This document shows, one piece after another, positions 1 to 64,000 of a stretch of 64,000 nucleotides of DNA. Origin of the DNA: Candidatus Aerophobetes bacterium Ae_b3a (GTDB lineage: Bacteria; Aerophobota; Aerophobia; Aerophobales; AE-B3A); the NCBI GenBank assembly GCA_005223095.1, contig NJBQ01000002.1, positions 1,462-65,461 on the forward strand, in the 5' to 3' direction. A model generated the notes under the pieces. The model saw only the letters and a program-made list of their open reading frames with translations, searched no databases and had not been told where the DNA came from. Each line of letters starts with the position of its first letter. Within the stretch, counting starts at the first letter, position 1. The translations under genes were made by a program, and so were the position numbers.

Positions 1-588
1 TTTGTTTCCTGCGAGTATTCCAATAATCCCTATTATACAAGCAACAGCATTCAATATCAGAAAAATACCCGAAACTTTAGCGAAGTTCCTCTTCTTCAAC
101 AACGCTACCCCAAAGGCAATTGAAGAAACTCCGAGAATAGCATAAGCAAAATTATTAATCACTGAAACAGCTGAACCTTGCCACCCCTGTACCATCTGTC
201 CGAGAAATATATTAAATATAACATCATTATCAGCCACATTTTGATAAGAGAGCACTTTTGGCACGATTATAATCTGAGAGAAATATGAAAACAGATTAAA
301 CATACAATATACCGGAATAAATATAAGTCCAATCATTGACAATTCCGGTTCAGACGATTTGCAATATAAATACAAACCGACAAATAAGATTGTTGCCAAT
401 ATTGTGATAATTACTGCATTTACATATGTCAGATAAAACAGCCAATCCCGACTAGTAACTGAATTGATAGCTTGCTCCTGGGTATCGATTGGGCCAATTC
501 GGGTCATGGACAATACCATTAATACAATCCAAAGAATTGATACAATGAGGCAGACCAGCGATACCTTACCAAACATCTTTGTTTTCAT
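1..588 (-). CDS. Polytopic membrane protein (3' end beyond window edge)
   Basis: Absent from ORF track because it runs off the window. Minus frame checked codon by codon from ATG (rc of 586-588) to base 1 with no stop. AAGGAG 9 nt upstream. MKTKMFGKVSLVCLIVSILWIVLMV... is strongly hydrophobic. Confidence 0.55.
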   Translation of the reverse strand, partial: MKTKMFGKVSLVCLIVSILWIVLMVLSMTRIGPIDTQEQAINSVTSRDWLFYLTYVNAVIITILATILFVGLYLYCKSSEPELSMIGLIFIPVYCMFNLFSYFSQIIIVPKVLSYQNVADNDVIFNIFLGQMVQGWQGSAVSVINNFAYAILGVSSIAFGVALLKKRNFAKVSGIFLILNAVACIIGIIGILAGNK

Positions 589-749
589 AGGTTCTTTCTC
601 CTTATTATTGTATTGTATTATATTTATTTCGTTATATGTCTTCATGTTGACAAAGGTTTTTTAACCATACCACCCAACCATTTCATACAACGGAATTCGG
701 GTTTGCGAAGTTGCGAAGCAACCGCAGAGTTCCGAACCCCGCTCATGAA

Positions 750-1199
750 TCATTTTTCTAATATTTTTTCTAGGTTTTCTCCTTCTTCTTTCATATGTTT
801 TTTAATAGCCTCAACTCTACCCTTGGCAAATTTTGAGAATAACCGACCAAATCTAAAAGAAAGCGTAGCAGTAAAAATACAACTTTCTCCCTTTGGTTCT
901 ATAATAAATGAGCCCTTAGGACAAATAATAGACATTGGAAACAAAAGTTTATATTCAATTTTTCTGTTTGGCTCCGCTTTTGTACCAAGAAACTTCATTT
1001 TATGTAATTCTCCATGTAAATATTCTTCAACATAAAGAATTGATCCTTCCTCAAATGGCTTCCCTTTGAGGGATTGGCATTTTATATGGTCTTTGTGCCA
1101 TTCTTTAAAGTATTCCTCAGAAGAAAATACTTTAATCAAACCACTAAATATTTTTTCTGGTGTTGTTTTTATCTCTATTGAATCCTTTAGTGTAGTCAT
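750..1199 (-). CDS. SRPBCC (START/Bet v 1-like) superfamily small protein
   Basis: 149-aa ORF with GGAGA RBS. Size and beta-rich core followed by a long C-terminal helix (..FIIEPKGESCIFTATLSFRFG..KHMKEEGENLEKILEK) resemble polyketide-cyclase/AHSA1-like proteins. Family call by eye only. Confidence 0.5.
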   Translation of the reverse strand: MTTLKDSIEIKTTPEKIFSGLIKVFSSEEYFKEWHKDHIKCQSLKGKPFEEGSILYVEEYLHGELHKMKFLGTKAEPNRKIEYKLLFPMSIICPKGSFIIEPKGESCIFTATLSFRFGRLFSKFAKGRVEAIKKHMKEEGENLEKILEK

Positions 1200-1444
1200 A
1201 TTTTAATTTCTCCTTCCATATTTCAAGTTAAATTTAAAACGACATAAATATGTTTTGTTTCCAAGTGCTGGGTTCGGAATTTTATATAACGGTTGCGGAT
1301 ATGAGAAGTTGCGAACAAAGTGAGCAATTTGGGTGAGCCACGAGCATTAGGGCAAACCTCATATCCGTTGTTGTGCGAAGTAAACTGCCACTACTTTCTT
1401 TCTTAAGGGTTGTTAGTATAGCAATTAACTCAATCTCCGAATTA

Positions 1445-1906
1445 TTAATTATCGATCTTTTTTTTGGCACGTCGCCTTAATATCCAAATAATGAATGCTC
1501 CGATCACACCTAAAACCGACATGATTGCAGCAAAATATAGCCAACCCCAACTCCAGGGAGTAGAATGCAGTGCTCTGTGTTCTGGTCTTACATCAAAATC
1601 TATCCATGGCCCGACACGCCCAAGCACGAAGATTAGAACACGCGCAGAGTGTAAGATAGCTGCAGCAGCACCGATACGCAATGGAATACGAGCTTTGCTT
1701 TCGTCATTAGTTATCCACCACCTTACTGAACTCAATATGCAACCTGTATCGATCAGTAACTCCACAATGAGTAAGACTGATACCCATAAAACAAGCACGT
1801 CTAATGCTCCTTGAGAAAGCATTGTGATAGTACGGAAAAGCAAAATGCAGGCTCCCAGGATTAGAAGAGAAGCATAAAGACGTTGTTTTGATACATTAAA
1901 ACTCAT
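1445..1906 (-). CDS. Small integral membrane protein (about 4 TM helices)
   Basis: 153-aa ORF with four hydrophobic stretches and a basic C-terminal tail RRRAKKK. No recognisable family. Confidence 0.55.
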   Translation of the reverse strand: MSFNVSKQRLYASLLILGACILLFRTITMLSQGALDVLVLWVSVLLIVELLIDTGCILSSVRWWITNDESKARIPLRIGAAAAILHSARVLIFVLGRVGPWIDFDVRPEHRALHSTPWSWGWLYFAAIMSVLGVIGAFIIWILRRRAKKKIDN

Positions 1907-2275
1907 TTTTCCCCTAAAATTAAATACAAAATATCGTAATAACTAAGTTCTTAATAATCCGGTCTTAACTATTGCGATTGAGTTTAGTAATATCCTGGAT
2001 AACATTACCAGAGGCTGTTTATTTCGCACAACTTAAAATAACCGAATTACTTCGTTTATGCTCCCAAATTAGTGTGTTTTGCGAAGTACTTCGTTTATGC
2101 AGAACCATAGGTGAAGTCTCAAATTGTAATTTTTTGTTATTGTCATCTTGAGGGAAATTACAGATACATCCTCTTTACTCATCCAGAAAAATAGCCAGCT
2201 GGTTTTTTGAGAGGTTTCGCAATTGTAACCACGGTTTTTATGGATGTTAGCGATGCGCATGTTTCGTAATGAGAG

Positions 2276-2699
2276 ATGCTTTTGTGCTTGGGCTGGTATT
2301 ACTGGCGGAGAGGCTGGGACTCCTTCTCCCCAGCTCAGGCCAAAAAACAGTCCACCGGACTGTTTTTCTTTGCGCCCTGCTCTTCACTCCTCCTCCGAAG
2401 CCGGCCGGTCTCACTGTCATTCGCTGCGCTCATTTTCCATCCCCCGGATGCGCTCGACTCGGCTTCGAGTCCCAGCGGATATTAAATGCTGGCGGACGCA
2501 GTTGCAACCAATTCGAACCATTGGCGAGATAACCGCACATATCAAGATACTGCCTACTCAGCAACCTCATTTGTATCAGAAATTATCCAAGAAAGCAACT
2601 CAACTGCGCCTGCTCGAAATGAGCTATGGGCAAATAGCCAGAAGTTTACGCATCGATAGAAAAACTGCCACAAAAGCTTGCGAGCATCAAGGGAGGTAA
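2276..2699 (+). pseudogene. Small C-terminal-HTH ORF of repeat unit copy 1, split and frameshifted by the 180-bp insertion
   Basis: Start MLLCLGWYYW (2276) matches the intact 78-aa ORF of copy 2 but reads into the insert and stops at 2485. The conserved C-terminal part WRTQLQPIRTIGEITAHIKILP..KATQLRLLEMSYGQIARSL..* resumes at 2490 in another frame. Confidence 0.55.
2302..2495. mobile_element. MITE-like 180-bp GC-rich insertion with 7-bp target duplication CTGGCGG
   Basis: Empty site is visible in copy 2 (GGTATTACTGGCGGACGCAG). Copy 1 has CTGGCGG at 2302-2308 and 2489-2495 flanking 180 bp. Subterminal inverted repeats GCTGGGACTC (2313-2322) / GAGTCCCAGC (2467-2476). Internal A-run/stem/T-run hairpin at 2343-2367. 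Confidence 0.6.
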
Positions 2700-2903
2700 A
2701 CCAATGTTCTGGTCCAACATTTCTCCGTTATTGCGAGGATTCAAAGCGACAAAGCAATATCACATACCCAAAGGAAAGATACATTTGAGCTCGGGTTCGC
2801 ATAAGCAAAATTTAGACGACGCAAGGCGTATCTATATACCCGCCGTTACGTGATCTGGCCTTTTCAGTCACTTCTACTCTTGATCAGTCTTGATAGTTAT
2901 TCT

Positions 2904-4031
2904 TCATTTTTCAAACAGATCCAAATATTCTTTATAGACAAATATCCTAGCGTATTTTTTCTCTTTTTCTCGACGATGCAGAAGACCGAGTTCAACGAAT
3001 CTTTTTGCCAATCTATTTGCCGCTTCACGTGAAAGGCCGGTGAATTCTCGAATCTTCCTTACGTTTACCATTGGCAGTTTATAGAGGTTTTTCAACAGCA
3101 CAATAGCATTCCTACTTGCCCTCCCTAGAGTTGATACTGTGTGCAGATCCTTTTCGCGCAAATCAATGATCCTATCCAAAGTTTCGATTGCTTCCTTGGC
3201 GATGCTTATGACACCCTTCAAGAAGAACTCAAGCCATTCTGTAATATTTCCTTTTCTATATTCATCGAGCATCGCAAAATATACTTCACGATGCTTTCTA
3301 AAATATTCTGAGAGGTACAGCACAGGTTTTTCCAGTACCTTCTCCTGGCAAAGGTATAAAGTAACAAGCAATCTTCCTACTCTGCCGTTTCCATCTATAA
3401 AAGGGTGGATTGTTTCAAACTGACTGTGAATTAGGGCCACTTTGATTAAAGCAGGAATGTCTTGGTTCGAATAAAAGAATTCCTCCAAATCCCCCATTGC
3501 TGACACCATATATTTCGGTGGTGGTGGCACAAAACGCGCATCAGCGGGACTTGTGCCCATAACCCAATTCTGACTTCTCTTGAACTCTCCCGGATATGGG
3601 TAGGTTGAACTCCTTGCCTTGCTAAGTAAGACCCGATGGACTTCCTTGATTACCCTCAAAGATAAGGGAAGACTTTCCAACTGTCGTAGGCCTTCATGTA
3701 TTGCATTTATATAATGCAAAATATCATCAACATCATCTGGCAATCCTGTTGTCTTCTCAACTTCTGCTAATAAAGCATCGGTAAGTCTTGCCTTAGTGCC
3801 TTCTATTTGGCTTGAATAGACGGACTCTTTCTTGATATACATAAATATAAAGAAATTAATATCAGGCAGAAGTTTGGCTATGCCATCCAATTTTCCTACT
3901 AATAAATTAGCCTCGGAAAGAAGTCTTATTGTCTGTGCGTTATTATAAGACAGTCCCTTTGGTGGGAATGGCTCGGGGATAAAGGCTTTGAAATTGCCTT
4001 TTTGCTGAATATACCTTCCTATCGTAATCAT
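2904..4031 (-). CDS. Fic family protein (AMPylase-type, class II auto-inhibited)
   Basis: 375 aa. Fic motif HPFIDGNGRVGRLL. N-terminal inhibitory motif SSQIEGT ([ST]xxxE[GN]). C-terminal winged-helix-like tail. GGAGG RBS. Confidence 0.9.
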   Translation of the reverse strand: MITIGRYIQQKGNFKAFIPEPFPPKGLSYNNAQTIRLLSEANLLVGKLDGIAKLLPDINFFIFMYIKKESVYSSQIEGTKARLTDALLAEVEKTTGLPDDVDDILHYINAIHEGLRQLESLPLSLRVIKEVHRVLLSKARSSTYPYPGEFKRSQNWVMGTSPADARFVPPPPKYMVSAMGDLEEFFYSNQDIPALIKVALIHSQFETIHPFIDGNGRVGRLLVTLYLCQEKVLEKPVLYLSEYFRKHREVYFAMLDEYRKGNITEWLEFFLKGVISIAKEAIETLDRIIDLREKDLHTVSTLGRASRNAIVLLKNLYKLPMVNVRKIREFTGLSREAANRLAKRFVELGLLHRREKEKKYARIFVYKEYLDLFEK

Positions 4032-4054
4032 GTCTGTCCTCCAACGATGTCAAC

Positions 4055-4083
4055 ATTATAATAATATAGTTGACATTTGTCAA
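4055..4083 (-). promoter_or_regulatory. Consensus sigma70-type promoter of the Fic gene embedded in GTTGACA heptamer repeats
   Basis: On the minus strand: TTGACA (rc of 4078-4083), 17 nt spacer, TATAAT (rc of 4055-4060), then GGAGG and ATG at 4031. Heptamers TGTCAAC/GTTGACA at 4048-4054, 4069-4075, 4078-4084 (TGTCAAG) and 4089-4095. Confidence 0.6.
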
Positions 4084-4245
4084 GTAGTTGTCAACTTTCC
4101 CCAACAGTAGTATCAGAAGCTTTTGGGTTGAGAGTGAGTAAGGAGGCGATTTCTTCGTTGGTTCCCTTAGCCGTTCTGATTCTGGTAAGTCGTGAATGGA
4201 GAATGACTTCAAGCTTGTTATTGAGGAGGTAGCCTTATGTTGTGG

Positions 4246-5061
4246 CTATTGATGCGTTTCTACAAACCAATCAATCAGTCCTCGAGAAATACTGACTTTG
4301 TCCGGTATGGCAGGGAGGTTATTAGCTGTAAACCAGCCTGCATCCATAACCTCAGTTTTATCGATAGTAATTTCGCCACTCCCATAATCGGCTGTAAAAG
4401 CAACCATAAGTGAATTGGGAAAAGGCCAGGGCTGGCTACCAAAGTAACATATGTTTCCCACCTCTATACCGACTTCCTCCTTAATCTCCCTCCTCACGCA
4501 TTCCTCAAGTGTTTCTCCTGGGTCGACAAAGCCGGCAATAACACTATATAATCCAGGCGGAAAGCGATGGGCGCGGGTAAGAAGTATCTGGTTACCCTTG
4601 AGAATAGCTACTATTATAGCTGGAGATATACGAGGAAAATTTATAAGGCCACATTGAGGGCAGACTTTGGCCCGTTCATTCGGCTTAGTTTGGGTGGGAG
4701 TTCCGCATCGCCCGCAATACTGGTGCGTCTGATCCCAATTCATAATTTGAATAGCACGACCAGATAACCAGAATAGATTTTCTTCCAGCAATCCGAATAG
4801 TGGCCGTAATCCCTGAAAAGCCATACCTTCAGGAGCCGAAGCATTAGCAGCTAATTCTGCCGAATAGCAGGGACGCCCATCTAGTGTGCCAAGATACTGC
4901 TTTCGTATTGGTTGTAGGTTTAGCGATTCCAAATGAGTGGCGCACGGGATAGCAACGGCTTTATCCCTCAATTCAATGAGGAGCTTATCATCACGAAACA
5001 CAAACCACCACGCAGGTTCAGTCTTTTTTGATGATGTCACCACCGCTGGTACAAAACTCAT
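4246..5061 (-). CDS. nudC: NADH pyrophosphatase / NAD-cap decapping Nudix hydrolase NudC
   Basis: 271 aa. Zinc ribbon CGRCGTPT..CPQCG. Nudix box GFVDPGETLEECVRREIKEEVGI. NudC-type N-terminal domain. Confidence 0.85.
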   Translation of the reverse strand: MSFVPAVVTSSKKTEPAWWFVFRDDKLLIELRDKAVAIPCATHLESLNLQPIRKQYLGTLDGRPCYSAELAANASAPEGMAFQGLRPLFGLLEENLFWLSGRAIQIMNWDQTHQYCGRCGTPTQTKPNERAKVCPQCGLINFPRISPAIIVAILKGNQILLTRAHRFPPGLYSVIAGFVDPGETLEECVRREIKEEVGIEVGNICYFGSQPWPFPNSLMVAFTADYGSGEITIDKTEVMDAGWFTANNLPAIPDKVSISRGLIDWFVETHQ

Positions 5062-5240
5062 AGGAAATCCTTTATATATTCAGTACTAAGGGAAAAATTT
5101 GCAGGCAAAAGGGGAAGGTTCCCTCCACGATAACCTTCATATTTATCACAAACCCAATGGTTAACTTTTTCACCAGATGCTACTTTCTTATATATAGTTT
5201 TTCTTTGAGCGCTCTTCATTGACATCTGTCTTTTCATCAT
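5058..5240 (-). CDS. Hypothetical 60-aa protein, stop overlaps nudC start (ATGA)
   Basis: ORF only; 4-nt overlap with nudC suggests coupling. No recognisable motif. Confidence 0.3.
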   Translation of the reverse strand: MMKRQMSMKSAQRKTIYKKVASGEKVNHWVCDKYEGYRGGNLPLLPANFSLSTEYIKDFL

Positions 5241-5354
5241 CTATTCCATCATTTCTCCTCTAAAAGATTAATCTACGCCTATTGGGCAGACCTTCCTGCA
5301 CTCTCGGTAACTCTCGATGAATGTTATCGCGGGAAGATCAGACACACATCCTCT

Positions 5355-5477
5355 TTACTCATCCAAGAAATAACCGGTTCTCTTTTTCAGAATTTCGGCA
5401 ATTTTAACCAAATTTTTTATGCATGGTAGCGATGCGCCTGTTTCGTAATGAGAAATGCTTTTGTGCTTGGGTTGGTA
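5355..5477 (-). pseudogene. 3' fragment of an XRE-family HTH gene (left arm of repeat unit; equivalents in copies 1 and 3)
   Basis: Minus frame reads *YQPKHKSISHYETGASLPCIKNLVKIAEILKKRTGYFLDE*. IS.YE.G...P....L.KIA is the helix3/helix4 signature of HTH_3 (XRE) domains. There is no N-terminal half and no start codon. Copy 1 reads ISHYETCASLTSIKTVVTIAK; copy 3 reads ISRYKTGASLPSIKTLAKSPK. Confidence 0.55.
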
Positions 5478-5691
5478 TTACTGGCGGACGCAGTTGCAAC
5501 CAATTCCAACCATTGGTGAAATAACCGCCCATATCAAGATACTTCCTGTCCACCAACCTTATTTATATCAAAAATTATTCAGGAAAGCAACTCAACTGCG
5601 TCTCTTGGGAATGAGCTATGGGCAAATAGCCAAGAGTTTACACATCAATAGCAAAACTGCCACAAAAGTTTGCAAATACGAAGGGAGATAA
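5455..5691 (+). CDS. Small protein with C-terminal helix-turn-helix (right arm of repeat unit)
   Basis: 78-aa ORF ending KATQLRLLGMSYGQIAKSLHINSKTATKVCKYEGR. Differences from copies 1 and 3 are enriched at third codon positions in this frame (RLL = cgt ctc ttg / cgc ctg ctc / cgt tta tta). Weak RBS; TAA TGA immediately upstream of the ATG. Confidence 0.45.
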   Translation: MLLCLGWYYWRTQLQPIPTIGEITAHIKILPVHQPYLYQKLFRKATQLRLLGMSYGQIAKSLHINSKTATKVCKYEGR

Positions 5692-6282
5692 GCTAATGTT
5701 CTGGCCTAACATTTTCCTGTCATTGAGCGAAGTCTCCTGTCTGTCATTGCCAGCCTGCTAAAGGCAGGCGTGGCAATCTCAGTCATCCAAAGGAGAGATA
5801 TATCTGGGTCCAAGTTCGTATTCTGCACGAAACTGAAAAAGCTATATTGGTTGATAATGGCATGAAAATATGGATCCCAAAATCACGCATATACGGGATA
5901 AGACTAAGGAACAATATCTTTGAGGTTCACGTTAAAGAAAGTACTGTTGCATAGTACTTAGGACTTTATTCAGGATCTTCTACTCCAATAGTTGGGGTTT
6001 TAACTTCTGATCGTTCTTACACGTCCATATTGTATTTGTGCGTTGTGCTAACGACCTTGGTTTGAGTTGCAAAAAACGCTTAAATAAACTTGTTCTTTCC
6101 CAAATAAAATGTCTACGTTTTTTTATTAACTCCAAACTATTGTTATAATTCAACTTTCCAACAATTTATTAATTTCCTATTATGCTATAATAGTATCTTT
6201 TTTCATGTTTATCTGTAAGGGTCAAAATAAAATAGATTAACCAAGAAAGAAATAGAGTTAAAATTATCCAAAAACATTGTAG

Positions 6283-6546
6283 CTAATGCCAAGGTAATTT
6301 TGGCAATCTTTTAAGCAAATTAACAAATCTCTCAAGATTGAATTCCTCTTGTTTCTTCATGATGTCGAATATTTCTGAGGATACAACACATCCAATAAGT
6401 TCCTTGGCTTCCTTTTTGGAATATCCTTCGGATATCAAACGACCTAATGTCTGTTTTGTCTCAGGTGGGTCATTTGTTCGAAGTTGATTATCGACAACTT
6501 GCAGGATAGCAACTTTCAAGCGGAGATTTGTTTCCATAGCAACCAA
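6283..6546 (-). CDS. DUF1841-like small protein
   Basis: 87 aa. VVDNQLRTNDPPETKQTLGRLISEGYSKKEAKELIGCVVSSEIFDIMKK resembles the DUF1841/YecA-associated helical domain as I remember it. Confidence 0.5.
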   Translation of the reverse strand: MVAMETNLRLKVAILQVVDNQLRTNDPPETKQTLGRLISEGYSKKEAKELIGCVVSSEIFDIMKKQEEFNLERFVNLLKRLPKLPWH

Positions 6547-6559
6547 TCTCCATCGTATA

Positions 6560-6694
6560 TTATACGGCCCACATACATCGACAAATACTGCATTTTCTGC
6601 AGTCTAAATCACACCCATATTTCGGATTATCAAGCTCATAAATTAGTAAAGCGGCGAGCACAAACCTGGCTTTGGTAGAAGGCCACTGGCTCAT
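6560..6694 (-). pseudogene. Truncated HicA-like toxin relic
   Basis: ATG overlaps the hicB stop (ATGA at 6691-6694). The first 17 aa, MSQWPSTKARFVLAALL, match the conserved N-terminus of the HicA/YcfA subgroup. The rest (IYELDNPKYGCDLDCRKCSICRCMWAV*) is unrelated and the ORF is only 44 aa. Confidence 0.55.
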
Positions 6695-6906
6695 GCTGAT
6701 ACCGCGAAGAGTTCGTGAAGCTCCGGGATTGCCTCTCCGTGTTCCAAGCGATCTGCAAGCACACGAAGGGCCAAGGCTTCAACTTTAGAAATAGCCTCCT
6801 CCCGGCTTCGACCATAGCCCATAACCCCGGGTAGTTCTCGGACCTCTGTGATCCATCGTCCATCATCTTCATGCTCAATTTCGATATTCATTGCTTGTAC
6901 GTCCAT
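6691..6906 (-). CDS. hicB: HicB-family antitoxin (UPF0150-type)
   Basis: 71 aa. IEIEHEDDGRWITEVRELPGVMGYGRSREEAISKVEALALRVLADRLEHGEAIP is the typical HicB N-terminal fold pattern. Confidence 0.75.
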   Translation of the reverse strand: MDVQAMNIEIEHEDDGRWITEVRELPGVMGYGRSREEAISKVEALALRVLADRLEHGEAIPELHELFAVSA

Positions 6907-6912
6907 CTTCAG

Positions 6913-6941
6913 ATTTTACACATGTAGATCCCAATTGTCAA
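6913..6941 (-). promoter_or_regulatory. Putative promoter of the hicB-like cassette
   Basis: Minus strand: TTGACA (rc 6936-6941), 17 nt, TAAAAT (rc 6913-6918), 6 nt before the ATG region at 6906. Confidence 0.45.
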
Positions 6942-6988
6942 ACTCTATCTTCTCTTGGCTATAATGATACTGCACACTTTTTTAAGAA
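6933..6988 (+). repeat. 57-bp promoter-region repeat, copy a (30-nt perfect core TCTCTTGGCTATAATGATACTGCACACTTT at 6951-6980)
   Basis: Same sequence at 31925-31982 (core 31944-31973). Carries TATAAT on the plus strand and abuts TTGACA on the minus strand. Confidence 0.8.
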
Positions 6989-7348
6989 GAATAATAGTAG
7001 AAATTATTACATACCAAAATCCTGACTAAGACAAGGGAATAATTGGTAGATGGACCGAAAGATTGTTACTAGGGGGACCCTTTAATAGGAATGAAAGAAG
7101 AGAAATTGGGAATACATCCTCTTTCAATCTTGAGACCCCTCTCTTCACCTTATTCATCCAAAAAATACCCAGCTGGTTTTTTGAGAACTTTGGCGATTTA
7201 GCTAAGGTTTTTATAGATGGTAATGATGCACCCGTTTTGTAACGAGAGATGCTTTTTGTTTAGTATTGATTTTTTTGGGCGAGTTGAGTTTGGGTTAAAT
7301 CAAGTGTTCGGATCAATAATATAGCGTTTAGCAGATAGTTTTTCTTTT

Positions 7349-7415
7349 CCCCCTCACCTTATCCCTCTCCCCACAGGAGGGTGCGATTCACGAAATACGA
7401 ACGACGAAATACGAG
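7349..7415. repeat. REP-like element (CCCCTCACC..CCCTCTCCCC-loop-GGAGGG..GATTCACGAAATACGAACGACGAAATACGAG)
   Basis: Same family as 51841-51875 and 59061-59111. Hairpin CCCTC/GAGGG. Tandem AAATACGA motifs. Confidence 0.7.
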
Positions 7416-7419
7416 TTTT

Positions 7420-7629
7420 TGGCGGACGCAGTTGCAACCAATTCGAACCGCCAGCAAAATAACCGCACATATCAAAATATTCCCTGTCCACCAACCCCAT
7501 TTATATCAAAAATTATCCCAAAAAGCAACCCAACTGCGTTTATTAGGAATGACCTATGGGTAAATATCCAGAAGTTTACACATCAATAGGAAAACTACCA
7601 TAAAAGCTTGCAAATATCAAGGGAGGTAA
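7420..7629 (+). pseudogene. Small HTH ORF of repeat unit copy 3 with in-frame stop
   Basis: WRTQLQPIRTASKITAHIKIFPVHQPHLYQKLSQKATQLRLLGMTYG*ISRSLHINRKTTIKACKYQGR*. In-frame TAA at 7561-7563; the N-terminus is lost to the insertion. Confidence 0.6.
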
Positions 7630-7678
7630 ACCAATGTTCTGGCTTAACATTTTCCTGTCATTGCGACCTCGAATCGAC

Positions 7679-7963
7679 CTAAACAAGTTCAACTTTCAAC
7701 CGTTTACCCAGTACATGCGCAACCTTATTCAATGTTTTTAAAGAACAACTTCTATTGTCAATATCTTCCAATCGAGATATGTTCTGTTGAGTAGTCTGTA
7801 ATCTTTTAGCTAATTCCTGTTGAGTTAAGTTTTTCTTTTGCCTGATTTTAGCTATCTGGATAGCCAAAGAGGCATAAACTTCTTCTTCATCGAACGCTTT
7901 GGGAAATTCCGGATCTCTTAAATCCTTTTTCAATCTGTCTTTAAATCGTCTTACGCCTTTCAT
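7679..7963 (-). CDS. XRE-family HTH antitoxin (HigA-like partner of RelE/Gp49-like toxin)
   Basis: 94 aa. HTH_3 signature NLTQQELAKRLQTTQQNISRLEDIDNRSCSLKTLNKVAHVLG. The start overlaps the upstream toxin stop (ATGA). Confidence 0.8.
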   Translation of the reverse strand: MKGVRRFKDRLKKDLRDPEFPKAFDEEEVYASLAIQIAKIRQKKNLTQQELAKRLQTTQQNISRLEDIDNRSCSLKTLNKVAHVLGKRLKVELV

Positions 7964-8316
7964 AATTCAATCTCACCCCTTTCATATCTCAGCAAGAAGT
8001 CTCGCATAATTCGCTCTGCTCTTTCAATCTCTCCTACAGGAATTATATTACTTTTCTTTGGAAAACCATGGGTAATAATCTTCTCACCAAAGAAAAAATA
8101 CAAAAATCGATAACGATTTGAACTAAAGCTAATTCTAAGCTCCCGAATTCTACCTCTTAGAACATCCGCAAATGGTCTTGCTAAGTTCGGCCCCTCCTCT
8201 TACAGTTTTTCCATCCATTTTTCAACTTTTGCCCTTATTCTCAATTCTAGCTCGTTTAAGAACTCCTCCGTAGGACATCTTTCTCGTTTATCTAAATAGA
8301 AGATTACTTCGTACAT
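7960..8316 (-). pseudogene. RelE/ParE-superfamily (phage Gp49/DUF891-like) toxin with a single in-frame TAA
   Basis: Not in ORF track. Minus-strand translation: MYEVIFYLDKRERCPTEEFLNELELRIRAKVEKWMEKL*EEGPNLARPFADVLRGRIRELRISFSSNRYRFLYFFFGEKIITHGFPKKSNIIPVGEIERAERIMRDFLLRYERGEIEL*. The stop is TAA (rc of 8200-8202), at the position where family members usually have a sense codon before EEGP. Confidence 0.75.
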
Positions 8317-8331
8317 CCTGACTTTTGTTTG

Positions 8332-8360
8332 ACTATACACTATTTTTAGTGTTTTGTCAA
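8332..8360 (-). promoter_or_regulatory. Promoter plus palindromic operator of the RelE-like/XRE cassette
   Basis: Minus strand: TTGACA (rc 8355-8360), 17 nt, TATAGT (rc 8332-8337). Perfect palindrome ACACTA-TTTT-TAGTGT at 8337-8352 fills the spacer. Confidence 0.55.
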
Positions 8361-8564
8361 CCCTTTCTCCTCTAAGTGTTAATTAAAATTTAGAAGTGCA
8401 CTATTTCTTAGTGATTTAAAGTTCAAAAGTGCACCTTTAAATTTTAGCTAACAAGGCTGCGAATTGACAACATTTCATAATAACATAAAATAAGAAAGAC
8501 AAAAGGATAAGCACCCTTTCTGAATTAGTGAATAATCCTAGCTCATTCCGGGAGAACCAAAATG

Positions 8565-8747
8565 TTAGCCACAGAACGGCGAGTAAGAAAATGGAAGGTT
8601 GGTTATTCCTGGCGTACTGCCCGAAAACTGAGTCTAGGTTTCTAGCAGTGCCTAAGAATCCTATTGTGGATACTGCCGTTCTGTGGATAACCTTTCAGGT
8701 TACCCACATCACTTGGATGGCTCTTCGAGCTCTCCACAGTCTCCACA
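8565..8747. promoter_or_regulatory. Cluster of six DnaA-box-like 9-mers
   Basis: TTAGCCACA 8565-8573 (+); GTATCCACA rc of 8665-8673; TTATCCACA rc of 8682-8690 (perfect consensus); TTACCCACA 8700-8708 (+); CTCTCCACA 8730-8738 (+); GTCTCCACA 8739-8747 (+). Two boxes are extended into a 16-bp inverted repeat TTA(G/T)CCACAGAACGGC (8565-8580 / 8675-8690). Confidence 0.5.
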
Positions 8748-8993
8748 ATCCTGCTGCTACTATCTCTTAATCAATCAACCCTTTTAAAAGACTTTGGTTG
8801 AGTGAGGGCTCTGTACGGTTACGATTAGCTAAAACATCTAAAAGACCGCTGATAATTTCTTCTATTTCTTCACCGGTGAACTTAGAGCAGATCCAGATAA
8901 GAAAACGAGCAGTTTTTTTCACCAGGCTTGCCTCCTTTTTTTGGTCGATTCCCAAATCCTACTGTAAAAAGCAGGGGGAGGCAAGTCACTTTC

Positions 8994-9060
8994 ACCAAAA
9001 TACTTGATAATAAAGGCTTTAGAACAAAGTTACTCAAAAACTCTTGACATTGCTATAAAT
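8994..9060 (+). promoter_or_regulatory. Conserved 5' regulatory block, copy A (upstream of permease operon)
   Basis: ACCAAAATACTTGATAATAAAGGCTTTAGAACAAAGTTACTCAAAAACTCTTGACATTGCTATAAAT. About 88% identical by eye to the reverse complement of 26544-26611. Same orientation and similar distance relative to the first downstream start codon. Confidence 0.6.
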
Positions 9061-9077
9061 AAGAACAGGAGAAAGAG

Positions 9078-10076
9078 ATGCTATCTTACATTATCCGTCG
9101 ATTTTTCTTTATGATTATTATTCTGCTGGCCGTATCCGTTGTTGCCTTCGTTCTTATTCAACTTCCCCCGGGTGACTATTTAACGTCTCTTATAGGGAAC
9201 CTAAGGAGAGCCGGTATGCATGTTAGCGAAGAGCAGATCCGCTCACTGGAAGAGCGATACAGCCTAGACCTACCAGTATATGCTCAATACTTTAAGTGGA
9301 TGTGGAACATGTTCCACGGGGATTTTGGCAAATCTTTTCAATGGAATATGCCGGTAAGCGAGTTAATAGGTGAGCGCCTTATGCTCACAGTAACTATATC
9401 TATTTTAACTTTGCTTTTCACTTATGTTGTAGCTATACCTATTGGGATTTACTCAGCCACCCATCAGTATTCTATTGGTGACTATAGTTTTACTATATTT
9501 GGTTTTGCCGGTCTGGCTACTCCAAACTTCCTTCTTGCCTTAATCTTAATGTTTGTTTTTTACAAATATTTTGGTCTGAGTGCCGGGGGTCTTTTCTCTA
9601 TCGAGTATGCGTTAGCTCCTTGGAGTGTGGGTAAAGTCATAGATATGCTAAAGCATCTTCCCATTCCCATAATAGTTATTGGAACAGCCGGTACTGCTGA
9701 ACTTATTCGTATTATGCGAGGCTGCCTGTTGGATGAACTTCGTAAACAATATGTTATTACTGCCCGAGCCAAGGGAGTTTCCGAAAGGACTCTCTTATTC
9801 AAATATCCGGTAAGAATAGCGATCAATCCCATCGTCAGCACCATAGGATGGACTCTTCCGCGTATTATCTCTGGAGAAACCATCACCGCCATTGTCTTGA
9901 GCCTGCCCACTACTGGGCCACTCCTTTTTCGGGCCTTGTTAAGTCAGGATATGTATTTGGCCGGGAGCACCATTATGTTTTTAACTTTTTTAACCGTAAT
10001 AGGGACTCTCATTTCCGACATTTTGCTGGTTTGGATAGATCCCCGTATTAGATATGAGAGAGCAGTGGCACAATAA
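9078..10076 (+). CDS. ABC transporter permease, peptide/nickel (DppB/OppB) type
   Basis: 332 aa, 6 TM. EAA-loop region ITARAKGVSERTLLFKYPVRIAINP. AGGAGA RBS. Confidence 0.9.
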   Translation: MLSYIIRRFFFMIIILLAVSVVAFVLIQLPPGDYLTSLIGNLRRAGMHVSEEQIRSLEERYSLDLPVYAQYFKWMWNMFHGDFGKSFQWNMPVSELIGERLMLTVTISILTLLFTYVVAIPIGIYSATHQYSIGDYSFTIFGFAGLATPNFLLALILMFVFYKYFGLSAGGLFSIEYALAPWSVGKVIDMLKHLPIPIIVIGTAGTAELIRIMRGCLLDELRKQYVITARAKGVSERTLLFKYPVRIAINPIVSTIGWTLPRIISGETITAIVLSLPTTGPLLFRALLSQDMYLAGSTIMFLTFLTVIGTLISDILLVWIDPRIRYERAVAQ

Positions 10077-11185
10077 TGAAAAAGAACAGGAAAGAGTTTA
10101 GTGCCGAAGAAAGATACTATATAGCTTCTCAATGGCAGCTTATATGGCGAAAATTTAAGAAGCATAAATTAGCTCTCTTCGGAGGCAGCATATTGATTAT
10201 TCTTTATGTTACGGCCGTATTTTGCGAATTCTTTTCTCCTTATGATATTTACCAGCGTTATCCAAAATATATGTTTTGCCCGCCTCAGAAGATTCACTTC
10301 TTTGATGAGGAAGGATTTCACCTTAGGCCTTTTGTGTATGGACTGACCGTCCGCACCGACCCTGAAACTTTGCGCAAAAACTATACCGAAGATAAAACTA
10401 AAAAATACACCATAGACTTTTTTGTCCGTGGGGATAAATACAAACTCTGGAATTTATTCCCCAGTAATGTTCATTTTTTTGGAGTAAAGGACAGTGTGTT
10501 CTTTTTATTCGGAACCGACAATTTAGGGAGAGATTTGTTTTCTCGTAACCTTTTTGCCTCTCGCATTTCTCTCTCAATAGGCCTGGTGGGAGTAGCCATT
10601 AGTTTTGTTTTGGGATGTCTCTTGGGAGGAATCTCTGGATATTACGGAGGAACCTCTGATATAATTATTCAGAGAATTATAGAGTTTTCAATATCCATAC
10701 CTACCATTCCTTTATGGATGGCCTTAAGTGCAGCTGTACCACCAGATTGGTCGCCAATTAAGGTTTACTTTAGCATTACGATTATTCTCTCCATCATAGG
10801 CTGGTGTAGCCTAGCTCGGGTAGTGAGAGGAAAACTTTTAGCGCTGAGAGAAGAAGATTTTGTTATGGCAGCCAGAATTAGTGGAAGCAACGAGCTACGT
10901 ATCATCTCCAGGCACCTGCTTCCTTCTTTTTTAAGTTATCTTATAGTGGGTCTCACCTTGCGCATACCCTGGATGATTCTAGGCGAAACTGCCCTCAGTT
11001 TTCTTGGTCTGGGTATTCGTGCCCCCGCAGTAAGCTGGGGCACGCTCCTAAGGAGTGGCCAAAACATAAGAACCGTTGCTCAATCTCCCTGGCTTCTAAT
11101 CCCCGGCCTTTCTGTTATTGTTACTGTATTAGCTTTCAACTTTTTGGGGGATGGCCTGCGTGATGCGGCTGATCCATATAAATAA
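10076..11185 (+). CDS. ABC transporter permease, peptide/nickel (DppC/OppC) type
   Basis: 369 aa. OppC-type N-terminal extension. AARISGSNELRIISRHLLPSFLSYLIV. Start overlaps the upstream stop. Confidence 0.9.
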   Translation: MKKNRKEFSAEERYYIASQWQLIWRKFKKHKLALFGGSILIILYVTAVFCEFFSPYDIYQRYPKYMFCPPQKIHFFDEEGFHLRPFVYGLTVRTDPETLRKNYTEDKTKKYTIDFFVRGDKYKLWNLFPSNVHFFGVKDSVFFLFGTDNLGRDLFSRNLFASRISLSIGLVGVAISFVLGCLLGGISGYYGGTSDIIIQRIIEFSISIPTIPLWMALSAAVPPDWSPIKVYFSITIILSIIGWCSLARVVRGKLLALREEDFVMAARISGSNELRIISRHLLPSFLSYLIVGLTLRIPWMILGETALSFLGLGIRAPAVSWGTLLRSGQNIRTVAQSPWLLIPGLSVIVTVLAFNFLGDGLRDAADPYK

Positions 11186-11366
11186 GGAAATAAATACTCT
11201 GTGAACCCCGTGTTATCCCGAGAGACAAAGTCCCGAAGCAATCTCAGATTGCGGAGTTTATCCCGAATGATCTAATTGAGATTGCTTCACTTCCTGTCTG
11301 CGTGCCAACCTGGCAGACAAGCGGACACGTACAAGGTTGGATTAAGTTGTCTGAGCTGATACGGGA

Positions 11367-11639
11367 GTGCCTAAAAAGGAATTTCATAAGTACTTGGGGG
11401 AGATGTCTCAGAACAAAAAGCTCATAGAGCTTATGAAAAATTTAGAGGGCAATGTTCAAGCTGGCAGATGGATAAATTGTAAGAAAAAGGGAAGGAAACG
11501 AATATCTGCATGTGAACATAAGCAGATTTTGGATGCCCTGGCTAAAAGAGACAAGGAACTTGCTTGCAGATTGGTTACTGAACATATCAAAAGAGTTAAG
11601 AAGGATCTGCTGAGTCGGACAAAAAAGAATAGAAAATGA
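11367..11639 (+). pseudogene. C-terminal FCD-domain remnant of a GntR-family regulator (no wHTH)
   Basis: 90-aa ORF from GTG. EHKQILDALAKRDKELACRLVTEHIKRVKKDL is the last FCD helices (eH..I..A....D...A...m..Hi). There is a stop directly upstream and no DNA-binding domain. Confidence 0.5.
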
Positions 11640-11657
11640 GAATAGGAGGCAAAGTAG

Positions 11658-12545
11658 GTGCGTACTTTTGGAAATAGTGAAAAAAAAGAAATTCCTGTTA
11701 TTGATAGTGCATGGCGGACTATCATTGAAAACCCAAATCTTGGTAAATTTGATGGCGGCGAGCAACAGGAACCTGTAGACTTTGCCATCTGGCAAGCTGC
11801 CAATGGAATGTGGCAACTTTGGTCTTGCATTCGCAAGGCTAATTGTGGAGGGATGACCAGACTTTTTTACCGCTGGGAAAGTGCGAATCTTATGAAAGAA
11901 ATGTGGGAGTCTACAGGTATTGTAATGCAGGCAGATCCGAAGTTTGGTGAAAGAGAGGGGGGTCTTCAGGCACCATATGTGCTAAGAATCGGCAATCTCT
12001 ACTATATGTTCTATGGAGGTTGGGATGCTATCTGTCTGGCTACCAGTAAGGATGGAATTACATTTAAGCGTAGACTTAATGCCTCCGGTCAAAGCACTAT
12101 ATTTAGTAACGGAAAGGATTCCAACCCACGGGATCCTATGGTGATCCAGGTGGACCACTACTGGTATTGTTATTATACTAGTAATGAAGGCCGTGATTAT
12201 TGCCGTACTTCAGAGGATATGGCTGAATGGAGTAAATCTAGGGTTGTTGCTTTTGCTGGGCAAGCAGGAAGAGTAAAAAGCTCAGCCGAGTGCCCTTTTA
12301 TTGTAACCCGTGGCCCATATTACTATCTTTTCCGTACACAGCACTACAGGGACAATCCTCAAACCAGTGTCTATCGTTCAGAAGATCCAATGGATTTCGG
12401 TATTAATAACGATAAGTACTTCGTATGTAGTCTTCCTGTGGCTGCTCCTGAAATCGTCTTATATGAGGAACAGTATTACATCGCAGCTCTACTACCTAAT
12501 CTAAAAGGGATAAGGATTGCCGAACTTAAGTGGGTGCAAGAATAG
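11658..12545 (+). CDS. Five-bladed beta-propeller glycoside-hydrolase-like protein (GH43/GH32-clan-like)
   Basis: 295 aa, GTG start. Repeated blade motifs GGLQAPYVLRIGNLYYMFYGG, PRDPMVIQVDHYWYCYY and SAECPFIVTRGPYYYLFRT, with candidate catalytic Asp/Glu. Family not resolved by eye. Confidence 0.5.
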   Translation: MRTFGNSEKKEIPVIDSAWRTIIENPNLGKFDGGEQQEPVDFAIWQAANGMWQLWSCIRKANCGGMTRLFYRWESANLMKEMWESTGIVMQADPKFGEREGGLQAPYVLRIGNLYYMFYGGWDAICLATSKDGITFKRRLNASGQSTIFSNGKDSNPRDPMVIQVDHYWYCYYTSNEGRDYCRTSEDMAEWSKSRVVAFAGQAGRVKSSAECPFIVTRGPYYYLFRTQHYRDNPQTSVYRSEDPMDFGINNDKYFVCSLPVAAPEIVLYEEQYYIAALLPNLKGIRIAELKWVQE

Positions 12546-12674
12546 CGATTCAAAACTCATCTTGCGGTATTGTCATTTAGAGTTCTCTGTGAGTATATCT
12601 ATACTTTAAAAAGACTATAAGCTAAGAATGAGGGGGTTCAGGAACCTCCGCTTCTTACTGAAAGGTTAGGTAAT

Positions 12675-13466
12675 ATGAAAATTGGTATTCTTGACAGCGT
12701 TCTAGGGGGAAAGGAAAAGCCTATAATATGGGAAGCTCTCTACCAAATTGCAGGAGAGCTGGGTTTTCAGGGTCTAGAACTGGGTGTTAAGGCTAGCTAC
12801 GAGCAAACGCAATTATGGAAAAAGGGCGGCCGACAGCGGCTACTGAAAGTATCCCGGAAAAATGGAGTACTCACTTCTTCCATCTGTCTTCATTCTTACT
12901 GGCTCTACAGTTTCGCCAGTCCTGATAAGAAAATACGGATACGCGCTCAGACAATAGCAAAAGAGGCTGCTCTGGCAGCCGCAGAGATGCAAGCCAAGAA
13001 TATACTAGTACCGCTGACTTGTCCCGAAGGTGTTAAGGACACAGTTGCCCGCAAGCGCTGGAGAGAAGGAATAGCTTCCTGTGCTGTCGCTGCCGAGTCT
13101 CAGGGTGTCTTCTTCTGTCTGGAAAATGTTGGTCAGTCCTTTGCCAGGCAACCACAAGATATCATTGATATCGTTGATGCCATTAATTCACCTGCCGTGA
13201 AGGTATATTATGATCCTGGTAACGCCGTAATAGGTGGACTGGACCCCCTGAAAGGAATCTCTCTGCTGGGCAGACGTATTAGGCAGATTCATGTAAAGGA
13301 ACATCAAGGCACCTACCTTGGTGATGGAATTGTGCCTTGGCCCAAAATTATCGAGCATCTTCAAGAGATAGATTATGATGGCTGGTTGGTCCTTGAAACT
13401 AGTTGCACAGAGGATCCAAGGCGTGCCGCTAAAAAGAATCTTGAAAGACTGAAAAAAATCATTTAG
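12675..13466 (+). CDS. Sugar phosphate isomerase/epimerase (xylose isomerase-like TIM barrel)
   Basis: 263 aa. FQGLELGV.., CLENV, YDPGNA and HVKE are metal-ligand-type motifs of the AP endonuclease 2/TIM family. Confidence 0.8.
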   Translation: MKIGILDSVLGGKEKPIIWEALYQIAGELGFQGLELGVKASYEQTQLWKKGGRQRLLKVSRKNGVLTSSICLHSYWLYSFASPDKKIRIRAQTIAKEAALAAAEMQAKNILVPLTCPEGVKDTVARKRWREGIASCAVAAESQGVFFCLENVGQSFARQPQDIIDIVDAINSPAVKVYYDPGNAVIGGLDPLKGISLLGRRIRQIHVKEHQGTYLGDGIVPWPKIIEHLQEIDYDGWLVLETSCTEDPRRAAKKNLERLKKII

Positions 13467-13680
13467 TATGAGAAGGAGAAAGGACCCGAGGTCTTTGGTC
13501 TTATGGTAGAGAACCCCAATAAAGTCATCAGATACGGCATTTCTTTTTCCGGGTCAAGTATTGAAGAAAAGAAATAAGGCTTCACCGATTCCTTCGGGTA
13601 TTTCTTAATACGCAATCGAATATAATGAAAAATTGTACGACTGTGGGCAAGAAGATCTTATTAAGAAAAAGGGGGAAATT

Positions 13681-14727
13681 ATGAATCGTAAAATACGGAT
13701 AGGCATTATGGGAATGACCCATGGTCATTTATGGAGACATCTTGGAGATCTCAAAGAGTCGGAGGTAGGAGAGCTGGTAGCGGCAGCTGATCCCAACCCG
13801 CCTCTGATTGAAAGGATTCAGTCAGAATATAACTGTTCGCAAACCTTCGAATCTTACAGGGATATGTTGGAAAAGGTGAAACTGGATGCAGTGTATGTGT
13901 TTGCTGATAATGCCACCTCGGTTAACCTGGTTGAAATGGCTGTCAAAAAGGGTCTTCATGTCATGGTGGAGAAACCAATGGCAGCTACTCTAGCCGGTGC
14001 AGACAGAATGTTGGCTGCAGCCAGAAAGAATAATGTCCTCCTGATGATTAATTGGCCCAATATGTGGAATGCCAAATTACAACAAGCCTTCGTGTTAACG
14101 CGATCTGGAGAAATTGGTCGTATTACCGGCATAAAATATCGAGCTGCCCACGCTGGTCCCAAGGAGATTGGCTGTTCTCCTTATTTTTACAGATGGTTGT
14201 TTGACAAGAAGCTAAATGGCGGCGGTGCTTTGATCGATTACTGCTGCTATGGCGCTGCGATAGCTCGCTATTTACTAGGACAGCCTAGCCGAATAGTAGG
14301 AGTAACTGGAAGGCTTGATAAAGACTACATTACTGTAGAGGACAATGCCGTCATCATTATGCAGTGGTCCAGAGCAATTAGTATTACCGAAGCATCCTGG
14401 ACAGAGATAGGAGAATTGACCTCTTATGCCACGATTATTTACGGTACTAAGGGGACTATTGTGTCTGAGTTTGGTGAAAAGGGAGAGCTGCGGCTAGCCA
14501 CTCAGCAGCATAGAAAGGGTATCCTGATAGATGTTCCTGAGCCCAAGGAGGAACTTAAGAATGCTACTAACTACTTTTCAAACTGCATCAATAAAAATCT
14601 TTCAATTGAAGGATTATGCAGTCCTGAGGTCGGGCGGGATGCTCAGGAAATTCTTGAAGCAGGCTTGATTTCTGCGGCAAAAGAGACCGCTATTTCTTTA
14701 CCCTTACCAATTTTCCCCGGTGTGTGA
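13681..14727 (+). CDS. Gfo/Idh/MocA family oxidoreductase
   Basis: Start moved to ATG 13681 (GGGGGA RBS 5 nt upstream; MNRKIRIGIMGMTHGH Rossmann start). EKP motif (VMVEKPMA). Confidence 0.85.
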   Translation: MNRKIRIGIMGMTHGHLWRHLGDLKESEVGELVAAADPNPPLIERIQSEYNCSQTFESYRDMLEKVKLDAVYVFADNATSVNLVEMAVKKGLHVMVEKPMAATLAGADRMLAAARKNNVLLMINWPNMWNAKLQQAFVLTRSGEIGRITGIKYRAAHAGPKEIGCSPYFYRWLFDKKLNGGGALIDYCCYGAAIARYLLGQPSRIVGVTGRLDKDYITVEDNAVIIMQWSRAISITEASWTEIGELTSYATIIYGTKGTIVSEFGEKGELRLATQQHRKGILIDVPEPKEELKNATNYFSNCINKNLSIEGLCSPEVGRDAQEILEAGLISAAKETAISLPLPIFPGV

Positions 14728-14739
14728 AGGAGATTATAT

Positions 14740-15987
14740 ATGGTTCGCATTGGAATTGTAGGTTGTGGTCGAATCCTCAATGCTCACCTATTAGCATATA
14801 AAGCCTTACGAGAAGTTGGCGTTGATAATTTTCGGATAACTGCCCTTACAGCGAGGAAGGAAAACGATGCACTCATGTTTCTTCAACGCGGTAAGGGACC
14901 TCCACCACGACAATCAACGGTTCCACCAGAGTTGGGAGATCCTCTAGGAGCCCCTCATACCTACCTGAGCGACTTTCAGGATGATGTGAAGGTAGATATT
15001 TATACCAATTATCAAGAAATGATAGAAAAGGGACATGTAGATGCGGTGAACGATTTCACCACACTGGCGATGCACCATCAGGTAGGAGAGACAGCTCTGG
15101 AAGCGAGAAAGCATCTTCTTACCCAAAAGCCTCTGGCTATCTCGGTGAAAGCAGGTAAACGGCTTGTGGAAATGGCAAAATCTAGTGGTCTTATTCTAGG
15201 CATTGTTGAGGTTGTACGGTATGACCTTTACGCTCGGGCTCTTGCTTGGGCAGTAAGCAGGGGTTTAATTGGTAATCCTCAACTAGTCGTGATTGGATCA
15301 CTGGGAGGCTTATGGTCACCTGATCGGATTGTAGCTAACACTCCGTGGAGACACTGTAAGATTCAAGCCGGTGGCGGCGGTTCAGTGGACATTGGAGTAC
15401 ATCAATTCCATCTGCTTCGCTATGTTATTGGTGAGATTTCCTGGATTAGTGCAGTAACGTCAACTCTAGAGCTACAAAGGCATTTAAAAGATGAGAATGG
15501 AAATGTGATTGGAAGTATTTCGCCCGATGTGGATGATACTTATCTTGCGGTAGCAAGCTTTGAAAATAAAGCTATCGCCCAGCTGCTTTGGTCGTGGGCC
15601 TGCCGTGGGAAACCCTTAGAAATACCGGGCGCGCCAGTTATATATGGAAGTAAAGGATGTATCAAAGGAAAGAAACTGATTTATGATAATAACCGAGGAG
15701 AAGATCTTTTAAAGCGTTTTGAAAAAGAGATGAGTCCCGAGGAGCGAGAACAACTCTTTCCCTTTGGCTTATCGGATCCTTTTGCACTCCAACAACTCGA
15801 ATGGTTAAGGGCTATTGAGGAAGGTAGGGAGGTAGAAACCAGCGGATATGAAGGACTGAAAGATCTGGCCTGTTCCTTCGCCATGCTGGAATCTTCCAAT
15901 TTGGGCAGACGGGTAACCCCAAAAGAAGTCTTGACGGGTAGAGTATCATCTTATCAGGCTGAGATCGATTCCTATTATGGGCTATAA
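14740..15987 (+). CDS. Gfo/Idh/MocA family oxidoreductase (long form)
   Basis: 415 aa. MVRIGIVGCGRI Rossmann start, TQKPLA motif, GGAG RBS. Confidence 0.85.
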   Translation: MVRIGIVGCGRILNAHLLAYKALREVGVDNFRITALTARKENDALMFLQRGKGPPPRQSTVPPELGDPLGAPHTYLSDFQDDVKVDIYTNYQEMIEKGHVDAVNDFTTLAMHHQVGETALEARKHLLTQKPLAISVKAGKRLVEMAKSSGLILGIVEVVRYDLYARALAWAVSRGLIGNPQLVVIGSLGGLWSPDRIVANTPWRHCKIQAGGGGSVDIGVHQFHLLRYVIGEISWISAVTSTLELQRHLKDENGNVIGSISPDVDDTYLAVASFENKAIAQLLWSWACRGKPLEIPGAPVIYGSKGCIKGKKLIYDNNRGEDLLKRFEKEMSPEEREQLFPFGLSDPFALQQLEWLRAIEEGREVETSGYEGLKDLACSFAMLESSNLGRRVTPKEVLTGRVSSYQAEIDSYYGL

Positions 15988-15989
15988 AA

Positions 15990-16012
15990 GTCAGGGGGCA
16001 AAGCCCCCTGAC
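15990..16012 (+). terminator. Perfect 10-bp GC hairpin between oxidoreductase and GH2 genes (no U-tract)
   Basis: GTCAGGGGGC-AAA-GCCCCCTGAC immediately after the stop at 15987, followed by TATCTTGT rather than a T-run, so it may be an attenuator/stabiliser rather than a full terminator. Confidence 0.3.
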
Positions 16013-16037
16013 TATCTTGTAAAAAGAAAGGATAATC

Positions 16038-18254
16038 ATGAAACTCAACTTAACTGGAAGCTGGAAACTACGGGGTGAATCTCAAAAGGGAGAAGGGATT
16101 TTTCTAGGATATATAAAATCTAATCTCGATGATGCAGATTGGATTGTAATTCCAAAACTTATGCATCTACAAACAATTCTCTGCGAAGATAATCCTTACT
16201 TTGGAGAAAAGGTCAGAGCTATTAATGATAAGGCCTGGTGGTATCGTAAGAGATTTTATGTTCCTAGCAATTACAGGGGAAAAACGTTGCGCCTTCGGTT
16301 CGAAGGAGCTGACTATTATGCATCGGTGTATCTGAATGGAAATTTTTTGGGACACCACATAGGCCATTTTAATCCTTTTGAATTCGATATTACCGACCAG
16401 GTGTTTTATGAAAGTGAGAATGTCCTGGTTGTTCGAGTACGAGCACCCTGGGATGAACCCAATATCTATGCGGAGCGTCGGACATCCGACACAGTAATTC
16501 GCCAGATGGTCAAGGGACTCTATGAACATGCAGATGAACTTATTCCCCCAGTGGTTAATCCTATCGGTTTATGGCAACCGGTAAGCCTGGTAGCGTCAGG
16601 ACCCGTAGTATGCGAGCGAGTAGCAGTCTTCTCAAGAATTCTGGACGAAAAAGAAGTCGAGATTAATCTGGAATTCACACTTCACAACTATACTTCCTCT
16701 CCTCAGAGAGTGGACTGCCAGCTAACTATGGAAGGAGAGACTTTTGAAGAAATACTAATCCAGGAGCGATTCTCCACTCTAGCTTCTTCAGGGCAGTCCT
16801 CCTTAAAACAAACCTATCGGTTAAAGGATCCTAGGCTGTGGTGGCCCTGGGACCAGGGAACGCCTCACCTGCACCGACTTCTTCTGAAAACCAGCACTGA
16901 TAGTGGTGCAACTGAAACCTTTACTAAGGTCATAGGCATTCGGGAAGTAAAATTGATTCGTACGCCAGAAGAGACTAGCTTCATCATAAATGGCCGCAAA
17001 GTATTCATTAGAGGTACCCTATATATACCTGATATATACTTATCCCGGATGAATCTTGAAAAATATAAAGAAGATATGGAACGGGTAAAGGATTCCAACA
17101 GTAACCTGATTCGACTCCATGTTCATGTTGATCGTCCGGAGCTCTATGATTTGTGTGACAGGATGGGAATCATGGTCTATCAGGATTTTGAGCTTAACTG
17201 GGCCCATCCTGCTACTTTAGAGTGGGAAGAACAAGCAGTGTCTCTTTTTAAAGAAATGATTAATATGCTTCAGGCTTACCCTTCTATCATCTGTTGGTGC
17301 TGTCATAATGAACCTGTTGATCCCCCATGCAACTATCACGAACATCCTGATCCCCGCTTATATAAAGAAGCTTTGAAACTGGATCCCAGTCGGCCGGTCT
17401 TCCAAGGCTCGGGTAGAGCGGAAGATTATCAACATAGTGGCGATTCCCACAACTATCTGGGCTCTCTTTCTGAAGGTGAATACACCGACATTCTGAAAGC
17501 AAAAGAGAGATTGAATACTGAATACGGCGTGGGGGCTCCCCCTGATAGACAGGTTCTGGAACAATATCCAATTCTATATAACCGCCTTAAGAATGCACTT
17601 CCAAGGATTGAAGAATTGCAGGAGTACCAGTGTCAGCTTCTTAAATTTTACACCGAATATTATCGGTATAATAAATTCAATCCCTGCAGTGGATGTGTAC
17701 AAGTTCAATTCATTGATTGTTGGATTGGAACATTTTTTGGAGTAATAGACTACCATCGTAATAAAAAGAAGGCTTATCAAGTTTTGAAGGATGCCTTTCA
17801 ACCACTTCTGATTTGTTTTGAGTACGGCATCAATGAACCCAAAGCAATCTGGGCTGTCAATGATCTACCTAAGAAATTTCTAAATGTTACTGCGGAGTGG
17901 AAGGTTACTGATACATCGGGGAAGACGGAAGTCGCCGATGGAAAACAACTTGATATCCCCATAAACACAAGGAAGAAGGTATGCGATTTGACTTGGAAAG
18001 TAAAGGATGAGGAGCGCTATACTCTCGAACTATCTCTGAAGGATAGTTTGGGGAAAACCATTGCTGCCAATCGTTATGTTGACCCTTTTCATCCCATGAG
18101 ACGTCCAAAAGGATATCCTGAGGGATTTGACTTCTACCTTGGCATCAAAACTTTTGAACCTGAAGTACGGAATACCAAACCTTCAGACTTGTCACTGGCA
18201 TTACTGGAAAGAGTAAAGCAGGTAAATAATAGTAGCGACTTAAATGCAAGATAG
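16038..18254 (+). CDS. Glycoside hydrolase family 2 (beta-mannosidase/beta-glucosaminidase-like)
   Basis: 738 aa. N-terminal sugar-binding jelly roll (LTGSWKLRGE.., RLRFEGADYYASVYLNG). TIM-barrel motifs CWCCHNEP and NTEYG. Confidence 0.8.
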   Translation: MKLNLTGSWKLRGESQKGEGIFLGYIKSNLDDADWIVIPKLMHLQTILCEDNPYFGEKVRAINDKAWWYRKRFYVPSNYRGKTLRLRFEGADYYASVYLNGNFLGHHIGHFNPFEFDITDQVFYESENVLVVRVRAPWDEPNIYAERRTSDTVIRQMVKGLYEHADELIPPVVNPIGLWQPVSLVASGPVVCERVAVFSRILDEKEVEINLEFTLHNYTSSPQRVDCQLTMEGETFEEILIQERFSTLASSGQSSLKQTYRLKDPRLWWPWDQGTPHLHRLLLKTSTDSGATETFTKVIGIREVKLIRTPEETSFIINGRKVFIRGTLYIPDIYLSRMNLEKYKEDMERVKDSNSNLIRLHVHVDRPELYDLCDRMGIMVYQDFELNWAHPATLEWEEQAVSLFKEMINMLQAYPSIICWCCHNEPVDPPCNYHEHPDPRLYKEALKLDPSRPVFQGSGRAEDYQHSGDSHNYLGSLSEGEYTDILKAKERLNTEYGVGAPPDRQVLEQYPILYNRLKNALPRIEELQEYQCQLLKFYTEYYRYNKFNPCSGCVQVQFIDCWIGTFFGVIDYHRNKKKAYQVLKDAFQPLLICFEYGINEPKAIWAVNDLPKKFLNVTAEWKVTDTSGKTEVADGKQLDIPINTRKKVCDLTWKVKDEERYTLELSLKDSLGKTIAANRYVDPFHPMRRPKGYPEGFDFYLGIKTFEPEVRNTKPSDLSLALLERVKQVNNSSDLNAR

Positions 18255-18379
18255 TCTACTATTGACCAAAATCTTCTAGTCATAGACATTCTCTCTCCAA
18301 GTCTGCAAAGATTCATCTACTGCCTTTTCTGTAATCATCCTCTGATAATTCCACTTCTTTTGCCTTCATATCTTCCGTA

Positions 18380-20824
18380 TTAGGTCACTCTTATATTCTG
18401 AAGATTTCCATAGAGTACTTCTACATTTGACTCTTTCCTGCCAGTTTTTGGGTTTTTCTTCTGGGTGTAGATTCCCCAGGCTTTTCCTGTGCTCCAGAAA
18501 GTAGAAAAGTTGTCTTTATTTATCACTGGCCTAAAACTCATGGTCCCCTCCACCATGTCGAACCGAAATCCACTCAAAGCTAGCAATAGAGCCCAACTGG
18601 ACATGGAGCGAGCGTAATGGTGACCACACTCCACTTCATTCCAGGGGTTTCTTCTGTACCCATCGTGTCTTTGCCGAGTTGCCTTCACCATAGTAAGTCC
18701 CTCTTCAATGAATCCCTCGTAGATGAGGTGCGCAGCGACCTGGTATTCTATCCCCGTCCAGACCTCATCACAGTAGATAAAGGGAAGCTTGGGTCTCCCT
18801 CCTTTAGGCCAGGAGCAGAGCAAAAGACCTTTCTCATCATTGAGGACATAGGTGCGTTGAACATTATGATGCCCAGAAAAGCTAGTTCGGAAATTATATT
18901 TATAGATAGACAAAAGGGCTTTTCTCACATGATTTTTCGGAAGAATATACCCCAAGCCAGTGACGTGAGCAAGCATTTGGCCTAACAGTTGATCAGAAAG
19001 ACACCCTCTTCCATGTTGATAACTATATTGATTGATATCGTCCAATTTTTGGATGTAATATTCACCTTCCCAAAGCAATTCATCCATTCTCCTACTTCCT
19101 TCTTTAAGGGCATTTTCGTAGCGGATTGCGCATTCAATATCTTTCATAGATTTAGCCATTTCGGCTCCTGCTTTCAAGGCAGCGTAAAAGAGAGAGTTGG
19201 TCAACGGATTCGGACCATAGAACTCAATATCGTACGTGTTGTGTTGTTGTGCATCAAGAACAAAGTCGCCGTCAGAATCCCAGTATGAAAAAGCAAAATC
19301 CAAAGCTTTGCGTGCCTTAGGCCATAGGCCCTTGAGAAACTCTGTATTTCCACTGACCTTCCACTCACGGTAAAGACGAATTACTGTGCCAAGCTGGCCG
19401 TCAGCAGCGGGTAACATATTCTGCTTTTCTTTACCAAAAATCTGGTTGGAGCGAAATGCCATTCTACCTTCCTGGTTTGTTTCCAGGTTAAATTCGACTT
19501 TTCTCATAGATTGTTCCAGCTCTGGAAAAAGAAATGCCAGTGTCTGGGCATAATTCCATACGTGAGTACAACTTCCAAAACAACACCCTCTAATGTCGTG
19601 ACATCCTTCCCAGCCAAGAAAGGTACCATCCTCAATACGAAAACAGGTGGGACTCCTTAACACGGTAATATTGCTGGCCACTGCATCGATGACATAGCAG
19701 GGCAGGGTACTAGAAAAAAGTGCCCGATGAAAATCCCGAGATGCACGCTCTAACTTTTCCGTATTTTTAATCAAGTATTGACCCACTTTCCATGCATCTT
19801 TAAAAAGAGAGCCGTAATAGTTTCTGATGGTTTCTTTCTCAGAGCCGCAGCTACATCCCTCATCTTCCCAAGCCTTCATTCTATTGGGAAAATGCCAGGC
19901 GAGGATGAATTCAAAAGTCCTGCCTTCTCCCGGATCAAGGTTGTGGTAGATTCCCAAGGAGCCTATTTTTGGCTTTTCTCTTGAAGGTAATTCTTTCCCG
20001 GAAGCTGAACATGTCGTTTTGGCCTCCAAACTTCCATCTTCCCGGAAGTCATCCCAGAACTCCTGTATTCCATCAAACGAGCCTCCTTTGAACCACTCTG
20101 TTTTCATAGTTACATCTTTGTCAGAAGTCATCAGGGCCATACTTCCATACTGTAGATCCTCAGATGGCAAATCGGAAGAGTAGAAGAGACCCCGGGAAAC
20201 TTCTTCTTCCCGGTATTCGTTCTTACTGTTTCCTGCCAACTGAACATTCCTCCAAATATCGTATCCATCAAATCCCACTAAATTGGCCAGAGAGCCAACA
20301 ATACATATATCAATAGGTTGCTCAGAGATGTTCTTTACCTTGTAACGAATAATGGCACCTGGAATTCCTGAATCATTGGCATTTAAAGGCACAAAAGGAG
20401 TGAAGGCTTCAAGCCCCACTTCTACCGGGAGTTCTTTATCTTCAAAATCAATCCATACAAAAGGGTATTCCCCTCTCATAGTGGAGGTATCCATCCGGGG
20501 CAGTCCAGCAACTTTGCTCGAACTCAATCCAAAAGCCTTCGCATAAGGAGGATGAATCTTTGATTCCAATACCTTAGTAACCACCCGGCCTCTCTCTGAG
20601 CAAGTTCGGATAGCAAAGAAACTATAAGGGGATACGTTTCCTTTCCCTGGTGAGTTAAAGATTTCCCAATCCCGTAGTTCGCCTCTTGCCCCCATTGACA
20701 CATTGCCCGTGCCAATCCCTCCTAAGAGAAAGGCAGCTTCCCGGGCATCCCCCTTGAAACTCCTCTGGGGACTGAAGTCATACAGCTCTTTTTTAGTGTA
20801 TCTATATCTGGAATCTCCCATCAT
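18380..20824 (-). CDS. Glycoside hydrolase family 116 (GBA2-type beta-glucosidase)
   Basis: 814 aa. N-terminal GGIGTGNVSMGARGELRDWEIFN motif and a long (alpha/alpha)6-type C-terminal domain. Confidence 0.85.
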   Translation of the reverse strand: MMGDSRYRYTKKELYDFSPQRSFKGDAREAAFLLGGIGTGNVSMGARGELRDWEIFNSPGKGNVSPYSFFAIRTCSERGRVVTKVLESKIHPPYAKAFGLSSSKVAGLPRMDTSTMRGEYPFVWIDFEDKELPVEVGLEAFTPFVPLNANDSGIPGAIIRYKVKNISEQPIDICIVGSLANLVGFDGYDIWRNVQLAGNSKNEYREEEVSRGLFYSSDLPSEDLQYGSMALMTSDKDVTMKTEWFKGGSFDGIQEFWDDFREDGSLEAKTTCSASGKELPSREKPKIGSLGIYHNLDPGEGRTFEFILAWHFPNRMKAWEDEGCSCGSEKETIRNYYGSLFKDAWKVGQYLIKNTEKLERASRDFHRALFSSTLPCYVIDAVASNITVLRSPTCFRIEDGTFLGWEGCHDIRGCCFGSCTHVWNYAQTLAFLFPELEQSMRKVEFNLETNQEGRMAFRSNQIFGKEKQNMLPAADGQLGTVIRLYREWKVSGNTEFLKGLWPKARKALDFAFSYWDSDGDFVLDAQQHNTYDIEFYGPNPLTNSLFYAALKAGAEMAKSMKDIECAIRYENALKEGSRRMDELLWEGEYYIQKLDDINQYSYQHGRGCLSDQLLGQMLAHVTGLGYILPKNHVRKALLSIYKYNFRTSFSGHHNVQRTYVLNDEKGLLLCSWPKGGRPKLPFIYCDEVWTGIEYQVAAHLIYEGFIEEGLTMVKATRQRHDGYRRNPWNEVECGHHYARSMSSWALLLALSGFRFDMVEGTMSFRPVINKDNFSTFWSTGKAWGIYTQKKNPKTGRKESNVEVLYGNLQNIRVT

Positions 20825-21053
20825 ATCTCCTTTTACTATATACCTTAGCTTTCCTGTTGGACTTTATAGAATCATTGACTCCCTCCGGCTCTATATCCCT
20901 AATATTTTCACCTCACTTACTCTCAATTCAAAAGAGCCATCCTTGTTGGCCGCCTCGTAATAGAAGAGAACTCTATTGTCATTCTCCATCTCAATGTAGC
21001 CAAAATAGCGAACTGTGGACAATTTATCTGTGATGGGAGAGAAAAAGATTCTC

Positions 21054-21881
21054 CTACTTCCTAAAGTTTTCCACCAGCCAGTGATAGGTCTTCTCCACAG
21101 CTGAATCTGGATCCCCAGTATACTGAAACCCTAGCTCTGCCGAAATGAACCCCTGGTAGTCAATCACCTTCAATGTCCTTGCAAGGGAAGAGAAGTCAAT
21201 TCCTCCCTCACCAGGGATCAGGTGCGCATCAGCATCACCATGATTATCATCGATATGAATGTGAAATGGGACATTCCCTAGCCTGGTAATTGTTTCAATC
21301 GTTTCCTTGAAATCCTCACCGTTCAAGTTCATATGCCCGATGTCCAAAAGAATACCTAATTTGCCCAAGCCAATCTCATTGATCATGCGTAATGCGTCCT
21401 TAGCGGTCAGGATGAGGTTCGTTTCAAAACGGTTGGCCGGTTCAATAATAAGCGTTACAGGTTTGTCCTCTACGTATCTCACCAGTTCGGTGAAACTCTT
21501 GCGCAGTTGTGCCCAAGCGACCTTTAGATTTTCGCCTTTCAGCGCCATACCAGGACAGAGGCTCACATACGGCGCACCCAGCTTAACTGCGTTGTCAATA
21601 GCGCTCGAGACGTAGCGAACACTATCCTTGCGAATAACTTCATTCAGTGAAGAAAGAATAGATGGATAACGGTACTGCGCCGGAATGAAGTTTGGCACTA
21701 CCATGTTGTACTTATTAAGCAGTACTTTGATTTCCTCAAGTTGAGTATCTAAATCATGACCATACACATGCGGCCGTCCGCCCCAGAGTTCGATACCTTT
21801 ATACCCGTAATGGGCCAGGTGTCGAATCGCATCCTGGATTGAATAATTGAAATACACAAATGAAGATTGTGAAATTTTCAT
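21054..21881 (-). CDS. Sugar phosphate isomerase/epimerase (xylose isomerase-like TIM barrel)
   Basis: 275 aa. YKGIELWG, IIEPANRFE, LLDIGHMN and HIHIDDN motifs. Confidence 0.85.
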   Translation of the reverse strand: MKISQSSFVYFNYSIQDAIRHLAHYGYKGIELWGGRPHVYGHDLDTQLEEIKVLLNKYNMVVPNFIPAQYRYPSILSSLNEVIRKDSVRYVSSAIDNAVKLGAPYVSLCPGMALKGENLKVAWAQLRKSFTELVRYVEDKPVTLIIEPANRFETNLILTAKDALRMINEIGLGKLGILLDIGHMNLNGEDFKETIETITRLGNVPFHIHIDDNHGDADAHLIPGEGGIDFSSLARTLKVIDYQGFISAELGFQYTGDPDSAVEKTYHWLVENFRK

Positions 21882-21909
21882 AGTAACTCCTTATATAGAT
21901 AAACGCTGA

Positions 21910-22680
21910 CTATTCAAACTTACTGCCAAAATCTTCCTGGATATGCAAATCCAGGAATTTGCGCTCGCCAGATTTTCGAGCTGCCATGGCATAAATGTAG
22001 CAAATCCGTCCGGCTGGGCAACCCACGTTAGGATGATAGCCTCGCGGTATTGATATCATATCGCCATTACGTACAATCCCTACATATAGAGGATTATCCA
22101 GATTCTCATAGACGAGTTGTACGCCGAATCCTTTGCCCATGTCGAAGTATACATAGATTTCCTCACGTTGCTTGGCATGCTCGTGCGGTGGCCACGAGGT
22201 CCAGCCGCCAGGATTGCCCTGACAAATACCCATCATTAACCGGGCAGCATTGAAGTCATCACCTAGAAAGGTATAGACATGGCGCAGGCAATTCGTTTCG
22301 GCAAAGCCATATACCTTGTGTCGGTTCGGGTCCTTGGCCACTTCAGAGAAGGCAATGTGTGCAAAATCCGTGTTGCGGTCACTCAGAGCCCCTACCTGCA
22401 TCACTGTTGCTTTATGAGGTGTAGATAATATGATCCTGCTCTTGCACGGCACATAAACCATGTCTTCAAAAATTGCAGAACCAGTCTTCTCGTTGAAGTC
22501 GTAATTTACCTTTCCTGCTGTAACCACGAAAACTACTTCTTGCTTACCGGTCTGTACTATCAAAGACGGAGTGTTGCTATCTAATTCAATGCGTTTACAG
22601 GATATATACTCTAAGCCTGCTTCCTTAGGACTAACACCTTTTAGCAGATTTTCAGGCCGATAATGGTATTTTATGCTCAT
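21910..22680 (-). CDS. iolB: 5-deoxy-glucuronate isomerase (IolB/KduI cupin family)
   Basis: 256 aa. GGWTSWPPHEH..REEIYVYF..GFGVQLVY..PRGYHPNVGCPAG..YIYAMAA parallels B. subtilis IolB (G.WSSYPPHKHD..EE.YY..GF..Q.VY..P.GYHP) as recalled. Confidence 0.7.
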   Translation of the reverse strand: MSIKYHYRPENLLKGVSPKEAGLEYISCKRIELDSNTPSLIVQTGKQEVVFVVTAGKVNYDFNEKTGSAIFEDMVYVPCKSRIILSTPHKATVMQVGALSDRNTDFAHIAFSEVAKDPNRHKVYGFAETNCLRHVYTFLGDDFNAARLMMGICQGNPGGWTSWPPHEHAKQREEIYVYFDMGKGFGVQLVYENLDNPLYVGIVRNGDMISIPRGYHPNVGCPAGRICYIYAMAARKSGERKFLDLHIQEDFGSKFE

Positions 22681-22792
22681 CTTTCGAACTCCTCCATGTG
22701 TCTCATTTCTATTATCACAGACTCCCCTTATATGATGGGAGGTCTATTCTCTATCATCTGTGGCAGAATTAATATCTTAGACAAGCACGAGC

Positions 22793-23830
22793 CTACTTCG
22801 GCATGTACTTCTCATTGGGGTACATTATGATCTTGATTTCTTCCTTGCGCTCTAGTGCCTCGAATGCATCACGCCATTCCTCCATCCTCACTTTTCGTGT
22901 AATCAAGGGCAACAAATTAGCCTTGCCCATTGCCATAATCTGTAGCGCACGCTCCCAGGAGTGCCAGCCCATTGCCTGACGCACCATCTGATCGTCATAT
23001 TCCATGCCAGCCCATCCCCAGCCACCACGAACGGTCAGGCAATGATAGGGAATCATATCGAGATTAGTCTTGAAATCGCGTCCCCATAAACCGACAACTG
23101 TAACCCAACCGCCTATACGTACCATGCGAAGGCACTGTTTAATGGCTACCTCGCCGCCGGAAGCATCAATGCATACGTCCACACCTTTGCCATCTGTAAG
23201 ACGCATCACTTTCTTAACCGGCTCGTCTTCGCTGTAGAAGGTATAGTCCGCACCCAACTCTTTTGCCTTGGCCAACCGCTTGCCATCAGACTTAAGGCCG
23301 GTCACCATGACTGCACGGGGAGTAAACAGCTTCACCATTTGCAACATGGTCAGGCCGATAGGTCCTGGACCGGCAATTACAATAAAGTCACCCGGCCAGA
23401 TGCGACTGCGATACATCGCTGAATAGCTCATGCATGTCACCAACTCAATCAATGCACCCTCTTCAAATGAGAGGTTATTCGGCAAGCGATGCGCCAGTCG
23501 CTTGGGAATGGATAGAAGCGGTGCATAGGCTCCGTTTACATGGGTACCGATACGTCCCTTTTCAGTCTCCAGGTCACCGCAGATACGATCACCAACCTGC
23601 CATTCCTCACCAACCTCAGAGCCCTTTTCTGTAACCACACCGGCGTATTCGTGTCCCAGCGTTACCGGTTCTTTATGTTCTTTTTCGTCTCTCCAGATGT
23701 GTAGATCAGACCCACAGATACCCACTGCAGCCACCTCGATAAGCAGATCGTTTTGACCGACGCTAGGTTTTGCTACCTGGCGGATTCCCATATTCTCTTT
23801 ACCACATCCCCACTTTACCAATGCCTTCAT
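22793..23830 (-). CDS. Zinc-dependent MDR alcohol/polyol dehydrogenase (sorbitol/threonine dehydrogenase-like)
   Basis: 345 aa. GICGSDLH, GHEYAGVV and GPGPIGL motifs. Confidence 0.9.
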   Translation of the reverse strand: MKALVKWGCGKENMGIRQVAKPSVGQNDLLIEVAAVGICGSDLHIWRDEKEHKEPVTLGHEYAGVVTEKGSEVGEEWQVGDRICGDLETEKGRIGTHVNGAYAPLLSIPKRLAHRLPNNLSFEEGALIELVTCMSYSAMYRSRIWPGDFIVIAGPGPIGLTMLQMVKLFTPRAVMVTGLKSDGKRLAKAKELGADYTFYSEDEPVKKVMRLTDGKGVDVCIDASGGEVAIKQCLRMVRIGGWVTVVGLWGRDFKTNLDMIPYHCLTVRGGWGWAGMEYDDQMVRQAMGWHSWERALQIMAMGKANLLPLITRKVRMEEWRDAFEALERKEEIKIIMYPNEKYMPK

Positions 23831-23965
23831 TGTTTGTACCCATCCCTTTATCTATTGATTCTTTAAGGCCATAACAAATTTTAACTTGAGCTATATGCCA
23901 CATTGAAGCCAGTATATTTATGAGTAACTTCTTTGACTTTCTTCATTTATCGGCCACGGTATTCC

Positions 23966-25285
23966 TTAGCTTGATTCTTCACGCCAGGGCTTTGAATTAT
24001 CTTCCAATCGAGTAAGGGTTTCACCACCATAAGGGATGATTCCCACCTTTCCGTCCTGCCCCACAATCTCAAAGGCCCTCTTAAGAGCGGTTTGCACATT
24101 CGGTGCTGAAATAAAGCCCAAAGCCTTGATGTCCTCTTGCCAAAGGTGATTGGTTACACAGAACGTAGTAACTCTGTGGCGCAGGGTTGAATGATACATA
24201 GGGACATTTAAGCCGACAATGTCATCAACCTCCCCCCTGTCAACTGCTGCCTCGAGGTCTTTAAACGAATGGAGAAGATATTTGCGCATGGTCTTCTCGT
24301 GAGAAGGCGCATCGCCGCAGAGTCCCTCTCCTCCATCCAGTAAGAAAATAATGACGCCTTCTCTTCTAACTGCCCGGTGCGAATAGGCGTATGGTTTGAC
24401 GCCCTGCCAATAGTCAAAATAACATGGATTTGCAGAAACGATGAGGATGTCGGCCTGGCCAGGTATAGGAACAACCATCAATTTCTCGGCTGCTTCTACA
24501 CCCTTTCTATGAGCTTGAATAAAGTGTCCAGCAAAGACAGCCAGGATGTTATTCTCTTCATCTAGCACAGTATTTACGATGAAGTTAAGACCAACTTTTT
24601 CTGCTATTGTATCCATCTCTGCACGGGGCTTATTATCCCTGGTACCGATTACCTCAAGTACCGGTTGCACAACACAAGCCATAAGGTGCATCATATCAGT
24701 GGTCTTTTGGCTGCACACACCTGGCAGGATTATCTTCGATCCGCCTCCCCAACCCGAAGATATGTGAGGAACAATATTACCTATTGCAATAATAAAATCG
24801 GCCTCGATGACTTCCCGATATAATTCGATGGGTGTACCGCTCTCTGTTTTTCCAAGAGAAACAAAGTTAGAGGTGTCCCGGTAATCCCGGTTGGTCACCT
24901 CGTAATCATCCATAACGCGGCGACCCAGCTTAATCTCAAGTTCCTCCTCTGTCATCGGACGGTGGGTTCCCAGCGCCATAATGATCTGAACTCTCGATCT
25001 TGGCACACCGGCCTTCTTGATTCTTGACAAAACCTGGGGTAGGATTCTAGCACTGGGAGTTGGTCGGGTGATATCATCAGTTAACACTGCCACACGATTC
25101 TTAGGTCGGATGAGCTCCTCGAGTTTACCGGTGCCAATTGGAGTTTCCAGAGCTTCTTTGATCACCCTATCCTCTTCGGGGACCTGATCAGGCTTCAGTG
25201 GTACCGCATTAAAGAGGAAATTATCATCATCGATCTTGACCTGCGTAGTAACACCTTTTTTAAAGGGAATTGTATAAAGACTCAT
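23966..25285 (-). CDS. LarA-family nickel-pincer-cofactor-dependent 2-hydroxyacid racemase/epimerase homologue
   Basis: 439 aa. PIGTGKLEEL, DDITRPTP, ALGTHRP (catalytic His region) and GGGSKIILPG (Lys corresponding to the NPN-tethering Lys of LarA) all align with L. plantarum LarA as recalled. Confidence 0.85.
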   Translation of the reverse strand: MSLYTIPFKKGVTTQVKIDDDNFLFNAVPLKPDQVPEEDRVIKEALETPIGTGKLEELIRPKNRVAVLTDDITRPTPSARILPQVLSRIKKAGVPRSRVQIIMALGTHRPMTEEELEIKLGRRVMDDYEVTNRDYRDTSNFVSLGKTESGTPIELYREVIEADFIIAIGNIVPHISSGWGGGSKIILPGVCSQKTTDMMHLMACVVQPVLEVIGTRDNKPRAEMDTIAEKVGLNFIVNTVLDEENNILAVFAGHFIQAHRKGVEAAEKLMVVPIPGQADILIVSANPCYFDYWQGVKPYAYSHRAVRREGVIIFLLDGGEGLCGDAPSHEKTMRKYLLHSFKDLEAAVDRGEVDDIVGLNVPMYHSTLRHRVTTFCVTNHLWQEDIKALGFISAPNVQTALKRAFEIVGQDGKVGIIPYGGETLTRLEDNSKPWREESS

Positions 25286-25483
25286 TTACTAGTTCCTCCA
25301 AAAATTGCTTAATTTTTGGTTCTTGAATCCCCCTAAGAATTAGTAACCTTCTCTCTTCATTATCGGAAAAGGTAGTGAATCCTCACCATATTTTTTACAA
25401 TTCTCCTCCATCCCCAGTTAAGGTCTTCCAGGAGATACACACTAAACATTCTTATTTCGCTAACAAATTTTCTGTTATTCTTA

Positions 25484-26317
25484 TCAATAGACCGGATCAC
25501 TACCCGCATTATGTACGATGGCCGTCAGCATATAGACACGAATACCCTCCTTAAAATTCGGCACCTGAAAGCGGACGGTCCGATCCGATACTCGTTCACA
25601 ACCCTGAATGAGCGTACACATCAAGGCCTGTTGAGAGGTGAAAAAATCAAATTCCAGCCTCATTGGCTTTTTCATCGTCAGCGGTTTGATATGTTCGATG
25701 TTTCGCAAGGCATCTGCAGCGGCGGCTCGTATGCGTTTCCGATTAACCTCCGGATGAGGGCAAATTGCAGCGAAACGGCCGTATCCTTTCTTGACGATCA
25801 CTGTCTCAATATTGCCCAGTAGATTTTTTGCTTCCGCACATGCTGCTTCGCAGCCTGTGACCAGGGCCGTTGTAATCCCGAATTCGGCACCGTATAGTGC
25901 ATTTAGTCCAATCTCACCCATCGGTTTCCCATTCACGCGAAAATTAGCTATGTTCTTTGGACACCAGGTGTGATCCAATACTCCATCAGCAGAACCCATG
26001 CGGGCGTGCAGACCGATAAGAAACTGAACATCATAATCCTCTAGTGCCTCGGCTGTCATCAGTCGTTTCGGCTTGCCTGCGAATAGATGTGCCCGATGGT
26101 CCAACAATTCCGGGATGATTTCACCACCCGAGTGATTTTCATTAACCAAGACTTCTGTAGCACCACTTTCGAAAGCTCCTTGGACAGCTGCATTCACTTC
26201 ACGAGTAGCAATCTCCCGGATTTCCTGAAGCGCAGGAGTTGAACCATTTGGCATCAGCTGATAACTGGTCACCACATTGGAAATACCTTCCATATCCATG
26301 CAAATATAGACTTTCAT
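25484..26317 (-). CDS. M55 (DppA D-aminopeptidase-like) family protein
   Basis: Start moved to ATG 26317 (AGGAGG 7 nt upstream). MKVYICMDMEGIS, VNENHSGG, GLHARMG and GEIGLNA match the metal-ligand positions of B. subtilis DppA. Confidence 0.85.
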   Translation of the reverse strand: MKVYICMDMEGISNVVTSYQLMPNGSTPALQEIREIATREVNAAVQGAFESGATEVLVNENHSGGEIIPELLDHRAHLFAGKPKRLMTAEALEDYDVQFLIGLHARMGSADGVLDHTWCPKNIANFRVNGKPMGEIGLNALYGAEFGITTALVTGCEAACAEAKNLLGNIETVIVKKGYGRFAAICPHPEVNRKRIRAAAADALRNIEHIKPLTMKKPMRLEFDFFTSQQALMCTLIQGCERVSDRTVRFQVPNFKEGIRVYMLTAIVHNAGSDPVY

Positions 26318-26468
26318 GACAGATCCTCCTGTCAAATCATTTTACCCTATCCCCTGTCATCCTAAATGTTAAAGTGAGATGTATAACGATTTTAAATCGG
26401 AGAAATTCATATGAACCGGTGAGAGATCTTGGTCTATTTCCTCCAAATAACGACGGAGAAGATAATTT

Positions 26469-26525
26469 TCAGATAGTCCACCTTGTAATCCCCAGCCCTA
26501 CCACTCCCATTTTAATCTTAGACAT
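26469..26525 (-). pseudogene. 18-codon relic of a Gfo/Idh/MocA oxidoreductase N-terminus
   Basis: Directly behind regulatory block copy B. ATG (26525), then MSKIKMGVVGLGITRWTI*. IK.G..G.G is the Rossmann start of this family, cut off after 18 codons. Confidence 0.4.
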
Positions 26526-26543
26526 CTTTTAGCCTTCTTTAAA

Positions 26544-26611
26544 ATTTAGCAGTAATATCAAAAGTTTTTGAGTAATTTTATTCTAAACCCTTTATTATCA
26601 AGTGTTTTGGT
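26544..26611 (-). promoter_or_regulatory. Conserved 5' regulatory block, copy B
   Basis: Reverse complement reads ACCAAAACACTTGATAATAAAGGGTTTAGAATAAAATTACTCAAAAACTTTTGATATTACTGCTAAAT; compare 8994-9060. Confidence 0.6.
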
Positions 26612-26633
26612 AGAGTTTTACATCCTTAATTCC

Positions 26634-27422
26634 TTATTCTATGCACTTTTTCAGATAGTTTACGCATTCAGGTAATTCTTTTTCTGCCAAACCAGGAACC
26701 TTACATTCTAAAGCCATATATTTATCATATCCTATTTTTTTTAAAGGAGTAAATCGAGCTTTAAAGTCAGTATGTCCATAGCCCGGCAACAGTCGATTAG
26801 AGTCAGCTAAATGAATATGATGGATGAAATCCTTTCCCTTTTTAATAGCCTCATCTATTTTTGCCTCCTCAATACTCATATGGAAAAAGTCAGGCATAAC
26901 TCTTATCCCTGCACTGTTTACCTTCTTAACTATCTCAATTGCTTGCCCTACTGTCTTGACTAAATGGGTTTCATACCGATTTAAAGGCTCGAGAAGACAT
27001 AAACAATCCACCTTTTCTGCTTTTTCTCCTATTTCTCTCAGAAGCTTCACCAGAAGAGCTTTTTCTATGTCCTCTGTTTTCTTCCAAGGGGAGAGATCGG
27101 GAAGCTGAGGCGGACCAAAAATGGGCACTACTATAAGGCCAACTACTCCAAGATCTGAGCCTATGCTCAGAAGATCCTTTATATCTTTGACGGCGATATC
27201 TCTTTCCCTTTTTTCTGCGCTGAGCAAGGAGCCCCTATATCCTGCACAGATGGTACTTATTTTTATTCTGCTTTTAGAGATAGATTTTGTAATTTCATCT
27301 ACTCTATTTGTAAGATTTGTCCCCCAAACCTCAATTGCCTGAAAACCGTATTCTTCAGCCCTGTGCATTTTCTCCAAAAAGCTTTTCCCAGGAATCAAAT
27401 TTTCTTGTATAGCTAGCTTCAT
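26634..27422 (-). CDS. Sugar phosphate isomerase/epimerase (xylose isomerase-like TIM barrel)
   Basis: 262 aa. FQAIEVWG, LLEPLNRYE, MPDFFHM and HIHLADSN motifs. Confidence 0.85.
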   Translation of the reverse strand: MKLAIQENLIPGKSFLEKMHRAEEYGFQAIEVWGTNLTNRVDEITKSISKSRIKISTICAGYRGSLLSAEKRERDIAVKDIKDLLSIGSDLGVVGLIVVPIFGPPQLPDLSPWKKTEDIEKALLVKLLREIGEKAEKVDCLCLLEPLNRYETHLVKTVGQAIEIVKKVNSAGIRVMPDFFHMSIEEAKIDEAIKKGKDFIHHIHLADSNRLLPGYGHTDFKARFTPLKKIGYDKYMALECKVPGLAEKELPECVNYLKKCIE

Positions 27423-28465
27423 TCTTCTCCCCTTCTGTATTTAACTGCCAGCTTAATCCATCTGTCAGGATGCTCATCAATTGTCCTGTAGGCTTCAAGA
27501 ACATCACCAAAATCTACTATATGAAGTAAGTCGTTTATGCTAAGATTCTTTTTCTGAAAAAGTTCAATAACTGTTTTATATATACGCTGCCTATCCCAAC
27601 GAGGATGATCTCTATATGGTTCGCTTTCTACCCTAATTCCAGAGACCATTGTATAACGATTTAAGTGCCACTCGTCTCCTAAATTTAAGTCCTTTGCCTC
27701 TCCATGATAAAAGGAGACTGGGACTATCCTTCCACCATATCTTACCCCTCTGATAGCCTGATGGAGAGCCTTGTATGAACCACTTACCTCTATTGCTATA
27801 TCAACTCCTTTTTTCTCTGTGGCTAATTTTATTTCCAATCCAGCATCTGATGCAGTTGGATCTATGGTAAGATCTGCTCCATACTTTTTAGCTAATTTCC
27901 TTCTGCTTGAAACTGGGTCTATCCCTACGATGAATGTAGCTCCAGAGAGCTTTGCCATTTGTACTACTAATAAGCCTATAGCACCCAGGCCGAATATTGC
28001 CACTTTGTCTCCAAGACTGAAGCGGGCTTCACGCACCGACATTAAGGCAACAACTGCAGGATCGATACATACGATTTGCTCGTCCCTTAAACCAGGAGGA
28101 ACAAGATACACTCTATCCTCTTCTATACTATGGTTTTTGCGTATAGGCAGATAACCCCAAACTCTGTCACCTACTTTAAAACGAGCCACCTCTTTACCTA
28201 CCTTTGTCACTGTTCCAACAGTGATATTTCCTAAATGCAATGGGAAAATTGAGGTTCCGCCTTTTTGAGGAAGAAAAAGCTCTAGTTCATCATCCCATGT
28301 TTTCTCGCTATGGGAGGTAAGTCCTTTGTAGAATGTGACAGTGGTACCGTGCTTCTCAGCTGAAAGTTCACTTCTTATACATACCTGATTTAGCTCGGGT
28401 GATTTTTCCTCATATCTTCTTAGAATTATTTGTCCTGGAGCAATTGCTACAATCTCTTTTGACAT
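27419..28465 (-). CDS. MDR-superfamily dehydrogenase (zinc-binding dehydrogenase-like)
   Basis: 348 aa. GLGAIGLLVVQ Rossmann motif and a GroES-like N-terminal domain. Overlaps the downstream gene by 4 nt. Confidence 0.8.
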   Translation of the reverse strand: MSKEIVAIAPGQIILRRYEEKSPELNQVCIRSELSAEKHGTTVTFYKGLTSHSEKTWDDELELFLPQKGGTSIFPLHLGNITVGTVTKVGKEVARFKVGDRVWGYLPIRKNHSIEEDRVYLVPPGLRDEQIVCIDPAVVALMSVREARFSLGDKVAIFGLGAIGLLVVQMAKLSGATFIVGIDPVSSRRKLAKKYGADLTIDPTASDAGLEIKLATEKKGVDIAIEVSGSYKALHQAIRGVRYGGRIVPVSFYHGEAKDLNLGDEWHLNRYTMVSGIRVESEPYRDHPRWDRQRIYKTVIELFQKKNLSINDLLHIVDFGDVLEAYRTIDEHPDRWIKLAVKYRRGEE

Positions 28466-28586
28466 AACTTATCCTCCTATAGAGTAATTAATTTTAGGTA
28501 AGAAAAATAAAGGAAGCGCTATAAGCATATCTGCGAAGGTGAAGCCATGAAACAGATAGAATTACTGAGCATCGTATTGCTCTAAC

Positions 28587-29420
28587 CTACTTTATGGTAC
28601 CGGCAGTTATACCTTTAATAAAATGCCGGTGGAGAAGAAGATAAAAGCCAACTATAGGTAAACTCATAATGGTTGCTCCAGCAAAGATAAGACCATAATC
28701 CTGAGTGTAGCGGCCTTGGAAAAACATCAATCCTAAAGTGAGGGGGTGTAGTTCTTCGCGTTGCAAAAATAGGAGAGGGATGAGCAATTCATTCCATGTC
28801 CATAAAGACTGAAGTACAGCTAGCGTACTTATAGCTGGCAGAGCTAAAGGTAGCATAATCTTCAGAAAGATCTGTAAATCACTGCAACCATCAACACGTG
28901 CCGCATCCATTACCTCAGTGGGTATACTTTTGAAGAAAGCTCTCATCATAAATGTTCCGAAAGGAAGTCCGAATCCAATGGCTGGCAAGATAACAGCTGG
29001 GTAAGTGGAAATGATTCCTATGTCCAACATCAGATAATACAGTGGTATCATGACGGCTTGGAAGGGGAGAGTTAGCCCAAACAGGGAAACATAAAACAGG
29101 ATGTCACGACCGTAAAATTGCAGTTTACCAAATGCATAACCTGCTAAACTGGAAAGAAAAATCACTCCCGCAGCAGTTGGAACAGTTATAATCACGCTAT
29201 TAAGAGTATACTTACTAAATCTGCCTACATTCCATGCTTTAGTCAAATTATCAATATGAAGTTTAGACGGAGGAGCAAACGGGTTAATGAATATTTCCAT
29301 ATGAGTTTTAAGAGCAGAGGACCATACCCAGATTAAAGGCGTCAAACTAACAACAGCAAATATTATTACCACCACATACCGTGGTAAACCGCAAAACATC
29401 TTTGCTATTTTAAGCTTCAT
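28587..29420 (-). CDS. Carbohydrate ABC transporter permease (CUT1, MalG-like)
   Basis: 277 aa. AARVDGCSDLQIFLKIMLPLALPAI EAA loop. Confidence 0.9.
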   Translation of the reverse strand: MKLKIAKMFCGLPRYVVVIIFAVVSLTPLIWVWSSALKTHMEIFINPFAPPSKLHIDNLTKAWNVGRFSKYTLNSVIITVPTAAGVIFLSSLAGYAFGKLQFYGRDILFYVSLFGLTLPFQAVMIPLYYLMLDIGIISTYPAVILPAIGFGLPFGTFMMRAFFKSIPTEVMDAARVDGCSDLQIFLKIMLPLALPAISTLAVLQSLWTWNELLIPLLFLQREELHPLTLGLMFFQGRYTQDYGLIFAGATIMSLPIVGFYLLLHRHFIKGITAGTIK

Positions 29421-30302
29421 TCAAGCAATTCTTTCTCTTAGACGGATAAATAACACTGATACAACTATCACGAAAAATGCTAAAACGATAGCAATAGCTG
29501 CCGCGTAACCTACGTAATTAATTTGAAAAGCTTGTTTGAATAAATAGGTAGCTAGAAGTTCTGTAGCACCTGCTGGTCCTCCCCGGGTCGTTACAAATAC
29601 TAAATCAAACACCTTGAATCCCCCAATTAGTGTATATAATATAATCATAGTTAATACATTTCTCATTTGAGGAACTATAACATAGAAAAAACGCTGCAAT
29701 GAATTAGCTCCATCAATTTTGGCTGCGTCTATCAAAGAGATATCGACATTCTGGAGCCCAGCCAAAAAAATAATAACGCAAAATCCGTAATACTGCCATG
29801 CAGCTGCGATGATGAGAGCTGGTAGTGCTGTTGAAGTATCGCCTAGCCAGGCTCTCGTCAACGAGTTCAAGCCTATCATACGGAGAAATTCATTGGCAAT
29901 CCCAAATACGGGGTTATAGATCCAACCCCATATAATACCTACCACCACTGAGGACAGTACTAACGGCATAAAATAGATTGTACGAAATACCTGGAACCCT
30001 TTCACACCACTCCAAAGGATTACTGCTAGTGGCAAACCAATAACTATAGGAAGAGAGGTTCCTATCAGAATCCAAATCAAATTATGATACAGACTTTTAA
30101 GGAAAAAGGGGTCCTTCCACATTCTAACATAATTGGCCATTCCTACGAAATGCTTGACGCGCTCAAAGCCATCCCAGTTTGTGAAACTCAGTTGCAGGGT
30201 TCCAAATACGGGATACAAAACAAAAATAACATAGACTAGAAATGGGAAAAATATAAAAGAATATCCTATTAGGTTATTCCTCCAATATCTGCTGCGAGTC
30301 AC
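29421..30302 (-). CDS. Carbohydrate ABC transporter permease (CUT1, MalF-like)
   Basis: 293 aa. AAKIDGANSLQRFFYVIVPQMRNVL EAA loop. Confidence 0.9.
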   Translation of the reverse strand: MTRSRYWRNNLIGYSFIFFPFLVYVIFVLYPVFGTLQLSFTNWDGFERVKHFVGMANYVRMWKDPFFLKSLYHNLIWILIGTSLPIVIGLPLAVILWSGVKGFQVFRTIYFMPLVLSSVVVGIIWGWIYNPVFGIANEFLRMIGLNSLTRAWLGDTSTALPALIIAAAWQYYGFCVIIFLAGLQNVDISLIDAAKIDGANSLQRFFYVIVPQMRNVLTMIILYTLIGGFKVFDLVFVTTRGGPAGATELLATYLFKQAFQINYVGYAAAIAIVLAFFVIVVSVLFIRLRERIA

Positions 30303-30379
30303 TGTTTATTCCTTTTCTTCAGATTGAGGGTGCTTGGGGAGAACATGAAGTGAGTTCTCCCCAATCTACCCAAAAAAAT

Positions 30380-31687
30380 TTACTCAATCAATCCCATTTC
30401 TTTAGCCTTTTCCCATTCAGTCTGCAGGTCAGCCGCCTGTTCTCGAGGTGTCTTCTGTCCTGCCATAACCGCTTGAAAGCCATCTCCTTGCATCAGGTTA
30501 AAATTCGTAGGAGCATAAATGTCTATGTTATATCCCATACTGAATCCTTTTTCCACTACATCACTCAAACTTTGAACAACGAAAGACATTAACGGTGAGA
30601 GCTCAAGACCAGTGGTATCAAAGGAAATGGGAGCAATTCTCTTACCTTCTCCTAGCCATATCCTCGCTGCACTTTCGGTGTATCGATAGTTTAGAATTGA
30701 GGCGGCGACTTCTGGGCGAGCTGTTGCACTAGAAATAAACGCTGCGGAACCAAACCCTGCAGGAGGGGCAATGGGACGGCCTTCTATCGAAGGGAAATAG
30801 AAAAAACCCGTTTCGAAATCTTTAACGTATTCTTCTATCGAGCCAAGCAGCCAGGTTCCAGTGATATGCATGGCAGCCCTACCGGCATAATAAAGCATAT
30901 TGCCGTCATCGTAGGTTACCCCATTAGTACCCGGAATGAAATAGCCTTTGCCGTACATATCTACAAAGAACAATTTTATCGCCTTCTCGACTTCAGGAGT
31001 ATCCCATCGACCATTGCCAAATAGAATCTCTCCTGTCTTTTCCGCCCCAATGAGGTTATTGACAAATATGCTAAACTGATGATAGGCAGGCCATTTAGCT
31101 TGATTAGCAAAGGCAATTGGGATATACCCTCCAGATTTCAATTTTTCACAAACACCGAGGAACTCCTGGTAGGTGTTGGGAACACTAAGCCCCATTTGTT
31201 TGAAGATATCTTGATTGTAGTAAACACCTATAAACTCAAGTTCATCGGCAATGCCATATACGTGGCCGCCCAAAGTCGTAAGGGGTTTTGACCACGGGAA
31301 GATTCTTTCATTCCAACCGTATTCTTCGTAGAATGTATCCAGAGGTAAAAGTAACCCTGCTTTGGCTAAGTGGCGCCAATAACCACCAGCTGTAAGATCA
31401 TTAATGATGTCCGGGCCTGTTCCCGAGCTTAAAGCTGGCTTAATCAAAGGGTGCATCTGCTCTGATGTTCCCACCGCCTGACGTAGAATCTGCACCTGCG
31501 GATGTAGTTTTTCAAAAGATGCATATATTTCCTCACAAGCTCGATCGGATGCTCCTTCTGTAAACCCATCCCATATTGTAACAGAGATTTTCTGTGCATT
31601 GGCCATAGAAAAACTCAATCCTAGTATGAACATCCCTACTAACATTAGCGTAATTATTTTTTTTACTTTTTGTCTAGTGAAAACCAT
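30380..31687 (-). CDS. Extracellular sugar-binding protein of ABC transporter (family 1 SBP)
   Basis: 435 aa. Signal peptide MVFTRQKVKKIITLMLVGMFILGLSFSMANA. First gene of the SBP-permease-permease unit. No ATPase gene in the locus. Confidence 0.9.
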   Translation of the reverse strand: MVFTRQKVKKIITLMLVGMFILGLSFSMANAQKISVTIWDGFTEGASDRACEEIYASFEKLHPQVQILRQAVGTSEQMHPLIKPALSSGTGPDIINDLTAGGYWRHLAKAGLLLPLDTFYEEYGWNERIFPWSKPLTTLGGHVYGIADELEFIGVYYNQDIFKQMGLSVPNTYQEFLGVCEKLKSGGYIPIAFANQAKWPAYHQFSIFVNNLIGAEKTGEILFGNGRWDTPEVEKAIKLFFVDMYGKGYFIPGTNGVTYDDGNMLYYAGRAAMHITGTWLLGSIEEYVKDFETGFFYFPSIEGRPIAPPAGFGSAAFISSATARPEVAASILNYRYTESAARIWLGEGKRIAPISFDTTGLELSPLMSFVVQSLSDVVEKGFSMGYNIDIYAPTNFNLMQGDGFQAVMAGQKTPREQAADLQTEWEKAKEMGLIE

Positions 31688-31906
31688 TTGAATCTCCTTC
31701 TTCTATAATTGGATTTAGTTAAGGATCTGTGTCTCTAAAGCAGCTATCATCACCTCCTTAACTTGATTTTTTGACCCTTATACTCTAACTATAGTTACTT
31801 CCTGAGGTGGATAAGGAATCACTATGACGTATTTCGTCAGTATTTATGCGTCAAAGAGTCTATTTTTACTTAACTTTTTACCAGAGTCTTGGTTATTTCA
31901 AGTTTT

Positions 31907-31934
31907 ATTCTATATTATTATGAAATTCTGTCAA
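31907..31934 (-). promoter_or_regulatory. Putative promoter of the SBP-permease operon
   Basis: Minus strand: TTGACA (rc 31929-31934), 16 nt, TAGAAT (rc 31907-31912), about 220 nt upstream of the ATG at 31687. Confidence 0.35.
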
Positions 31935-31982
31935 AAACTTCTTTCTCTTGGCTATAATGATACTGCACACTTTCTTAAGAAA
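31925..31982 (+). repeat. 57-bp promoter-region repeat, copy b (perfect 30-nt core 31944-31973)
   Basis: ATTCTGTCAAAAACTTCTTTCTCTTGGCTATAATGATACTGCACACTTTCTTAAGAA; compare 6933-6988. Confidence 0.8.
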
Positions 31983-32007
31983 AAACAACAGAAGAGTTTA
32001 TGTTTCC

Positions 32008-32202
32008 TCATTTCCATAGTATGAATCGTTCAAGTTCTTCTAACCACAAGATAGTTGAAGGAATATCTACCGGGACTAAAAGCAACCTCTTCATTTCTTG
32101 GTCCAGTTTTAAAAGTGAAATAGAACATCCGGCCATGTCGAGAGAAGTTACATATTCACCAATATAGGTTTTGAATATCTTAATATTCTGTTTTTTAGGT
32201 AG
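32008..32202 (-). pseudogene. dhaK: C-terminal relic of dihydroxyacetone kinase subunit DhaK
   Basis: Not in ORF track. Minus frame reads LPKKQNIKIFKTYIGEYVTSLDMAGCSISLLKLDQEMKRLLLVPVDIPSTILWLEELERFILWK*. It matches the E. coli DhaK C-terminus (VGNYCTSLDM.GFSITLLKVDDETLALWDAPVHTPAL) as recalled. Preceded by in-frame stops. Confidence 0.65.
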
Positions 32203-32270
32203 CTAGCCACTTTTCTAAAAACAATGTATAGCTCCATTATGGGAGATTTCAGTCCGATTCCAACCTTCTG

Positions 32271-33593
32271 TTATCCAAGTTTCATTTTGGCCATGTAGGC
32301 ACAGCCCTTCAGAGAGCAGTTATCCTTTGCTACAATATTAAATCCTGAGAATAACCTTCTTCTATAGCTCATTAGAGTCTCGTTTACTCCTCCCCCGGTA
32401 AGATATATAGTCCTATCCAGATCTATGAGTTTAGCCATTTTTTTGAGAGTTTTTTTCATACGCCCCACTGTTCCCTCCATCAAAGCAAAGACACAATCAT
32501 CCCTGCTGGAACTCAGAGTAAGACCGGAAAAAGAAGCCTTTTTCTGTCTTAGGCTGGTTCTGTCTCCGGCAAGATAAGGATTGAAATTAACAGAAGAGCT
32601 CATCTTCTTTTCCATAAGCTTTCTCAGATATGAACTGTAAAACTCCTCTTTACTCATTTCTCTGCAAAACTGGGACCGAAACCACTCCAGGGCAAATCCA
32701 CCAGTTGTGATATCAAACATAAGCCACTTATTGAGAAGAGGATGCGTACGCAGGTAATATTTTTCATGCGGAATGGGTCGATCCATACATATGGTTAAAA
32801 TTTCTGAACTCCCCGAAATGTTGAGAATCTGGCCGCCCTTAAGTACTCCTGCCCCAAGCGCCGCACTTGAGGTATCGTTTGAGCCCATTATTACAGGTGT
32901 CCCGCATCTCATGCCTGTGCTCCTGGCGACTTCTCGGGTAACGTTACCCACAATCTCGGTTGAGGGAATAACCGGGGGAAGTTTTTCAAGAGGAATCTCC
33001 AGCTCTCGGGCAATCTCTTCACTCCAGTCTGAGTAGGCTACGGTATTGTAAAGACCTGTAAGTGAGGCATTAGTGGGGTCAATACTCCACCTACCGGTGA
33101 GTCTTTTCACAAAAAAGGTATTCATATGGCCAAACTTAAAGGCTTTTTCAAAGATTTGTTTTTCCTTTTCTTTAAGCCACAGAATACTGGTTACAGAGAT
33201 ACCTCCCGGATAGGGTATGTTGCCGGCTATGTGAAGAAACTTTTCCTTGCCCACCTTGGCAAGAGCCTCTTTAGCCTGTTTAACACTTCTTCTATCCCAG
33301 TGGATAATAGCAGGGTAAAGAGCGTTGCCATCCTCATCCAAGGCAATCAAAGCAGGACTGAACACACATGGTACAACCGTTTCTACCTGGCTTAAATAAT
33401 CTCTCAGTCCATCCATAACTTTCAGAAAGGCTTTCCATATCTCTTCTGGCTCTATCTGAACACACATCCCAAACGAATGGTAAGAGTATTCAGCCTGGCG
33501 CACAACAAACAACTGATAACTCTTGTTAAATAATCCAGCTTTCAGGGAAGATGTTCCAATATCTATCGCTAATATATAGGATTTTTTGTTCAA
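32271..33593 (-). CDS. FGGY-family carbohydrate kinase (short form)
   Basis: 440 aa. ILAIDIGTSSLKAGLF phosphate-1 motif. GSNDTSSAALG. C-terminal GGG motif TGGGVN. Confidence 0.85.
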   Translation of the reverse strand: MNKKSYILAIDIGTSSLKAGLFNKSYQLFVVRQAEYSYHSFGMCVQIEPEEIWKAFLKVMDGLRDYLSQVETVVPCVFSPALIALDEDGNALYPAIIHWDRRSVKQAKEALAKVGKEKFLHIAGNIPYPGGISVTSILWLKEKEKQIFEKAFKFGHMNTFFVKRLTGRWSIDPTNASLTGLYNTVAYSDWSEEIARELEIPLEKLPPVIPSTEIVGNVTREVARSTGMRCGTPVIMGSNDTSSAALGAGVLKGGQILNISGSSEILTICMDRPIPHEKYYLRTHPLLNKWLMFDITTGGFALEWFRSQFCREMSKEEFYSSYLRKLMEKKMSSSVNFNPYLAGDRTSLRQKKASFSGLTLSSSRDDCVFALMEGTVGRMKKTLKKMAKLIDLDRTIYLTGGGVNETLMSYRRRLFSGFNIVAKDNCSLKGCAYMAKMKLG

Positions 33594-34628
33594 TTAAGAC
33601 GCTCTTTTGTTCTGAATCTTCTTAATAAGTCGACCTTCTTTGATGAAGCCAGCTTCTTCTAGTTCCTTTCGGTTAAAGATATTCTTCGGCAGTCTGCCGG
33701 AGAAAAGATCGAGAACTGCCTGTGCAGCTCCCCTGGCCAAGCGGGAGACACACTCTTTTGTTAGTGATGCTGAGTGAGGCGAGAGAATAACGTTTTCCAT
33801 CTTTAAGAGAGGGTTATTCTTAAAAGGGGGCTCTTGCCTAAATACGTCCAGGGCAGCACCAGCAATTTTACCTTCTTTGAGGGCTTTGATTAAAGCCTCC
33901 TCATCTACCACTGTTCCCCGGGAGGTATTGATAAAATAAGCAGATTCTTTCATCCTGCTTAATATGTCCCAGCTAATTAGGTTGCGCGTTTGAGCAGTAC
34001 CTGCCACATGCACGGATACAAAATCAGCTTCCTGAAAAACCTGGCCAATATCACTGCAAAATTGGATACCATCCTTCGTTTCGCTCCCCCTAGAGAGAAA
34101 AGGATCATATCCCAGGACCCGCATATTAAAAGCCCCCTGACAGATCCTGGCAACTCGGGAACCTATATTACCTACTCCAATGAGCCCCAGAACCTTACCC
34201 TTTAAATCTGCGGCTTCGTACCTATTCCGACTGTTCCAATTTCCTTGTCGGGTCCATTTGTCCATAAATGGTAGGCGTTTGGCAAGGATGAGAATGAAAG
34301 CAACGGTGTGTTCAGCCACAGATAGACTATTGACTCCCGGAAGGTTACATACCAGGATTCCCCCTTTGGTAGCTGCTCGAACATCCACATTGTCTACGCC
34401 GGCTCCTGTTCGTGAGATAATTTGAAGGATTTTCGCCTGGGCAATCACCCCTTTGCTCACCCGGGAAGTAGTGCGCAGTATAACCCCATGAACATCTCTG
34501 CATAATTTACGCATTGTTGCCTCAGAGGTGTCCGGAGCAATGATTATTTCAGCTTTTCCTTTGAGCAATTTCATCCCAGTTTCATGAATAGGCTGGGATA
34601 AAAGCACTTTTTTCATACAAGACCTCAT
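33594..34628 (-). CDS. D-isomer-specific 2-hydroxyacid dehydrogenase (phosphoglycerate dehydrogenase-like)
   Basis: 344 aa. GLIGVGNIGSRVA NAD motif and the SRG..VD / ALDVF catalytic region. Alternative start at 34616. Confidence 0.85.
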   Translation of the reverse strand: MRSCMKKVLLSQPIHETGMKLLKGKAEIIIAPDTSEATMRKLCRDVHGVILRTTSRVSKGVIAQAKILQIISRTGAGVDNVDVRAATKGGILVCNLPGVNSLSVAEHTVAFILILAKRLPFMDKWTRQGNWNSRNRYEAADLKGKVLGLIGVGNIGSRVARICQGAFNMRVLGYDPFLSRGSETKDGIQFCSDIGQVFQEADFVSVHVAGTAQTRNLISWDILSRMKESAYFINTSRGTVVDEEALIKALKEGKIAGAALDVFRQEPPFKNNPLLKMENVILSPHSASLTKECVSRLARGAAQAVLDLFSGRLPKNIFNRKELEEAGFIKEGRLIKKIQNKRAS

Positions 34629-34634
34629 TTGGCT

Positions 34635-35408
34635 CTATTTCTCCTTTCCAATGACTTGACGAAGAAGAGAAACAGTGATCTGACCTTCAAAAGTGAGGTT
34701 TTTCCCTCCAGCCAGAATCTCTGTCTTGTCTCTGCCTACGTCACCCAGGGAGGTAATAACCAGGTCGGCCCCGCTGAAATCCTCACTCTGAGTATAGCTA
34801 TTTACAGTAATAATACATCTCATGCCAGCACCTTTTGCTGCCAGAAGCCCGTTTCGATTATCTTCTATGACAACACAATTAATTGAAGAAACAGCCAACT
34901 TTTCTTTGGCTAGATTATATATCTCCGGGTCAGGCTTCTTTGCCCTGACAATATCTCCAGCCAGAATCACATCAAACCAACCATAACCTTTCTCTCCAAA
35001 GAGGGTGCGAAGGAGTGTATTAACCGCCCGTTCATTTGCCGTGGAGCAGACAGCTAATTTGAGATTGGCATCATGGCATTCCCTGACAAGACGGGCTACA
35101 CCGGGACGTAGTCCCATCTGTCCTTCCCCGATTATCTCCATAAATATCTCTGTCTTTCGTTTATGAACTTCTTTAATGAGTGTATCAACATCCTCGATAT
35201 TTTTATCCAGACCTTCCCGAATAAGATAATGGCGCATTCTCTCCTTACCCCCTCCCACTTTTAGAAGTTCACCGTAGGTCTTGACACCCCATTCAATGTT
35301 AAGATTAAACTCTTTGAAAGCCCTGTTAAAGGCAACTCGGTGTCCATCCCTCTCGGTATCAGCAATTACTCCATCCTGGTCAAAAATAACCGCTTCAAGT
35401 TCTGCCAT
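34635..35408 (-). CDS. HAD-superfamily phosphatase (CbbY/GPH-like)
   Basis: 257 aa. Motif I FDQDGVIADTE; motif IV-like IEDNRNGLLAAKGAGM. Confidence 0.8.
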   Translation of the reverse strand: MAELEAVIFDQDGVIADTERDGHRVAFNRAFKEFNLNIEWGVKTYGELLKVGGGKERMRHYLIREGLDKNIEDVDTLIKEVHKRKTEIFMEIIGEGQMGLRPGVARLVRECHDANLKLAVCSTANERAVNTLLRTLFGEKGYGWFDVILAGDIVRAKKPDPEIYNLAKEKLAVSSINCVVIEDNRNGLLAAKGAGMRCIITVNSYTQSEDFSGADLVITSLGDVGRDKTEILAGGKNLTFEGQITVSLLRQVIGKEK

Positions 35409-35426
35409 TCTTTTCCCCCTTCTTTT

Positions 35427-36281
35427 CTATGCTTTCCCTTCGGATCCGAACTTCTCTATAAAGGATTCAATAACTTCTTGAACTTTATCTCGCATATAAG
35501 CAAGAATCTTTACTGGTTCATAAACTTGTGGACTTTTCCGGAAGTATTCTGAAAGTGAGTCCTTGAAAGCATGCTTTATTTGGGTGGAAATATTTATTTT
35601 TGCCCCTCCTAAACTTATACACTTTTTGAAGACCTCATCCGAAAGACCGGTTCCTCCGTGGATGGCAATGGCAGCTCTTATTTCTCCGGCTATTCTCCCA
35701 AGGAGGTCAAAGGCTATCTTTGGCTCACCTTTGTAGATACCATGAGCTGTGCCTATGGCCGGAGCAAAAACATCCACTCCAGTTTGACTAACATATTCAA
35801 GAGCCTGCTCGGGATTGGCTAGATGTGATTCCTGTTCCTTGACATGAATATCATCTTCTACCCCTACTATTGCTCCCAGTTCTCCCTCAACAGTTACATC
35901 ATGTGGATGAGCCATCTCCACTACTTCTTTGGTCATCCTTATGTTTTCTTCGAATGGAAAACTAGAAGCATCTATCATTACTGATGAGTAGCCTGCCTTC
36001 ACGCAGGAGTGGATAAGACTCAGATCTTTACAGTGGTCAAGATGAAGGGCAATGGGGACATTTGCTTTCTTGGCAAGAGCCTTCACTGTTGCCACTAAGA
36101 AGGCACATCCGTAGAGTTTTGCCGTCTTAACCGAGGTCTGTATTATTGCTGGCGCCCTTTTTGCCTCTGCTGCCCGAACAACGGCCGCCGCAGTCATCGC
36201 GTCCACAATGTTGAATGCACCAACCGCATATTTTTCGTGACTAGCCTTAGAAAGCATATCACGCATATTAACATAACTCAT
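35427..36281 (-). CDS. Class II ketose-bisphosphate aldolase (FbaA/GatY/IolJ family)
   Basis: 284 aa. AVGAFNI, LHLDHC, IDAS and HGGTG motifs. Confidence 0.85.
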   Translation of the reverse strand: MSYVNMRDMLSKASHEKYAVGAFNIVDAMTAAAVVRAAEAKRAPAIIQTSVKTAKLYGCAFLVATVKALAKKANVPIALHLDHCKDLSLIHSCVKAGYSSVMIDASSFPFEENIRMTKEVVEMAHPHDVTVEGELGAIVGVEDDIHVKEQESHLANPEQALEYVSQTGVDVFAPAIGTAHGIYKGEPKIAFDLLGRIAGEIRAAIAIHGGTGLSDEVFKKCISLGGAKINISTQIKHAFKDSLSEYFRKSPQVYEPVKILAYMRDKVQEVIESFIEKFGSEGKA

Positions 36282-37875
36282 CTGTTTTCTCCTTTGTCGT
36301 ATGAAAACTTATCTCTTGCCTTTGGCTTTGTGCTATGGCATCGAAGCTGGGCTTCAGGGTCTTATAGAGACCGTGGTAGACACCGTAGAGTTTCTCATAA
36401 ACTTCCTTGTTTCGAGGGTCGGGAATCGTCTCAGTCTCTATCTTAAGAACCTTTACTGCTTCATTAACACTTTTCCAGATACCCACACCGATCCCCGCTA
36501 CTAAAGCTGCCCCATAGGCACCGCCTTCCCTACTTCCGCTCACAGTTATCACCGGACATTGAAACACATCAGCCTGTATTTGTCGCCAGAGAGAGCTCAG
36601 TGACCCACCCCCAGAGGTCCTGATCTCCTTGACCGAACTCTCCATAGTGTTGATTAATTCGAATACATCCCTAAGGCTGAAGACTACCCCTTCCAGGATG
36701 GCTCTGGTAATTTCCGGACGTCCGTGCTGTAAACTCAAGCCAATGAACCCACCGCGTGCTGCTGGATCACTATACGGACAGCGCTCACCGATCAGATAAG
36801 GCAGAAATATCAGCCCTCGCGATCCTGCAGGTGCAGCAGACGCAATCTCTTCCATGATTTGATAAACCTCCTGGCCCATCTGCCTGGCCTTTTCCTTTTC
36901 TACCTCGCACAACGCGTCTCGGAACCACCTGTAGGAGCCACCAGCGGCCAATGTTACGCCCATAACATGCCATGTGCCGGGACTGTTATTGCAGAATATC
37001 TGCAGCCGTCCGTCAGCATTGGGATGAAACCTGTCCAATCCCATAGCTACGATCCCTGCCGTACCGATGGTGATTCCAAGTATGCCAGGTTTTACCAAAC
37101 CCATTCCTGTTGTCTGTATCACAGCATCTCCTCCCCCTCCAACTACTGGAAGGCCTACCGGCAGACCGGTTACTTCCGATGCCCTTTTCGTAATTCGGCC
37201 GGTGATCTCGGGAGATTCGAAGCACCGGGGCAGGCGTTCAATGGGTATATTAAGCAAGGTGAGAAGCTGATCGCACCACCGGCGTTGCCGGACGTCAAAC
37301 AGACCGGTTCCTGAGGCGTCTGAGACCTCCGTGGCAAATTCCCCTGTTAGGACATACCGAATGTAATCCTTGGGATTGAGAAAGAGGCGTGTCCTCTTAT
37401 AGAGTTTGGGTTCCTGCTCCCGCATCCATAGAATCTTTCCCCCGGTGTAGCCCGGGAGCATCTGGTTATTGGTCAACTCCAGGAGCCGGGGAATGCCACC
37501 AACAATTTCGTGAATACGTTGGCACTGGACCATACTTCTCTGATCATTCCACAAGATAGCTGGTCGCAGAACTTGGCAATCCTTATCTAAGGCCACCAGA
37601 CCATGCATCTGGCCGCTCAACCCAAGACATTTCACAGCATTACTGGAGATGCCGGTCTTCCGCAACAATCGCCATACACTGACCTGAACAGCTTTCCACC
37701 AGTCTGCAGGATCTTGTTCTGTCCATCCCGGCCGCGGAGAGAGAAGTGGGTATTCCTGTAATGAGTAACCGATGACCTTACCCTCGCCATCGATAAGAAT
37801 CGACTTACATCCCGAGGTTCCTATATCAATTCCTATGAGGTATTCACCAGCCATAAGTTTTTCCTCGCTTCTCAT
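36268..37875 (-). CDS. FGGY-family carbohydrate kinase (xylulokinase-like, long form)
   Basis: 535 aa. LIGIDIGTSGCKSILID. GGGDA. TSGGGSLS. The start overlaps the ALDH stop (TAATG). Confidence 0.85.
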   Translation of the reverse strand: MRSEEKLMAGEYLIGIDIGTSGCKSILIDGEGKVIGYSLQEYPLLSPRPGWTEQDPADWWKAVQVSVWRLLRKTGISSNAVKCLGLSGQMHGLVALDKDCQVLRPAILWNDQRSMVQCQRIHEIVGGIPRLLELTNNQMLPGYTGGKILWMREQEPKLYKRTRLFLNPKDYIRYVLTGEFATEVSDASGTGLFDVRQRRWCDQLLTLLNIPIERLPRCFESPEITGRITKRASEVTGLPVGLPVVGGGGDAVIQTTGMGLVKPGILGITIGTAGIVAMGLDRFHPNADGRLQIFCNNSPGTWHVMGVTLAAGGSYRWFRDALCEVEKEKARQMGQEVYQIMEEIASAAPAGSRGLIFLPYLIGERCPYSDPAARGGFIGLSLQHGRPEITRAILEGVVFSLRDVFELINTMESSVKEIRTSGGGSLSSLWRQIQADVFQCPVITVSGSREGGAYGAALVAGIGVGIWKSVNEAVKVLKIETETIPDPRNKEVYEKLYGVYHGLYKTLKPSFDAIAQSQRQEISFHTTKEKTDELC

Positions 37876-39332
37876 TAGCGGCCGCTGTGTAGAAAGCGCA
37901 GGCGCACATGTTTGACCTTTAGATACTCGTATAGTCCTTCCGGGCCATGTTCGTGTCCCAGGCCGCTTTCCTTCCAGCCTCCGTAAGGAGCGTTTATAAC
38001 ACCTGCGTCCACATTATTAATGGCCACATTACCAGATTGAAGTTCCCGGGAAAGACGGTCAGCCTCATCAAGGTTGTTAGTAAAGGCATAGGAGGCTAAA
38101 CCATATGAGGTATCGTTCGCTAGAGCAATGGCTTCATCCAAGTCCTCAAATGACATCACTCCCACCACAGGACCGAATGTTTCCTCCCGCATCACCAGCA
38201 TATGCTGGTTCACATTGGTAAGAATGGTTGGTTCAAAGAAGAATCCTTTGCGAAACTCCTCACCCTCTGGTCGCTTCCCACCGTAGGCTATCTTGGCTCC
38301 TTTTTCCAAAGCATCCGTAATATGACGCTGGGCCTTTTTTACTCCTCTCCCATCCACCATGGGACCCAAATCGCAAGGCACTTTAGTCAAACCATTCCCA
38401 ATCACTAATTCAGTTGTCTCCTTGACGAACCGTTCAAGAAAATCGTGGTAGATTTCTCGGTCGACGTAGATGCGATTGATAGCGATGCATATCTGGCCCA
38501 TATTCCGGAATGAACGCCGCACCGCTCCCTGTACGACTGCCTCCAAATCACAATTTCGGCAGACTATCAACGGGCAATGCCCCCCCAATTCCAAAGAAAC
38601 TTTCTTCAGGAAAGAGGCACAATCGGCCAGAACTATTCTCCCCACCTCCGTCGATCCAGTGAAAGCCACCTTCTTGACAATAGGACTGGCAATAAGTTGA
38701 CGCCCCACCACTGTTCCTGATCCTGTGACAGCATTCACCACCCCACGCGGTACACCGGCATCAACCAAACACTGGAGAAACAATAAAGGGGACAGAGGCG
38801 TAAGCGAAGGGGGCTTGGCTATCATCGTACATCCGGCAGCCAGCGCTCCACCCACCTTCCAGGCAAGTAATTCAACAGGGTAGTTCCACGGGGAGATTGC
38901 TGCTGCAGGACCAACCGGCTGATAGATTACCCGACTCTCCGTATCGGCCTCAACATTGGCCACAATGCGACCATAGACACGTTCCCCTTCTTCTGCGTAG
39001 TACCGTAAAATAAGGGCGGCCTTTTTTACCTCGCCTTGGGCTTCAAGCAGGGGTTTGCCTTGCTCTTCGGTCATAATACGACCGATTTCCTCATAACGTT
39101 GCATCACCAGCTCGCTAGCAGCTCGTAAGTAATTACCTCGTTCAGCCGGCGATAATTTTGCCCATTCAGGAAAAGCAACATCTGCAGATTTAATAGCACT
39201 GGCCACGTCTTCTTCTCTCGCCCGTGGCACCTGGGCAAACACCTCCTCGGTAGCAGGGTTAATAACGTTGATGAAGCCGCCATCAGCTGCCTCAACCCAT
39301 TCTCCGTCAATCAGCATAAGTTGATATTTCAT
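37875..39332 (-). CDS. NAD(P)-dependent aldehyde dehydrogenase
   Basis: 485 aa. ELGGHCP (catalytic Glu region), FRNMGQICIA (catalytic Cys) and EETFGPV. Confidence 0.9.
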   Translation of the reverse strand: MKYQLMLIDGEWVEAADGGFINVINPATEEVFAQVPRAREEDVASAIKSADVAFPEWAKLSPAERGNYLRAASELVMQRYEEIGRIMTEEQGKPLLEAQGEVKKAALILRYYAEEGERVYGRIVANVEADTESRVIYQPVGPAAAISPWNYPVELLAWKVGGALAAGCTMIAKPPSLTPLSPLLFLQCLVDAGVPRGVVNAVTGSGTVVGRQLIASPIVKKVAFTGSTEVGRIVLADCASFLKKVSLELGGHCPLIVCRNCDLEAVVQGAVRRSFRNMGQICIAINRIYVDREIYHDFLERFVKETTELVIGNGLTKVPCDLGPMVDGRGVKKAQRHITDALEKGAKIAYGGKRPEGEEFRKGFFFEPTILTNVNQHMLVMREETFGPVVGVMSFEDLDEAIALANDTSYGLASYAFTNNLDEADRLSRELQSGNVAINNVDAGVINAPYGGWKESGLGHEHGPEGLYEYLKVKHVRLRFLHSGR

Positions 39333-39724
39333 GTTTCACTTCCATCATTGGTCAGGTGGCAGGTCACCCAGACGACTGTTAGAGGAAGATTTCCCTTCTG
39401 ATAGGTCGTATGGTACTCGCCAGGAGATACATAGAAGGCATCTCCAGCTTTTATCGGAAACTCCTCGTTTCCAATTTTCATCAGGCCTTCTCCAGAAACT
39501 ACGAAATAAACTTCTTCTATGTCCTCATGTACATGACCGGTTGTCTTCCCTGTGGGGTAAATGGTTGTATGTCCCATTTTCAGATTTCGTGAGGAAGAAT
39601 TTTCAGGGTCTATAAGGAAATACGTATCCCTCAGAACCTCATTTTTACGGCTCTTGACATTGAAACGTAAAGAACGCTTATCTTCATCTGGTTTTAAGTC
39701 CTGGACATTAATAAGGTATCTCAT
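39329..39724 (-). CDS. Cupin-domain protein
   Basis: 131 aa. GHVHEDIEEVYFVVSGEG..GDAFYVSPGEYH two-motif cupin signature. 4-nt overlap with ALDH. Confidence 0.8.
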   Translation of the reverse strand: MRYLINVQDLKPDEDKRSLRFNVKSRKNEVLRDTYFLIDPENSSSRNLKMGHTTIYPTGKTTGHVHEDIEEVYFVVSGEGLMKIGNEEFPIKAGDAFYVSPGEYHTTYQKGNLPLTVVWVTCHLTNDGSET

Positions 39725-39758
39725 GTTTTACCTCCGCTTGAATATCTTTTTTCTGATA

Positions 39759-40709
39759 TTAATTGGGAGTTTTATTCAGCTCGCCACAAAATGGTTCGGA
39801 AATGAAGTGATTTCTGAATTGGGGATACTCTTCCATAAATTTTTCTAAAGCAAGACGAATGCACTCTCGCTCAGTTGAGCTTAGTGGCAGCAAAGGAAGC
39901 CGAGGATCACCAGCAGAAAATCCGGTGAAATCCATAGCTACTTTCACACCAGCCACTCCATGCCTGCCTGATACTTCTCGGTTAATTTGCAGAATTGCAT
40001 ACTGGAGCTTCCTCGCCTCTTCCATATCTCCCTGCTGAAATATCTCATATAGACGACAACAGGCCTGAGGCAAAAAATTAGCTGCTGATAATACTCCCCC
40101 CACAGCTCCCATCACTAGGGAGGGAAGAAAGAAATTAGCTGATCCTGCTAGAATTGAAAGCTTTTTCCTGTCTATAATGGACAAAAAGATGTTGGGTCCT
40201 GTTGGTGCACTATCCTTCATGCCTATGATATTGGGATGCTCACTTAACCTCAGCACAGCCTTAACTGAAAGTGCTACTCCTGCAGCAAATCCCGGAGCAT
40301 TGTACAATACTACTGGCAGAGGAGAGTTATCTGCTGCGGCTCGAAAGAAGCAAATCAATGCGTCATCGGTCATTGCTTTCTTGAAGTAATGGGGCGTCAT
40401 GATGCTGGCAACATCAGCTCCTTCATCAGCAGCGAGCTTGGTAAGAGCAATGGTTCCTGGAAGAGACTCATGACTGCAACCAGCCATCAACAGTTGATTA
40501 CTCTCTTTTCTCCTCAAAACCGTACGCAGTACCCTTTTCTTCTCCTCCTCATTCAACATGCAAGCCTCACCGTTACTTCCCAGGGCAAAATAGCCTCGCA
40601 GTTTCGTTTTAGAATATATTTCCATATTATGCTCCAACTTTCCAATATCTATCTCACTTTTGGTAAAGGGAGTACAAATAGGAGCCCATACCCCTGATAG
40701 GTTCTGCAT
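39759..40709 (-). CDS. DapA/DHDPS-family class I aldolase (2-keto-3-deoxy-sugar-acid aldolase-like)
   Basis: 316 aa. GYFALGSNGE, YNAPG and IIGMKDS (Schiff-base Lys region). Confidence 0.8.
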   Translation of the reverse strand: MQNLSGVWAPICTPFTKSEIDIGKLEHNMEIYSKTKLRGYFALGSNGEACMLNEEEKKRVLRTVLRRKESNQLLMAGCSHESLPGTIALTKLAADEGADVASIMTPHYFKKAMTDDALICFFRAAADNSPLPVVLYNAPGFAAGVALSVKAVLRLSEHPNIIGMKDSAPTGPNIFLSIIDRKKLSILAGSANFFLPSLVMGAVGGVLSAANFLPQACCRLYEIFQQGDMEEARKLQYAILQINREVSGRHGVAGVKVAMDFTGFSAGDPRLPLLPLSSTERECIRLALEKFMEEYPQFRNHFISEPFCGELNKTPN

Positions 40710-41253
40710 CTTCCAGGTTTCCTCCTTTCCTATGATATGCTCTCTTTAATGAAATCAATCATTCCCTGAACTGCTTGCCTAAACTGTTTTGCCGTAGTCT
40801 GAACGGCTGGATGAAAGGTGAAATCCTCCGACTTATATCCCTTTTCATCGTATCCTTACCTTATCATTGAGCAGGATATATCCTCATCGTCTATTAAATA
40901 CCCATTTACAGCTACTTGTCAAGTCACTCAAGATTTAAAAAAAATTGAAAGAAAACCTTCATCCTAGAAGTATTTAAACGAAATCTGAGGAGGAGGACTT
41001 GCTCTGGCTTGGACAGCTTCTTAAAGAATAATAATTATTTTAATCTCCAAAAAAGAGAGCAAACCTATGCTCCTTGGATAAAGACCCTCTTTGATTGAGG
41101 ACGGCTGGGTAAACTTTGTTTTATGGCAAGGCTGATTTTTAACAGTGTGTATCTTTTGTCTTCTCCAAAAAGAAGTCAATTCTGTCTTGACTGTCTCTAG
41201 AATGCACACTAAATCTCAGTTTTAGAAGCTCTTAATTTTTCGTGGACCTCGAC

Positions 41254-41281
41254 TTGACAGGTTTTTTGAAATGTATATAAT
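41254..41281 (+). promoter_or_regulatory. groESL promoter (sigma70-like)
   Basis: TTGACA 41254-41259, 16 nt, TATAAT 41276-41281. No TTAGCACTC-N9-GAGTGCTAA (CIRCE) between the promoter and the RBS. Confidence 0.55.
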
Positions 41282-41339
41282 TATGGACTGCGGGAATATG
41301 CTGTGAAAATAAAAAAATAATATAAAGGGAGGAGAAAGG

Positions 41340-41603
41340 ATGAAAATTAAGCCTCTAGGAAAAAGGATTGTAGTGAAACCCTTTAAACAGGAAGAAAAGA
41401 CAGAAGGAGGAATATTTCTTCCTGAAACTGCTAGTAAAGATAAACCTCAACGGGGTGAGGTAATAGCAGTCGGACCAGATTTTAGAGGGGTCAAGAAGGG
41501 AGACACGGTCATCTTTGCCAAATACGGAGGAACGGAAGTAGAGATAGATGATGAAGAGTATCTTATCCTCGGTAAAGACGACGTTCTAGCAATAGCAGAA
41601 TAA
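41340..41603 (+). CDS. groES: Co-chaperonin GroES
   Basis: 87 aa. [43 protein letters not shown]. Confidence 0.97.
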
Positions 41604-41628
41604 CAACTTCAAAAGGAGGAAATATATA

Positions 41629-43269
41629 ATGCCTAAACAACTTTTATTTAAATCTGAAGCCAGACAGGCTTTAGCAAGAGGGGTAGATCAACTGGCTGAT
41701 GCAGTAACCATTACTCTGGGCCCCAAAGGGCAGAATGTAGCACTATCCAAGAGTTTTGGTTCTCCTACTGTAACTGACGATGGAGTAACTGTAGCCAAGG
41801 AAATTGAGCTAAAAGACCCTTACGAGAATATGGGAGCTCAGTTGGTGAAAGAAGTGGCTGAGAAGACCAAAGATGTAGCTGGTGACGGAACAACTACAGC
41901 TACCCTGCTCACCCAACACATTATACGTGAGGGACTGAAACATGTTATGGCGGGAGTCAACCCTACTCATCTGCGTAAAGGAATGGAGAAAGCAGTAAAG
42001 GCAGTGGTAGAAGAAATAAAAAAAACAAGTAAGATGGTCAAAGATAAAAAGTCAATTGGGCAAGTAGCTACGGTTGCTGCCTCTAATGATGCGAGCGTGG
42101 GTGACTTAATCGCTGATGCTATGGACAAAGTAGGAGAGAATGGCGTTATTACTATCGAAGAAGGAAAAACGGCTGAAACCACTCTAGAGATGGTAGAAGG
42201 AATGCAATTCGACCGAGGATACCTATCTCCTTATTTTGTCACCAATGCAGAAAAGATGGAAGTGGTGTTGGAGGATGCCTATGTCCTTCTACATGATAAG
42301 AAGATAAGCAATGTCAAAGACATATTGCCTCTTCTGGAAAAGATCGCCAATACCGGAAGGTCTTTCCTCATCATTGCTGAAGACTTAGAAGGAGAAGCTT
42401 TGGCTACTTTGGTAGTTAACAAAATAAGAGGCACTTTAAAGTGTGCAGCAGTTAAAGCTCCCGGCTTTGGAGATAGAAGAAAATCTATGCTGGAGGATAT
42501 TGCTACGCTCACTGGCGGACAGGTAATAGCAGAGGACCTGGGATTAAAACTGGAGAATATAGATCTTTCTATGCTGGGACAGACAAAAAGAGTAAGAATT
42601 GATAATGAAAACACTACCATTATCGAAGGCAAGGGCAAGCGAAAAGAGATTGAAGCCAGAATTGCCCAGATAAAACTACAAATGGACGAAACTGATTCTG
42701 ATTACGATAGAGAAAAACTAGAAGAAAGGCTGGCTAAACTAGCCGGGGGTGTTGCGGTAATCAATGTGGGAGCTGCAACAGAAGCGGAGATGAAAACCAA
42801 TAAAGCTCGAATAGAAGATGCGGTGGCAGCCACCAGAGCCGCGGTAGAAGAAGGAATAGTCCCCGGTGGAGGAGTGACTCTCCTCAGGATTGCACCAGCC
42901 CTAGATAAACTTAAAGCAGAAAATATTGATGAAGAAATTGGCATCAACATAATCAAAAACTCTCTCAAGGTTCCTTTAAGGAAAATCGCTGAGAATGCTG
43001 GCTTAGAGGGAGGAGTAGTGGTAGAAAAAGTTATGGGTAAAGAAGCCGGTTATGGACTCAATGCGGAAACAGGAAAATATGAAAACCTTATACAAGCCGG
43101 AGTGATAGACCCGGCAAAGGTAGTGAGAGCAACTATTCAAAATGCATCCAGTATTGCCAACTTGATTCTGACCACAGAAGCTCTGGTTACTGATATCCCT
43201 GAAGAGAAGCCAGCTATGCCAGCTATGCCACCAGGAGGCGGGATGCCACCAGGAGGCGGGATGTACTAA
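41629..43269 (+). CDS. groEL: Chaperonin GroEL
   Basis: 546 aa. [11 protein letters not shown] and a GGM-type C-terminal tail ([13 protein letters not shown]). Confidence 0.98.
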
Positions 43270-43309
43270 ACCCATGAGCAAAAAGAACAGATAAGAAGAT
43301 TATAAAAAT

Positions 43310-43347
43310 AAAAAAAGGGCGGAGGAGGAATCCTCTGCCCTTTTTTT
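43310..43347. terminator. Bidirectional intrinsic terminator between groEL and pheT
   Basis: A7-GGGCGGAGG-loop-CCTCTGCCC-T7. Convergent gene ends lie at 43269 and 43356. Confidence 0.75.
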
Positions 43348-43355
43348 AGGCGTTA

Positions 43356-45701
43356 TCATCCTTCTCTGATGCTTGCCCCTAAATCTATCTTCAAAAGATT
43401 AACTATTTTTTCCTGAACCTGATCAACTTCTTTGTCTGTCAAAGTTCTATCTGAAGCACGAAAAACCAAAGAAAAAGCAAGACTTTTATATCCTGATGGC
43501 ATTTCTCCTCCCCTATAAAGATCAAAAAAATCTACCCTCTCCAGCCATCTTCCTCCTTTGAGGATCCCCTGTTTTACATCTTTTGCCGAAATGTTTTCTG
43601 GAACAATAACAGCCAAGTCTCGCCTGAGAGCAGGAAACCTGGCTAAATGACGAAATCTCTTTCCTCCCTCAGAAAAAGCAGCAATAAGACGAGAAAAGTC
43701 AAACTCAAATAGATAAATAGAGGAAGGGAGCTTTAGATTCTTGGCAACTCCCTGCTCCAGCCTACCCAACGCTCCCAGCACTACACTTCCCTTTAAAACG
43801 GAAGCCCTTTGTCTACTGGAAAGATAAGCACAGTCACAGGAAACAAAATCTACTCCTTTTATACCCAAACCTTCCAGTAAAGTCTCTACTATCCCTTTTA
43901 TATGGAAAAAGCCAAAATTATCCTCATAGACCAATCCTCCTACTGAAGAAATCTCTTTCAGAGGATGAATACTTTGAAAGACTTCGCCCACTTCAAATAT
44001 CCGCAATTGCTCTATGCTCTGAGTGAGATTATAAGAGGCGACTTTCAATAGACGAGGGAAAAGATGGGGCATTAAGAATTCCTGCTGAGAAGAGAGAGGA
44101 TTTCTAATTTTTATTTTTTTCTGAGAAAGTAGGTTTGTCCTTCTGAAAATATCTCCTTCAGCAAAAGGGACCGAAATCACCTCATAAAAGCCTAATCCTT
44201 TTAGAATTTCTCTCACCCTCTCTTTACGCTGTTCCTCGAGGTCTTCACCAATTTTCTTGTTCACCAGAGAAGGAAGAGTTGTTCTTAACCGGTCATATCC
44301 ATGAAATCTTATTATTTCCTCAATGAGGTCTATTTCCCTGCTTACATCGGAGCGGAAAGAAGGAACACTCACTTTCCAGTCTCCATTTTTTTTCTCAACC
44401 TTAAACTGTAAATTTTCTAGAATCTTTTTCATGCGGAAGGAGGCGAGCCTATTCCCCAGGATACGATGAACTCGTCCCGGCCGAAGAGTAATCCACCTTT
44501 TTCTTACTGGTAATTTACCCCTTTCCAGAATTCTCTCAAATTTCCCTCCTGCTATTTTTTCTATAAGAAGAGAAGCCCTCCCTAGAGCTCCCCTGACTCC
44601 TGAGGGGTCTACTCTTCTCCCAAATCTAGAAGATGCCTCTGTGGTCAAACCTATCCTTTTTGAGGTACGTTGAATAGACAAAGAATCAAAATATGCTGAT
44701 TCTAGCAAAACATCCACCGTAGAATTTGTTACCTCGGTATCTTTTCCTCCCATAATTCCAGCCAGAGCTACTGCACGAGTCGAATCAGCGATAACGAGCA
44801 TATCTTCATCGAGTTCCCGTCTGATACCGTCCAGGGTGACCAGAAATTCGCTCTTTTTCGCTCGGCGAACTATTATCTTCTTATCCTCAAGAAATCTATA
44901 ATCAAAGGCATGCAGGGGCTGTCCCATTTCCCACAAAACATAATTGGTAATATCTACAATGTTATTAATGGGTACGGCTCCGGCAATTAGAACTTTATGA
45001 CGTAGCCAGTGAGGAGAAGGCCCTATCTTTACATCCCTTATAAGATGAGCACCATAATAAGGGCAAAGAGCGATATCTTTTATCTCTATATCAGTTTGAT
45101 GCCCTTTTTGTTTTTTATCATCCCTTACTCCAAAGGAAGGAAGATGAAGGTTTTCACCAGTTAGAGCAGCAATTTCACGCGCTACTCCTATCATTGATAA
45201 ACAATCTCCCCGGTTAGAAGTTATCTCCAAATCCAATACAATATCTTCTAAATCCATGGCCTGAGAAAGATTTGTCCCTAAAGGCAAATGAGAGGGAAGG
45301 GGCATAACTCCAGATTGATCCTCTCCTAATCCAAGTTCATTTTCTGAACAAATCATTCCCGGAGAATCAATCCCTCGCACTTTTATTTTTTTTACCCTTA
45401 TCCCTCCTTTAAGTCTGGCTCCCTCCAAAGCTACAGGAACAAGCATTTCTTCTTTTATGTTAGGAGCCCCACAAACCAAAGAAATAGCCTCTCTGCCGAC
45501 GTCTATTCTAACTACTTTTATCTTATCAGCATTAGGGTGATTTTCAATGGAAACAATCTTTCCTACTACTATCTTCTCCAGTTTTCCAAAATATTCTATG
45601 TTCTTTACCTCAAGACCTAAGCGGGTTAACTGTTCAGCCAATTCCTGAGGAGAAAAAGAAAAATTCACTATTTCCTGAAGACGTTTATAGGAAACTCTCA
45701 T
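43356..45701 (-). CDS. pheT: Phenylalanine--tRNA ligase beta subunit
   Basis: 781 aa. N-terminal tRNA-binding domain, B3/4, B5 and FDX-ACB-like C-terminus. MRVSYKRLQEIV.. start typical of PheT. Confidence 0.92.
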   Translation of the reverse strand: MRVSYKRLQEIVNFSFSPQELAEQLTRLGLEVKNIEYFGKLEKIVVGKIVSIENHPNADKIKVVRIDVGREAISLVCGAPNIKEEMLVPVALEGARLKGGIRVKKIKVRGIDSPGMICSENELGLGEDQSGVMPLPSHLPLGTNLSQAMDLEDIVLDLEITSNRGDCLSMIGVAREIAALTGENLHLPSFGVRDDKKQKGHQTDIEIKDIALCPYYGAHLIRDVKIGPSPHWLRHKVLIAGAVPINNIVDITNYVLWEMGQPLHAFDYRFLEDKKIIVRRAKKSEFLVTLDGIRRELDEDMLVIADSTRAVALAGIMGGKDTEVTNSTVDVLLESAYFDSLSIQRTSKRIGLTTEASSRFGRRVDPSGVRGALGRASLLIEKIAGGKFERILERGKLPVRKRWITLRPGRVHRILGNRLASFRMKKILENLQFKVEKKNGDWKVSVPSFRSDVSREIDLIEEIIRFHGYDRLRTTLPSLVNKKIGEDLEEQRKERVREILKGLGFYEVISVPFAEGDIFRRTNLLSQKKIKIRNPLSSQQEFLMPHLFPRLLKVASYNLTQSIEQLRIFEVGEVFQSIHPLKEISSVGGLVYEDNFGFFHIKGIVETLLEGLGIKGVDFVSCDCAYLSSRQRASVLKGSVVLGALGRLEQGVAKNLKLPSSIYLFEFDFSRLIAAFSEGGKRFRHLARFPALRRDLAVIVPENISAKDVKQGILKGGRWLERVDFFDLYRGGEMPSGYKSLAFSLVFRASDRTLTDKEVDQVQEKIVNLLKIDLGASIREG

Positions 45702-45728
45702 TATATCCTTAACTCCTATTTCGTATGA

Positions 45729-46370
45729 TTACCCTAGTGCCCATAAAGGCATGCCCGTTAATAGAAGGCTTAATCTGAAAACCATTGCAAAAATAATACG
45801 GAAAACACCACTCATAAAGAGAATAATAAGGATTATGAAGCCAAAGCGTCCTATGCTATTTAAGGCGTAGGCATACCTCTCTGGTAGAAGTCCGGTTAAA
45901 ATCCTTGACCCATCCAGAGGCGGAATGGGAATAAGGTTAAAGAAACCCAGCAGTAGATTGATGGCTACCCCATAAAAAAGGATTACCGCTCCCAGGGAAG
46001 CAGATATAGGCAAAAGACGAAAAAGCAAAGCCAGAACAAGAGCTACAGCAAAGTTAGTAGCAGGTCCTGATAAGCCAATCCACATCATATCTCGTTTGGG
46101 GTTGTTCAAATTATAGGGATTAATGGGTACTGGCTTAGCCCAGCCAAACAAAATAGCTTGACCTCCCATTAAACTTATCAAAAGCATAATACCAGGCAGA
46201 AGAATAGAACCAATGGGATCCAGATGTGGAATAGGATTGAGGGTAATTCTTCCGGCCTGCCGAGCTGTAGGGTCACCCAAACGTTCAGCAGCCAGTCCAT
46301 GGGCACACTCGTGTAAAATTATAGAGAAAAGTACCACTATCAGTGAAGAGAGCAACACCAGCACTGTCAT
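45729..46370 (-). CDS. Site-2 protease family (M50) membrane metalloprotease
   Basis: 213 aa. HECAHG (HExxH) in TM1 and a PPLDGS second motif. Confidence 0.85.
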   Translation of the reverse strand: MTVLVLLSSLIVVLFSIILHECAHGLAAERLGDPTARQAGRITLNPIPHLDPIGSILLPGIMLLISLMGGQAILFGWAKPVPINPYNLNNPKRDMMWIGLSGPATNFAVALVLALLFRLLPISASLGAVILFYGVAINLLLGFFNLIPIPPLDGSRILTGLLPERYAYALNSIGRFGFIILIILFMSGVFRIIFAMVFRLSLLLTGMPLWALG

Positions 46371-48967
46371 TTAGTTTCCTCCCGGGGGAATCTCTTCCTA
46401 ATATAATCGAGCTCTTCTTCTCTTGTCTCTATTTCCCCATCTAATTTAGCTTTCTTGAGCTCCTCTAGAATCTGAGTAAATTCTGGAGAGGGTTTATATC
46501 CCATCTGCTTCAAATCATTTCCATCAACCTTAATCTTAATATTCTTCAATTTAGATAAATAGTCAAATATACGCTTTTCTATCCCCTTCTCTTCTGTCCT
46601 GGCTATGGTAAAAAGAAGGATTTCCTGAGAAAGCGGTTGGAGAAGATAATAAATAGAACTAGGTTTAAGAAATTCACTCGTCTTTAATTTTTCCTCCAGC
46701 TCTTTCGCCTTATTTTTACCTTTAAGAATAGATTCTCTTTCCTCTTTATTAAATCTATATCTTCGGCAAAACTCTTTCAGCTCAGCTCCATTCAAATCTT
46801 CTAATAATAAAAGGAGTCTAATCAACCATCTCTTTACTCTTTTATTAAAGAGAATCTCAAAGCGGGCAAAAACATCTACCAGATGATCCAGTCTTTCTTC
46901 TTTTTCTTCATCTAGCCTCATCCTGGGATGAAGAGTCTTAAGAACACCTAGCTCTTGCATTCTCTTAATGACCCTGCCAGGTCTATCCTCCTGCAAAACC
47001 TGGATTAATTCTTCCCGAATCCTTTCTCCGCTCAATTCTTGCAATAGACCTCTTTTGAGGGCATCTTGGATCAACCTGAGAGTCTTATCTTCGATAGTAA
47101 ATCCATATCTCTGCTCAAACCTGATAGCCCGAAAGATCCTGGTAGGGTCCTCAATGAAGCTCTTGCTATGGAGAGCCCCTACCCTCTTCTCTTTAATGTC
47201 TTTTTGCCCGGCAAAGAAATCTATCAGGTTGCCAAAGCTATTCAGATTAATATCAATGGCCATAGTATTTACAGTAAAATCCCGCCGGAAAACGTCCTCC
47301 CGCAAAGAAGCTGGTGTTACCCTGGGCAAAGAAGCCGGACGGGGATAGAATTCCCGCCGAGAGGTGGCAATGTCTAGCTTGAAACCATCAGGAAAAATGA
47401 GAACAGCCGTACCAAAGTCTTTGTGCGTCTTTACCTTTCCTGCCACTTCATCAGCAAATTGAATGGCAAAATCGATTCCATTTCCTTCTATAACCAGGTC
47501 TATATCCAGGTTTTCTATCCCCAGCAAGAGGTCTCGCACAAATCCTCCCACAATAAAAGCCCTATATCCCATCTTATTAGCTACTTTTCCTGCTTGCCAG
47601 AGCAATCTTTGAATTTTTTCAGGAACTTTTTTTTCTAATAAATCTTTGAGGCTGCCAAGATTTTCTTCTAGGGAGTCCTCCCTTCTTTGATGAAAAGCAT
47701 CCAGAAGATCGGAACCCGTAATAATCCCTACTAGCTTATCTTCCTCCAATACGAAAAGTACCCCTGCCTCTTCCTCCATCATTAGCTCTTGAGCTCTTTT
47801 GATAGAAATAAAAGGAGGACAGGTAATAATTTTAGGGGTGATATAGCTTTTCAAAGGAGCGTTGCCAGAGTTATGAGCTATCAACCGGTCTATTCTTTTT
47901 TGAGAAATCATTCCTAACAGCTTACTATTCTCCACCACTGGCAGAAATGTTATCTTATGCTTCTTCAGTAAAATTTGAGCTTCCTTCACTAGCATTTGGA
48001 GAGTAGCTGTCTCTTTAGGAGGGCTCATTATTCTGCCTACAGTCAGTCGAGGTTCTATTCTGTCTTTCAACACCTGGCTGAGCCTTTGCTCTATTTCTTT
48101 AGAGTCTGTTCCCTTAATAAGAGCAGAAGCAGCAAAATTATGTCCTCCTCCTCCAAAAGGAGAAAGAATCTCGCCTACATTAACAGAAGGTGTACGGGAG
48201 CGAGCCATAAGATAAACTCTATCCTTTGATTTAATCAGAACAAATACCACTTCTAGATTCTTTAAATCAATTAATTTATGCAGAGGAAGGGAGAGCCCTC
48301 CTATAAATTCATCTATCTCGGTAACTATTACAACTATTTCTACCCCGTTGATTAGCTTTGTTTGGGCTTTTTTCAAAAAATCATCAAGCAGCAGAGTCTG
48401 TTTTTCTGTTAATCCTCTATTAAGAAAACTAGAGATTAATTCAAGGTTTGCTCCCTGGGAAAGTAGATAAGCTGCTGCCTCCAGATCCAGGGGTGTAGTA
48501 GAAGTAAAACTTAAAGAGCCAGTATCCTCGTAAATACCCAGGAGAAGAAGAGTCGCTTCTGCTGGACTAATGGAAATCCTTCTTTTTCTTATCAGAGAGA
48601 CAAGAAGGCTGGTGGTAGCTCCTACTTCCTGGCAGATACCCCCTTCACCTTCTATATCTTCAGGATGAGGCGGATGGTGGTCATAAATATGAATCTCCAC
48701 TCCTTTGCGCGAGATAAGTTGATTAAAAATACCTATTCTGTTGAGCCAGCGTGTATCCACAAGAATCAATCGTTTTACTTTGTCTAAATCAATTTCCTCT
48801 GAAGGGATATTCTCCAATAGACTTCCATATAGGCAAGTAAACTGCTTTACTTCTTTGGCTACCGACCCGGGGAGAGAGAGCTTCGCCTCTGGATAAAGTT
48901 TCTTTGCCGCAACCATAGAGGCTAAAGCATCAAAATCGGTTCCGGTATGGGTGGTAATTATCTCCAT
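46367..48967 (-). CDS. DHH/DHHA1 - tandem CBS - poly(A) polymerase/CCA-adding nucleotidyltransferase fusion protein
   Basis: 866 aa. N-terminal DHH (IYDHHPPHPED) and GGGGHNFAASA (DHHA1). Two CBS repeats. GGFVRDLLLG..DIDLV class II nucleotidyltransferase head and RDFTVN motif. Confidence 0.85.
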   Translation of the reverse strand: MEIITTHTGTDFDALASMVAAKKLYPEAKLSLPGSVAKEVKQFTCLYGSLLENIPSEEIDLDKVKRLILVDTRWLNRIGIFNQLISRKGVEIHIYDHHPPHPEDIEGEGGICQEVGATTSLLVSLIRKRRISISPAEATLLLLGIYEDTGSLSFTSTTPLDLEAAAYLLSQGANLELISSFLNRGLTEKQTLLLDDFLKKAQTKLINGVEIVVIVTEIDEFIGGLSLPLHKLIDLKNLEVVFVLIKSKDRVYLMARSRTPSVNVGEILSPFGGGGHNFAASALIKGTDSKEIEQRLSQVLKDRIEPRLTVGRIMSPPKETATLQMLVKEAQILLKKHKITFLPVVENSKLLGMISQKRIDRLIAHNSGNAPLKSYITPKIITCPPFISIKRAQELMMEEEAGVLFVLEEDKLVGIITGSDLLDAFHQRREDSLEENLGSLKDLLEKKVPEKIQRLLWQAGKVANKMGYRAFIVGGFVRDLLLGIENLDIDLVIEGNGIDFAIQFADEVAGKVKTHKDFGTAVLIFPDGFKLDIATSRREFYPRPASLPRVTPASLREDVFRRDFTVNTMAIDINLNSFGNLIDFFAGQKDIKEKRVGALHSKSFIEDPTRIFRAIRFEQRYGFTIEDKTLRLIQDALKRGLLQELSGERIREELIQVLQEDRPGRVIKRMQELGVLKTLHPRMRLDEEKEERLDHLVDVFARFEILFNKRVKRWLIRLLLLLEDLNGAELKEFCRRYRFNKEERESILKGKNKAKELEEKLKTSEFLKPSSIYYLLQPLSQEILLFTIARTEEKGIEKRIFDYLSKLKNIKIKVDGNDLKQMGYKPSPEFTQILEELKKAKLDGEIETREEELDYIRKRFPREETK

Positions 48968-49086
48968 AGCTTATTTATCAAGCCCTCCTTGCCTTAAAAA
49001 TAGCAAATTGAGGTCAATTGTCAAACTTAATTATTGAGATTTATTGAAATCTCTAAAAAGGGGAGAGAAGATATTTGGGAGCAGAG

Positions 49087-50079
49087 TTATTTCTTTATCA
49101 CTTGAGGATTGACCATTGCTCCAGGCAGTTCTCCTTTTAAGACGGATAGCACTGCTTCAGCCGTTTTGGTCTTCAAATCAACAAGAGACTCCTCTGAGTA
49201 AAAAGAGATATGAGGTGTGATAATGAGGTTATTTAACTTTAAGAGAGGGTTTTTCCAGTCAGGTGGTTCCTTTTCCATAACATCCAAAGCTGCCCCAGCA
49301 ATCCATTTATCTTTAAGAGCTTTATAGAGAGCTTTCTCATTAATGATAGAGCCTCTGGCCGTATTTATCAAATAAGCACTTTTTTTCATGGCTCTTAGCT
49401 CATTTTCTCCAAAAATATGCCTTGTTTCTCTGGTTAAGGGAGCATGAATAGATATAAAGTCTGAATCCGATAATAATTGAGGAAATCCAACCAACTCTAT
49501 TCCTCTGTCAAGTTTTGTAGTATAAGGATCATAAGCGACAATTTTAAAGCCAAATTTTGAGGTTTTCTCAGCTACTGTTCGGCCAATTTCTCCCAGGCCG
49601 AAAAGGCCAAGAATTCTTCCTTGAGTTCGCAGAACGGGCCTGGCTAAAGCAAAGTCCCATATCTTTTGTCTTACTAAATTGTCCAATAAAGTTATCTTTC
49701 GCGCACAGGCTAAGATTAAAGCCACAGCATGAGTAGATACCTCATCAACGCAATAACCAGGAAGATTAGCCACAATAATTCCATACTCAGTAGCAGCCTC
49801 TACATCGATATTATCCACTCCTATTCCGTAGCGAGCAATAACTTTGCACCTCTTTAGTAATTCAATTACCCTTCTGGTTATAGGTGCATATTGATTAATT
49901 ATTCCATCAGCATCCCTGGCAGCTTCTATGACTTCCTCTTCTGTAGTGCAATGAGCCACTACAAATTCTGGACTAATTTCATCTAACACCTTTCTTTCCA
50001 GCTCCAGAGAAGAGTGATCACAATCAGTTACCACTACCTTTTTTCTTCTGTTAGCCATAGACACTTTAATCTCCTTCAT
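49087..50079 (-). CDS. D-isomer-specific 2-hydroxyacid dehydrogenase (PGDH-like)
   Basis: 330 aa. GLFGLGEIGRTVA NAD motif. ARG..I and ALDV. Alternative start at M8. Confidence 0.85.
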   Translation of the reverse strand: MKEIKVSMANRRKKVVVTDCDHSSLELERKVLDEISPEFVVAHCTTEEEVIEAARDADGIINQYAPITRRVIELLKRCKVIARYGIGVDNIDVEAATEYGIIVANLPGYCVDEVSTHAVALILACARKITLLDNLVRQKIWDFALARPVLRTQGRILGLFGLGEIGRTVAEKTSKFGFKIVAYDPYTTKLDRGIELVGFPQLLSDSDFISIHAPLTRETRHIFGENELRAMKKSAYLINTARGSIINEKALYKALKDKWIAGAALDVMEKEPPDWKNPLLKLNNLIITPHISFYSEESLVDLKTKTAEAVLSVLKGELPGAMVNPQVIKK

Positions 50080-50143
50080 TATTTCATTCTCCTCATCTAA
50101 CTCAATTTTCTCCCTTCACTCCTCTATGTACCTCAATAAGTAT

Positions 50144-51019
50144 CTAAGCACGAGGATGGTATTTCTTATATACTTTTTTCAAACGTTCCTGGCTGATGTG
50201 AGTATATATCTGAGTTGTATCAATATTGGCATGGCCCAAAAGCTCCTGAACAACACGCAGGTCAGCATCTCCAGAAAGAAGATGGGTGGCAAAAGAGTGG
50301 CGAAGGGTATGAGGAGATATATTCTTGCTTAAACCGGCTTTACTGGCATATTTTTTAATAATCTTCCAGCAGGCCTGCCGGGAGATTCTATTTCCATAAC
50401 GATTGCAGAAGAGAGGAACTTCTCTTTTCTTTTCTTCTCCCTTTTCCTCTAAGTACCTATTTATCCAGGAGCAGGCTTTTCCTCCTAAGGGGAGAAGATG
50501 TTCCTTGGATCCTTTTCCTGAAACCTTGAGCCATCCTTTTCTCAAATTGAGGTCGGTGGTATTCAGATTGACTAACTCTGATATGCGCAACCCTGCTCCA
50601 TACAAGACCTCTAAGATGGTCCGATCTCGGACTCCATATAAATTATCTAATGAAGGAGCATTTATAAGGCTGTCTACTTCTTTTTGGGAGAGATAGATAG
50701 GTATCTTTCTCCCTCGAGGCGGGGAGCTAATCTCTTCCAGGGGATTATGGTCAATTTTACCCTCGATATAAAGGAATCTATAAAAAGTCCTGATAACAGA
50801 TAGTTTTCGACTTATGCTGGAAGGAACATATTTTTTCTCCCTCAATCGAGCTACATATGCCCCTATGAGAGTAGAGTCTGCTTTAAGAATATCTGCTTTC
50901 AACCACTTGCTATATTGTAGTAAATCTCTTCTATAAGCGTCTATAGTATTAGCAGAAAGACCTCGTTCTACGCTTAAGTATTCAAGAAATGTTTCGGACA
51001 ATTTCTTCCGTCGCTGCAT
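50144..51019 (-). CDS. xerC: Tyrosine recombinase, XerC/XerD family
   Basis: 291 aa. YLSVERGLSANTIDAYRRDL, GKGSKE, LRHSFATHLL, VQELLGHANIDTTQIYTH and C-terminal HPRA. The C-terminal box looks more XerC-like, but C versus D is not certain. Confidence 0.85.
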   Translation of the reverse strand: MQRRKKLSETFLEYLSVERGLSANTIDAYRRDLLQYSKWLKADILKADSTLIGAYVARLREKKYVPSSISRKLSVIRTFYRFLYIEGKIDHNPLEEISSPPRGRKIPIYLSQKEVDSLINAPSLDNLYGVRDRTILEVLYGAGLRISELVNLNTTDLNLRKGWLKVSGKGSKEHLLPLGGKACSWINRYLEEKGEEKKREVPLFCNRYGNRISRQACWKIIKKYASKAGLSKNISPHTLRHSFATHLLSGDADLRVVQELLGHANIDTTQIYTHISQERLKKVYKKYHPRA

Positions 51020-51236
51020 AGTAGCCTTTTATTATTTCTGCTTAGCTTCTCGTTTCGGGAAAGATATAAACTCGTCGCCTTACTCCTCAAACAGTATATT
51101 TTTCTTTTTCCTCAACTCGAAACCTCGTTAGGGATGCCCCTAATAAGGCTTCTTCAGAAAATGTCCTTCGACAAACGTATAGATTCCTATACTTCAAGAA
51201 AACCGAAGAACATCTTTCTCTACCTAGCTGATTCTA

Positions 51237-51773
51237 CTACGAGACAAACCTTGCTCCCTCTCGTAAGGCTTTTTCATTTAAGGGAAGGAGATTGAGTCGT
51301 CCAGGGGAAATTACCTCAGGGAAAGACTCAACTAAACTTTCCAGCGATACTACTTTCGACTTCTTAACCCATGCTCCTAAAGCCACCATATTGGCAACCC
51401 GGGAATCTCCTATTTTCTCGGCAATTTGATTAGCCGGAATTCTTATTATCTCTATATCATCTCTAACCAATTCATCCCTGATTAAAGAGGTATTTATAAG
51501 AGCTTGCCCACCCTTTTTGATTCTAGGGAAGAACTTTAAATAAGAAGGCTGACTCATCATAATGATATTCTGAGGACGAGAGACAATAGGTGAAGCAATG
51601 GATGAGGTAGATAGTATTACCGTACAATTGGCCGTTCCTCCACGCATCTCTGCCCCATAAGAGGGAAAATAGACTACTTCTTTACTCTCTCTTAACCCGG
51701 CATAGGAAAGAAGCTTTCCAGTAAATATTATCCCTTGTCCACCGAATCCAGCTACCAATACGTCTTCATACAT
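51237..51773 (-). CDS. 2-oxoacid:ferredoxin oxidoreductase gamma-subunit family protein (solitary)
   Basis: 178 aa. VAGFGGQGIIFTGKLL..YGAEMRGGTANC signature of POR/KOR gamma. Confidence 0.85.
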   Translation of the reverse strand: MYEDVLVAGFGGQGIIFTGKLLSYAGLRESKEVVYFPSYGAEMRGGTANCTVILSTSSIASPIVSRPQNIIMMSQPSYLKFFPRIKKGGQALINTSLIRDELVRDDIEIIRIPANQIAEKIGDSRVANMVALGAWVKKSKVVSLESLVESFPEVISPGRLNLLPLNEKALREGARFVS

Positions 51774-51784
51774 AGTTCGTCCTA

Positions 51785-51966
51785 CCTCGATGTCCGATCC
51801 TAGATACTAGTTTTGGCTTTCATCCCTTGTCCTTCTCTTTTCCCCTCACCCCTTCCCTCTCCCCTCGGGAGAGGATTAAGAAGAAGGGGCACGAGCATCC
51901 AGAGCGGGGCTTTAGAATTCAAACTCTTTTTCTCCCTTTTCAAGCATCGAGTATCTAGAATCGAGG
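51785..51966. repeat. 182-bp inverted-repeat-bounded intergenic element carrying a REP hairpin
   Basis: Left end CCTCGAT(GTCCGATC)CTAGATACT 51785-51808. Right end AGTATCTAG-A-ATCGAGG 51950-51966. Internal CCCCTCACCCCTTCCCTCTCC-CCTCG-GGAGAGG hairpin at 51842-51874. Confidence 0.55.
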
Positions 51967-51999
51967 ATCTAAAACGATTCACCATTCAGGAAATACGAT

Positions 52000-53421
52000 T
52001 CACGAAAATATTGTTTCTTTGACTAATTGCACGCCCTCTTCAATAATCTTATTGAGCCTGACCTCATCAGCTGCTTCAGCATAGACCCTTACCTTAGGTT
52101 CAGTTCCTGAAGGTCGAATGAGAAGCCAGCTATCATCTTTCATAATAAATTTAATTCCATCAATGGTCTTTATTTCCCTAAGAGGAACTCCTCCTAAAGA
52201 AGAAGGAGTAGAAGATGAAAGCTTCTTTATCATTTCTTCTTTGTTTATCTCGGTTTCTTCAAAGTCTATCCGTCTAAAAAAGGAAGCCCCAAACCTATCT
52301 TCCATATTGTCTAAAATAAAAGAGAGAGGCCTCCCAATTTTAGTAATCATTTCTACGAAAAGAAGAGAAGAAAGAATTCCATCTCTTTCCATAAGATAGT
52401 CTCGGAAGCCATATCCTCCACTCTCTTCTCCTCCCAAAAGAATCTTCTTCTCCTGCATCTTATCGCACACATACTTAAACCCCACCGGCACCTCATCCAA
52501 AGAGAGAGCAAATTCCCTGGCTATTCTTTCCGGCTGATAACCCAGAGAAACCGTCTTTACCACTCCTCCTCTCATTTTTCTTCCTTCCACCAAGTATAAA
52601 AGAAGAAGAGAGAAAACCTGATGAGGAGTAAGATACCTCCCCTTATCATCCACCACCCCTGCTCTATCTGCATCTCCATCTGTAGCTATTCCCAGATCCG
52701 CTCCTACCTCCCTTACCTTTCTTTTTAAATCCTCTAAATTTTTTTCGATAGGCTCAGGGTTCAAACCCCCAAAGCCAGGATTATATTTACGGTGAATAGT
52801 AATTACCTCACATTCTGACTTAGCCAGGAGCTTCTCAATAAACCCATCTCCTACTCCAAACATAGAATCATGAACTATCCTAAGATGGGCTTTTCTTATC
52901 AAATCCTTATCCAGGAAAGATTCAACCTTCTTTAAATATCCTCTGGCAAGGTCTTCTATTTTTATCAATCTTTTTTTGGCTGCCTCTTTTAGGGCAAGCT
53001 TTCTTACCCTATTCTTACCCAAAAGAACTTCTATTCTCTCTGTAACTTGAGCAGGTGCTGAACCACCAAAAGAAGCTCTAATTTTTATACCATTATATTT
53101 AGGAGGATTATGAGATGCAGTGATAATCACTCCTCCGGCTAGCTCCCTATCTTCTATAACAAAAGATATGCACTGAGTGGGAATGTCCTCTGAGGAAAGT
53201 ATTACCAAAATGCCGTTGCCGGCCAATACTTCTACCATTTCTTGAGCAAATTCTCTAGACAAAAAACGAGCATCATATCCTACTACTAATCCTTTTTCCT
53301 TATCGGGCTGAGTTTGATAATAGTCAGCTATTGCCTGGGCAACTCTGGCTACATTGGCAAAGGTGAAATCGTCAGCAATTACCGCCCGCCAACCATCAGT
53401 GCCGAACTTAATCTTTCCCAT
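52000..53421 (-). CDS. Phosphoglucomutase/phosphomannomutase family protein
   Basis: 473 aa. ITASHNP phosphoserine loop, DGDADR metal loop and GEESGG sugar loop. Confidence 0.92.
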   Translation of the reverse strand: MGKIKFGTDGWRAVIADDFTFANVARVAQAIADYYQTQPDKEKGLVVGYDARFLSREFAQEMVEVLAGNGILVILSSEDIPTQCISFVIEDRELAGGVIITASHNPPKYNGIKIRASFGGSAPAQVTERIEVLLGKNRVRKLALKEAAKKRLIKIEDLARGYLKKVESFLDKDLIRKAHLRIVHDSMFGVGDGFIEKLLAKSECEVITIHRKYNPGFGGLNPEPIEKNLEDLKRKVREVGADLGIATDGDADRAGVVDDKGRYLTPHQVFSLLLLYLVEGRKMRGGVVKTVSLGYQPERIAREFALSLDEVPVGFKYVCDKMQEKKILLGGEESGGYGFRDYLMERDGILSSLLFVEMITKIGRPLSFILDNMEDRFGASFFRRIDFEETEINKEEMIKKLSSSTPSSLGGVPLREIKTIDGIKFIMKDDSWLLIRPSGTEPKVRVYAEAADEVRLNKIIEEGVQLVKETIFS

Positions 53422-53541
53422 CTTTACTCCTTGCTCTTAAAGTGCTATTTTATCTTATAACAATAGAAAAGAATGTCAAATTTCTCTTTATTAAGCAGGC
53501 TTTCAACCCTTATTTTTCCCGAAAATTTTTCAATAACTTAC

Positions 53542-53570
53542 TTGACAAACACAAAACATTCGTATATACT
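53542..53570 (+). promoter_or_regulatory. vapBC promoter
   Basis: TTGACA 53542-53547, 17 nt, TATACT 53565-53570, then AAGGAGG and ATG at 53591. Confidence 0.6.
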
Positions 53571-53590
53571 GTGCCATAAGGAGGTGCGTT

Positions 53591-53797
53591 ATGAGGTCCA
53601 CTATAGACATAGATGAAAAGCTCCTTAAGGAAGCACAAAAAATAACAGGAGCCAAAACTAAGAAGGAGTTGGTTAATCTCTCACTGCGAGAACTGATAAG
53701 GAAAAAAAGAAAAGAACATCTAATCAGTCTTTTTGGAAGTCCAGTATTGAATATCAGTCTAGAGGATGTAAAAAAGCTGAGGAAAGATGAATTCTGA
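53591..53797 (+). CDS. vapB: VapB-family antitoxin (DUF2191-like)
   Basis: 68 aa. MRSTIDIDEKLLKEAQKITGAKTKKELVNLSLRELIR. Confidence 0.8.
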   Translation: MRSTIDIDEKLLKEAQKITGAKTKKELVNLSLRELIRKKRKEHLISLFGSPVLNISLEDVKKLRKDEF

Positions 53798-54185
53798 AAG
53801 GTGCTTGATAGATACTACCATTTGGGTTCTCTATTTTAAGGGAGAAAGGCAATTGGAAGATGAGATAAAATCACTGATTCTCAAAGAGAGGGCAGCAACT
53901 TGTGAAATTGTAATTTCAGAGGTTTTGCGAGGAGCAAGGTCGCAAAGGGAATATAGTCAATTGCAGGCTGATTTTGCAGCCCTTCCTGCCTTTAAAATAA
54001 CCAATATTATCTGGGAAAAAAGCTATAGGGTGGGATTTAAACTGAGAAGAACGGAAATTAATGTGCCCCTGGCTGACATCTTAATAGCTACAGTAGCCAG
54101 TCATTACAATTGCCTTTTGCTCCATCGAGACAAGCATTTTCCTCTTATGAAAGGGATAATGGGCCTAAGAGAAAGAGAGATGTAA
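53787..54185 (+). CDS. vapC: PIN-domain ribonuclease toxin VapC
   Basis: 132 aa. LIDTTIW (first acidic residue), EVLRG and DILIA. 11-nt overlap with vapB. Confidence 0.85.
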   Translation: MNSERCLIDTTIWVLYFKGERQLEDEIKSLILKERAATCEIVISEVLRGARSQREYSQLQADFAALPAFKITNIIWEKSYRVGFKLRRTEINVPLADILIATVASHYNCLLLHRDKHFPLMKGIMGLREREM

Positions 54186-54193
54186 GGTCGAGA

Positions 54194-55174
54194 ATGAAAG
54201 AGCAATCAACCATGGACGTAGTAGGATTGGGAGCTTTAAATATAGACATGGTCTATGAGGTAGATAATTTAGCCTCCTTAGAAATAGAGAGAGGAAGAGA
54301 AAAAACGGGAAGCCACCAGGAATTTAAGGGTCTTTGGAAGCTTTTGAAAAACAAAGGTAAGTTAAGAATGAAAAGTGGAGGAGGCTCAGCGGCTAATACC
54401 ATCTACGCCTTAGGTAGGATGGGATTTTCTTGTGGGTATCTGGGCAAGACAGGTAAAGATGAAGAAGGCGCTTTTTTACAGAAGGAATTAAAGGAAGCCG
54501 GGGTAGACACCCGTAAAATTAGACAAAACACAAGGAGTGGAATATGCCTTGTTTTACTGGATAAAAGTAAAGACAGAAGTATTATCATTCTTCCTAACGC
54601 TAATGACACCTTATCCTACTCAGAGCTTGATATTGATTATATTAATAAAGCTCAATTTTTGCATATGAGTTCCTTTGTAGGCAGGATACCTTTTGAGGCG
54701 CAAAAGCTAGTAGCCACAAAAACTAAGGTCAAAATAAGTTTCAATCCAGGAGAGCCTCATGCCACAAAAGGGATAAAAGAGCTTGCTCCCATTTTAGAAC
54801 ACTCATTTATTCTCTTTCTCTCTCAGAGAGAGGCAGAGATTTTAACCAATAAAGATTACAAAAAAGGAGTAAAGAAACTGCTCGGTTATGGAATGGAAAT
54901 TATTGCCTGCACCCTGGGGAAAAAAGGCTCCTATGTTTTATCCAGGGATAAAGAGCTAGAAGTTCCAGCAGACAAGTCAGAGGCAATAGATACCACTGGT
55001 GCAGGCGATGTCTATACAGCAGGATTTCTGGCCGGTCTTCTAAAAAAACTTCCTCTGTTTGAATGTGCCAGATTGGCTACCAAGGCAGCTGCCCAAAGCA
55101 TAAAAGGATATGGACGGAGCTTTTATCCAGATAGGCGTTTCCTGAATCGTATTTCGCGAATGGTGAATGGTTAA
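54194..55174 (+). CDS. PfkB-family carbohydrate kinase (ribokinase-like)
   Basis: The tracked ORF starts at 54110 inside vapC. I prefer ATG 54194 (or 54212, MDVVGLGALNIDMVY). GGGSAANT and DTTGAGD motifs. The last ~12 codons (RRFLNRISRMVNG*) are encoded by a REP-type repeat. Confidence 0.8.
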   Translation: MKEQSTMDVVGLGALNIDMVYEVDNLASLEIERGREKTGSHQEFKGLWKLLKNKGKLRMKSGGGSAANTIYALGRMGFSCGYLGKTGKDEEGAFLQKELKEAGVDTRKIRQNTRSGICLVLLDKSKDRSIIILPNANDTLSYSELDIDYINKAQFLHMSSFVGRIPFEAQKLVATKTKVKISFNPGEPHATKGIKELAPILEHSFILFLSQREAEILTNKDYKKGVKKLLGYGMEIIACTLGKKGSYVLSRDKELEVPADKSEAIDTTGAGDVYTAGFLAGLLKKLPLFECARLATKAAAQSIKGYGRSFYPDRRFLNRISRMVNG

Positions 55175-55237
55175 TCAAACCCCACAATCATTTACTTCCT
55201 TATTTGCGATTCACTATTCACTAACGACCATTCACTG
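55141..55237. repeat. GATTCAC/AATACGA-type dispersed repeat (reverse orientation)
   Basis: CCTGAATCGTATTTCGCGAATGGTGAATGG is the reverse complement of the 51975-52000 motif GATTCACCATTCAGGAAATACGATTCA. A second block is GCGATTCACTATTCACTAACGACCATTCACTG. Confidence 0.6.
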
Positions 55238-55289
55238 CTTTTAAGGAATGTCCTTCAGCAAGCATATAAAATTTCTATGATTCAAAAAA

Positions 55290-56159
55290 ATGAACATGGC
55301 AGATAAGACATATAAGATTGGTTGGTTTTCTACTGGAAGAGACGAAGCGGCAGGTCAGCTCCTGAAAGTAATCTATGATAATATCAAGAAAAAAAAATTA
55401 AGAAATCTTGCCATTAGTTTTGTTTTCAGCCATAGAATAAAAGGAGAAGAAAAAGAAAGTGACTGCTTTTTTCGCCTGGTAGAAAATTTGAGGATTAATC
55501 TAGTGACCCTCTCCTCACGAGAGTTTAAACCTGAGATGAGAAAGAAGGGCCTTAAATTAGCTGAGGAAGGAAATCCTGCCCTAATAAACCATTGGCGTAA
55601 TCTCTATCACTTACAAGTAACAAAGGTCATTGATGAATTTCGCATTGACCTAATTGTTCTGGCCGGTTATATGCTTATTGTAGGAAGAGACTTATGCCAT
55701 AATTATCCTATGATAAATCTTCATCCGGCTCTTCCTGGCGGTCCCAGAGGGACCTGGCAGGAGGTAATATGGGAGTTGATTAAACAAAAGGCTAAAGAAA
55801 GTGGGGTAATGATGCACCTGGTCACACCTCAACTTGACGCCGGACCTATTCTAACATACTGTAGTTTTTCCTTAAAGGGAGATAAGTTCGATCATCTGTG
55901 GAAAAAGATGAAAGAAAAACTGAAAAGAAAAATTCTGGAAAAAATCAAAGAAGAAGAGGGAGAAGAGGAACCCCTTTTTAGAAAGATCAGGGAAGAAGGA
56001 GTAAAACGGGAACTTCCCTTAATTGTCTATACTCTTAAGGCTATTTCAGAGGAAAAAATAAAATTCAAAGAAGGAAAAATTATATCAGAAGGACAAGAAA
56101 TGGATGGATACTGTCTAAATGAAGAGATGGAGAAAGAAATCAAGAATGAAACAGATTAA
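55290..56159 (+). CDS. Formyltransferase-fold protein (PurN-like core, divergent N-terminus, K/E-rich C-terminal extension)
   Basis: 289 aa. DLIVLAGYMLIV..MINLHPALPGGPRG (Asn-x-His) and VTPQLDAGPIL (Asp) match the PurN catalytic triad positions. The N-terminal loop is STGRDEAAG rather than the usual G.GSN. Confidence 0.65.
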   Translation: MNMADKTYKIGWFSTGRDEAAGQLLKVIYDNIKKKKLRNLAISFVFSHRIKGEEKESDCFFRLVENLRINLVTLSSREFKPEMRKKGLKLAEEGNPALINHWRNLYHLQVTKVIDEFRIDLIVLAGYMLIVGRDLCHNYPMINLHPALPGGPRGTWQEVIWELIKQKAKESGVMMHLVTPQLDAGPILTYCSFSLKGDKFDHLWKKMKEKLKRKILEKIKEEEGEEEPLFRKIREEGVKRELPLIVYTLKAISEEKIKFKEGKIISEGQEMDGYCLNEEMEKEIKNETD

Positions 56160-57195
56160 TCTGGATTGTGAAGGTCCCATAACCAAAAACGACAATGCCC
56201 TGGAAATCTCAGGCTATTTTCTACCTGAGGGAGAAAAATTCTTTTCCCTTCTCAGCAGATATGATGATTTTCTGACTGATATTATCAAGAAAAAAGGATA
56301 TAGGGCTGGAACAACCCTGGCTTTCATCCTTCCTTTCTTAAAAGCCTACGGGGCTAGCAATAAAATAATAAAGGAATATTCCCGAAATCACCTTCTCTTC
56401 ATTCCGGGAGCGAAAAGAACACTTTCCTGTCTGAAAGAAAAGATGCCTACTTTTATTATCAGCACAAGCTATCAACCTTACATAGAGGCATTATGTGATG
56501 CGACAGGCTTCCCAGAAAAGAATACATACTCTACAGCTTTGGATCTAGACAAATATCAGATTCCTGAGGAGGAGATAAAACGATTAAAGAAAATTCTTCA
56601 GGAAATCATAGCTTTACCTTCTCTTAATCTTTCAGGAGTGAAGAAAAAGGAAGATTTATCCCTAAAGATGCAAAAAACGGTACAGCAATTAAATGAGATT
56701 TTTCAAAAAGAGATTCCCTCTATGGAAGGTGGCAGAATATTAAAGGAAGTCAGTCCTCTGGGAGGGAAAGAAAAAGCAAAAGCTGTACTTGCCTCGCTTC
56801 AGAGAACAGGGGGGAAACTGAGTGATGTGATGTATGTAGGAGACAGCATCACTGATGTGGAAGCTCTAAGTCTAGTCAAGGAAGGAGGCCTGGCTATTTC
56901 TTTCAACGGCAATGCCTACGCTTTGAGAGCAGCAGAGATAGCCTGCATTTCCCCTCATACCTTTCTCCTGGAAATTTTAGCGGAAGTCTTTTGTCGAGAA
57001 GGTAAGAAAGGAGTTTTTAATCTGGTAAAAAAATGGCCTAACACTTTAGAAAGGAAAATAAAGGAAAAGATTCTTACTTTTAAACCCTCCCCTCAGCTAG
57101 AGATAACAAAAGAGAGCAATTTGACAGATTTGATTAAAAAAAGTGAGAAAATGCGAAAAGAATTGAGAGGAGAAATAGTAGGAAAACTAGGATAA
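56146..57195 (+). CDS. HAD-like fold protein with non-canonical motif I (DCEGP)
   Basis: Start taken at MKQINLDCEGPITKND (56146; the tracked ORF starts at 56119). C-terminal YVGDSITDVEAL resembles HAD motif IV. Motif I is D-C-E-G-P instead of DxDxT. Large cap insertion. Confidence 0.55.
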   Translation: MKQINLDCEGPITKNDNALEISGYFLPEGEKFFSLLSRYDDFLTDIIKKKGYRAGTTLAFILPFLKAYGASNKIIKEYSRNHLLFIPGAKRTLSCLKEKMPTFIISTSYQPYIEALCDATGFPEKNTYSTALDLDKYQIPEEEIKRLKKILQEIIALPSLNLSGVKKKEDLSLKMQKTVQQLNEIFQKEIPSMEGGRILKEVSPLGGKEKAKAVLASLQRTGGKLSDVMYVGDSITDVEALSLVKEGGLAISFNGNAYALRAAEIACISPHTFLLEILAEVFCREGKKGVFNLVKKWPNTLERKIKEKILTFKPSPQLEITKESNLTDLIKKSEKMRKELRGEIVGKLG

Positions 57196-59052
57196 CTTTT
57201 TTTCTTCTTTTTCCCACTTTTTATAGAGAAGCTCCAGTTTTTTTGAAATCTCTCCATATTTTCTGGTTAATTCATTCACTTTATCTGGATGGCGATATAC
57301 TTCAACATCTGCCAGTTTCTTAGTTACTCTTTCCCTCTCTTCTTCCAGGAGAGCAATTTCAGCCTCGATATCTGCAAAGTTATTCAGGGAAAAGGTATTT
57401 TTCCGGGATTTCTTTATACTCTTTTTTTGCTGAACTATTTTTGTGGATTTTATCTCTCCCTTTCTTTTCTCCAAGAAATAGGAATAGTTACCCCAATATA
57501 GCTTAACCTGGTCATTTCTGCCGAAATAAAGAATTCTACCCACTATTTTATCAAGAAAATATCTGTCGTGAGAAACAGCCAAAATAGTCCCATCATACTT
57601 GCCAAGAGCTTCTTCCAAAATACCTCTTGATTTTAAATCCAGGTGATTGGTAGGCTCATCCAGAATGAGAAAATTTACCTTGGCCAGTATCAGTTTTCCT
57701 AAAAGCACCCTTGCCTGTTCACCGCCACTCAAATCCTTTACAGGAACAAGCACATCTTTCCCGCTAAAGAGAAATCCACCCAGAAACGAACGTAACTCTT
57801 CATCTTTTACTTTAGGATATATGGACGACATCTCTTCCATAATAGAATTTTCAGGATTAAGCTCGGCTAAGTGTTGGTCATAATACCCGAGCTTGATGTT
57901 CCTGCCTATCTTTACTTCACCCTCATCAGCCTTTTCCTTTCCTATGATTATTCTTAGAAAGGTAGTTTTCCCTGTGCCGTTAGGTCCAATAATGCCCAAT
58001 CGGTCACCTCTCTGAAGTTGAAAACTCAAATTTTTAAAGAGGAAAAGTTCCTGCAAGGACTTGCCAAGGGACCTTACCTGGAGTACTTCATTCCCGCCCC
58101 TTAACTGAGAAGAAAATTTGATTTTTATCTCTTCTTCTCTCTGCGGTCTGGAAATTATCTTAATCTTTTCCAACATCTTTCTTCGACTCTGAGCCTGTTT
58201 TGTCTTTTGTCCAACAATATTTCTTCTGATGAATTCCTCTTGCCGTCTTATCTCTTTTTGCTGCAGCCTATGCCTTCTTCCCTGCCTGATGATTTCCTCT
58301 TCTTTCTCTCTTAGGTAATGGGTATAATTTCCCCGATAACATCTTAACTTTCCTCTTTCCATTTCCCATATTTTCCCTACAACTCTATCCAAGAAATATC
58401 TATCGTGAGAAACAAGTAATAGTGCCCCCTGGTAATTGACAAGGTAGTTTTCCAACCACTCAGTAGCCTCTACATCAAGATGATTAGTTGGCTCATCCAA
58501 TAACAGAAGGTCTGGTTCTCTCAAGAGTAGTTTTGCATAAGCAAGACGGCTTTTTTCTCCTCCGCTGAGATGCTCTACTTGTTTCTCAAAATCACTTTTT
58601 TGGAAACCAAATCCGCTGAGAACAGCTTTGAGTCGAACTTCACAGTTATACCCATCTTTCTTTTCTATTTCTTCCTCAACTTTTCCATACTCCTCCATAA
58701 TCTGACTCAGATTATCTTTCTCCCTATTCATCATTTCAGCCAAGCTGTGCATTTTTTCCCGCAGAAGGGAAATTTCATAAAACACTTCCATTCCTTCCTG
58801 ATAAACAGTCCTTTTCAAAATAAGATTTGCTTCCTGGACTAGATAACCAATCCTCAAATTTTTTCTTTTCTCAACTCCCCCTTCTTCGGGCCGAATCTCT
58901 CCTGAAATAATTTCTAAAAGGGTTGTCTTTCCCACTCCATTAGCACCAATAAGCCCAATTTTTTCCCCTTCATTAAGCTGAAAAGAACTCCTTTCTATAA
59001 TGAGTTTATCTCCGTAAGACTTAGAGATATTTTTCCCCCTTACTAATGACAT
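57187..59052 (-). CDS. ABC-F family ATPase (two ABC domains, no TMD)
   Basis: 621 aa. GANGVGKTT and GPNGTGKTT Walker A, two LSGGE signatures, charged inter-domain linker and a coiled-coil C-terminus. Confidence 0.92.
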   Translation of the reverse strand: MSLVRGKNISKSYGDKLIIERSSFQLNEGEKIGLIGANGVGKTTLLEIISGEIRPEEGGVEKRKNLRIGYLVQEANLILKRTVYQEGMEVFYEISLLREKMHSLAEMMNREKDNLSQIMEEYGKVEEEIEKKDGYNCEVRLKAVLSGFGFQKSDFEKQVEHLSGGEKSRLAYAKLLLREPDLLLLDEPTNHLDVEATEWLENYLVNYQGALLLVSHDRYFLDRVVGKIWEMERGKLRCYRGNYTHYLREKEEEIIRQGRRHRLQQKEIRRQEEFIRRNIVGQKTKQAQSRRKMLEKIKIISRPQREEEIKIKFSSQLRGGNEVLQVRSLGKSLQELFLFKNLSFQLQRGDRLGIIGPNGTGKTTFLRIIIGKEKADEGEVKIGRNIKLGYYDQHLAELNPENSIMEEMSSIYPKVKDEELRSFLGGFLFSGKDVLVPVKDLSGGEQARVLLGKLILAKVNFLILDEPTNHLDLKSRGILEEALGKYDGTILAVSHDRYFLDKIVGRILYFGRNDQVKLYWGNYSYFLEKRKGEIKSTKIVQQKKSIKKSRKNTFSLNNFADIEAEIALLEEERERVTKKLADVEVYRHPDKVNELTRKYGEISKKLELLYKKWEKEEKKLS

Positions 59053-59060
59053 AAGTTCTT

Positions 59061-59111
59061 CCCCTCACCTTAGTCCTCTCCCCCAAAGGGAGAGGAAATA
59101 CGAGCGACGAA
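59061..59111. repeat. REP-like element (CCCCTCACC..CCTCTCCC-CCAAA-GGGAGAGG-AAATACGAGCGACGAA)
   Basis: Perfect 8-bp stem at 59075-59082 / 59088-59095. Same family as 7349-7415 and 51841-51875. Confidence 0.75.
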
Positions 59112-59113
59112 TT

Positions 59114-59866
59114 TTAATATCCGGTTGGAAGGTTCAAGAATTCTGCTTTTAAACTAAATTTATGGGCAAGGTGTTTCCCCACTGCTTTTACTCCGAAAGT
59201 CTCACTCAGATAATGTCCAATAAAGATAACATTAACCTTTTCTTCTTTGGCCATCCAGTAGTAGCTATGTGCTGGCTCGCCGGTAATATAGGTATCCAGA
59301 CCCTCTTCAACAACTTGAGGAAGAAACTGGATTGCTCCTCCAGCTATATAGCCCATTCGTTTGACTTTTTCAGGACCAAAATCCCAGACAATGGGTTTTG
59401 CCTTCAATTTACCCCTTAAATCATTTACTATCTCTTCTAATTTACGACAAGGGTCAAAAAATATTTCTTTACCGAAAAAAAGACCGTTATCTTCTCCAAA
59501 ATCTCCCTTAATAGGCCAGTTAAGTGATCCAACCGCCTGCACATTATTACCCAGTTCGGGATGTGAATCTAAGGGAAGGTGAGCCACATAAAGAGCTATA
59601 TTCTTGTCCAGAAGCAACCTCATCCTTTCATAAGTCCAGCCGGATATAGGAAAAGGCTTACCCCACCAGAGTCCATGGTGAACGAAAAGAAAATCTGCTC
59701 CTATCCTTCCTGCTTCTTTAAAAGCGTCTAATGAGGCATCTACTGCTAAGGCTATCTTATTCACTTCGCCTTTATTGTCCACTACCAAACCATTAAGAGA
59801 TTTATCCTCAATTTCCTTGATTTTTAGTATCTCATCCAAATAATCGGCTAATTCTCTGGTCTTCAT
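59114..59866 (-). CDS. Nif3-like dinuclear metal centre protein (GTP cyclohydrolase 1 type 2 homologue)
   Basis: 250 aa. LFVHHGLWWG, AHLPLD and GHYLSE motifs. Confidence 0.88.
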   Translation of the reverse strand: MKTRELADYLDEILKIKEIEDKSLNGLVVDNKGEVNKIALAVDASLDAFKEAGRIGADFLFVHHGLWWGKPFPISGWTYERMRLLLDKNIALYVAHLPLDSHPELGNNVQAVGSLNWPIKGDFGEDNGLFFGKEIFFDPCRKLEEIVNDLRGKLKAKPIVWDFGPEKVKRMGYIAGGAIQFLPQVVEEGLDTYITGEPAHSYYWMAKEEKVNVIFIGHYLSETFGVKAVGKHLAHKFSLKAEFLNLPTGY

Positions 59867-60065
59867 TGGTTATCCTCCTTAATTTATCCCTAAGACTGTA
59901 CCTTATTCTTATTTGTCTGCTATTCGAATTTTCCCCTCGCTTTGATGCTCCAAATTAATTCAACTATTCCATCTTCTCCAGGTCAATTAACAAGGCTGGC
60001 GTACTAATTGTGTGCTTTTCTGCTCCGATGATAGATCTATCCATTTTTTCCCTTTCTTCTAGATC

Positions 60066-61925
60066 CTAGGGTCCCTTCACCTGAACCAATGCTTCAGCAA
60101 CTGGACCTTGAGAAACACCATCAATATGAATTTCTGCGGTGACTAATTGACGGAAGATCCCATTTGCAGGGTTTGTAGGAGCTTTTATAGTCATTATAAT
60201 CTCTCCAGAGGATCCGGAAGAAAGGCGGATCCTACCAGATCCTTTAACAATTTTCCACTCCTTCGGTGCTAGAAGCTCGGCTCTAAATTCCCTGGCCTTA
60301 CCAAAGTTATTTCTTACAAGCAAAGTAAATTCCTGTTCTTTTCCAGACTTTACAACAGATTGATAAGGTAAGAGTCTTGCCCAGAAAAGGTCACTATATT
60401 GTTCTGCTGGTTTGGGAGATAATTCTCGAAACAGAGTCTCCTTCTGGTCTATGTAATCAGAGTGTTCTTCGGCCTTTAGCTTGTCGAAATAAAATGGCTC
60501 AGTATGTCCAGGACAAATTCGCTCAGGTAAGACTTTATTCATAACCTCTTTACATTTCTTATGCATAGAGAGCTGGAAACTATTACGAAAAACCTGCGTT
60601 TGTATGGGGTTTGTTTCTGTATGGCTGCCCCAGGTGGCTACTGGGTGCTCAAAAATATTGTCTCCGGTAAAAGCCACCTTGGTATCATCAATGGTAGCAG
60701 CGATTACTGAATGAAATTCAGTTTGCCCCGGAACATGATAAATCCTAAATCTATACTCTTCCCAGGTGAACTCTTCTCCATCTGAGAATCGTCTATCAAT
60801 ACGAATAGGTTCATGGTAACAGCAAGGAGTAGAACTCCAGCGGGCTGGGTTCTCTAAAACAGAAGCCATTTGTTTTATGGTCCAGCATTCAACGGCAAGA
60901 TGTTTTTGTAGATAGGGAATACCACAGGTGTGGTCATCATGGATATGGCTGGGAATGACTGCGTCAATCTTTTTTATACCATATTCAGTAAAAAGCTCTT
61001 CTAGATGATGAGCAATAAAGCGCATAACCTCCTGGTCTTCTCGATCCCACCCTATGTGCATATGTTCTCCAAAGGCATGACCATAATCAATAAATAAGGC
61101 TTTGCCCGAATCACTCTTAATCACATAGAAGTTGCTGCAGGTGAGCGCTCCTCCCCAGAGTAGATGATTGGAAATAGAATAGAGATGCTCATTTAAGCAT
61201 TCCTCTTTCTCTGGACAGGTAAGTCTTACCAGGCGACGGATACGATGTTTCAATTGTTTAATACACAAACCTGGTTTCTCTATTATAGACCCATGGGAGG
61301 GAAGGCAAAGATCGGGTGCCTTGAAAGCAAGTTTTCTGATTGATTGATGGGTAAAGAGTAAACCTACCATGTCACCATAGGAATACTCCATGGCGTGAAG
61401 CTGATAAAGCTTGCCCCCTTCATAGATGAGATCTCCAGTAAAGGCAATCTTTTTTCCATCAATCTCGGCTATTAAGGCTATAGATCCCATGGTGTGTCCT
61501 TTGGCTGGCAGAATCTCTAGCTTGTAATTATGCCAGGTGAATATCTCATAATCTTGCAGGACAGCCTTAACTGGAATGTTCTTACCTATACTAAAGAAGG
61601 TATTGCGGTCATTATAGTTATCGTAGATCCTTCGATGATTCCAGAATTCCTCTACCTCTTCAAAGAGATACCGCTCGTATTCGGGTACGGCAATTCCCGC
61701 TCCTTTTTCAATGAGTTTATAATCTCCCCAACACTGGTCACGATGATGGTGAGTATGAACTACCCAATCAATGCGTGAGATTCCTATTTGATCCAAGTAA
61801 TCTAAGACTTTACCCGAGCCAGCATCAATAAGTATTCCTCGATCTCCATCTTTAATGATATAGACATTGCAAGTATCAAAAAACTTATACAGGTGTTCGG
61901 TAATTCTGGTAAAATTGTCAGCCAT
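60066..61925 (-). CDS. Tandem metallo-beta-lactamase-fold protein with C-terminal beta-sandwich-like domain
   Basis: Start moved to ATG 61925 (GGAGG 6 nt upstream). First MBL motif HTHHHRDQ, second HIHDDH. The last ~100 aa (EFTLLVRNNFGKAREFRAELLAPKEWKIV..IIMTIKAPTN) look like an Ig/NEW3-type sandwich. Confidence 0.8.
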   Translation of the reverse strand: MADNFTRITEHLYKFFDTCNVYIIKDGDRGILIDAGSGKVLDYLDQIGISRIDWVVHTHHHRDQCWGDYKLIEKGAGIAVPEYERYLFEEVEEFWNHRRIYDNYNDRNTFFSIGKNIPVKAVLQDYEIFTWHNYKLEILPAKGHTMGSIALIAEIDGKKIAFTGDLIYEGGKLYQLHAMEYSYGDMVGLLFTHQSIRKLAFKAPDLCLPSHGSIIEKPGLCIKQLKHRIRRLVRLTCPEKEECLNEHLYSISNHLLWGGALTCSNFYVIKSDSGKALFIDYGHAFGEHMHIGWDREDQEVMRFIAHHLEELFTEYGIKKIDAVIPSHIHDDHTCGIPYLQKHLAVECWTIKQMASVLENPARWSSTPCCYHEPIRIDRRFSDGEEFTWEEYRFRIYHVPGQTEFHSVIAATIDDTKVAFTGDNIFEHPVATWGSHTETNPIQTQVFRNSFQLSMHKKCKEVMNKVLPERICPGHTEPFYFDKLKAEEHSDYIDQKETLFRELSPKPAEQYSDLFWARLLPYQSVVKSGKEQEFTLLVRNNFGKAREFRAELLAPKEWKIVKGSGRIRLSSGSSGEIIMTIKAPTNPANGIFRQLVTAEIHIDGVSQGPVAEALVQVKGP

Positions 61926-62003
61926 AGTGTGCCTCCTCATTTATTCTTATCAATGATTGCTATAAATAGTTGTTAGCCGGAGGAATCCTCAAATTTTGTA
62001 TTG

Positions 62004-62435
62004 TTACAGTGGATATCCTTCCGCTTTCCATTGAATAACCCCGCCCAACATGTTGTAAACCTCTCTGAAAGCAAGTTCTTTCATTATGCTCAAAGCCTTT
62101 CCGCTGCGGTTCCCACTTCCGCAATAAATAAGGTATGTTTTTTCCTTATCAAGCTTATTAAGTTCGTCTCGGAATTTCTCAGAATAATAATCCAGATTTA
62201 GCGCGTTTTCTATGTGCTCATTGGCAAATTCTTCCGGAGTTCGAACATCAATAATTATGAAACCCTGATTATCTTTGTTCTTTCCTATTAAATCATATAC
62301 TTCTTTTACGCTGATATCTTTAATTACCTGGATGGCTGTTATTCTCTCTGCACATCCGCCTAGCAACGCAACTCCAATCACCAATATCCCTGAGAGTACC
62401 AGGGTCTCTAATTTCTTTGAGCAAATTTTCATCAT
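62004..62435 (-). CDS. Rhodanese-domain sulfurtransferase, predicted lipoprotein
   Basis: 143 aa. Signal peptide with LLGGC lipobox-like cleavage site. Active-site loop CGSGNRS. Confidence 0.8.
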   Translation of the reverse strand: MMKICSKKLETLVLSGILVIGVALLGGCAERITAIQVIKDISVKEVYDLIGKNKDNQGFIIIDVRTPEEFANEHIENALNLDYYSEKFRDELNKLDKEKTYLIYCGSGNRSGKALSIMKELAFREVYNMLGGVIQWKAEGYPL

Positions 62436-62533
62436 AACAACATCACCTCCTTTAAGATATTTTAGAAGGTCTGAAATCCAGACGCTGTTTGCTATTCAAC
62501 ACCACCTTATATATTAAGTCTATTACATAGAAA

Positions 62534-62597
62534 GCTTAAGAAAGGTCAAGAAATACCTCAGGATAATTTCTTCCGTCGCTGTATAGTAGCCTTTTAT
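62534..62597 (-). pseudogene. Duplicate of the xerC-like gene 5' end and leader (start codon mutated, frameshifted)
   Basis: 62565-62597 matches 51000-51032 at 32 of 33 positions (AATTTCTTCCGTCGCTG[T/C]ATAGTAGCCTTTTAT). Weaker similarity extends to GCTTAAG (62534 / 50972). It reads ATA CAG CGA CGG AAG AAA TTA TCC TGA versus ATG..MQRRKKLSE. Confidence 0.6.
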
Positions 62598-62622
62598 CGG
62601 CCACTTACCGTATATGGTTCGT

Positions 62623-63369
62623 CTATTGACGCCTTAGACGGAAAGTTCCACTACATACGGGACAGGATGGGTTCGGTTTAACGTCAATACATTCCGCTTT
62701 ATTGTGAAGTAAATCATAAGTAAAGAGCTTGCCCATCAAATTATCCCCATATCCGGTAATTAATTTTATAACTTCGTTTGCTTGCAGGACCCCAAGAAGT
62801 CCGGTAGTCACCCCAATTATAGGAAATTTTTTTTTCTTAGGTGGATTGGGAAATAGACAATTCAGGCAGGGAGTTCTCCCCGGTAGAATGGTGGTGATTT
62901 GCCCATAGAATCCTTCAACGGCAGCATGTATAAGTGGTTTTCTCTTTTTGACACAGAACTCATTCAACAAATATCTTGTTTCAAAGTTATCAAGCGCATC
63001 TACAACTGCGTCCACCTCATTGAGCAGGTCTTCAATATTCTCTCTGTAAATTCTTTTAGAATATGTTCTTACTTTTATCTCTGAATTTAATTGCCTAAGC
63101 TTCTCTTTAGCCAACACAGGCTTTGCTTTTTTGTCTAAATCTTCTTCTCCATAGAGAATTTGCCGGTTTAAATTGCTTAACTCTGGCTTTTGTTCATCAA
63201 TTAAAAACAACTGTCCGATTCCCGCTGCCGTTAAATATATACTAATAGGTGAGCCCAATCCTCCTAGCCCTACGATAGCTACTTTTGCTTTTTTTAGCTT
63301 TTCCTGTGCTTCCTTTCCAAACATCATTACCTGACGGTCATATCTTCTTAGCTCCTTTTCGCTTAGCAT
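62623..63369 (-). CDS. ThiF/MoeB/HesA-family E1-like adenylyltransferase
   Basis: 248 aa. YDRQ, GLGGLGS, and CLNC plus CPVC zinc pairs. Confidence 0.88.
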   Translation of the reverse strand: MLSEKELRRYDRQVMMFGKEAQEKLKKAKVAIVGLGGLGSPISIYLTAAGIGQLFLIDEQKPELSNLNRQILYGEEDLDKKAKPVLAKEKLRQLNSEIKVRTYSKRIYRENIEDLLNEVDAVVDALDNFETRYLLNEFCVKKRKPLIHAAVEGFYGQITTILPGRTPCLNCLFPNPPKKKKFPIIGVTTGLLGVLQANEVIKLITGYGDNLMGKLFTYDLLHNKAECIDVKPNPSCPVCSGTFRLRRQ

Positions 63370-63372
63370 TTC

Positions 63373-63621
63373 TCATCCTCCTCCCACAGGAGGAAAGAGG
63401 GCTATTTCGTCATTGTCCTTTAATTGAGTTTGTGATTTTACATAGTTCCCATTAATAAACATCCATATATGTTGGGGTAGCCATTTTTTGAGCTTGGGAA
63501 AATCATAAACTACCTTTTCCATAGCATCCTTTATAGTAGCATCTTGAGGCAGACAGAGCTCAGCTTTATCTACACCGCTTAGCTCCCTCAAAAAACTGAC
63601 AAATTTGATTTTTATTTTCAT
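63373..63621 (-). CDS. MoaD/ThiS-family ubiquitin-like sulfur carrier
   Basis: 82 aa. Beta-grasp size. C-terminus ..DEIALFPPVGGG*. Located 3 nt upstream of the E1-like gene. Confidence 0.8.
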   Translation of the reverse strand: MKIKIKFVSFLRELSGVDKAELCLPQDATIKDAMEKVVYDFPKLKKWLPQHIWMFINGNYVKSQTQLKDNDEIALFPPVGGG

Positions 63622-63642
63622 TTAATAAACCTCCCGCCGCGA

Positions 63643-63697
63643 TAGCCAGAAACTCAACGATAAGTATAATCTCTTCTTATTATACACATTCTGGCTA
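63643..63697 (-). promoter_or_regulatory. 9-bp perfect inverted repeat bracketing a putative promoter in the MoaD-like leader
   Basis: TAGCCAGAA (63643-63651) / TTCTGGCTA (63689-63697), 37 nt apart. The minus strand has TTTACC-17-TATAAT overlapping one arm. GGGAGG RBS follows. Confidence 0.35.
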
Positions 63698-63762
63698 AAA
63701 TGGTAAAGGTGAGAGATCAAGGAAAAAGCATAATTGGATATTAATCCATTAATAAGCCGCCG

Positions 63763-64000
63763 TTAACATCCCAAATTTCTTATTTTTTCTGCTATTACAT
63801 CACCTACTTCTGTTGTTTTAGAGCTTCCTCCGCGGTCCCTGGTTCTAATCTTGCCCTGCCTGAGGACATCCTCGATGGCGGCCATAACTCTCTTTGCCCC
63901 TTCAATCTCCCCTAGCTCCCCTAGCATCATCTGAGCAGTCCAGATGCTAGCTATGGGATTGGCAACATTCTTCCCGGCGTACTTGGGAGCAGAGCCATGA
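63763..64000 (-). CDS. Isocitrate/isopropylmalate dehydrogenase family protein, C-terminal part (5' end beyond window)
   Basis: Not in ORF track. Minus frame reads HGSAPKYAGKNVANPIASIWTAQMMLGELGEIEGAKRVMAAIEDVLRQGKIRTRDRGGSSKTTEVGDVIAEKIRNLGC*. HGSAP..AGK..ANP.A is the family signature. Confidence 0.8.
   Translation of the reverse strand, partial: HGSAPKYAGKNVANPIASIWTAQMMLGELGEIEGAKRVMAAIEDVLRQGKIRTRDRGGSSKTTEVGDVIAEKIRNLGC

Follow-up and report, generated by a model that had tools for sequence, protein, structure and literature searches.

The window, a 64 kb stretch of DNA assigned by exact protein look-ups to Candidatus Aerophobetes bacterium Ae_b3a, contains three direct copies of a repeated unit (76-85% identical, blastn) within an islet of accessory genes. 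A fourth copy was found nowhere in the 64 kb. The right arms of the copies (2489-2733, 5481-5725 and 7420-7666) share 82.6-85.2% identity (blastn, E 1e-69 to 1e-77), the left arms (2152-2309, 5331-5488 and 7150-7256) 76-83%. The sequence-only reading of this DNA had placed the copies at about these positions and had described a minus-strand C-terminal XRE fragment without an in-frame 5' half, a plus-strand ORF with a terminal HTH, the motif GGGAGG-N7-ATG, an AATGTT-N7-AACATT hairpin and a palindromic tail, with all cargo on the minus strand; each of these features was recovered. The unit is larger than the ~0.5 kb proposed there, as copy 2 extends from about 5308 to about 6030 and includes a 67-aa gene and a tail.

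Copy 1 (2026..2813, plus strand) begins with the recombination site of the unit itself (2026-2178; on the minus strand it ends ...TTTTAA/GTTGTGC). It continues with the minus-strand XRE 3' fragment (about 2179-2297), a common 190-nt linker element (2298-2489), the HTH core ORF (2490-2699) and a remnant of the 67-aa gene (2704-2813) with a REP-like hairpin at 2725-2770. The linker element, which has a CTGGCGG direct repeat on both sides, had been regarded as an insertion in this copy; far from being private to it, the element is the most frequent variant of the XRE-HTH linker and is present in at least 35 other loci. Copy 2 (about 5308..6030, plus strand) consists of an attC stub (5308-5364), an XRE 3' fragment (5365-5480, minus strand), the HTH ORF (5455-5691, its conserved core starting at 5481), the 67-aa gene (5696-5954), broken up by a REP-like hairpin at about 5707-5783, and a terminator-like hairpin (5982-5998) inside the conserved tail. 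Its R box was lost to a small deletion at about 6022, and its XRE truncation is joined at a TTGG microhomology. The AATGTT-N7-AACATT hairpin was created by the REP-like insertion and is missing from intact copies. Copy 3 (7041..7668, plus strand) is fully decayed and comprises a 3' flank (7041-7152), a minus-strand XRE pseudogene with a stop and a frameshift (7153-7304), a REP-like/tandem-repeat linker (7305-7418, hairpin at 7305-7380), an HTH pseudogene (7419-7629, with TAA at 7561-7563) and a stub of the 67-aa gene, its first 11 codons (7634-7668). A further, decayed XRE stretch is still present in this copy, and part of its insert is found again in other loci. Upstream of the HTH core, the window copies showed no convincing promoter.

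The upstream (attI-proximal) end of the islet is marked by a canonical attC-like site (8551..8705, minus strand) composed of R'' GGGTAAC, 7 nt, a 17-bp L''/L' stem with one mismatch, 6 nt and R' GTTCTCC (dG -30.8 kcal/mol, DNA parameters). It is followed by a HigB/HigA-type toxin-antitoxin block (7665..8369, minus strand) with its own promoter-like site (TTGACA-17-TATAGT, 8360-8332), encoding HigA (XRE, HTH_37; 7679-7963; PF13744, 1.7e-10) and a Gp49/HigB-like toxin (7960-8340; PF05973, 4.5e-17) that is pseudogenised (in-frame TAA at 8200-8202). This block is 89-91% identical in loci L008, L030 and L005 and is joined to copy 3 at 7665-7668 without an attC between them. Copies 3 and 2 enclose a HicBA block (6283..6941, minus strand; promoter-like site TTGACA-17-TAAAAT, 6941-6913) with a HicB antitoxin (6691-6906; HicB_lk_antitox, sub-threshold), a truncated HicA (6560-6694) and an 87-aa protein without family match (6283-6546). 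Between copies 2 and 1 lie two minus-strand cassettes. The NudC-type NUDIX cassette (4099..5318) opens with a conserved 80-nt leader (5238-5318, beginning G/TTACCG; 89-96% identical in L002, L003, L014 and L022), which precedes a 60-aa ORF (5058-5240), NudC (4246-5061; NUDIX 3.3e-21, Zn_ribbon_NUD; gene 89.7% identical in L027) and an attC-like site (4245-4099; R'' CCACAAC ... R' GTTGGGG, 6/7 complementary). The SoFic defence cassette (2814..4104; Fic/DOC with a C-terminal MarR-like HTH; PADLOC SoFic 4.5e-109) contains, at 4083-4055, a perfect sigma-70-like promoter and, at 2902-2814, an attC-like region (R'' GAATAAC ... GTCGTCT); the stretch 2489-4110 is 92% identical to L002/L003. Beyond copy 1 follows a minus-strand single-gene cassette (1284..2031, beginning TTGTGCG) for a 153-aa membrane protein (1445-1906). 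Its attC-like site (1376-1284) reads R'' GCACAAC, AA, CGGATATGAG ... CTCATATCCG, CAACC, R' GTTATAT, and the cassette start and R'' are 20-nt inverted repeats. The next cassette (591..1289, minus strand) is for a 149-aa SRPBCC/polyketide-cyclase-like protein (750-1199); the hairpin behind it ends ...CCG/TTGTAT, and no R'' box was found for this cassette. A recognisable attC is missing, or its boxes are broken, at the right edge of copy 2, at the copy 3/HigBA junction and at 749-591. The attC sites were recognised by visual inspection and folding in place of the IntegronFinder covariance model, and an ad hoc scan for attC failed to set the array apart from the remaining window or from shuffled sequence.

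In related loci the intact unit measures about 1.1 kb. Its minus strand encodes an XRE protein of 71 aa. Divergent from the XRE gene runs an HTH gene, with a core of about 65-74 aa and a longest form of 100 aa, which is overlapped by a 67-aa gene provided with an RBS. The unit also has a terminator-like tail and a recombination site of its own; a 190-nt intergenic region with an ATCAT-TTT-ATGAT palindrome separates the divergent genes. All three genes, with XRE at full length and the HTH at 100 aa, occur together in L002 and, in two copies, in L007. The unit is known from 102 loci, with a median spacing of 2.9 kb between copies, and its homologues form 144 clusters for the HTH and 371 for the 67-aa protein, nearly all of exactly 67 aa; as most loci come from few related sediment metagenomes, these counts are not independent. 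The HTH/67-aa pair also stands alone, outside arrays, in Omnitrophota contigs. Median HTH identity is 0.80 both within a locus (maximum 0.85) and between loci, and each window copy is closer to relatives in other metagenomes than to the other window copies. Judged by these identities, the three members of the family in the window diverged independently of one another and decayed; they are not local duplicates.

These intact units bear directly on the origin that had been proposed for the repeats, namely elements inserted serially, by site-specific recombination, at the 3' end of one XRE target gene, each leaving a duplicated 3' fragment, with the HTH ORF as excisionase. Reiterated direct XRE 3' fragments do partition accessory cargo, and the window is without a full-length XRE copy. 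However, full-length XRE lies inside the intact units (L002, L007) and not at an array end, the truncation points vary (q13 to q40), the fragments arise by internal deletion, and the repeat spans two further opposite-strand genes and a terminator. Moreover, the only recombinases found were IntI and XerD, a phage-type integrase adjoining none of the 102 loci, and the HTH matched no Xis/AlpA family, its only matches being generic sigma70-r4/HTH_23-type models below threshold. We therefore hold serial integration to be highly improbable; the 3' gene fragments in the window are the product of internal deletions and pseudogenisation.

The breakpoints of homology between copies coincide with the GTTRRRY/RYYYAAC core boxes of integrons; one edge reads ...TTTTAA/GTTRRRY, the opposite edge ...ACGCACAAC/. 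GTTRRRY follows the left edge in 6/7 loci with different neighbours, and the right edge ends ...ACGCACAAC in 34/44 copies, with at least eight sequence classes beyond it. In L040, an IntI of 413 aa with the IntI-specific insert (419.5 bits on TIGR02249, cut-off 265 bits) is divergent to six co-oriented cassettes, of which the unit is the sixth; the cassettes are separated by textbook attC sites (e.g. GCATAAC-CAG-15 bp stem-AAC-GTTATAA), and an attI-like G/TTAGAC is present. The geometry is the same in L086, where at least 13 kb of co-oriented ORFs, the unit among them, precede an IntI N-terminus at the contig end. IntI fragments occur in L023, L026, L046 and L056, and L029 contains about 15 attC-like spacers of 100-180 nt each. 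No integron integrase was found within the window. The sequence-only reading had noted no integrase, transposase or RT there; IS and transposases are indeed absent, but a tyrosine recombinase is encoded at 50144-51019. This is the housekeeping XerD (TIGR02225, 365 bits) and not an integron integrase. The unit is a small three-gene cassette, for two DNA-binding proteins and the 67-aa protein, met with at intervals of a few kilobases in the integron arrays of sediment bacteria that are uncultured. Since its edges are core boxes and it stands beside an integrase in L040 and L086, the window islet (1 to about 8700) is read, with good support and a probability of about 0.72, as a minus-strand-oriented integron-type cassette array with a recurrent cassette, that is, an integrase-less attC cluster (CALIN, as defined in PMC4889954).

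The unit's own recombination site is atypical. It contains a conserved 17-bp hairpin (RNAalifold) with minimal covariation support (7 sequences, 1 compensatory pair), and no R'' partner was identified for its terminal GTT box. Together with the high copy number and close spacing, the short inverted motifs near the unit ends (ACATCCTC / AGGATGT) and the direct repeat beside the linker element, this would suit an autonomous mobile or selfish element of non-integron type (MITE/IS-like or a self-spreading toxin-antitoxin module) that invaded cassette arrays and has incidental AAC/GTT boxes at its edges. Such an element is very improbable: there is no transposase, there are neither consistent terminal inverted repeats at the true edges nor target-site duplications, the orientation relative to the array is the same in all loci, the edges fall on G/TT crossover boxes that unrelated adjoining cassettes have too, and outside the array the window offers 55 kb of ordinary genome without a single copy.

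The enrichment of substitutions at synonymous sites, from which protein-level constraint on both arms had been deduced, was borne out. Between copies 1 and 2, dN/dS was 0.28 for the HTH and 0.41 for the XRE fragment; family-wide it was 0.17 for the HTH, 0.13 for the 67-aa gene and 0.14 for XRE (reported range 0.13-0.18), all far below 1, and the third codon position was about 2-3 times as variable as positions 1 and 2. By this measure all three genes of the unit are under purifying selection. The REP-like hairpins and the disruption of every window copy might be taken to indicate non-functional repeated DNA, REP-like or locally duplicated, with an artefactual coding signal. We assign this a negligible chance in view of dN/dS values over thousands of pairs, the uniform length of the 67-aa protein across hundreds of clusters, an HTH fold modelled confidently (pLDDT above 90, residues 60-97) and within-array copies that are no more alike than copies from different metagenomes.

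The XRE protein matches regulators of the controller-protein, RstR, CapH and RmrA types. The 67-aa protein had no match in Pfam, NCBIfam or PADLOC and one match to a PHROG of non-annotated function (1e-4); AF2 modelled it with low confidence (pLDDT 63), and its matches to SH3/OB-like folds were insignificant. Borderline S1-domain matches of distant relatives suggest that it is a nucleic-acid binder rather than an enzyme. Gene decay is asymmetric: the HTH frame is open with an intact 67-aa gene in 79 cases and with a lost one in 28, whereas a broken HTH accompanies an intact 67-aa gene in 6 cases, only 1-4 of them real, and a broken one in 13. From the frequent loss of the 67-aa gene beside an open HTH, and the rarity of the reverse, we infer toxin-antitoxin-like behaviour, which the gene overlap, the confidently modelled HTH and the pair's separate occurrence outside arrays also suit. 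We tentatively entertain, at somewhat less than even odds, that the two genes form a self-contained module acting as a type II toxin-antitoxin pair. The asymmetry could also arise from the cassette-edge position of the 67-aa gene or from translational coupling.

An alternative that keeps the integron cassette makes it a regulatory or promoter cassette: XRE and HTH would form a divergent switch instead of an addiction module, the XRE-side promoter would read into downstream, otherwise silent cassettes, and the 67-aa protein would bind nucleic acid in an accessory role. XRE is indeed co-oriented with the array and directly upstream of cargo (MTase-HNH in L007; Fic or NudC in the window), the divergent intergenic region of intact units contains a palindrome, the XRE resembles known regulators, and the 67-aa protein is closer to small SH3/OB/S1-like binders than to any toxin. 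We nevertheless consider it unlikely. No part of the unit is retained less often than XRE, intact in only about 8 of about 130 copies, and in its absence purifying selection still maintains the HTH/67-aa pair; the pair is also present outside arrays in Omnitrophota; the adjoining Fic, HicBA and HigBA cassettes have strong promoter-like sites of their own; and the near-absence of the 67-aa gene without an HTH frame is left unexplained.

Under the preferred reading as an integron cassette, the unit begins, in array orientation, at TTGTGCGTAAGAACGAT, followed by the terminator-like tail, the 67-aa and HTH genes, which run against the array and overlap at GGGAGGTAAnCCAATG, a variable region (linker or promoter), the co-oriented 71-aa XRE gene and the conserved hairpin site ending ...TTTTAAG/TT. 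IntI-type attC recombination would capture and shuffle its copies like other cassettes; the arrays of this lineage contain one unit per about 3 kb. Copies 1 and 2 have lost the XRE 5' half and the promoter region, the 67-aa gene is lost or disrupted in all three window copies, and copy 3 is dead throughout. The HTH protein may serve as antitoxin and autoregulator, the 67-aa protein, presumably a small beta-barrel, as toxin and the XRE gene as an optional third regulator. If this toxin-antitoxin function is real, cassette loss would be penalised and the unit would stabilise the array. The sequence-only reading had offered an undescribed cassette-array architecture as its second option. The kind of arrangement was well guessed, given IntI, attI and attC around the unit in L040 and L086, but the architecture is of a known type, and newness is limited to the cassette family, possibly a new toxin-antitoxin pair. 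Promoter-bearing toxin-antitoxin cassettes are established as stabilisers of chromosomal integrons (PMC13108822), and it is to those of the Vibrio chromosomal integrons that the unit is likened.

A repeat search and blastn recovered three direct copies of the recurrent unit in the window (copy 1, 2026-2813; copy 2, 5308-6030; copy 3, 7041-7668), and no fourth copy was found within the 64 kb. Their right arms (2489-2742, 5481-5734 and 7419-7672) are 80-85% identical, with E-values down to 1e-77, and their left arms (2152-2309, 5331-5488 and 7150-7256) are 76-83% identical in blastn. The sequence-only reading had described each copy as the C-terminal fragment of an XRE gene on the minus strand joined to an HTH ORF on the plus strand, with a GGGAGG-N7-ATG signal, an AATGTT-N7-AACATT hairpin and a palindromic tail, and all of these features are present. 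The window copies are decayed versions of an intact three-gene unit, which occurs once in the related locus L002 and twice in L007. It consists of an XRE gene of 71 aa, encoded on the minus strand (PF01381, 7e-14), approximately 190 nt of divergent intergenic DNA and an overlapping two-gene operon. The first gene of this operon encodes a 100-aa protein with a DNA-binding fold, the last 40 residues forming a confidently modelled three-helix HTH (pLDDT above 90). The second gene encodes a protein of 67 amino acids; it starts 4-8 nt downstream of the HTH stop, its RBS (GGGAGG) lies within the end of the HTH gene, and it is followed by a conserved tail of about 75 nt with a terminator-like hairpin (window 5982-5998).

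In a search of the protein collection, the HTH ORF had 144 homologue clusters, all of 60-137 aa. None of the 144 lay within a larger recombinase or transposase, and an origin of the ORF as the C-terminal fragment of a serine recombinase or the N-terminus of a transposase was rejected. An in-frame start upstream of the conserved core was kept in all three 5' variants of the gene. The 67-aa protein was represented by 371 clusters, nearly all of exactly 67 aa, and is the most regular part of the unit. Exact look-ups assign the window to a contig of Candidatus Aerophobetes bacterium Ae_b3a, and the look-up gave no annotation in the MAG record for any of its three HTH ORFs. The new element is a compact, abundant and unannotated three-gene cassette family with unusually dense repetition in arrays of an uncultured phylum and a TA-like pattern of decay.

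The edges of the unit identify it as a cassette. On the left, homology among differently neighboured copies stops exactly at ...CGGTTATTTTAA, and a GTTRRRY box follows in six of seven loci (GTTGTGC, GTTAGCC, GTTATGC, GTTGGAC, GTTATCT or GTTAGCT). On the right, homology ends at ...GATCGTTCTTACGCACAAC (...CAAC) in 34 of 44 copies; the sequences beyond it fall into at least eight unrelated classes, and several can be recognised as attC arms. From these boxes it follows that on the minus (array) strand the cassette starts with TTGTGCG... and ends with the G of the GTTRRRY box, which is the crossover signature of an integron. The unit thus combines G|TT boundaries and varied neighbours with an orientation relative to the array that is invariant in 102 loci. 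The site of the unit itself is atypical in that TTTAA-G|TT follows a conserved hairpin of 17 bp, and no R'' partner was identified among seven full-length copies, which yielded one compensatory pair. An IS or MITE was rejected as the identity of the unit, given that no transposase is present and that its edges consist of AAC/GTT boxes with neither TIR nor TSD; nor is there an ordinary IS of which the copies could be internal pieces.

The arrays around the unit have the structure of integrons. In all loci the genes form strings on one strand, opposite to the HTH and 67-aa genes, and are separated by spacers of 100-180 nt. Those in locus L029 read as attC sites, e.g. GCCTAAC...GTTAGAC and TTCTAAC-GTTAA-GGATCAGCGG...CGCTGAATCC-GCTT-GTTAGAA, the latter with a single extra base in one arm. 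A tblastn search with an IntI1 sequence, which served as a probe only, detected a full-length IntI homologue in locus L040 (43% identity across 310 aa) as well as fragments in L023, L026, L046, L056 and L086. The L040 protein scored 419.5 bits against the "integron integrase" model TIGR02249 (cut-off 265), contains the IntI-specific segment ...HHIHES and has annotated integron integrases as its nearest relatives. Its gene is divergent from six minus-strand cassettes, the sixth of which is the unit, and an attI-like G|TTAGAC adjoins the first cassette. Read on the minus strand, the L040 spacers, among them GCATAAC-CAG-GCAAATGCAGCCGAC...GTCGGCTGCATTTGC-AAC-GTTATAA (dG -24 kcal/mol), GTCTAAC...GTTAGGT and ATATAAC...GTTGTAC, are textbook attC sites as judged by eye and by folding. 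Locus L086 has the same geometry: co-oriented ORFs, the unit among them, extend over 13 kb or more and are followed by the N-terminus of an IntI on the opposite strand at the contig end. The unit is absent from the 2.7 kb of array available in L111, a second complete integron whose IntI is 69% identical.

Fragments of IntI genes were also observed inside cassette arrays in either orientation (L026, 7203-7358; L046, 1225-1407; L056, 515-1027; L023, 5223-5354). They include C-terminal pieces with up to 72% identity to IntI1 and one N-terminal piece; one fragment comes from a single-cell genome, that of Candidatus Aerophobus profundus. The intI 3' end in L056 is immediately followed by an attC.

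In the window, the cargo between the copies is wholly encoded on the minus strand, as previously noted. It comprises a Fic protein matching the PADLOC model SoFic (4.5e-109), a NudC-type NUDIX hydrolase, HicB with a truncated HicA, an 87-aa protein without a family match and a HigA/HigB pair. Candidate attC-like sites were assigned by manual inspection and folding; besides the unit's own site these are 8705-8551, 4245-4099 and 1376-1284. The first spans 155 nt and has a 17-bp stem and unpaired spacers of 6-7 nt. The second, CCACAAC...GTTGGGG, belongs to the NudC cassette, and the third, which begins with GCACAAC, belongs to a 153-aa membrane-protein cassette that starts with the complementary TTGTGCG (2031). 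Several window junctions are degenerate. An ad hoc attC scan, which had no discriminating power, gave three matches in the 9-kb array, seven across the remaining 55 kb and 0-6 in shuffled sequences; such scanners (stem scoring, constrained MFE) were dropped as evidence, being dominated by length bias and noise. Mosaicism is evident at the level of cassettes: HTH-Fic (2489-4110) is 92% identical to L002/L003 and diverges at a CCCCAAC box, NudC recurs in L027, and HigBA in L005, L008 and L030.

An IntI gene adjacent to the array, the mark of a complete integron, is found in L040 and, as an N-terminus at the contig end, in L086; no integron integrase lies within the window. The earlier statement that the window holds no integrase requires correction insofar as a tyrosine recombinase is encoded at 50144-51019 on the minus strand. 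This protein of 291 aa, the sole tyrosine recombinase of the window, is XerD: it scored 365 bits on TIGR02225 and 131 bits on TIGR02249, below the cut-off of 265. IntegronFinder defines a cluster of attC sites lacking an integron integrase as a CALIN (Cury et al. 2016, PMC4889954; Neron et al. 2022, PMC9024848). As the window holds no integron integrase and its recombinase is XerD, the islet would best be called a CALIN in the sense of PMC4889954, a cassette array of a known kind. As an alternative to its preferred model, the sequence-only reading had proposed an undescribed cassette-array architecture; the cassette array stands, and the qualifier "undescribed" does not, integron arrays being a known kind. 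The preferred model, serial integration into the 3' end of an XRE gene with the HTH ORF as excisionase, is unsupported: intact XRE genes sit inside units, no phage-type integrase accompanies the elements in the window or in the 102 loci, and the HTH product matches generic HTH models only, below cut-off, which gives no support to a role as an Xis/AlpA-type RDF.

Sigma-70-like promoters were predicted on the minus strand within the cassettes of Fic (4055-4083, 12 of 12 matches), HigBA (8332-8360, 11/12) and HicBA (6913-6941, 11/12). With such near-perfect predicted promoters inside them, these cassettes appear self-expressed and not Pc-dependent. Both canonical toxins of the islet are inactivated, HigB/Gp49-like (7960-8340) by an in-frame TAA at 8200-8202 and HicA (6560-6694) by truncation. 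The HigBA and HicBA antitoxins are intact, the same pattern of decay as in the repeated unit. Two further elements were observed. An 80-nt element (5238-5318) opens with a G|TTACCG box and closes with an RBS and the beginning of an ORF of 60 aa. In L002 (twice), L003, L014 and L022 the element precedes other small ORFs, with 89-96% identity, and it may represent either a leader conserved among cassettes or a small-ORF module. A palindrome with arms of 29 nt (GTTAATTAAAATTTAGAAGTGCAC...GTGCACCTTTAAATTTTAGCTAAC, 8377-8453) lies in a gene-less interval of 186 nt between the attC at 8705-8551 and the start of the HigBA cassette; it is not a standard attC because its boxes are in the order GTT...AAC, and may be a gene-less cassette or an operator.

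The three window copies decayed in different ways. In copy 2, a deletion with a TTGG microhomology at its join removed the 5' half of XRE together with the intergenic region and the 5' end of HTH in its long form; a REP-like hairpin (~5707-5783) interrupts the 67-aa gene, and to the right of the copy the R box was lost through a 6-nt deletion. In copy 1, XRE is truncated as in copy 2 and the 67-aa gene is mostly deleted. Both arms of copy 3 contain stops and frameshifts; this copy retains only 11 codons of the 67-aa gene and is fused to HigBA with no attC between them. The 190 nt previously taken for an insertion in copy 1 are actually the commonest form of the XRE-HTH linker, present in at least 35 other loci and confined to one position within the unit. 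The first 34 nt of the linker (2298-2331; CTGGCGGAGAGGCTGGGACTCCTTCTCCCCAGCT) are 90-97% identical across more than 20 loci and exceed the flanking coding DNA in conservation. Read on the minus strand, this motif resembles the 3' end of a tRNA (a hairpin, then CCTCTCC-G-CCA), and CTGGCGG is present at both ends of the linker (2298-2489). A tRNA in the linker was discarded, as ARAGORN finds none there, nor any tRNA or tmRNA gene in the whole window. A structured RNA on the minus strand of the linker is likewise unsupported because the 206-nt fold has a z of -0.83, which is not significant; Rfam gave no matches to the window at gathering thresholds and only chance-level matches at E up to 5.

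The REP-like hairpin (…CTGTCATTGCGAG…GGCAATCTCA…) is found at 5707-5783, 2725-2770 and 7645-7668 as well as in L001 and L005. In several independent copies it occupies the same insertion point near the 5' end of the 67-aa gene, which it disrupts, and the junction between copy 3 and HigBA falls within it. Its insertion into the 67-aa gene created the AATGTT-N7-AACATT hairpin, which was rejected as a Xer/dif-type module or integron attC since it is a by-product of this event. The insert of copy 3 carries a CCCCTCACCTTATCCCTCTCCCCACAGGAGGG-type motif (7340-7380) with weak matches at 51833-51871 and 59061-59111, which looks like a second, genome-wide short repeat family.

All three genes of the unit are under purifying selection. 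Mean pairwise dN/dS (Nei-Gojobori) was 0.17 for HTH (101 copies), 0.13 for the 67-aa gene (93 copies) and 0.14 for XRE (36 copies), and variability at third codon positions was two to three times that at the first and second. Because of these low ratios and variable third positions, the protein-level constraint on both arms that had been read from synonymous differences (family dN/dS 0.13-0.17) proved right. Between copies 1 and 2, dN/dS was 0.28 for HTH and 0.41 for the XRE fragment; within the window itself the constraint is partly historical. Thirty of the 102 loci bear two to four copies of the unit, with a median spacing of 2.9 kb. Identity of the 189-nt HTH core had a median of 0.80 and a maximum of 0.85 within loci, and a median of 0.80 between loci; the window copies share 0.86-0.89 with relatives from other metagenomes versus 0.81-0.84 with each other. 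The arrays therefore sample an old and diverse cassette pool, and a purely local duplication is contradicted by the 102 loci and the closer relatives elsewhere. Copies from one array never surpassed 85% identity to each other in the HTH core in any of the 30 multi-copy loci, a ceiling which selection may maintain by disfavouring homologous recombination, or cross-talk, among them.

The HTH and 67-aa genes show the layout of a type II toxin-antitoxin operon, in which two small genes lie side by side in one direction and the product of the first binds DNA. We infer that they form a type II TA-like module of the addiction type. Where a copy had room on both sides, both genes were present in 79 cases, the HTH frame was open and the 67-aa gene lost in 28, and the reverse held in 6, of which two are read-through fusions, three fall just under the length threshold and 1-4 are genuine; among copies other than the search anchors the count was 19 versus 0. 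Orphan putative antitoxins are thus common and the putative toxin is rarely alone, although positional effects may also contribute to this asymmetry. The TA-like reading is based on this asymmetric decay, on the in-frame starts kept in HTH variants and on the occurrence of the pair alone, outside arrays, in Omnitrophota. It is further based on the established TA cassettes of integrons (PMC13108822) and on the canonical TA cassettes alongside, with their strong promoter-like sites. In its full form, it holds that the pair, with an optional XRE, is an undescribed TA- or addiction-like family specialised for integron arrays in uncultured phyla of sediments, serving as their main stabiliser every ~3 kb, with paralogues kept at or below ~85% identity so that recombination and cross-neutralisation are avoided; to this we assign a probability of about one in three. 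A role of the unit as a regulatory or promoter cassette is its main functional rival and seems rather improbable: XRE is co-oriented with the array, lies directly upstream of cargo and resembles controller-type regulators, yet it is the part of the unit most often lost.

For the TA-like module, the 67-aa protein would be the toxin, and it affiliates with no known toxin family or fold. It had no match in Pfam, NCBIfam, PADLOC or PDB sequences and matched one PHROG of unknown function. Its weak AF2 model (pLDDT 63) suggests a small five-stranded barrel; Foldseek against the PDB returned nothing below E 0.29, the resemblance to SH3, OB, IF1 and Sac7d being insignificant, and hhalign gave no match to IF1. 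A profile search of 1.84 billion representatives retrieved only 98 relatives, a few with borderline S1_2 matches, and distant relatives carry the protein's KAILV...W(I/L)PKS motif in tandem and give borderline S1-domain scores. Together this points to a putative nucleic-acid binder and counts against the TA-like reading.

Units were observed in MAGs labelled Aenigmatarchaeota (L007, L010, L015, L026), Borrarchaeota (L013), Cloacimonadota (L008), "Clostridia" (L009, L011, L012, L014) and Desulfobacterales (L018, L020). Across these labels, two of them archaeal, they are near-identical (75-100% at the protein level), which reflects either mis-binning of Aerophobota contigs or flow of cassettes across taxa; integrons have been reported in archaea (PMC9668308). 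Omnitrophota MAGs (L019, 5257-5699; L021, 9983-10443) contain more distant homologues of the two genes, HTH and 67-aa, with identities of about 50-55%. These form stand-alone two-gene loci with their own terminators amid ordinary genes of mixed orientation, and likewise start at a CTGGCGG motif.

The speculative "new cassette architecture" is thereby replaced by a concrete and testable assignment, a probable CALIN in Aerophobota, a phylum for which no description of integrons was found in the searchable literature. A compact, abundant and wholly unannotated cassette family is defined, with 371 clusters for its 67-aa protein and 144 for its HTH protein. Should the pair act as a TA module, it would represent a new family with a very small beta-barrel toxin; otherwise, the unit is still a useful marker of integron arrays in sediment metagenomes.

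Like sedentary chromosomal integrons and CALINs, the islet and its relatives contain co-oriented, mostly single-gene cassettes, candidate imperfect-palindrome sites with RYYYAAC/GTTRRRY boxes, mosaicism between genomes with G|TT breakpoints and a cargo rich in TA and defence functions. Related arrays share with chromosomal integrons a divergent IntI with the IntI-specific insert, and intI pseudogene fragments lie near some loci. Differences from described systems are the host, which belongs to the uncultured candidate phylum Aerophobota, the degenerate state of several junctions in the window and, in the recurrent cassette, a site without a recognisable R''. In three-component TA systems such as paaR-paaA-parE, an XRE-type regulator accompanies a two-gene toxin-antitoxin core. 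The unit similarly associates an XRE-family regulator with a putative two-gene TA core; unlike in paaR-paaA-parE, this XRE is divergently transcribed and dispensable in most copies, and the core has no sequence relationship to ParE or PaaA.

In Vibrio superintegrons, promoter-bearing TA cassettes make the loss of cassettes lethal, a process termed "cassette-loss killing" (Richard et al. 2024, PMC13108822). If the TA-like reading is true, the arrays described here would complement it with a natural stabilisation through massive reiteration of one family. Similar to the Vibrio cassettes, the unit is a small overlapping two-gene module with its own expression signals, present in multiple copies amid silent cargo; orphan copies of the putative antitoxin are common, and canonical HicBA and HigBA modules lie alongside. 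The unit differs in its third gene, XRE, and in a putative toxin without a known toxin fold or family. Whereas Vibrio carries roughly 19 TA cassettes from many known families (PMC13108822), the arrays described here repeat a single uncharacterised family at intervals of about 3 kb, and its paralogues all share about 80% identity.

Follow-up and report, generated by a model that had tools for sequence, protein, structure and literature searches.

A ycjNOPQR-like block in a probable composite carbohydrate-utilisation island of a Candidatus Aerophobetes bacterium

The 64,000-nucleotide stretch of Candidatus Aerophobetes bacterium Ae_b3a DNA analysed here, called the window, contains a dense 29-kb cluster of genes for carbohydrate conversion. 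Does the cluster encode one pathway or several? The host is a small, uncultured member of a little-sampled lineage with many sugar-conversion genes, known from a ~2.4-Mb MAG of 141 contigs that is 87% complete with 3.7% contamination. All 24 open reading frames of the cluster were found and are intact, and the families assigned to them by Pfam, NCBIfam and PDB matches bear out the inventory of the first-pass annotation. They comprise GH2, GH116, three AP_endonuc_2 TIM barrels, two Gfo/Idh/MocA proteins, one KduI/IolB-family protein, two MDR dehydrogenases, one LarA homolog, one M55 protein, two FGGY kinases, and one each of 2-hydroxyacid dehydrogenase, HAD, class II aldolase, ALDH, cupin and DHDPS-family protein. 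The CUT1 importer consists of a binding protein and two permeases, with no ATPase among the locus genes. The 19 genes located between 18380 and 40709 are all encoded on the same strand, and only short gaps separate them. The overlaps reported earlier are as described (TAATG at 37875, ATGA at 39329-39332 and 27419-27422, TAA directly followed by TTG at 33593/33594), and another, of 14 nt, lies at 36268-36281. The explanation that we favour with good confidence is that the stretch is a composite carbohydrate-utilisation island of at least five gene sets, inherited and moved independently, rather than one pathway.

The genes at the plus-strand end and the adjoining GH116 gene are:
11658..12545, plus strand: five-bladed beta-propeller protein, glycosidase-like (sub-cut-off GH43 match; AlphaFold and Foldseek)
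12675..13466, plus strand: xylose-isomerase-like TIM barrel A (AP_endonuc_2, 135 bits)
13633..15987, plus strand: Gfo/Idh/MocA pair, Gfo1 (13633-14727) and Gfo2 (14740-15987), 12 nt apart
16038..18254, plus strand: GH2 glycosidase (GH2 N-terminal, middle and TIM-barrel domains and Mannosidase_ig)
18380..20824, minus strand: GH116 (beta-glucosidase-2-type) glycosidase (Glyco_hydr_116N, 216 bits; DUF608, 175 bits)

The first protein had been called a beta-propeller resembling glycoside hydrolases. Its fold agrees with this: the top Foldseek matches of the AlphaFold model (pLDDT 94) are five-bladed GH43, GH62, GH130 and GH32 propellers (TM ~0.6, 11-18% identity). The Pfam GH43 score of 26 bits, however, is under the cut-off of 32.2. 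The protein has no match among PDB sequences and 787 representatives in a library of 1.84 billion proteins. The GH2 protein is far under every NCBIfam GH2 equivalog cut-off. For TIM barrel A the best NCBIfam match is L-ribulose-5-P 3-epimerase (78 bits, cut-off 200) and the best PDB match D-tagatose 3-epimerase (5.5e-11). Gfo1 and Gfo2 match best, both at ~1e-18, aldose-aldose oxidoreductase and oxidoreductase 1zh8, respectively; GFOR, 3-ketoreductase, AFR and DgpA are further PDB matches. An adjacent Gfo1-Gfo2 pair, 62-68% identical, occurs in an Anaerolineae MAG (L083), where GH4 and DJ-1 genes follow it, and in a 6.1-Mb genome (L085), where an MFS transporter gene precedes it; in L100 a Gfo gene, recognised by Pfam only, lies ahead of a homolog of Gfo2, a protein with more than 1400 homologs. 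Judged by these neighbourhoods, Gfo1-Gfo2 is a two-gene unit conserved separately.

The annotation had read the locus as a toolkit of IolG-, IolE-, IolI-, IolB-, IolJ- and IolA-like parts. Such parts are present at the family level, but every Iol equivalog test failed. Gfo1 and Gfo2 score 70 and 74 bits against an IolG cut-off of 355, TIM barrel A scores 52 against 290 for IolE, and the best locus score for IolB is 86.5 against 205; scores of 135 and 85 stand against 450 for IolM, and 139 and 113 against 300 for IolO. The shortfall is 2.4- to 5.6-fold, and by these scores the Iol resemblance of the locus proteins is at the superfamily level only. The XylB cut-off is the only equivalog cut-off passed by any locus protein. 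The genome has 27 Gfo/Idh/MocA genes, and when these are ordered by IolG score the locus pair takes places 18 and 19. The genome also has 18 xylose-isomerase-like TIM-barrel genes; matches to the two families lie within ~1.5 kb of one another on at least five other contigs. The reported absence of IolC and IolD holds for the locus and also for the 87%-complete, 141-contig genome, in which the best scores are 171 against 300 bits and 245 against 715 bits. By the same equivalog measure, the genuine inositol genes of the genome are those on contig C60, outside the locus, where a Thermotoga-type iolM (503 against 450 bits) and iolN (276 against 245 bits) are encoded.

The annotation had further suggested that the whole locus may be one variant pathway for inositol or cyclitol glycosides. 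Glycosidases would free the cyclitol, Gfo, TIM-barrel and IolB-like enzymes would open and rearrange it, FGGY kinases would replace IolC, and the class II aldolase and ALDH would act as IolJ and IolA on the way to trioses. The parts list at family level, the genome-wide lack of IolC and IolD, and the dense one-strand packing with gene overlaps agree with such a route, but it fails against the sub-cut-off Iol scores, the expanded families with locus Gfo genes among the least IolG-like of the 27, and the lack of a ring-opening enzyme in the locus while C60 encodes equivalogs of IolM and IolN. It is further opposed by the modules being found apart in other genomes and by the IolB-like gene, which moves with LarA, an MDR dehydrogenase and a TIM barrel, once beside a GntP acid permease. 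We consider this single pathway improbable.

The composite reading draws support from the genes that follow GH116:
21054..25285, minus strand: four-gene LarA cassette (conserved as a set in L011, L012, L089 and L090)
23966-25285, minus strand: LarA homolog (Lar_N, 199.5 bits)
22793-23830, minus strand: Zn-MDR dehydrogenase
21910-22680, minus strand: KduI/IolB-like cupin
21054-21881, minus strand: TIM barrel B
25484..26335, minus strand: M55 (DppA-like) protein (Peptidase_M55, 266 bits)

The boundaries of the LarA cassette are sharp, as alignment demonstrates. L089 is 91% identical in DNA to the window over 21058-25288 only, with unrelated flanks, and the four genes, 50-72% identical and with their order kept, occur in L011, L012 and L090, which come from two MAGs of the Chloroflexota and a third that carries the label Cytophagia. 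Their neighbours are a GntP permease in L011 and other CUT1 systems in L012 and L090. No LarA ortholog was found in G001 and G002 of the same genus; absences in relatives, here and below, refer to incomplete MAGs and to a concatenated-query search that scored nine candidates per genome. The LarA homolog matches the PDB entries for Mar2 malate racemase and LarA best (~1e-48) and the 'putative uronate isomerase' 4nar at 6e-15; its best NCBIfam LarAH score is 302 against 500 bits. It is probably functional because its catalytic motifs are present (GTHRP at residue 106, GGGSK at 180) and the genome encodes LarC on contig C67. The M55 protein (DppA equivalog 152 bits, cut-off 430; PDB 1hi9, 5e-33) has a 40% identical paralog in the sugar locus on C112, adjoining a GH2-like gene. 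No M55 gene is present beside the cassette in L011, L012, L089 or L090, which places this gene outside the conserved cassette.

Beyond the M55 gene lies a transporter block between two short segments:
26342..26628: 287-bp segment (missing from the 95%-identical L042, blastn)
26634..31687, minus strand: ycjNOPQR-like block (gene order and identity to E. coli ycj)
30380-31687, minus strand: binding protein
29421-30302 and 28587-29420, minus strand: two CUT1 permeases
27419-28465, minus strand: YcjQ-like MDR dehydrogenase
26634-27422, minus strand: YcjR-like TIM-barrel epimerase (TIM_C)
31949..32234: 286-bp intergenic segment (no counterpart in L042, blastn)

The colinearity of this block with E. 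coli ycjNOPQR is evident from gene order and from full-length identities of 37% to YcjQ (3e-79) and 27% to YcjR (2e-40). In the PDB the YcjR-like protein matches 6wn6 (YcjR; 3-keto-D-glucoside 4-epimerase) at 8e-35 and TM0416 at 4e-31. The dehydrogenase-TIM_C pair recurs, 68-77% identical, in G016 and G025, relatives at the order level, where its surroundings differ. A promoter-like site, TTGACA-16-TAGAAT, is located at 31934-31907. The 287-bp segment includes a 54-bp repeat of 8994-9047 (blastn against the window), and the Gfo relic noted earlier is indeed readable on its minus strand as the 18-codon MSKIKMGVVGLGITRWTI*; the 286-bp segment includes a 33-bp repeat of 6956-6988.

The remaining genes form the distal set:
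32271-33593, minus strand: short FGGY kinase (PDB XylB, GlpK and GntK, ~1e-26)
33594-34628, minus strand: PGDH/McyI-like 2-hydroxyacid dehydrogenase (PDB McyI, 4e-72; PGDH, 1e-63)
34635-35408, minus strand: HAD phosphatase (conserved pair with the aldolase)
35427-36281, minus strand: class II ketose-bisphosphate aldolase (cbbA subfamily cut-off)
36268-37875, minus strand: xylulokinase-type FGGY kinase (XylB equivalog, 510 against 380 bits)
37875-39332, minus strand: ALDH (closest to SSADH, 496 against 646 bits)
39329-39724, minus strand: cupin
39759..40709, minus strand: DHDPS-family aldolase, closest to 4-hydroxy-2-oxoglutarate aldolase (PDB human HOGA1, 3.7e-61)

The DHDPS-family aldolase matches its best DHDPS structure at 2.5e-35 and scores 150 bits against the dapA equivalog cut-off of 206; the class II aldolase passes the cbbA subfamily cut-off only (272 against 216 bits). 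The kinase-dehydrogenase pair is adjacent and 64-72% identical in L047, L048, G024, G028 and G029, and 79-94% identical in L044, L055 and G002; L046 has just the end of the dehydrogenase gene, and in G030 the pair is cut by the contig end. A DHDPS-like gene adjoins the pair in G002, L044, L055, G024 and L088. In L086, L087 and L088 the aldolase is followed by HAD and then by a DHDPS-family gene, with aldolase and HAD 66-81% identical; these genes and the short FGGY kinase appear there in varying orders, partly amid housekeeping genes. The dehydrogenase has a 50-54% identical counterpart in L086 and L088, and the neighbouring dehydrogenase in L087 is just 28% identical. By these associations the HOGA-like aldolase, PGDH-like dehydrogenase, short FGGY kinase, class II aldolase and HAD are a set found in three other lineages. 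The cupin-ALDH-XylB trio is 73-84% identical in L086. In G002 (L065), which belongs to the same genus, and also in L044 and L055, DapA and the dehydrogenase are not separated by the five genes that run from cupin to HAD in the window; on this distribution the trio is an accessory part of the set.

These comparisons establish the modular structure of the locus. The annotation had named resolution into independently conserved, already characterised operons as the outcome contrary to its proposal. Separate units are largely what was found, but only the ycj-like block, by its gene order, resembles a characterised operon, and the annotation was right that the whole is not a textbook pathway.

Could the juxtaposition be partly an artefact of assembly or binning? 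The fragmented, slightly contaminated MAG would allow it, and the aldolase, HAD, dehydrogenase and kinase recur at 94-99.6% protein identity on a G010 contig, labelled as a different genus. The order is nevertheless reproduced at 91-97% identity by independent metagenome contigs, L042 (40857-23061) and, for the distal part, L041 and L043, and the GC content is smooth over the module junctions; an artefact is very improbable.

A coupling of the LarA cassette to the distal set, by which sugar acids would reach trioses along a new route, must also be weighed. The cassette would make a 5-keto-aldonate or keto-uronate, the distal FGGY kinase would phosphorylate it, the class II aldolase would cleave it in IolJ-like fashion to DHAP and a C3 acid-aldehyde, and ALDH, or dehydrogenase and kinase, would finish. 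The chemistry would be feasible, IolJ and IolA being established precedents, and the two sets are neighbours in this lineage (window and L042). The Chloroflexota cassette loci L012 and L090 each hold an FGGY kinase, L012 also a class II aldolase, and L090 also a cupin and a DHDPS-family gene. These versions, however, are 30-34% identical to those of the window and not orthologs; the closest cassette copy, L089, has no distal-set genes within 10 kb, and L086-L088 have the distal set without the cassette. Moreover, the two sets are separated by the ycj-like block and the M55 gene, and 4nar is a more distant relative of the LarA homolog than the malate and lactate racemases are. Such coupling is doubtful.

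In the composite island that we prefer, each set would have its own chemistry. The CUT1 transporter of the ycj-like block would import a glycoside, the YcjQ-like Zn-dehydrogenase would oxidise a sugar hydroxyl (C3 in YcjQ), the YcjR-like TIM barrel would epimerise the carbon adjoining the keto group of the 3-keto-glycoside, and re-reduction would fall to a reductase of the Gfo/Idh/MocA family, perhaps the Gfo pair. The net effect would be conversion of an unusual glycoside into a common one, hydrolysable by GH116, GH2 or the propeller protein. The LarA cassette would act on a 2-hydroxy (sugar) acid by nickel-pincer inversion at C2 and NAD-dependent oxidation to a keto acid, with TIM-barrel epimerisation or isomerisation beside the keto group and cupin-type aldose-ketose isomerisation. 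In the distal set, the HOGA-like aldolase would split a 2-oxo-4-hydroxy acid into pyruvate and an aldehyde or glyoxylate, the PGDH-like dehydrogenase and short FGGY kinase would process a small hydroxy acid or polyol, and the class II aldolase and HAD phosphatase would take a ketose phosphate as substrate; the cupin, ALDH and xylulokinase would be an add-on feeding xylulose 5-phosphate. Some observations count against a strict separation of the sets. L042 retains, at ~95% identity, the gene order of the window from DapA as far as the first LarA-cassette dehydrogenase. Since order is kept there and 19 genes run on one strand, co-expression and metabolic hand-over between modules are possible.

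Among known systems, the Bacillus-type iol operon (IolG, E, D, B, C, J, A) is matched in the locus at family level by proteins resembling IolG, IolE/I, IolB and IolJ and by an ALDH, but the locus has neither IolC nor IolD and fails the equivalog tests. The Thermotoga maritima IolG/IolM/IolN/IolO pathway (Rodionova 2013, cited in PMC5931981 and PMC12632266) shares the Gfo, Zn-MDR and TIM-barrel superfamilies with the locus and needs neither IolC nor IolD, but the locus proteins are far under the IolM and IolO cut-offs and IolN is missing. With E. coli K-12 ycjMNOPQRSTUV the ycj-like block has in common the identical order of binding protein, two CUT1 permeases, Zn-MDR dehydrogenase and TIM-barrel epimerase. 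YcjQ is a D-guloside 3-dehydrogenase, YcjR a 3-keto-glycoside 4-epimerase and YcjS a D-glucoside 3-dehydrogenase (PMC11543891). Unlike the E. coli operon, the block is followed by no intact YcjS, just by the 18-codon relic in the segment missing from the 95% relative. The locus lacks a YcjM or YcjT phosphorylase and an ATPase, and its HAD protein, 26% identical to YcjU, is placed in another module.

Systems for oxidative (3-keto) glycoside processing combine, as the locus does, Gfo oxidoreductases with neighbouring glycosidases and TIM barrels of the xylose-isomerase-like type. The PDB matches of the locus Gfo proteins include DgpA and the 'putative dehydrogenase' 6a3f, which we take to be levoglucosan dehydrogenase. 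The similarity is remote (E-values of 1e-11 to 1e-14), however, and no lyase or hydratase is assignable in the locus. The systems compared were levoglucosan LgdA/B (PMC7676230), DgpA and a gut-commensal pathway (bioRxiv 10.1101/2024.03.25.586180).

The distal set recalls the HOGA1/GRHPR and GarL-GarR-GarK lower pathways in that, among structures, HOGA1 is much the closest relative of its DHDPS-family aldolase, which is coupled to a D-2-hydroxyacid dehydrogenase and a kinase. A lower pathway of the GarL-GarR-GarK type consists of aldolase, reductase and glycerate kinase. The locus dehydrogenase, in contrast, is PGDH/McyI-like and not GRHPR-like, its kinase is of the FGGY type and of no known glycerate kinase family, and the class II aldolase and HAD phosphatase are extra constant partners. 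The LarA homolog shares Lar_N, GTHRP, the lysine-bearing GGGSK and a LarC in the genome with the nickel-pincer 2-hydroxyacid racemases and epimerases of the LarA superfamily (PMC7583248, PMC11770544), but falls under every curated LarAH group cut-off. It differs also in being constantly accompanied by the same three partners, the MDR dehydrogenase, KduI/IolB-like cupin and TIM barrel, an association of which no description was found in these two papers, and the LarA cassette is the best lead in the locus.

The locus (window positions 11658-40709) holds 24 intact open reading frames, five on the plus strand (11658-18254) and 19 on the minus strand (from 40709 down to 18380). The protein families named in the first-pass annotation were all confirmed by Pfam, and the overlaps of start and stop codons are as it described; the xylulokinase and aldolase genes share an additional overlap of 14 nucleotides. 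Three independent contigs (L041-L043) reproduce the gene order of the window, with identities of 91-97%. This shows the juxtaposition to be real in the population and makes an artefact of assembly extremely improbable. The general kind to which the locus belongs, the carbohydrate-utilisation island, is known, and comparison of gene order and protein identity indicates that the locus falls apart into independently conserved units. Its parts include:

11658-12545, plus strand, propeller protein, scoring below the Pfam GH43 cut-off
13633-15987, plus strand, Gfo1-Gfo2, two adjacent Gfo/Idh/MocA genes
21054-25285, minus strand, the LarA cassette: LarA homolog, Zn-MDR dehydrogenase, KduI/IolB-like cupin and TIM barrel B
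26634-31687, minus strand, the ycj-like block: binding protein, two CUT1 permeases, MDR2 and TIM barrel C
32271-33593, minus strand, short FGGY kinase
36268-37875, minus strand, XylB-type FGGY kinase

The locus had been taken to carry an inositol-like toolkit. Against the IolG equivalog model (TIGR04380, cut-off 355 bits) the two Gfo proteins of the locus reach 70 and 74 bits, and the top match of the genome, 210 bits, lies on contig C112. The best locus score is 52 bits for the inosose dehydratase IolE (TIGR04379, cut-off 290) and 86.5 bits for the isomerase IolB (TIGR04378, cut-off 205). Two locus proteins reach 135 and 85 bits with the scyllo-inosose 3-dehydrogenase IolM (NF041097, cut-off 450), and 139 and 113 bits with the 5-keto-L-gluconate epimerase IolO (NF041099, cut-off 300), which no protein passes genome-wide. 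The diketo-inositol hydrolase IolN (NF041098, cut-off 245) has no match in the window. The class II aldolase, proposed as IolJ-like, passes the cut-off of the generic cbbA subfamily alone, and the aldehyde dehydrogenase proposed for the role of IolA matches SSADH best (496 vs. 646 bits), with no IolA model in its top 25. The only NCBIfam equivalog cut-off passed by any locus protein is that of XylB (TIGR01312, 380 bits), which the kinase at 36268-37875 exceeds with 510 bits and the short kinase fails with 193 bits.

The reported absence of IolC and IolD holds beyond the locus: profile searches found neither anywhere in the genome, a MAG of 141 contigs and 2.37 Mb that is 87% complete, the best matches being 171 bits for the kinase IolC (TIGR04382, cut-off 300) and 245 bits for the ThDP hydrolase IolD (TIGR04377, cut-off 715). 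The IolM cut-off is passed elsewhere in the genome, on the 5.1-kb contig C60 (503 bits), which also bears the sole IolN match of the genome (276.8 bits); the two genes are separated solely by a second MDR dehydrogenase gene. In the passages of PMC5931981 and PMC12632266 that cite Rodionova 2013, the Thermotoga-type inositol pathway is described as requiring neither IolC nor IolD. The missing genes are thus explained without the locus, because the genome has the IolM and IolN of a pathway that needs neither, and the predicted inositol genes of this lineage show the Thermotoga type, not the Bacillus type. The second MDR gene of C60 (L074:1832-5106) is Tdh/IolM-like, and IolN is truncated at the contig end. 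An incomplete IolO-like fragment (91 bits over 97 positions) stands at the start of contig C127.

Juxtaposition alone produces an "inositol toolkit" in a genome that has Gfo/Idh/MocA and TIM-barrel paralogs by the dozen. Of the 27 Gfo/Idh/MocA matches in this genome, the two in the window rank 18 and 19 by IolG score; the genome further encodes 18 TIM barrels of the xylose-isomerase-like kind and about 25 paralogs of CUT1 permeases. By their coordinates, a Gfo match and a TIM-barrel match are no more than about 1.5 kb apart on at least five other contigs. For a genome of this size the sugar-conversion repertoire is unusually dense. Much of the "toolkit" is repeated on two other contigs: on C112 (Gfo, TIM barrel, GH2-like, M55, DJ-1, IolB-like and FGGY kinase genes) and on C63, where the stretch C63:5000-17000 contains a pair of Gfo genes, a pair of MDR dehydrogenases and a gene for an IolB-like protein (32% identity). 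Since the M55 copy of C112 is 40% identical to that of the window, M55 recurs in the sugar loci of this organism. The stretch C112:8000-26000 also has a permease, a fucose-isomerase-like gene and a FAD oxidase; its IolB-like protein is 27% identical to that of the window. The claim of one inositol-like toolkit or pathway is contradicted by Iol scores far below cut-off, by the location of IolM and IolN on C60 and by the separate conservation of the units; these findings also make it very improbable that the whole locus is a single cyclitol-glycoside pathway.

The separate conservation of the LarA cassette is seen on a metagenome contig of a close relative (L089), which is 91% identical to the window in DNA only over 21058-25288. 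The edges of this match lie at most 4 bp from the ends of the four cassette genes, and the flanks are unrelated: a DruA-family gene precedes the match, and genes for PCC, a cyclase, AbiEi and Fic follow it. The four genes are found in identical order, at 50-72% identity, in a MAG labelled Cytophagia (L011), just after a gene for a GntP acid permease, and in a Chloroflexia (L012) and a Caldilineae (L090) MAG, where they stand beside other CUT1 systems and an isochorismatase-like gene. Among the genomes compared, which are incomplete MAGs, a LarA ortholog was not found in the same-genus G001 and G002 and is present at 70% identity in one order relative. The M55 protein was rejected as a partner of LarA, since none of the other four cassette loci compared (L011, L012, L089 and L090) has it.

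The LarA homolog has the Lar_N (199.5 bits) and LarA_C domains with the catalytic histidine and the cofactor-tethering lysine, and it keeps the catalytic motifs GTHRP at residue 106 and GGGSK at residue 180. Nickel-pincer cofactor synthesis in the same genome is indicated by LarC, the one cofactor gene searched for, which is encoded on contig C67 (231 bits vs. a cut-off of 90). All seven NCBIfam LarAH group models score below their cut-offs, the best being the LarAH6 malate racemase (302 vs. 500 bits). Among solved structures the nearest are malate and lactate racemases (~1e-48), whereas the 'putative uronate isomerase' 4nar, which we take to be a Thermotoga GntE-type protein, is far more distant (6e-15). 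The MDR dehydrogenase of the cassette is sorbitol/threonine-dehydrogenase-like, TIM barrel B is FrlC/IolO-like and the cupin is of the KduI/IolB type, with about 840 homologs. Our best guess is that the cassette would serve as a stereo-inversion and isomerisation funnel for a hydroxy acid or sugar acid.

The distal set consists of a HOGA-like DHDPS-family aldolase, a PGDH-like 2-hydroxyacid dehydrogenase, the short FGGY kinase, a class II aldolase and a HAD protein; in the window it is accompanied by cupin, ALDH and XylB genes. The DHDPS-family aldolase, dehydrogenase and short kinase genes are directly adjacent in the same-genus genome G002 and on the contigs L044 and L055. The dehydrogenase-kinase pair alone is found at 64-72% identity in several order relatives, and in L047 and L048 it is flanked by housekeeping genes. 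The class II aldolase, HAD, DHDPS-family and short kinase genes occur together, in differing orders, in three further lineages (L086, L087 and L088). The dehydrogenase has a counterpart of 50-54% identity in L086 and L088; in L087 the neighbouring dehydrogenase is only 28% identical, and the set adjoins def, fmt and rsmB. Among these three, cupin-ALDH-XylB joins the set only in L086, and it looks to be the only accessory part of the eight distal genes. The five genes from cupin to HAD share 73-84% identity with the window in L086, as against 48-54% for the DHDPS/dehydrogenase/kinase trio, which is consistent with separate histories. The idea that this block is a pure insertion was dropped, the aldolase and HAD being constant partners of the trio in L086-L088. 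A concatenated query of 2948 residues, with nine candidates scored per genome, was swamped by 2-hydroxyacid dehydrogenase paralogs, so that absences from it are weak evidence.

A transaldolase/FSA-family gene (PF00923, 116 bits) lies directly upstream of the HOGA-like aldolase in L044:3105-4310, and similar open reading frames occur in L055 and L057; these relatives lack the five-gene block. The corresponding upstream gene in the window is GroEL, on the opposite strand. On contig C26 of G010 (L067), a genome whose label places it in another genus of this family, the aldolase, HAD, dehydrogenase and short kinase are 94-99.6% identical to those of the window in protein sequence, a likeness due either to recent transfer or to mis-binning.

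Comparison with the PDB places the DHDPS-family protein far nearer to human 4-hydroxy-2-oxoglutarate aldolase (3.7e-61) than to the best DHDPS (2.5e-35); the dehydrogenase is PGDH/McyI-like, and the short kinase resembles xylulose, glycerol and gluconate kinases to an equal degree. The set would form the lower part of a pathway leading to pyruvate, a phosphorylated C3 compound and DHAP. Readings as sulfoquinovose (sulfo-EMP2), tetritol/tetronate or D-lyxose catabolism were considered and dropped.

We regard it as a serious possibility, somewhat short of probable, that the four enzymes of the LarA cassette make up a pathway for a hydroxy or sugar acid that is self-contained, horizontally mobile and not described before, occurring in this lineage, in Chloroflexota and in the MAG labelled Cytophagia; at its centre would be a nickel-pincer epimerase from a LarA group that is not yet characterised. 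Within the same reading, the distal five-gene set may separately be a second undescribed conserved pathway, which would be spread over several lineages. A narrower coupling, in which the cassette feeds the distal kinase and the IolJ-like aldolase, is unlikely. Two Chloroflexota cassette loci do have an FGGY kinase, one of them together with a class II aldolase and the other with a DHDPS-family gene, but these are only 30-34% identical to the genes of the window; the nearest copy of the cassette, in L089, is without kinase and aldolase genes, and the distal set stands without the cassette in L086-L088.

The Gfo1-Gfo2 pair is a further conserved unit, and Gfo2 has more than 1400 homologs. The two genes are adjacent at 62-68% identity in an Anaerolineae MAG, where GH4 and DJ-1 genes come after them, and also in a genome of 6.1 Mb, where they come after an MFS transporter; on a third contig a Gfo gene, assigned by Pfam, lies beside a Gfo2 homolog. 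The nearest solved relatives of the Gfo proteins are aldose-aldose oxidoreductase, GFOR, sugar 3-ketoreductases, 1,5-anhydrofructose reductase and DgpA. Inositol dehydrogenases are lower-ranked among the PDB matches of Gfo1 and missing from those of Gfo2. DJ-1/PfpI genes recur with the Gfo pair (and GH4), with the LarA cassette and in C112 (L083, L100, L090, C112); they may guard against reactive keto-sugar intermediates.

The ycj-like block is colinear with ycjN-O-P-Q-R of E. coli K-12 (NC_000913.3). MDR2 is 37% identical to YcjQ (3e-79) and TIM barrel C 27% identical to YcjR (2e-40), both over the full length, which establishes homology but not orthology; the best PDB matches of TIM barrel C include the YcjR structure 6wn6 (8e-35) and Thermotoga TM0416. 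The pair MDR2-TIM barrel C is found at 68-77% identity in other surroundings in the order relatives G016 and G025. As described in the part of PMC11543891 that cites Mabanglo 2020, YcjQ, YcjR and YcjS interconvert D-gulosides and D-glucosides via 3-keto intermediates. Given this chemistry, the block would most likely import a glycoside, oxidise one ring hydroxyl and epimerise the adjoining carbon. No intact Gfo-type YcjS reductase follows the epimerase, where only an 18-codon relic lies within 26342-26628; the missing step could come from the intact Gfo pair or another Gfo paralog. Hydrolysis of the product would come last, through GH116, GH2 and the propeller protein. Overall, scans for promoters and terminators did not exceed shuffles, the only match worth noting being TTGACA-16-TAGAAT upstream of the gene for the binding protein.

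L042, a relative's contig about 95% identical to window 40857-23061, lacks any counterpart of two segments of the window, each about 287 bp long. In one, 26342-26628, the Gfo-type relic lies together with a 54-bp repeat of 8994-9047; the other, 31949-32234, spans the region of a DhaK-like relic and includes a 33-bp repeat of 6956-6988. It appears that short pieces bearing repeats were inserted between operons. The relic had been considered a ycjS decayed in place, an idea dropped because it lies inside a segment missing from L042.

Of all the family assignments that of the propeller protein was the weakest, and a PDB sequence search with it gave no match. Its profile-based AlphaFold model is confident (pLDDT 94) and superposes on five-bladed GH43, GH62, GH130 and GH32 propellers at 11-18% identity. 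The family has 787 representatives and is captured by no CAZy-type model. Most homologs carry an N-terminal extension of 25-35 residues, which the copy in the window lacks.

These results guard against inferring a pathway from a parts list. The interest of the locus is in three cleanly delimited, widely conserved and uncharacterised gene sets: the Gfo1-Gfo2 pair, the five-gene aldolase/dehydrogenase/kinase/HAD set and, above all, the LarA cassette, which would extend nickel-pincer chemistry to a multi-step sugar- or hydroxy-acid pathway. As their boundaries are now clear, they are tractable targets for enzymology. The first-pass annotation had named as counter-evidence to its reading a locus that resolves into independently conserved, already characterised operons; the independence is borne out, but the operons are not characterised ones, except for the likeness to the ycj cluster. 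With the Thermotoga and Bacillus inositol pathways the locus shares features at the superfamily level only, and the nearest characterised system for any part of it is the E. coli ycj cluster.
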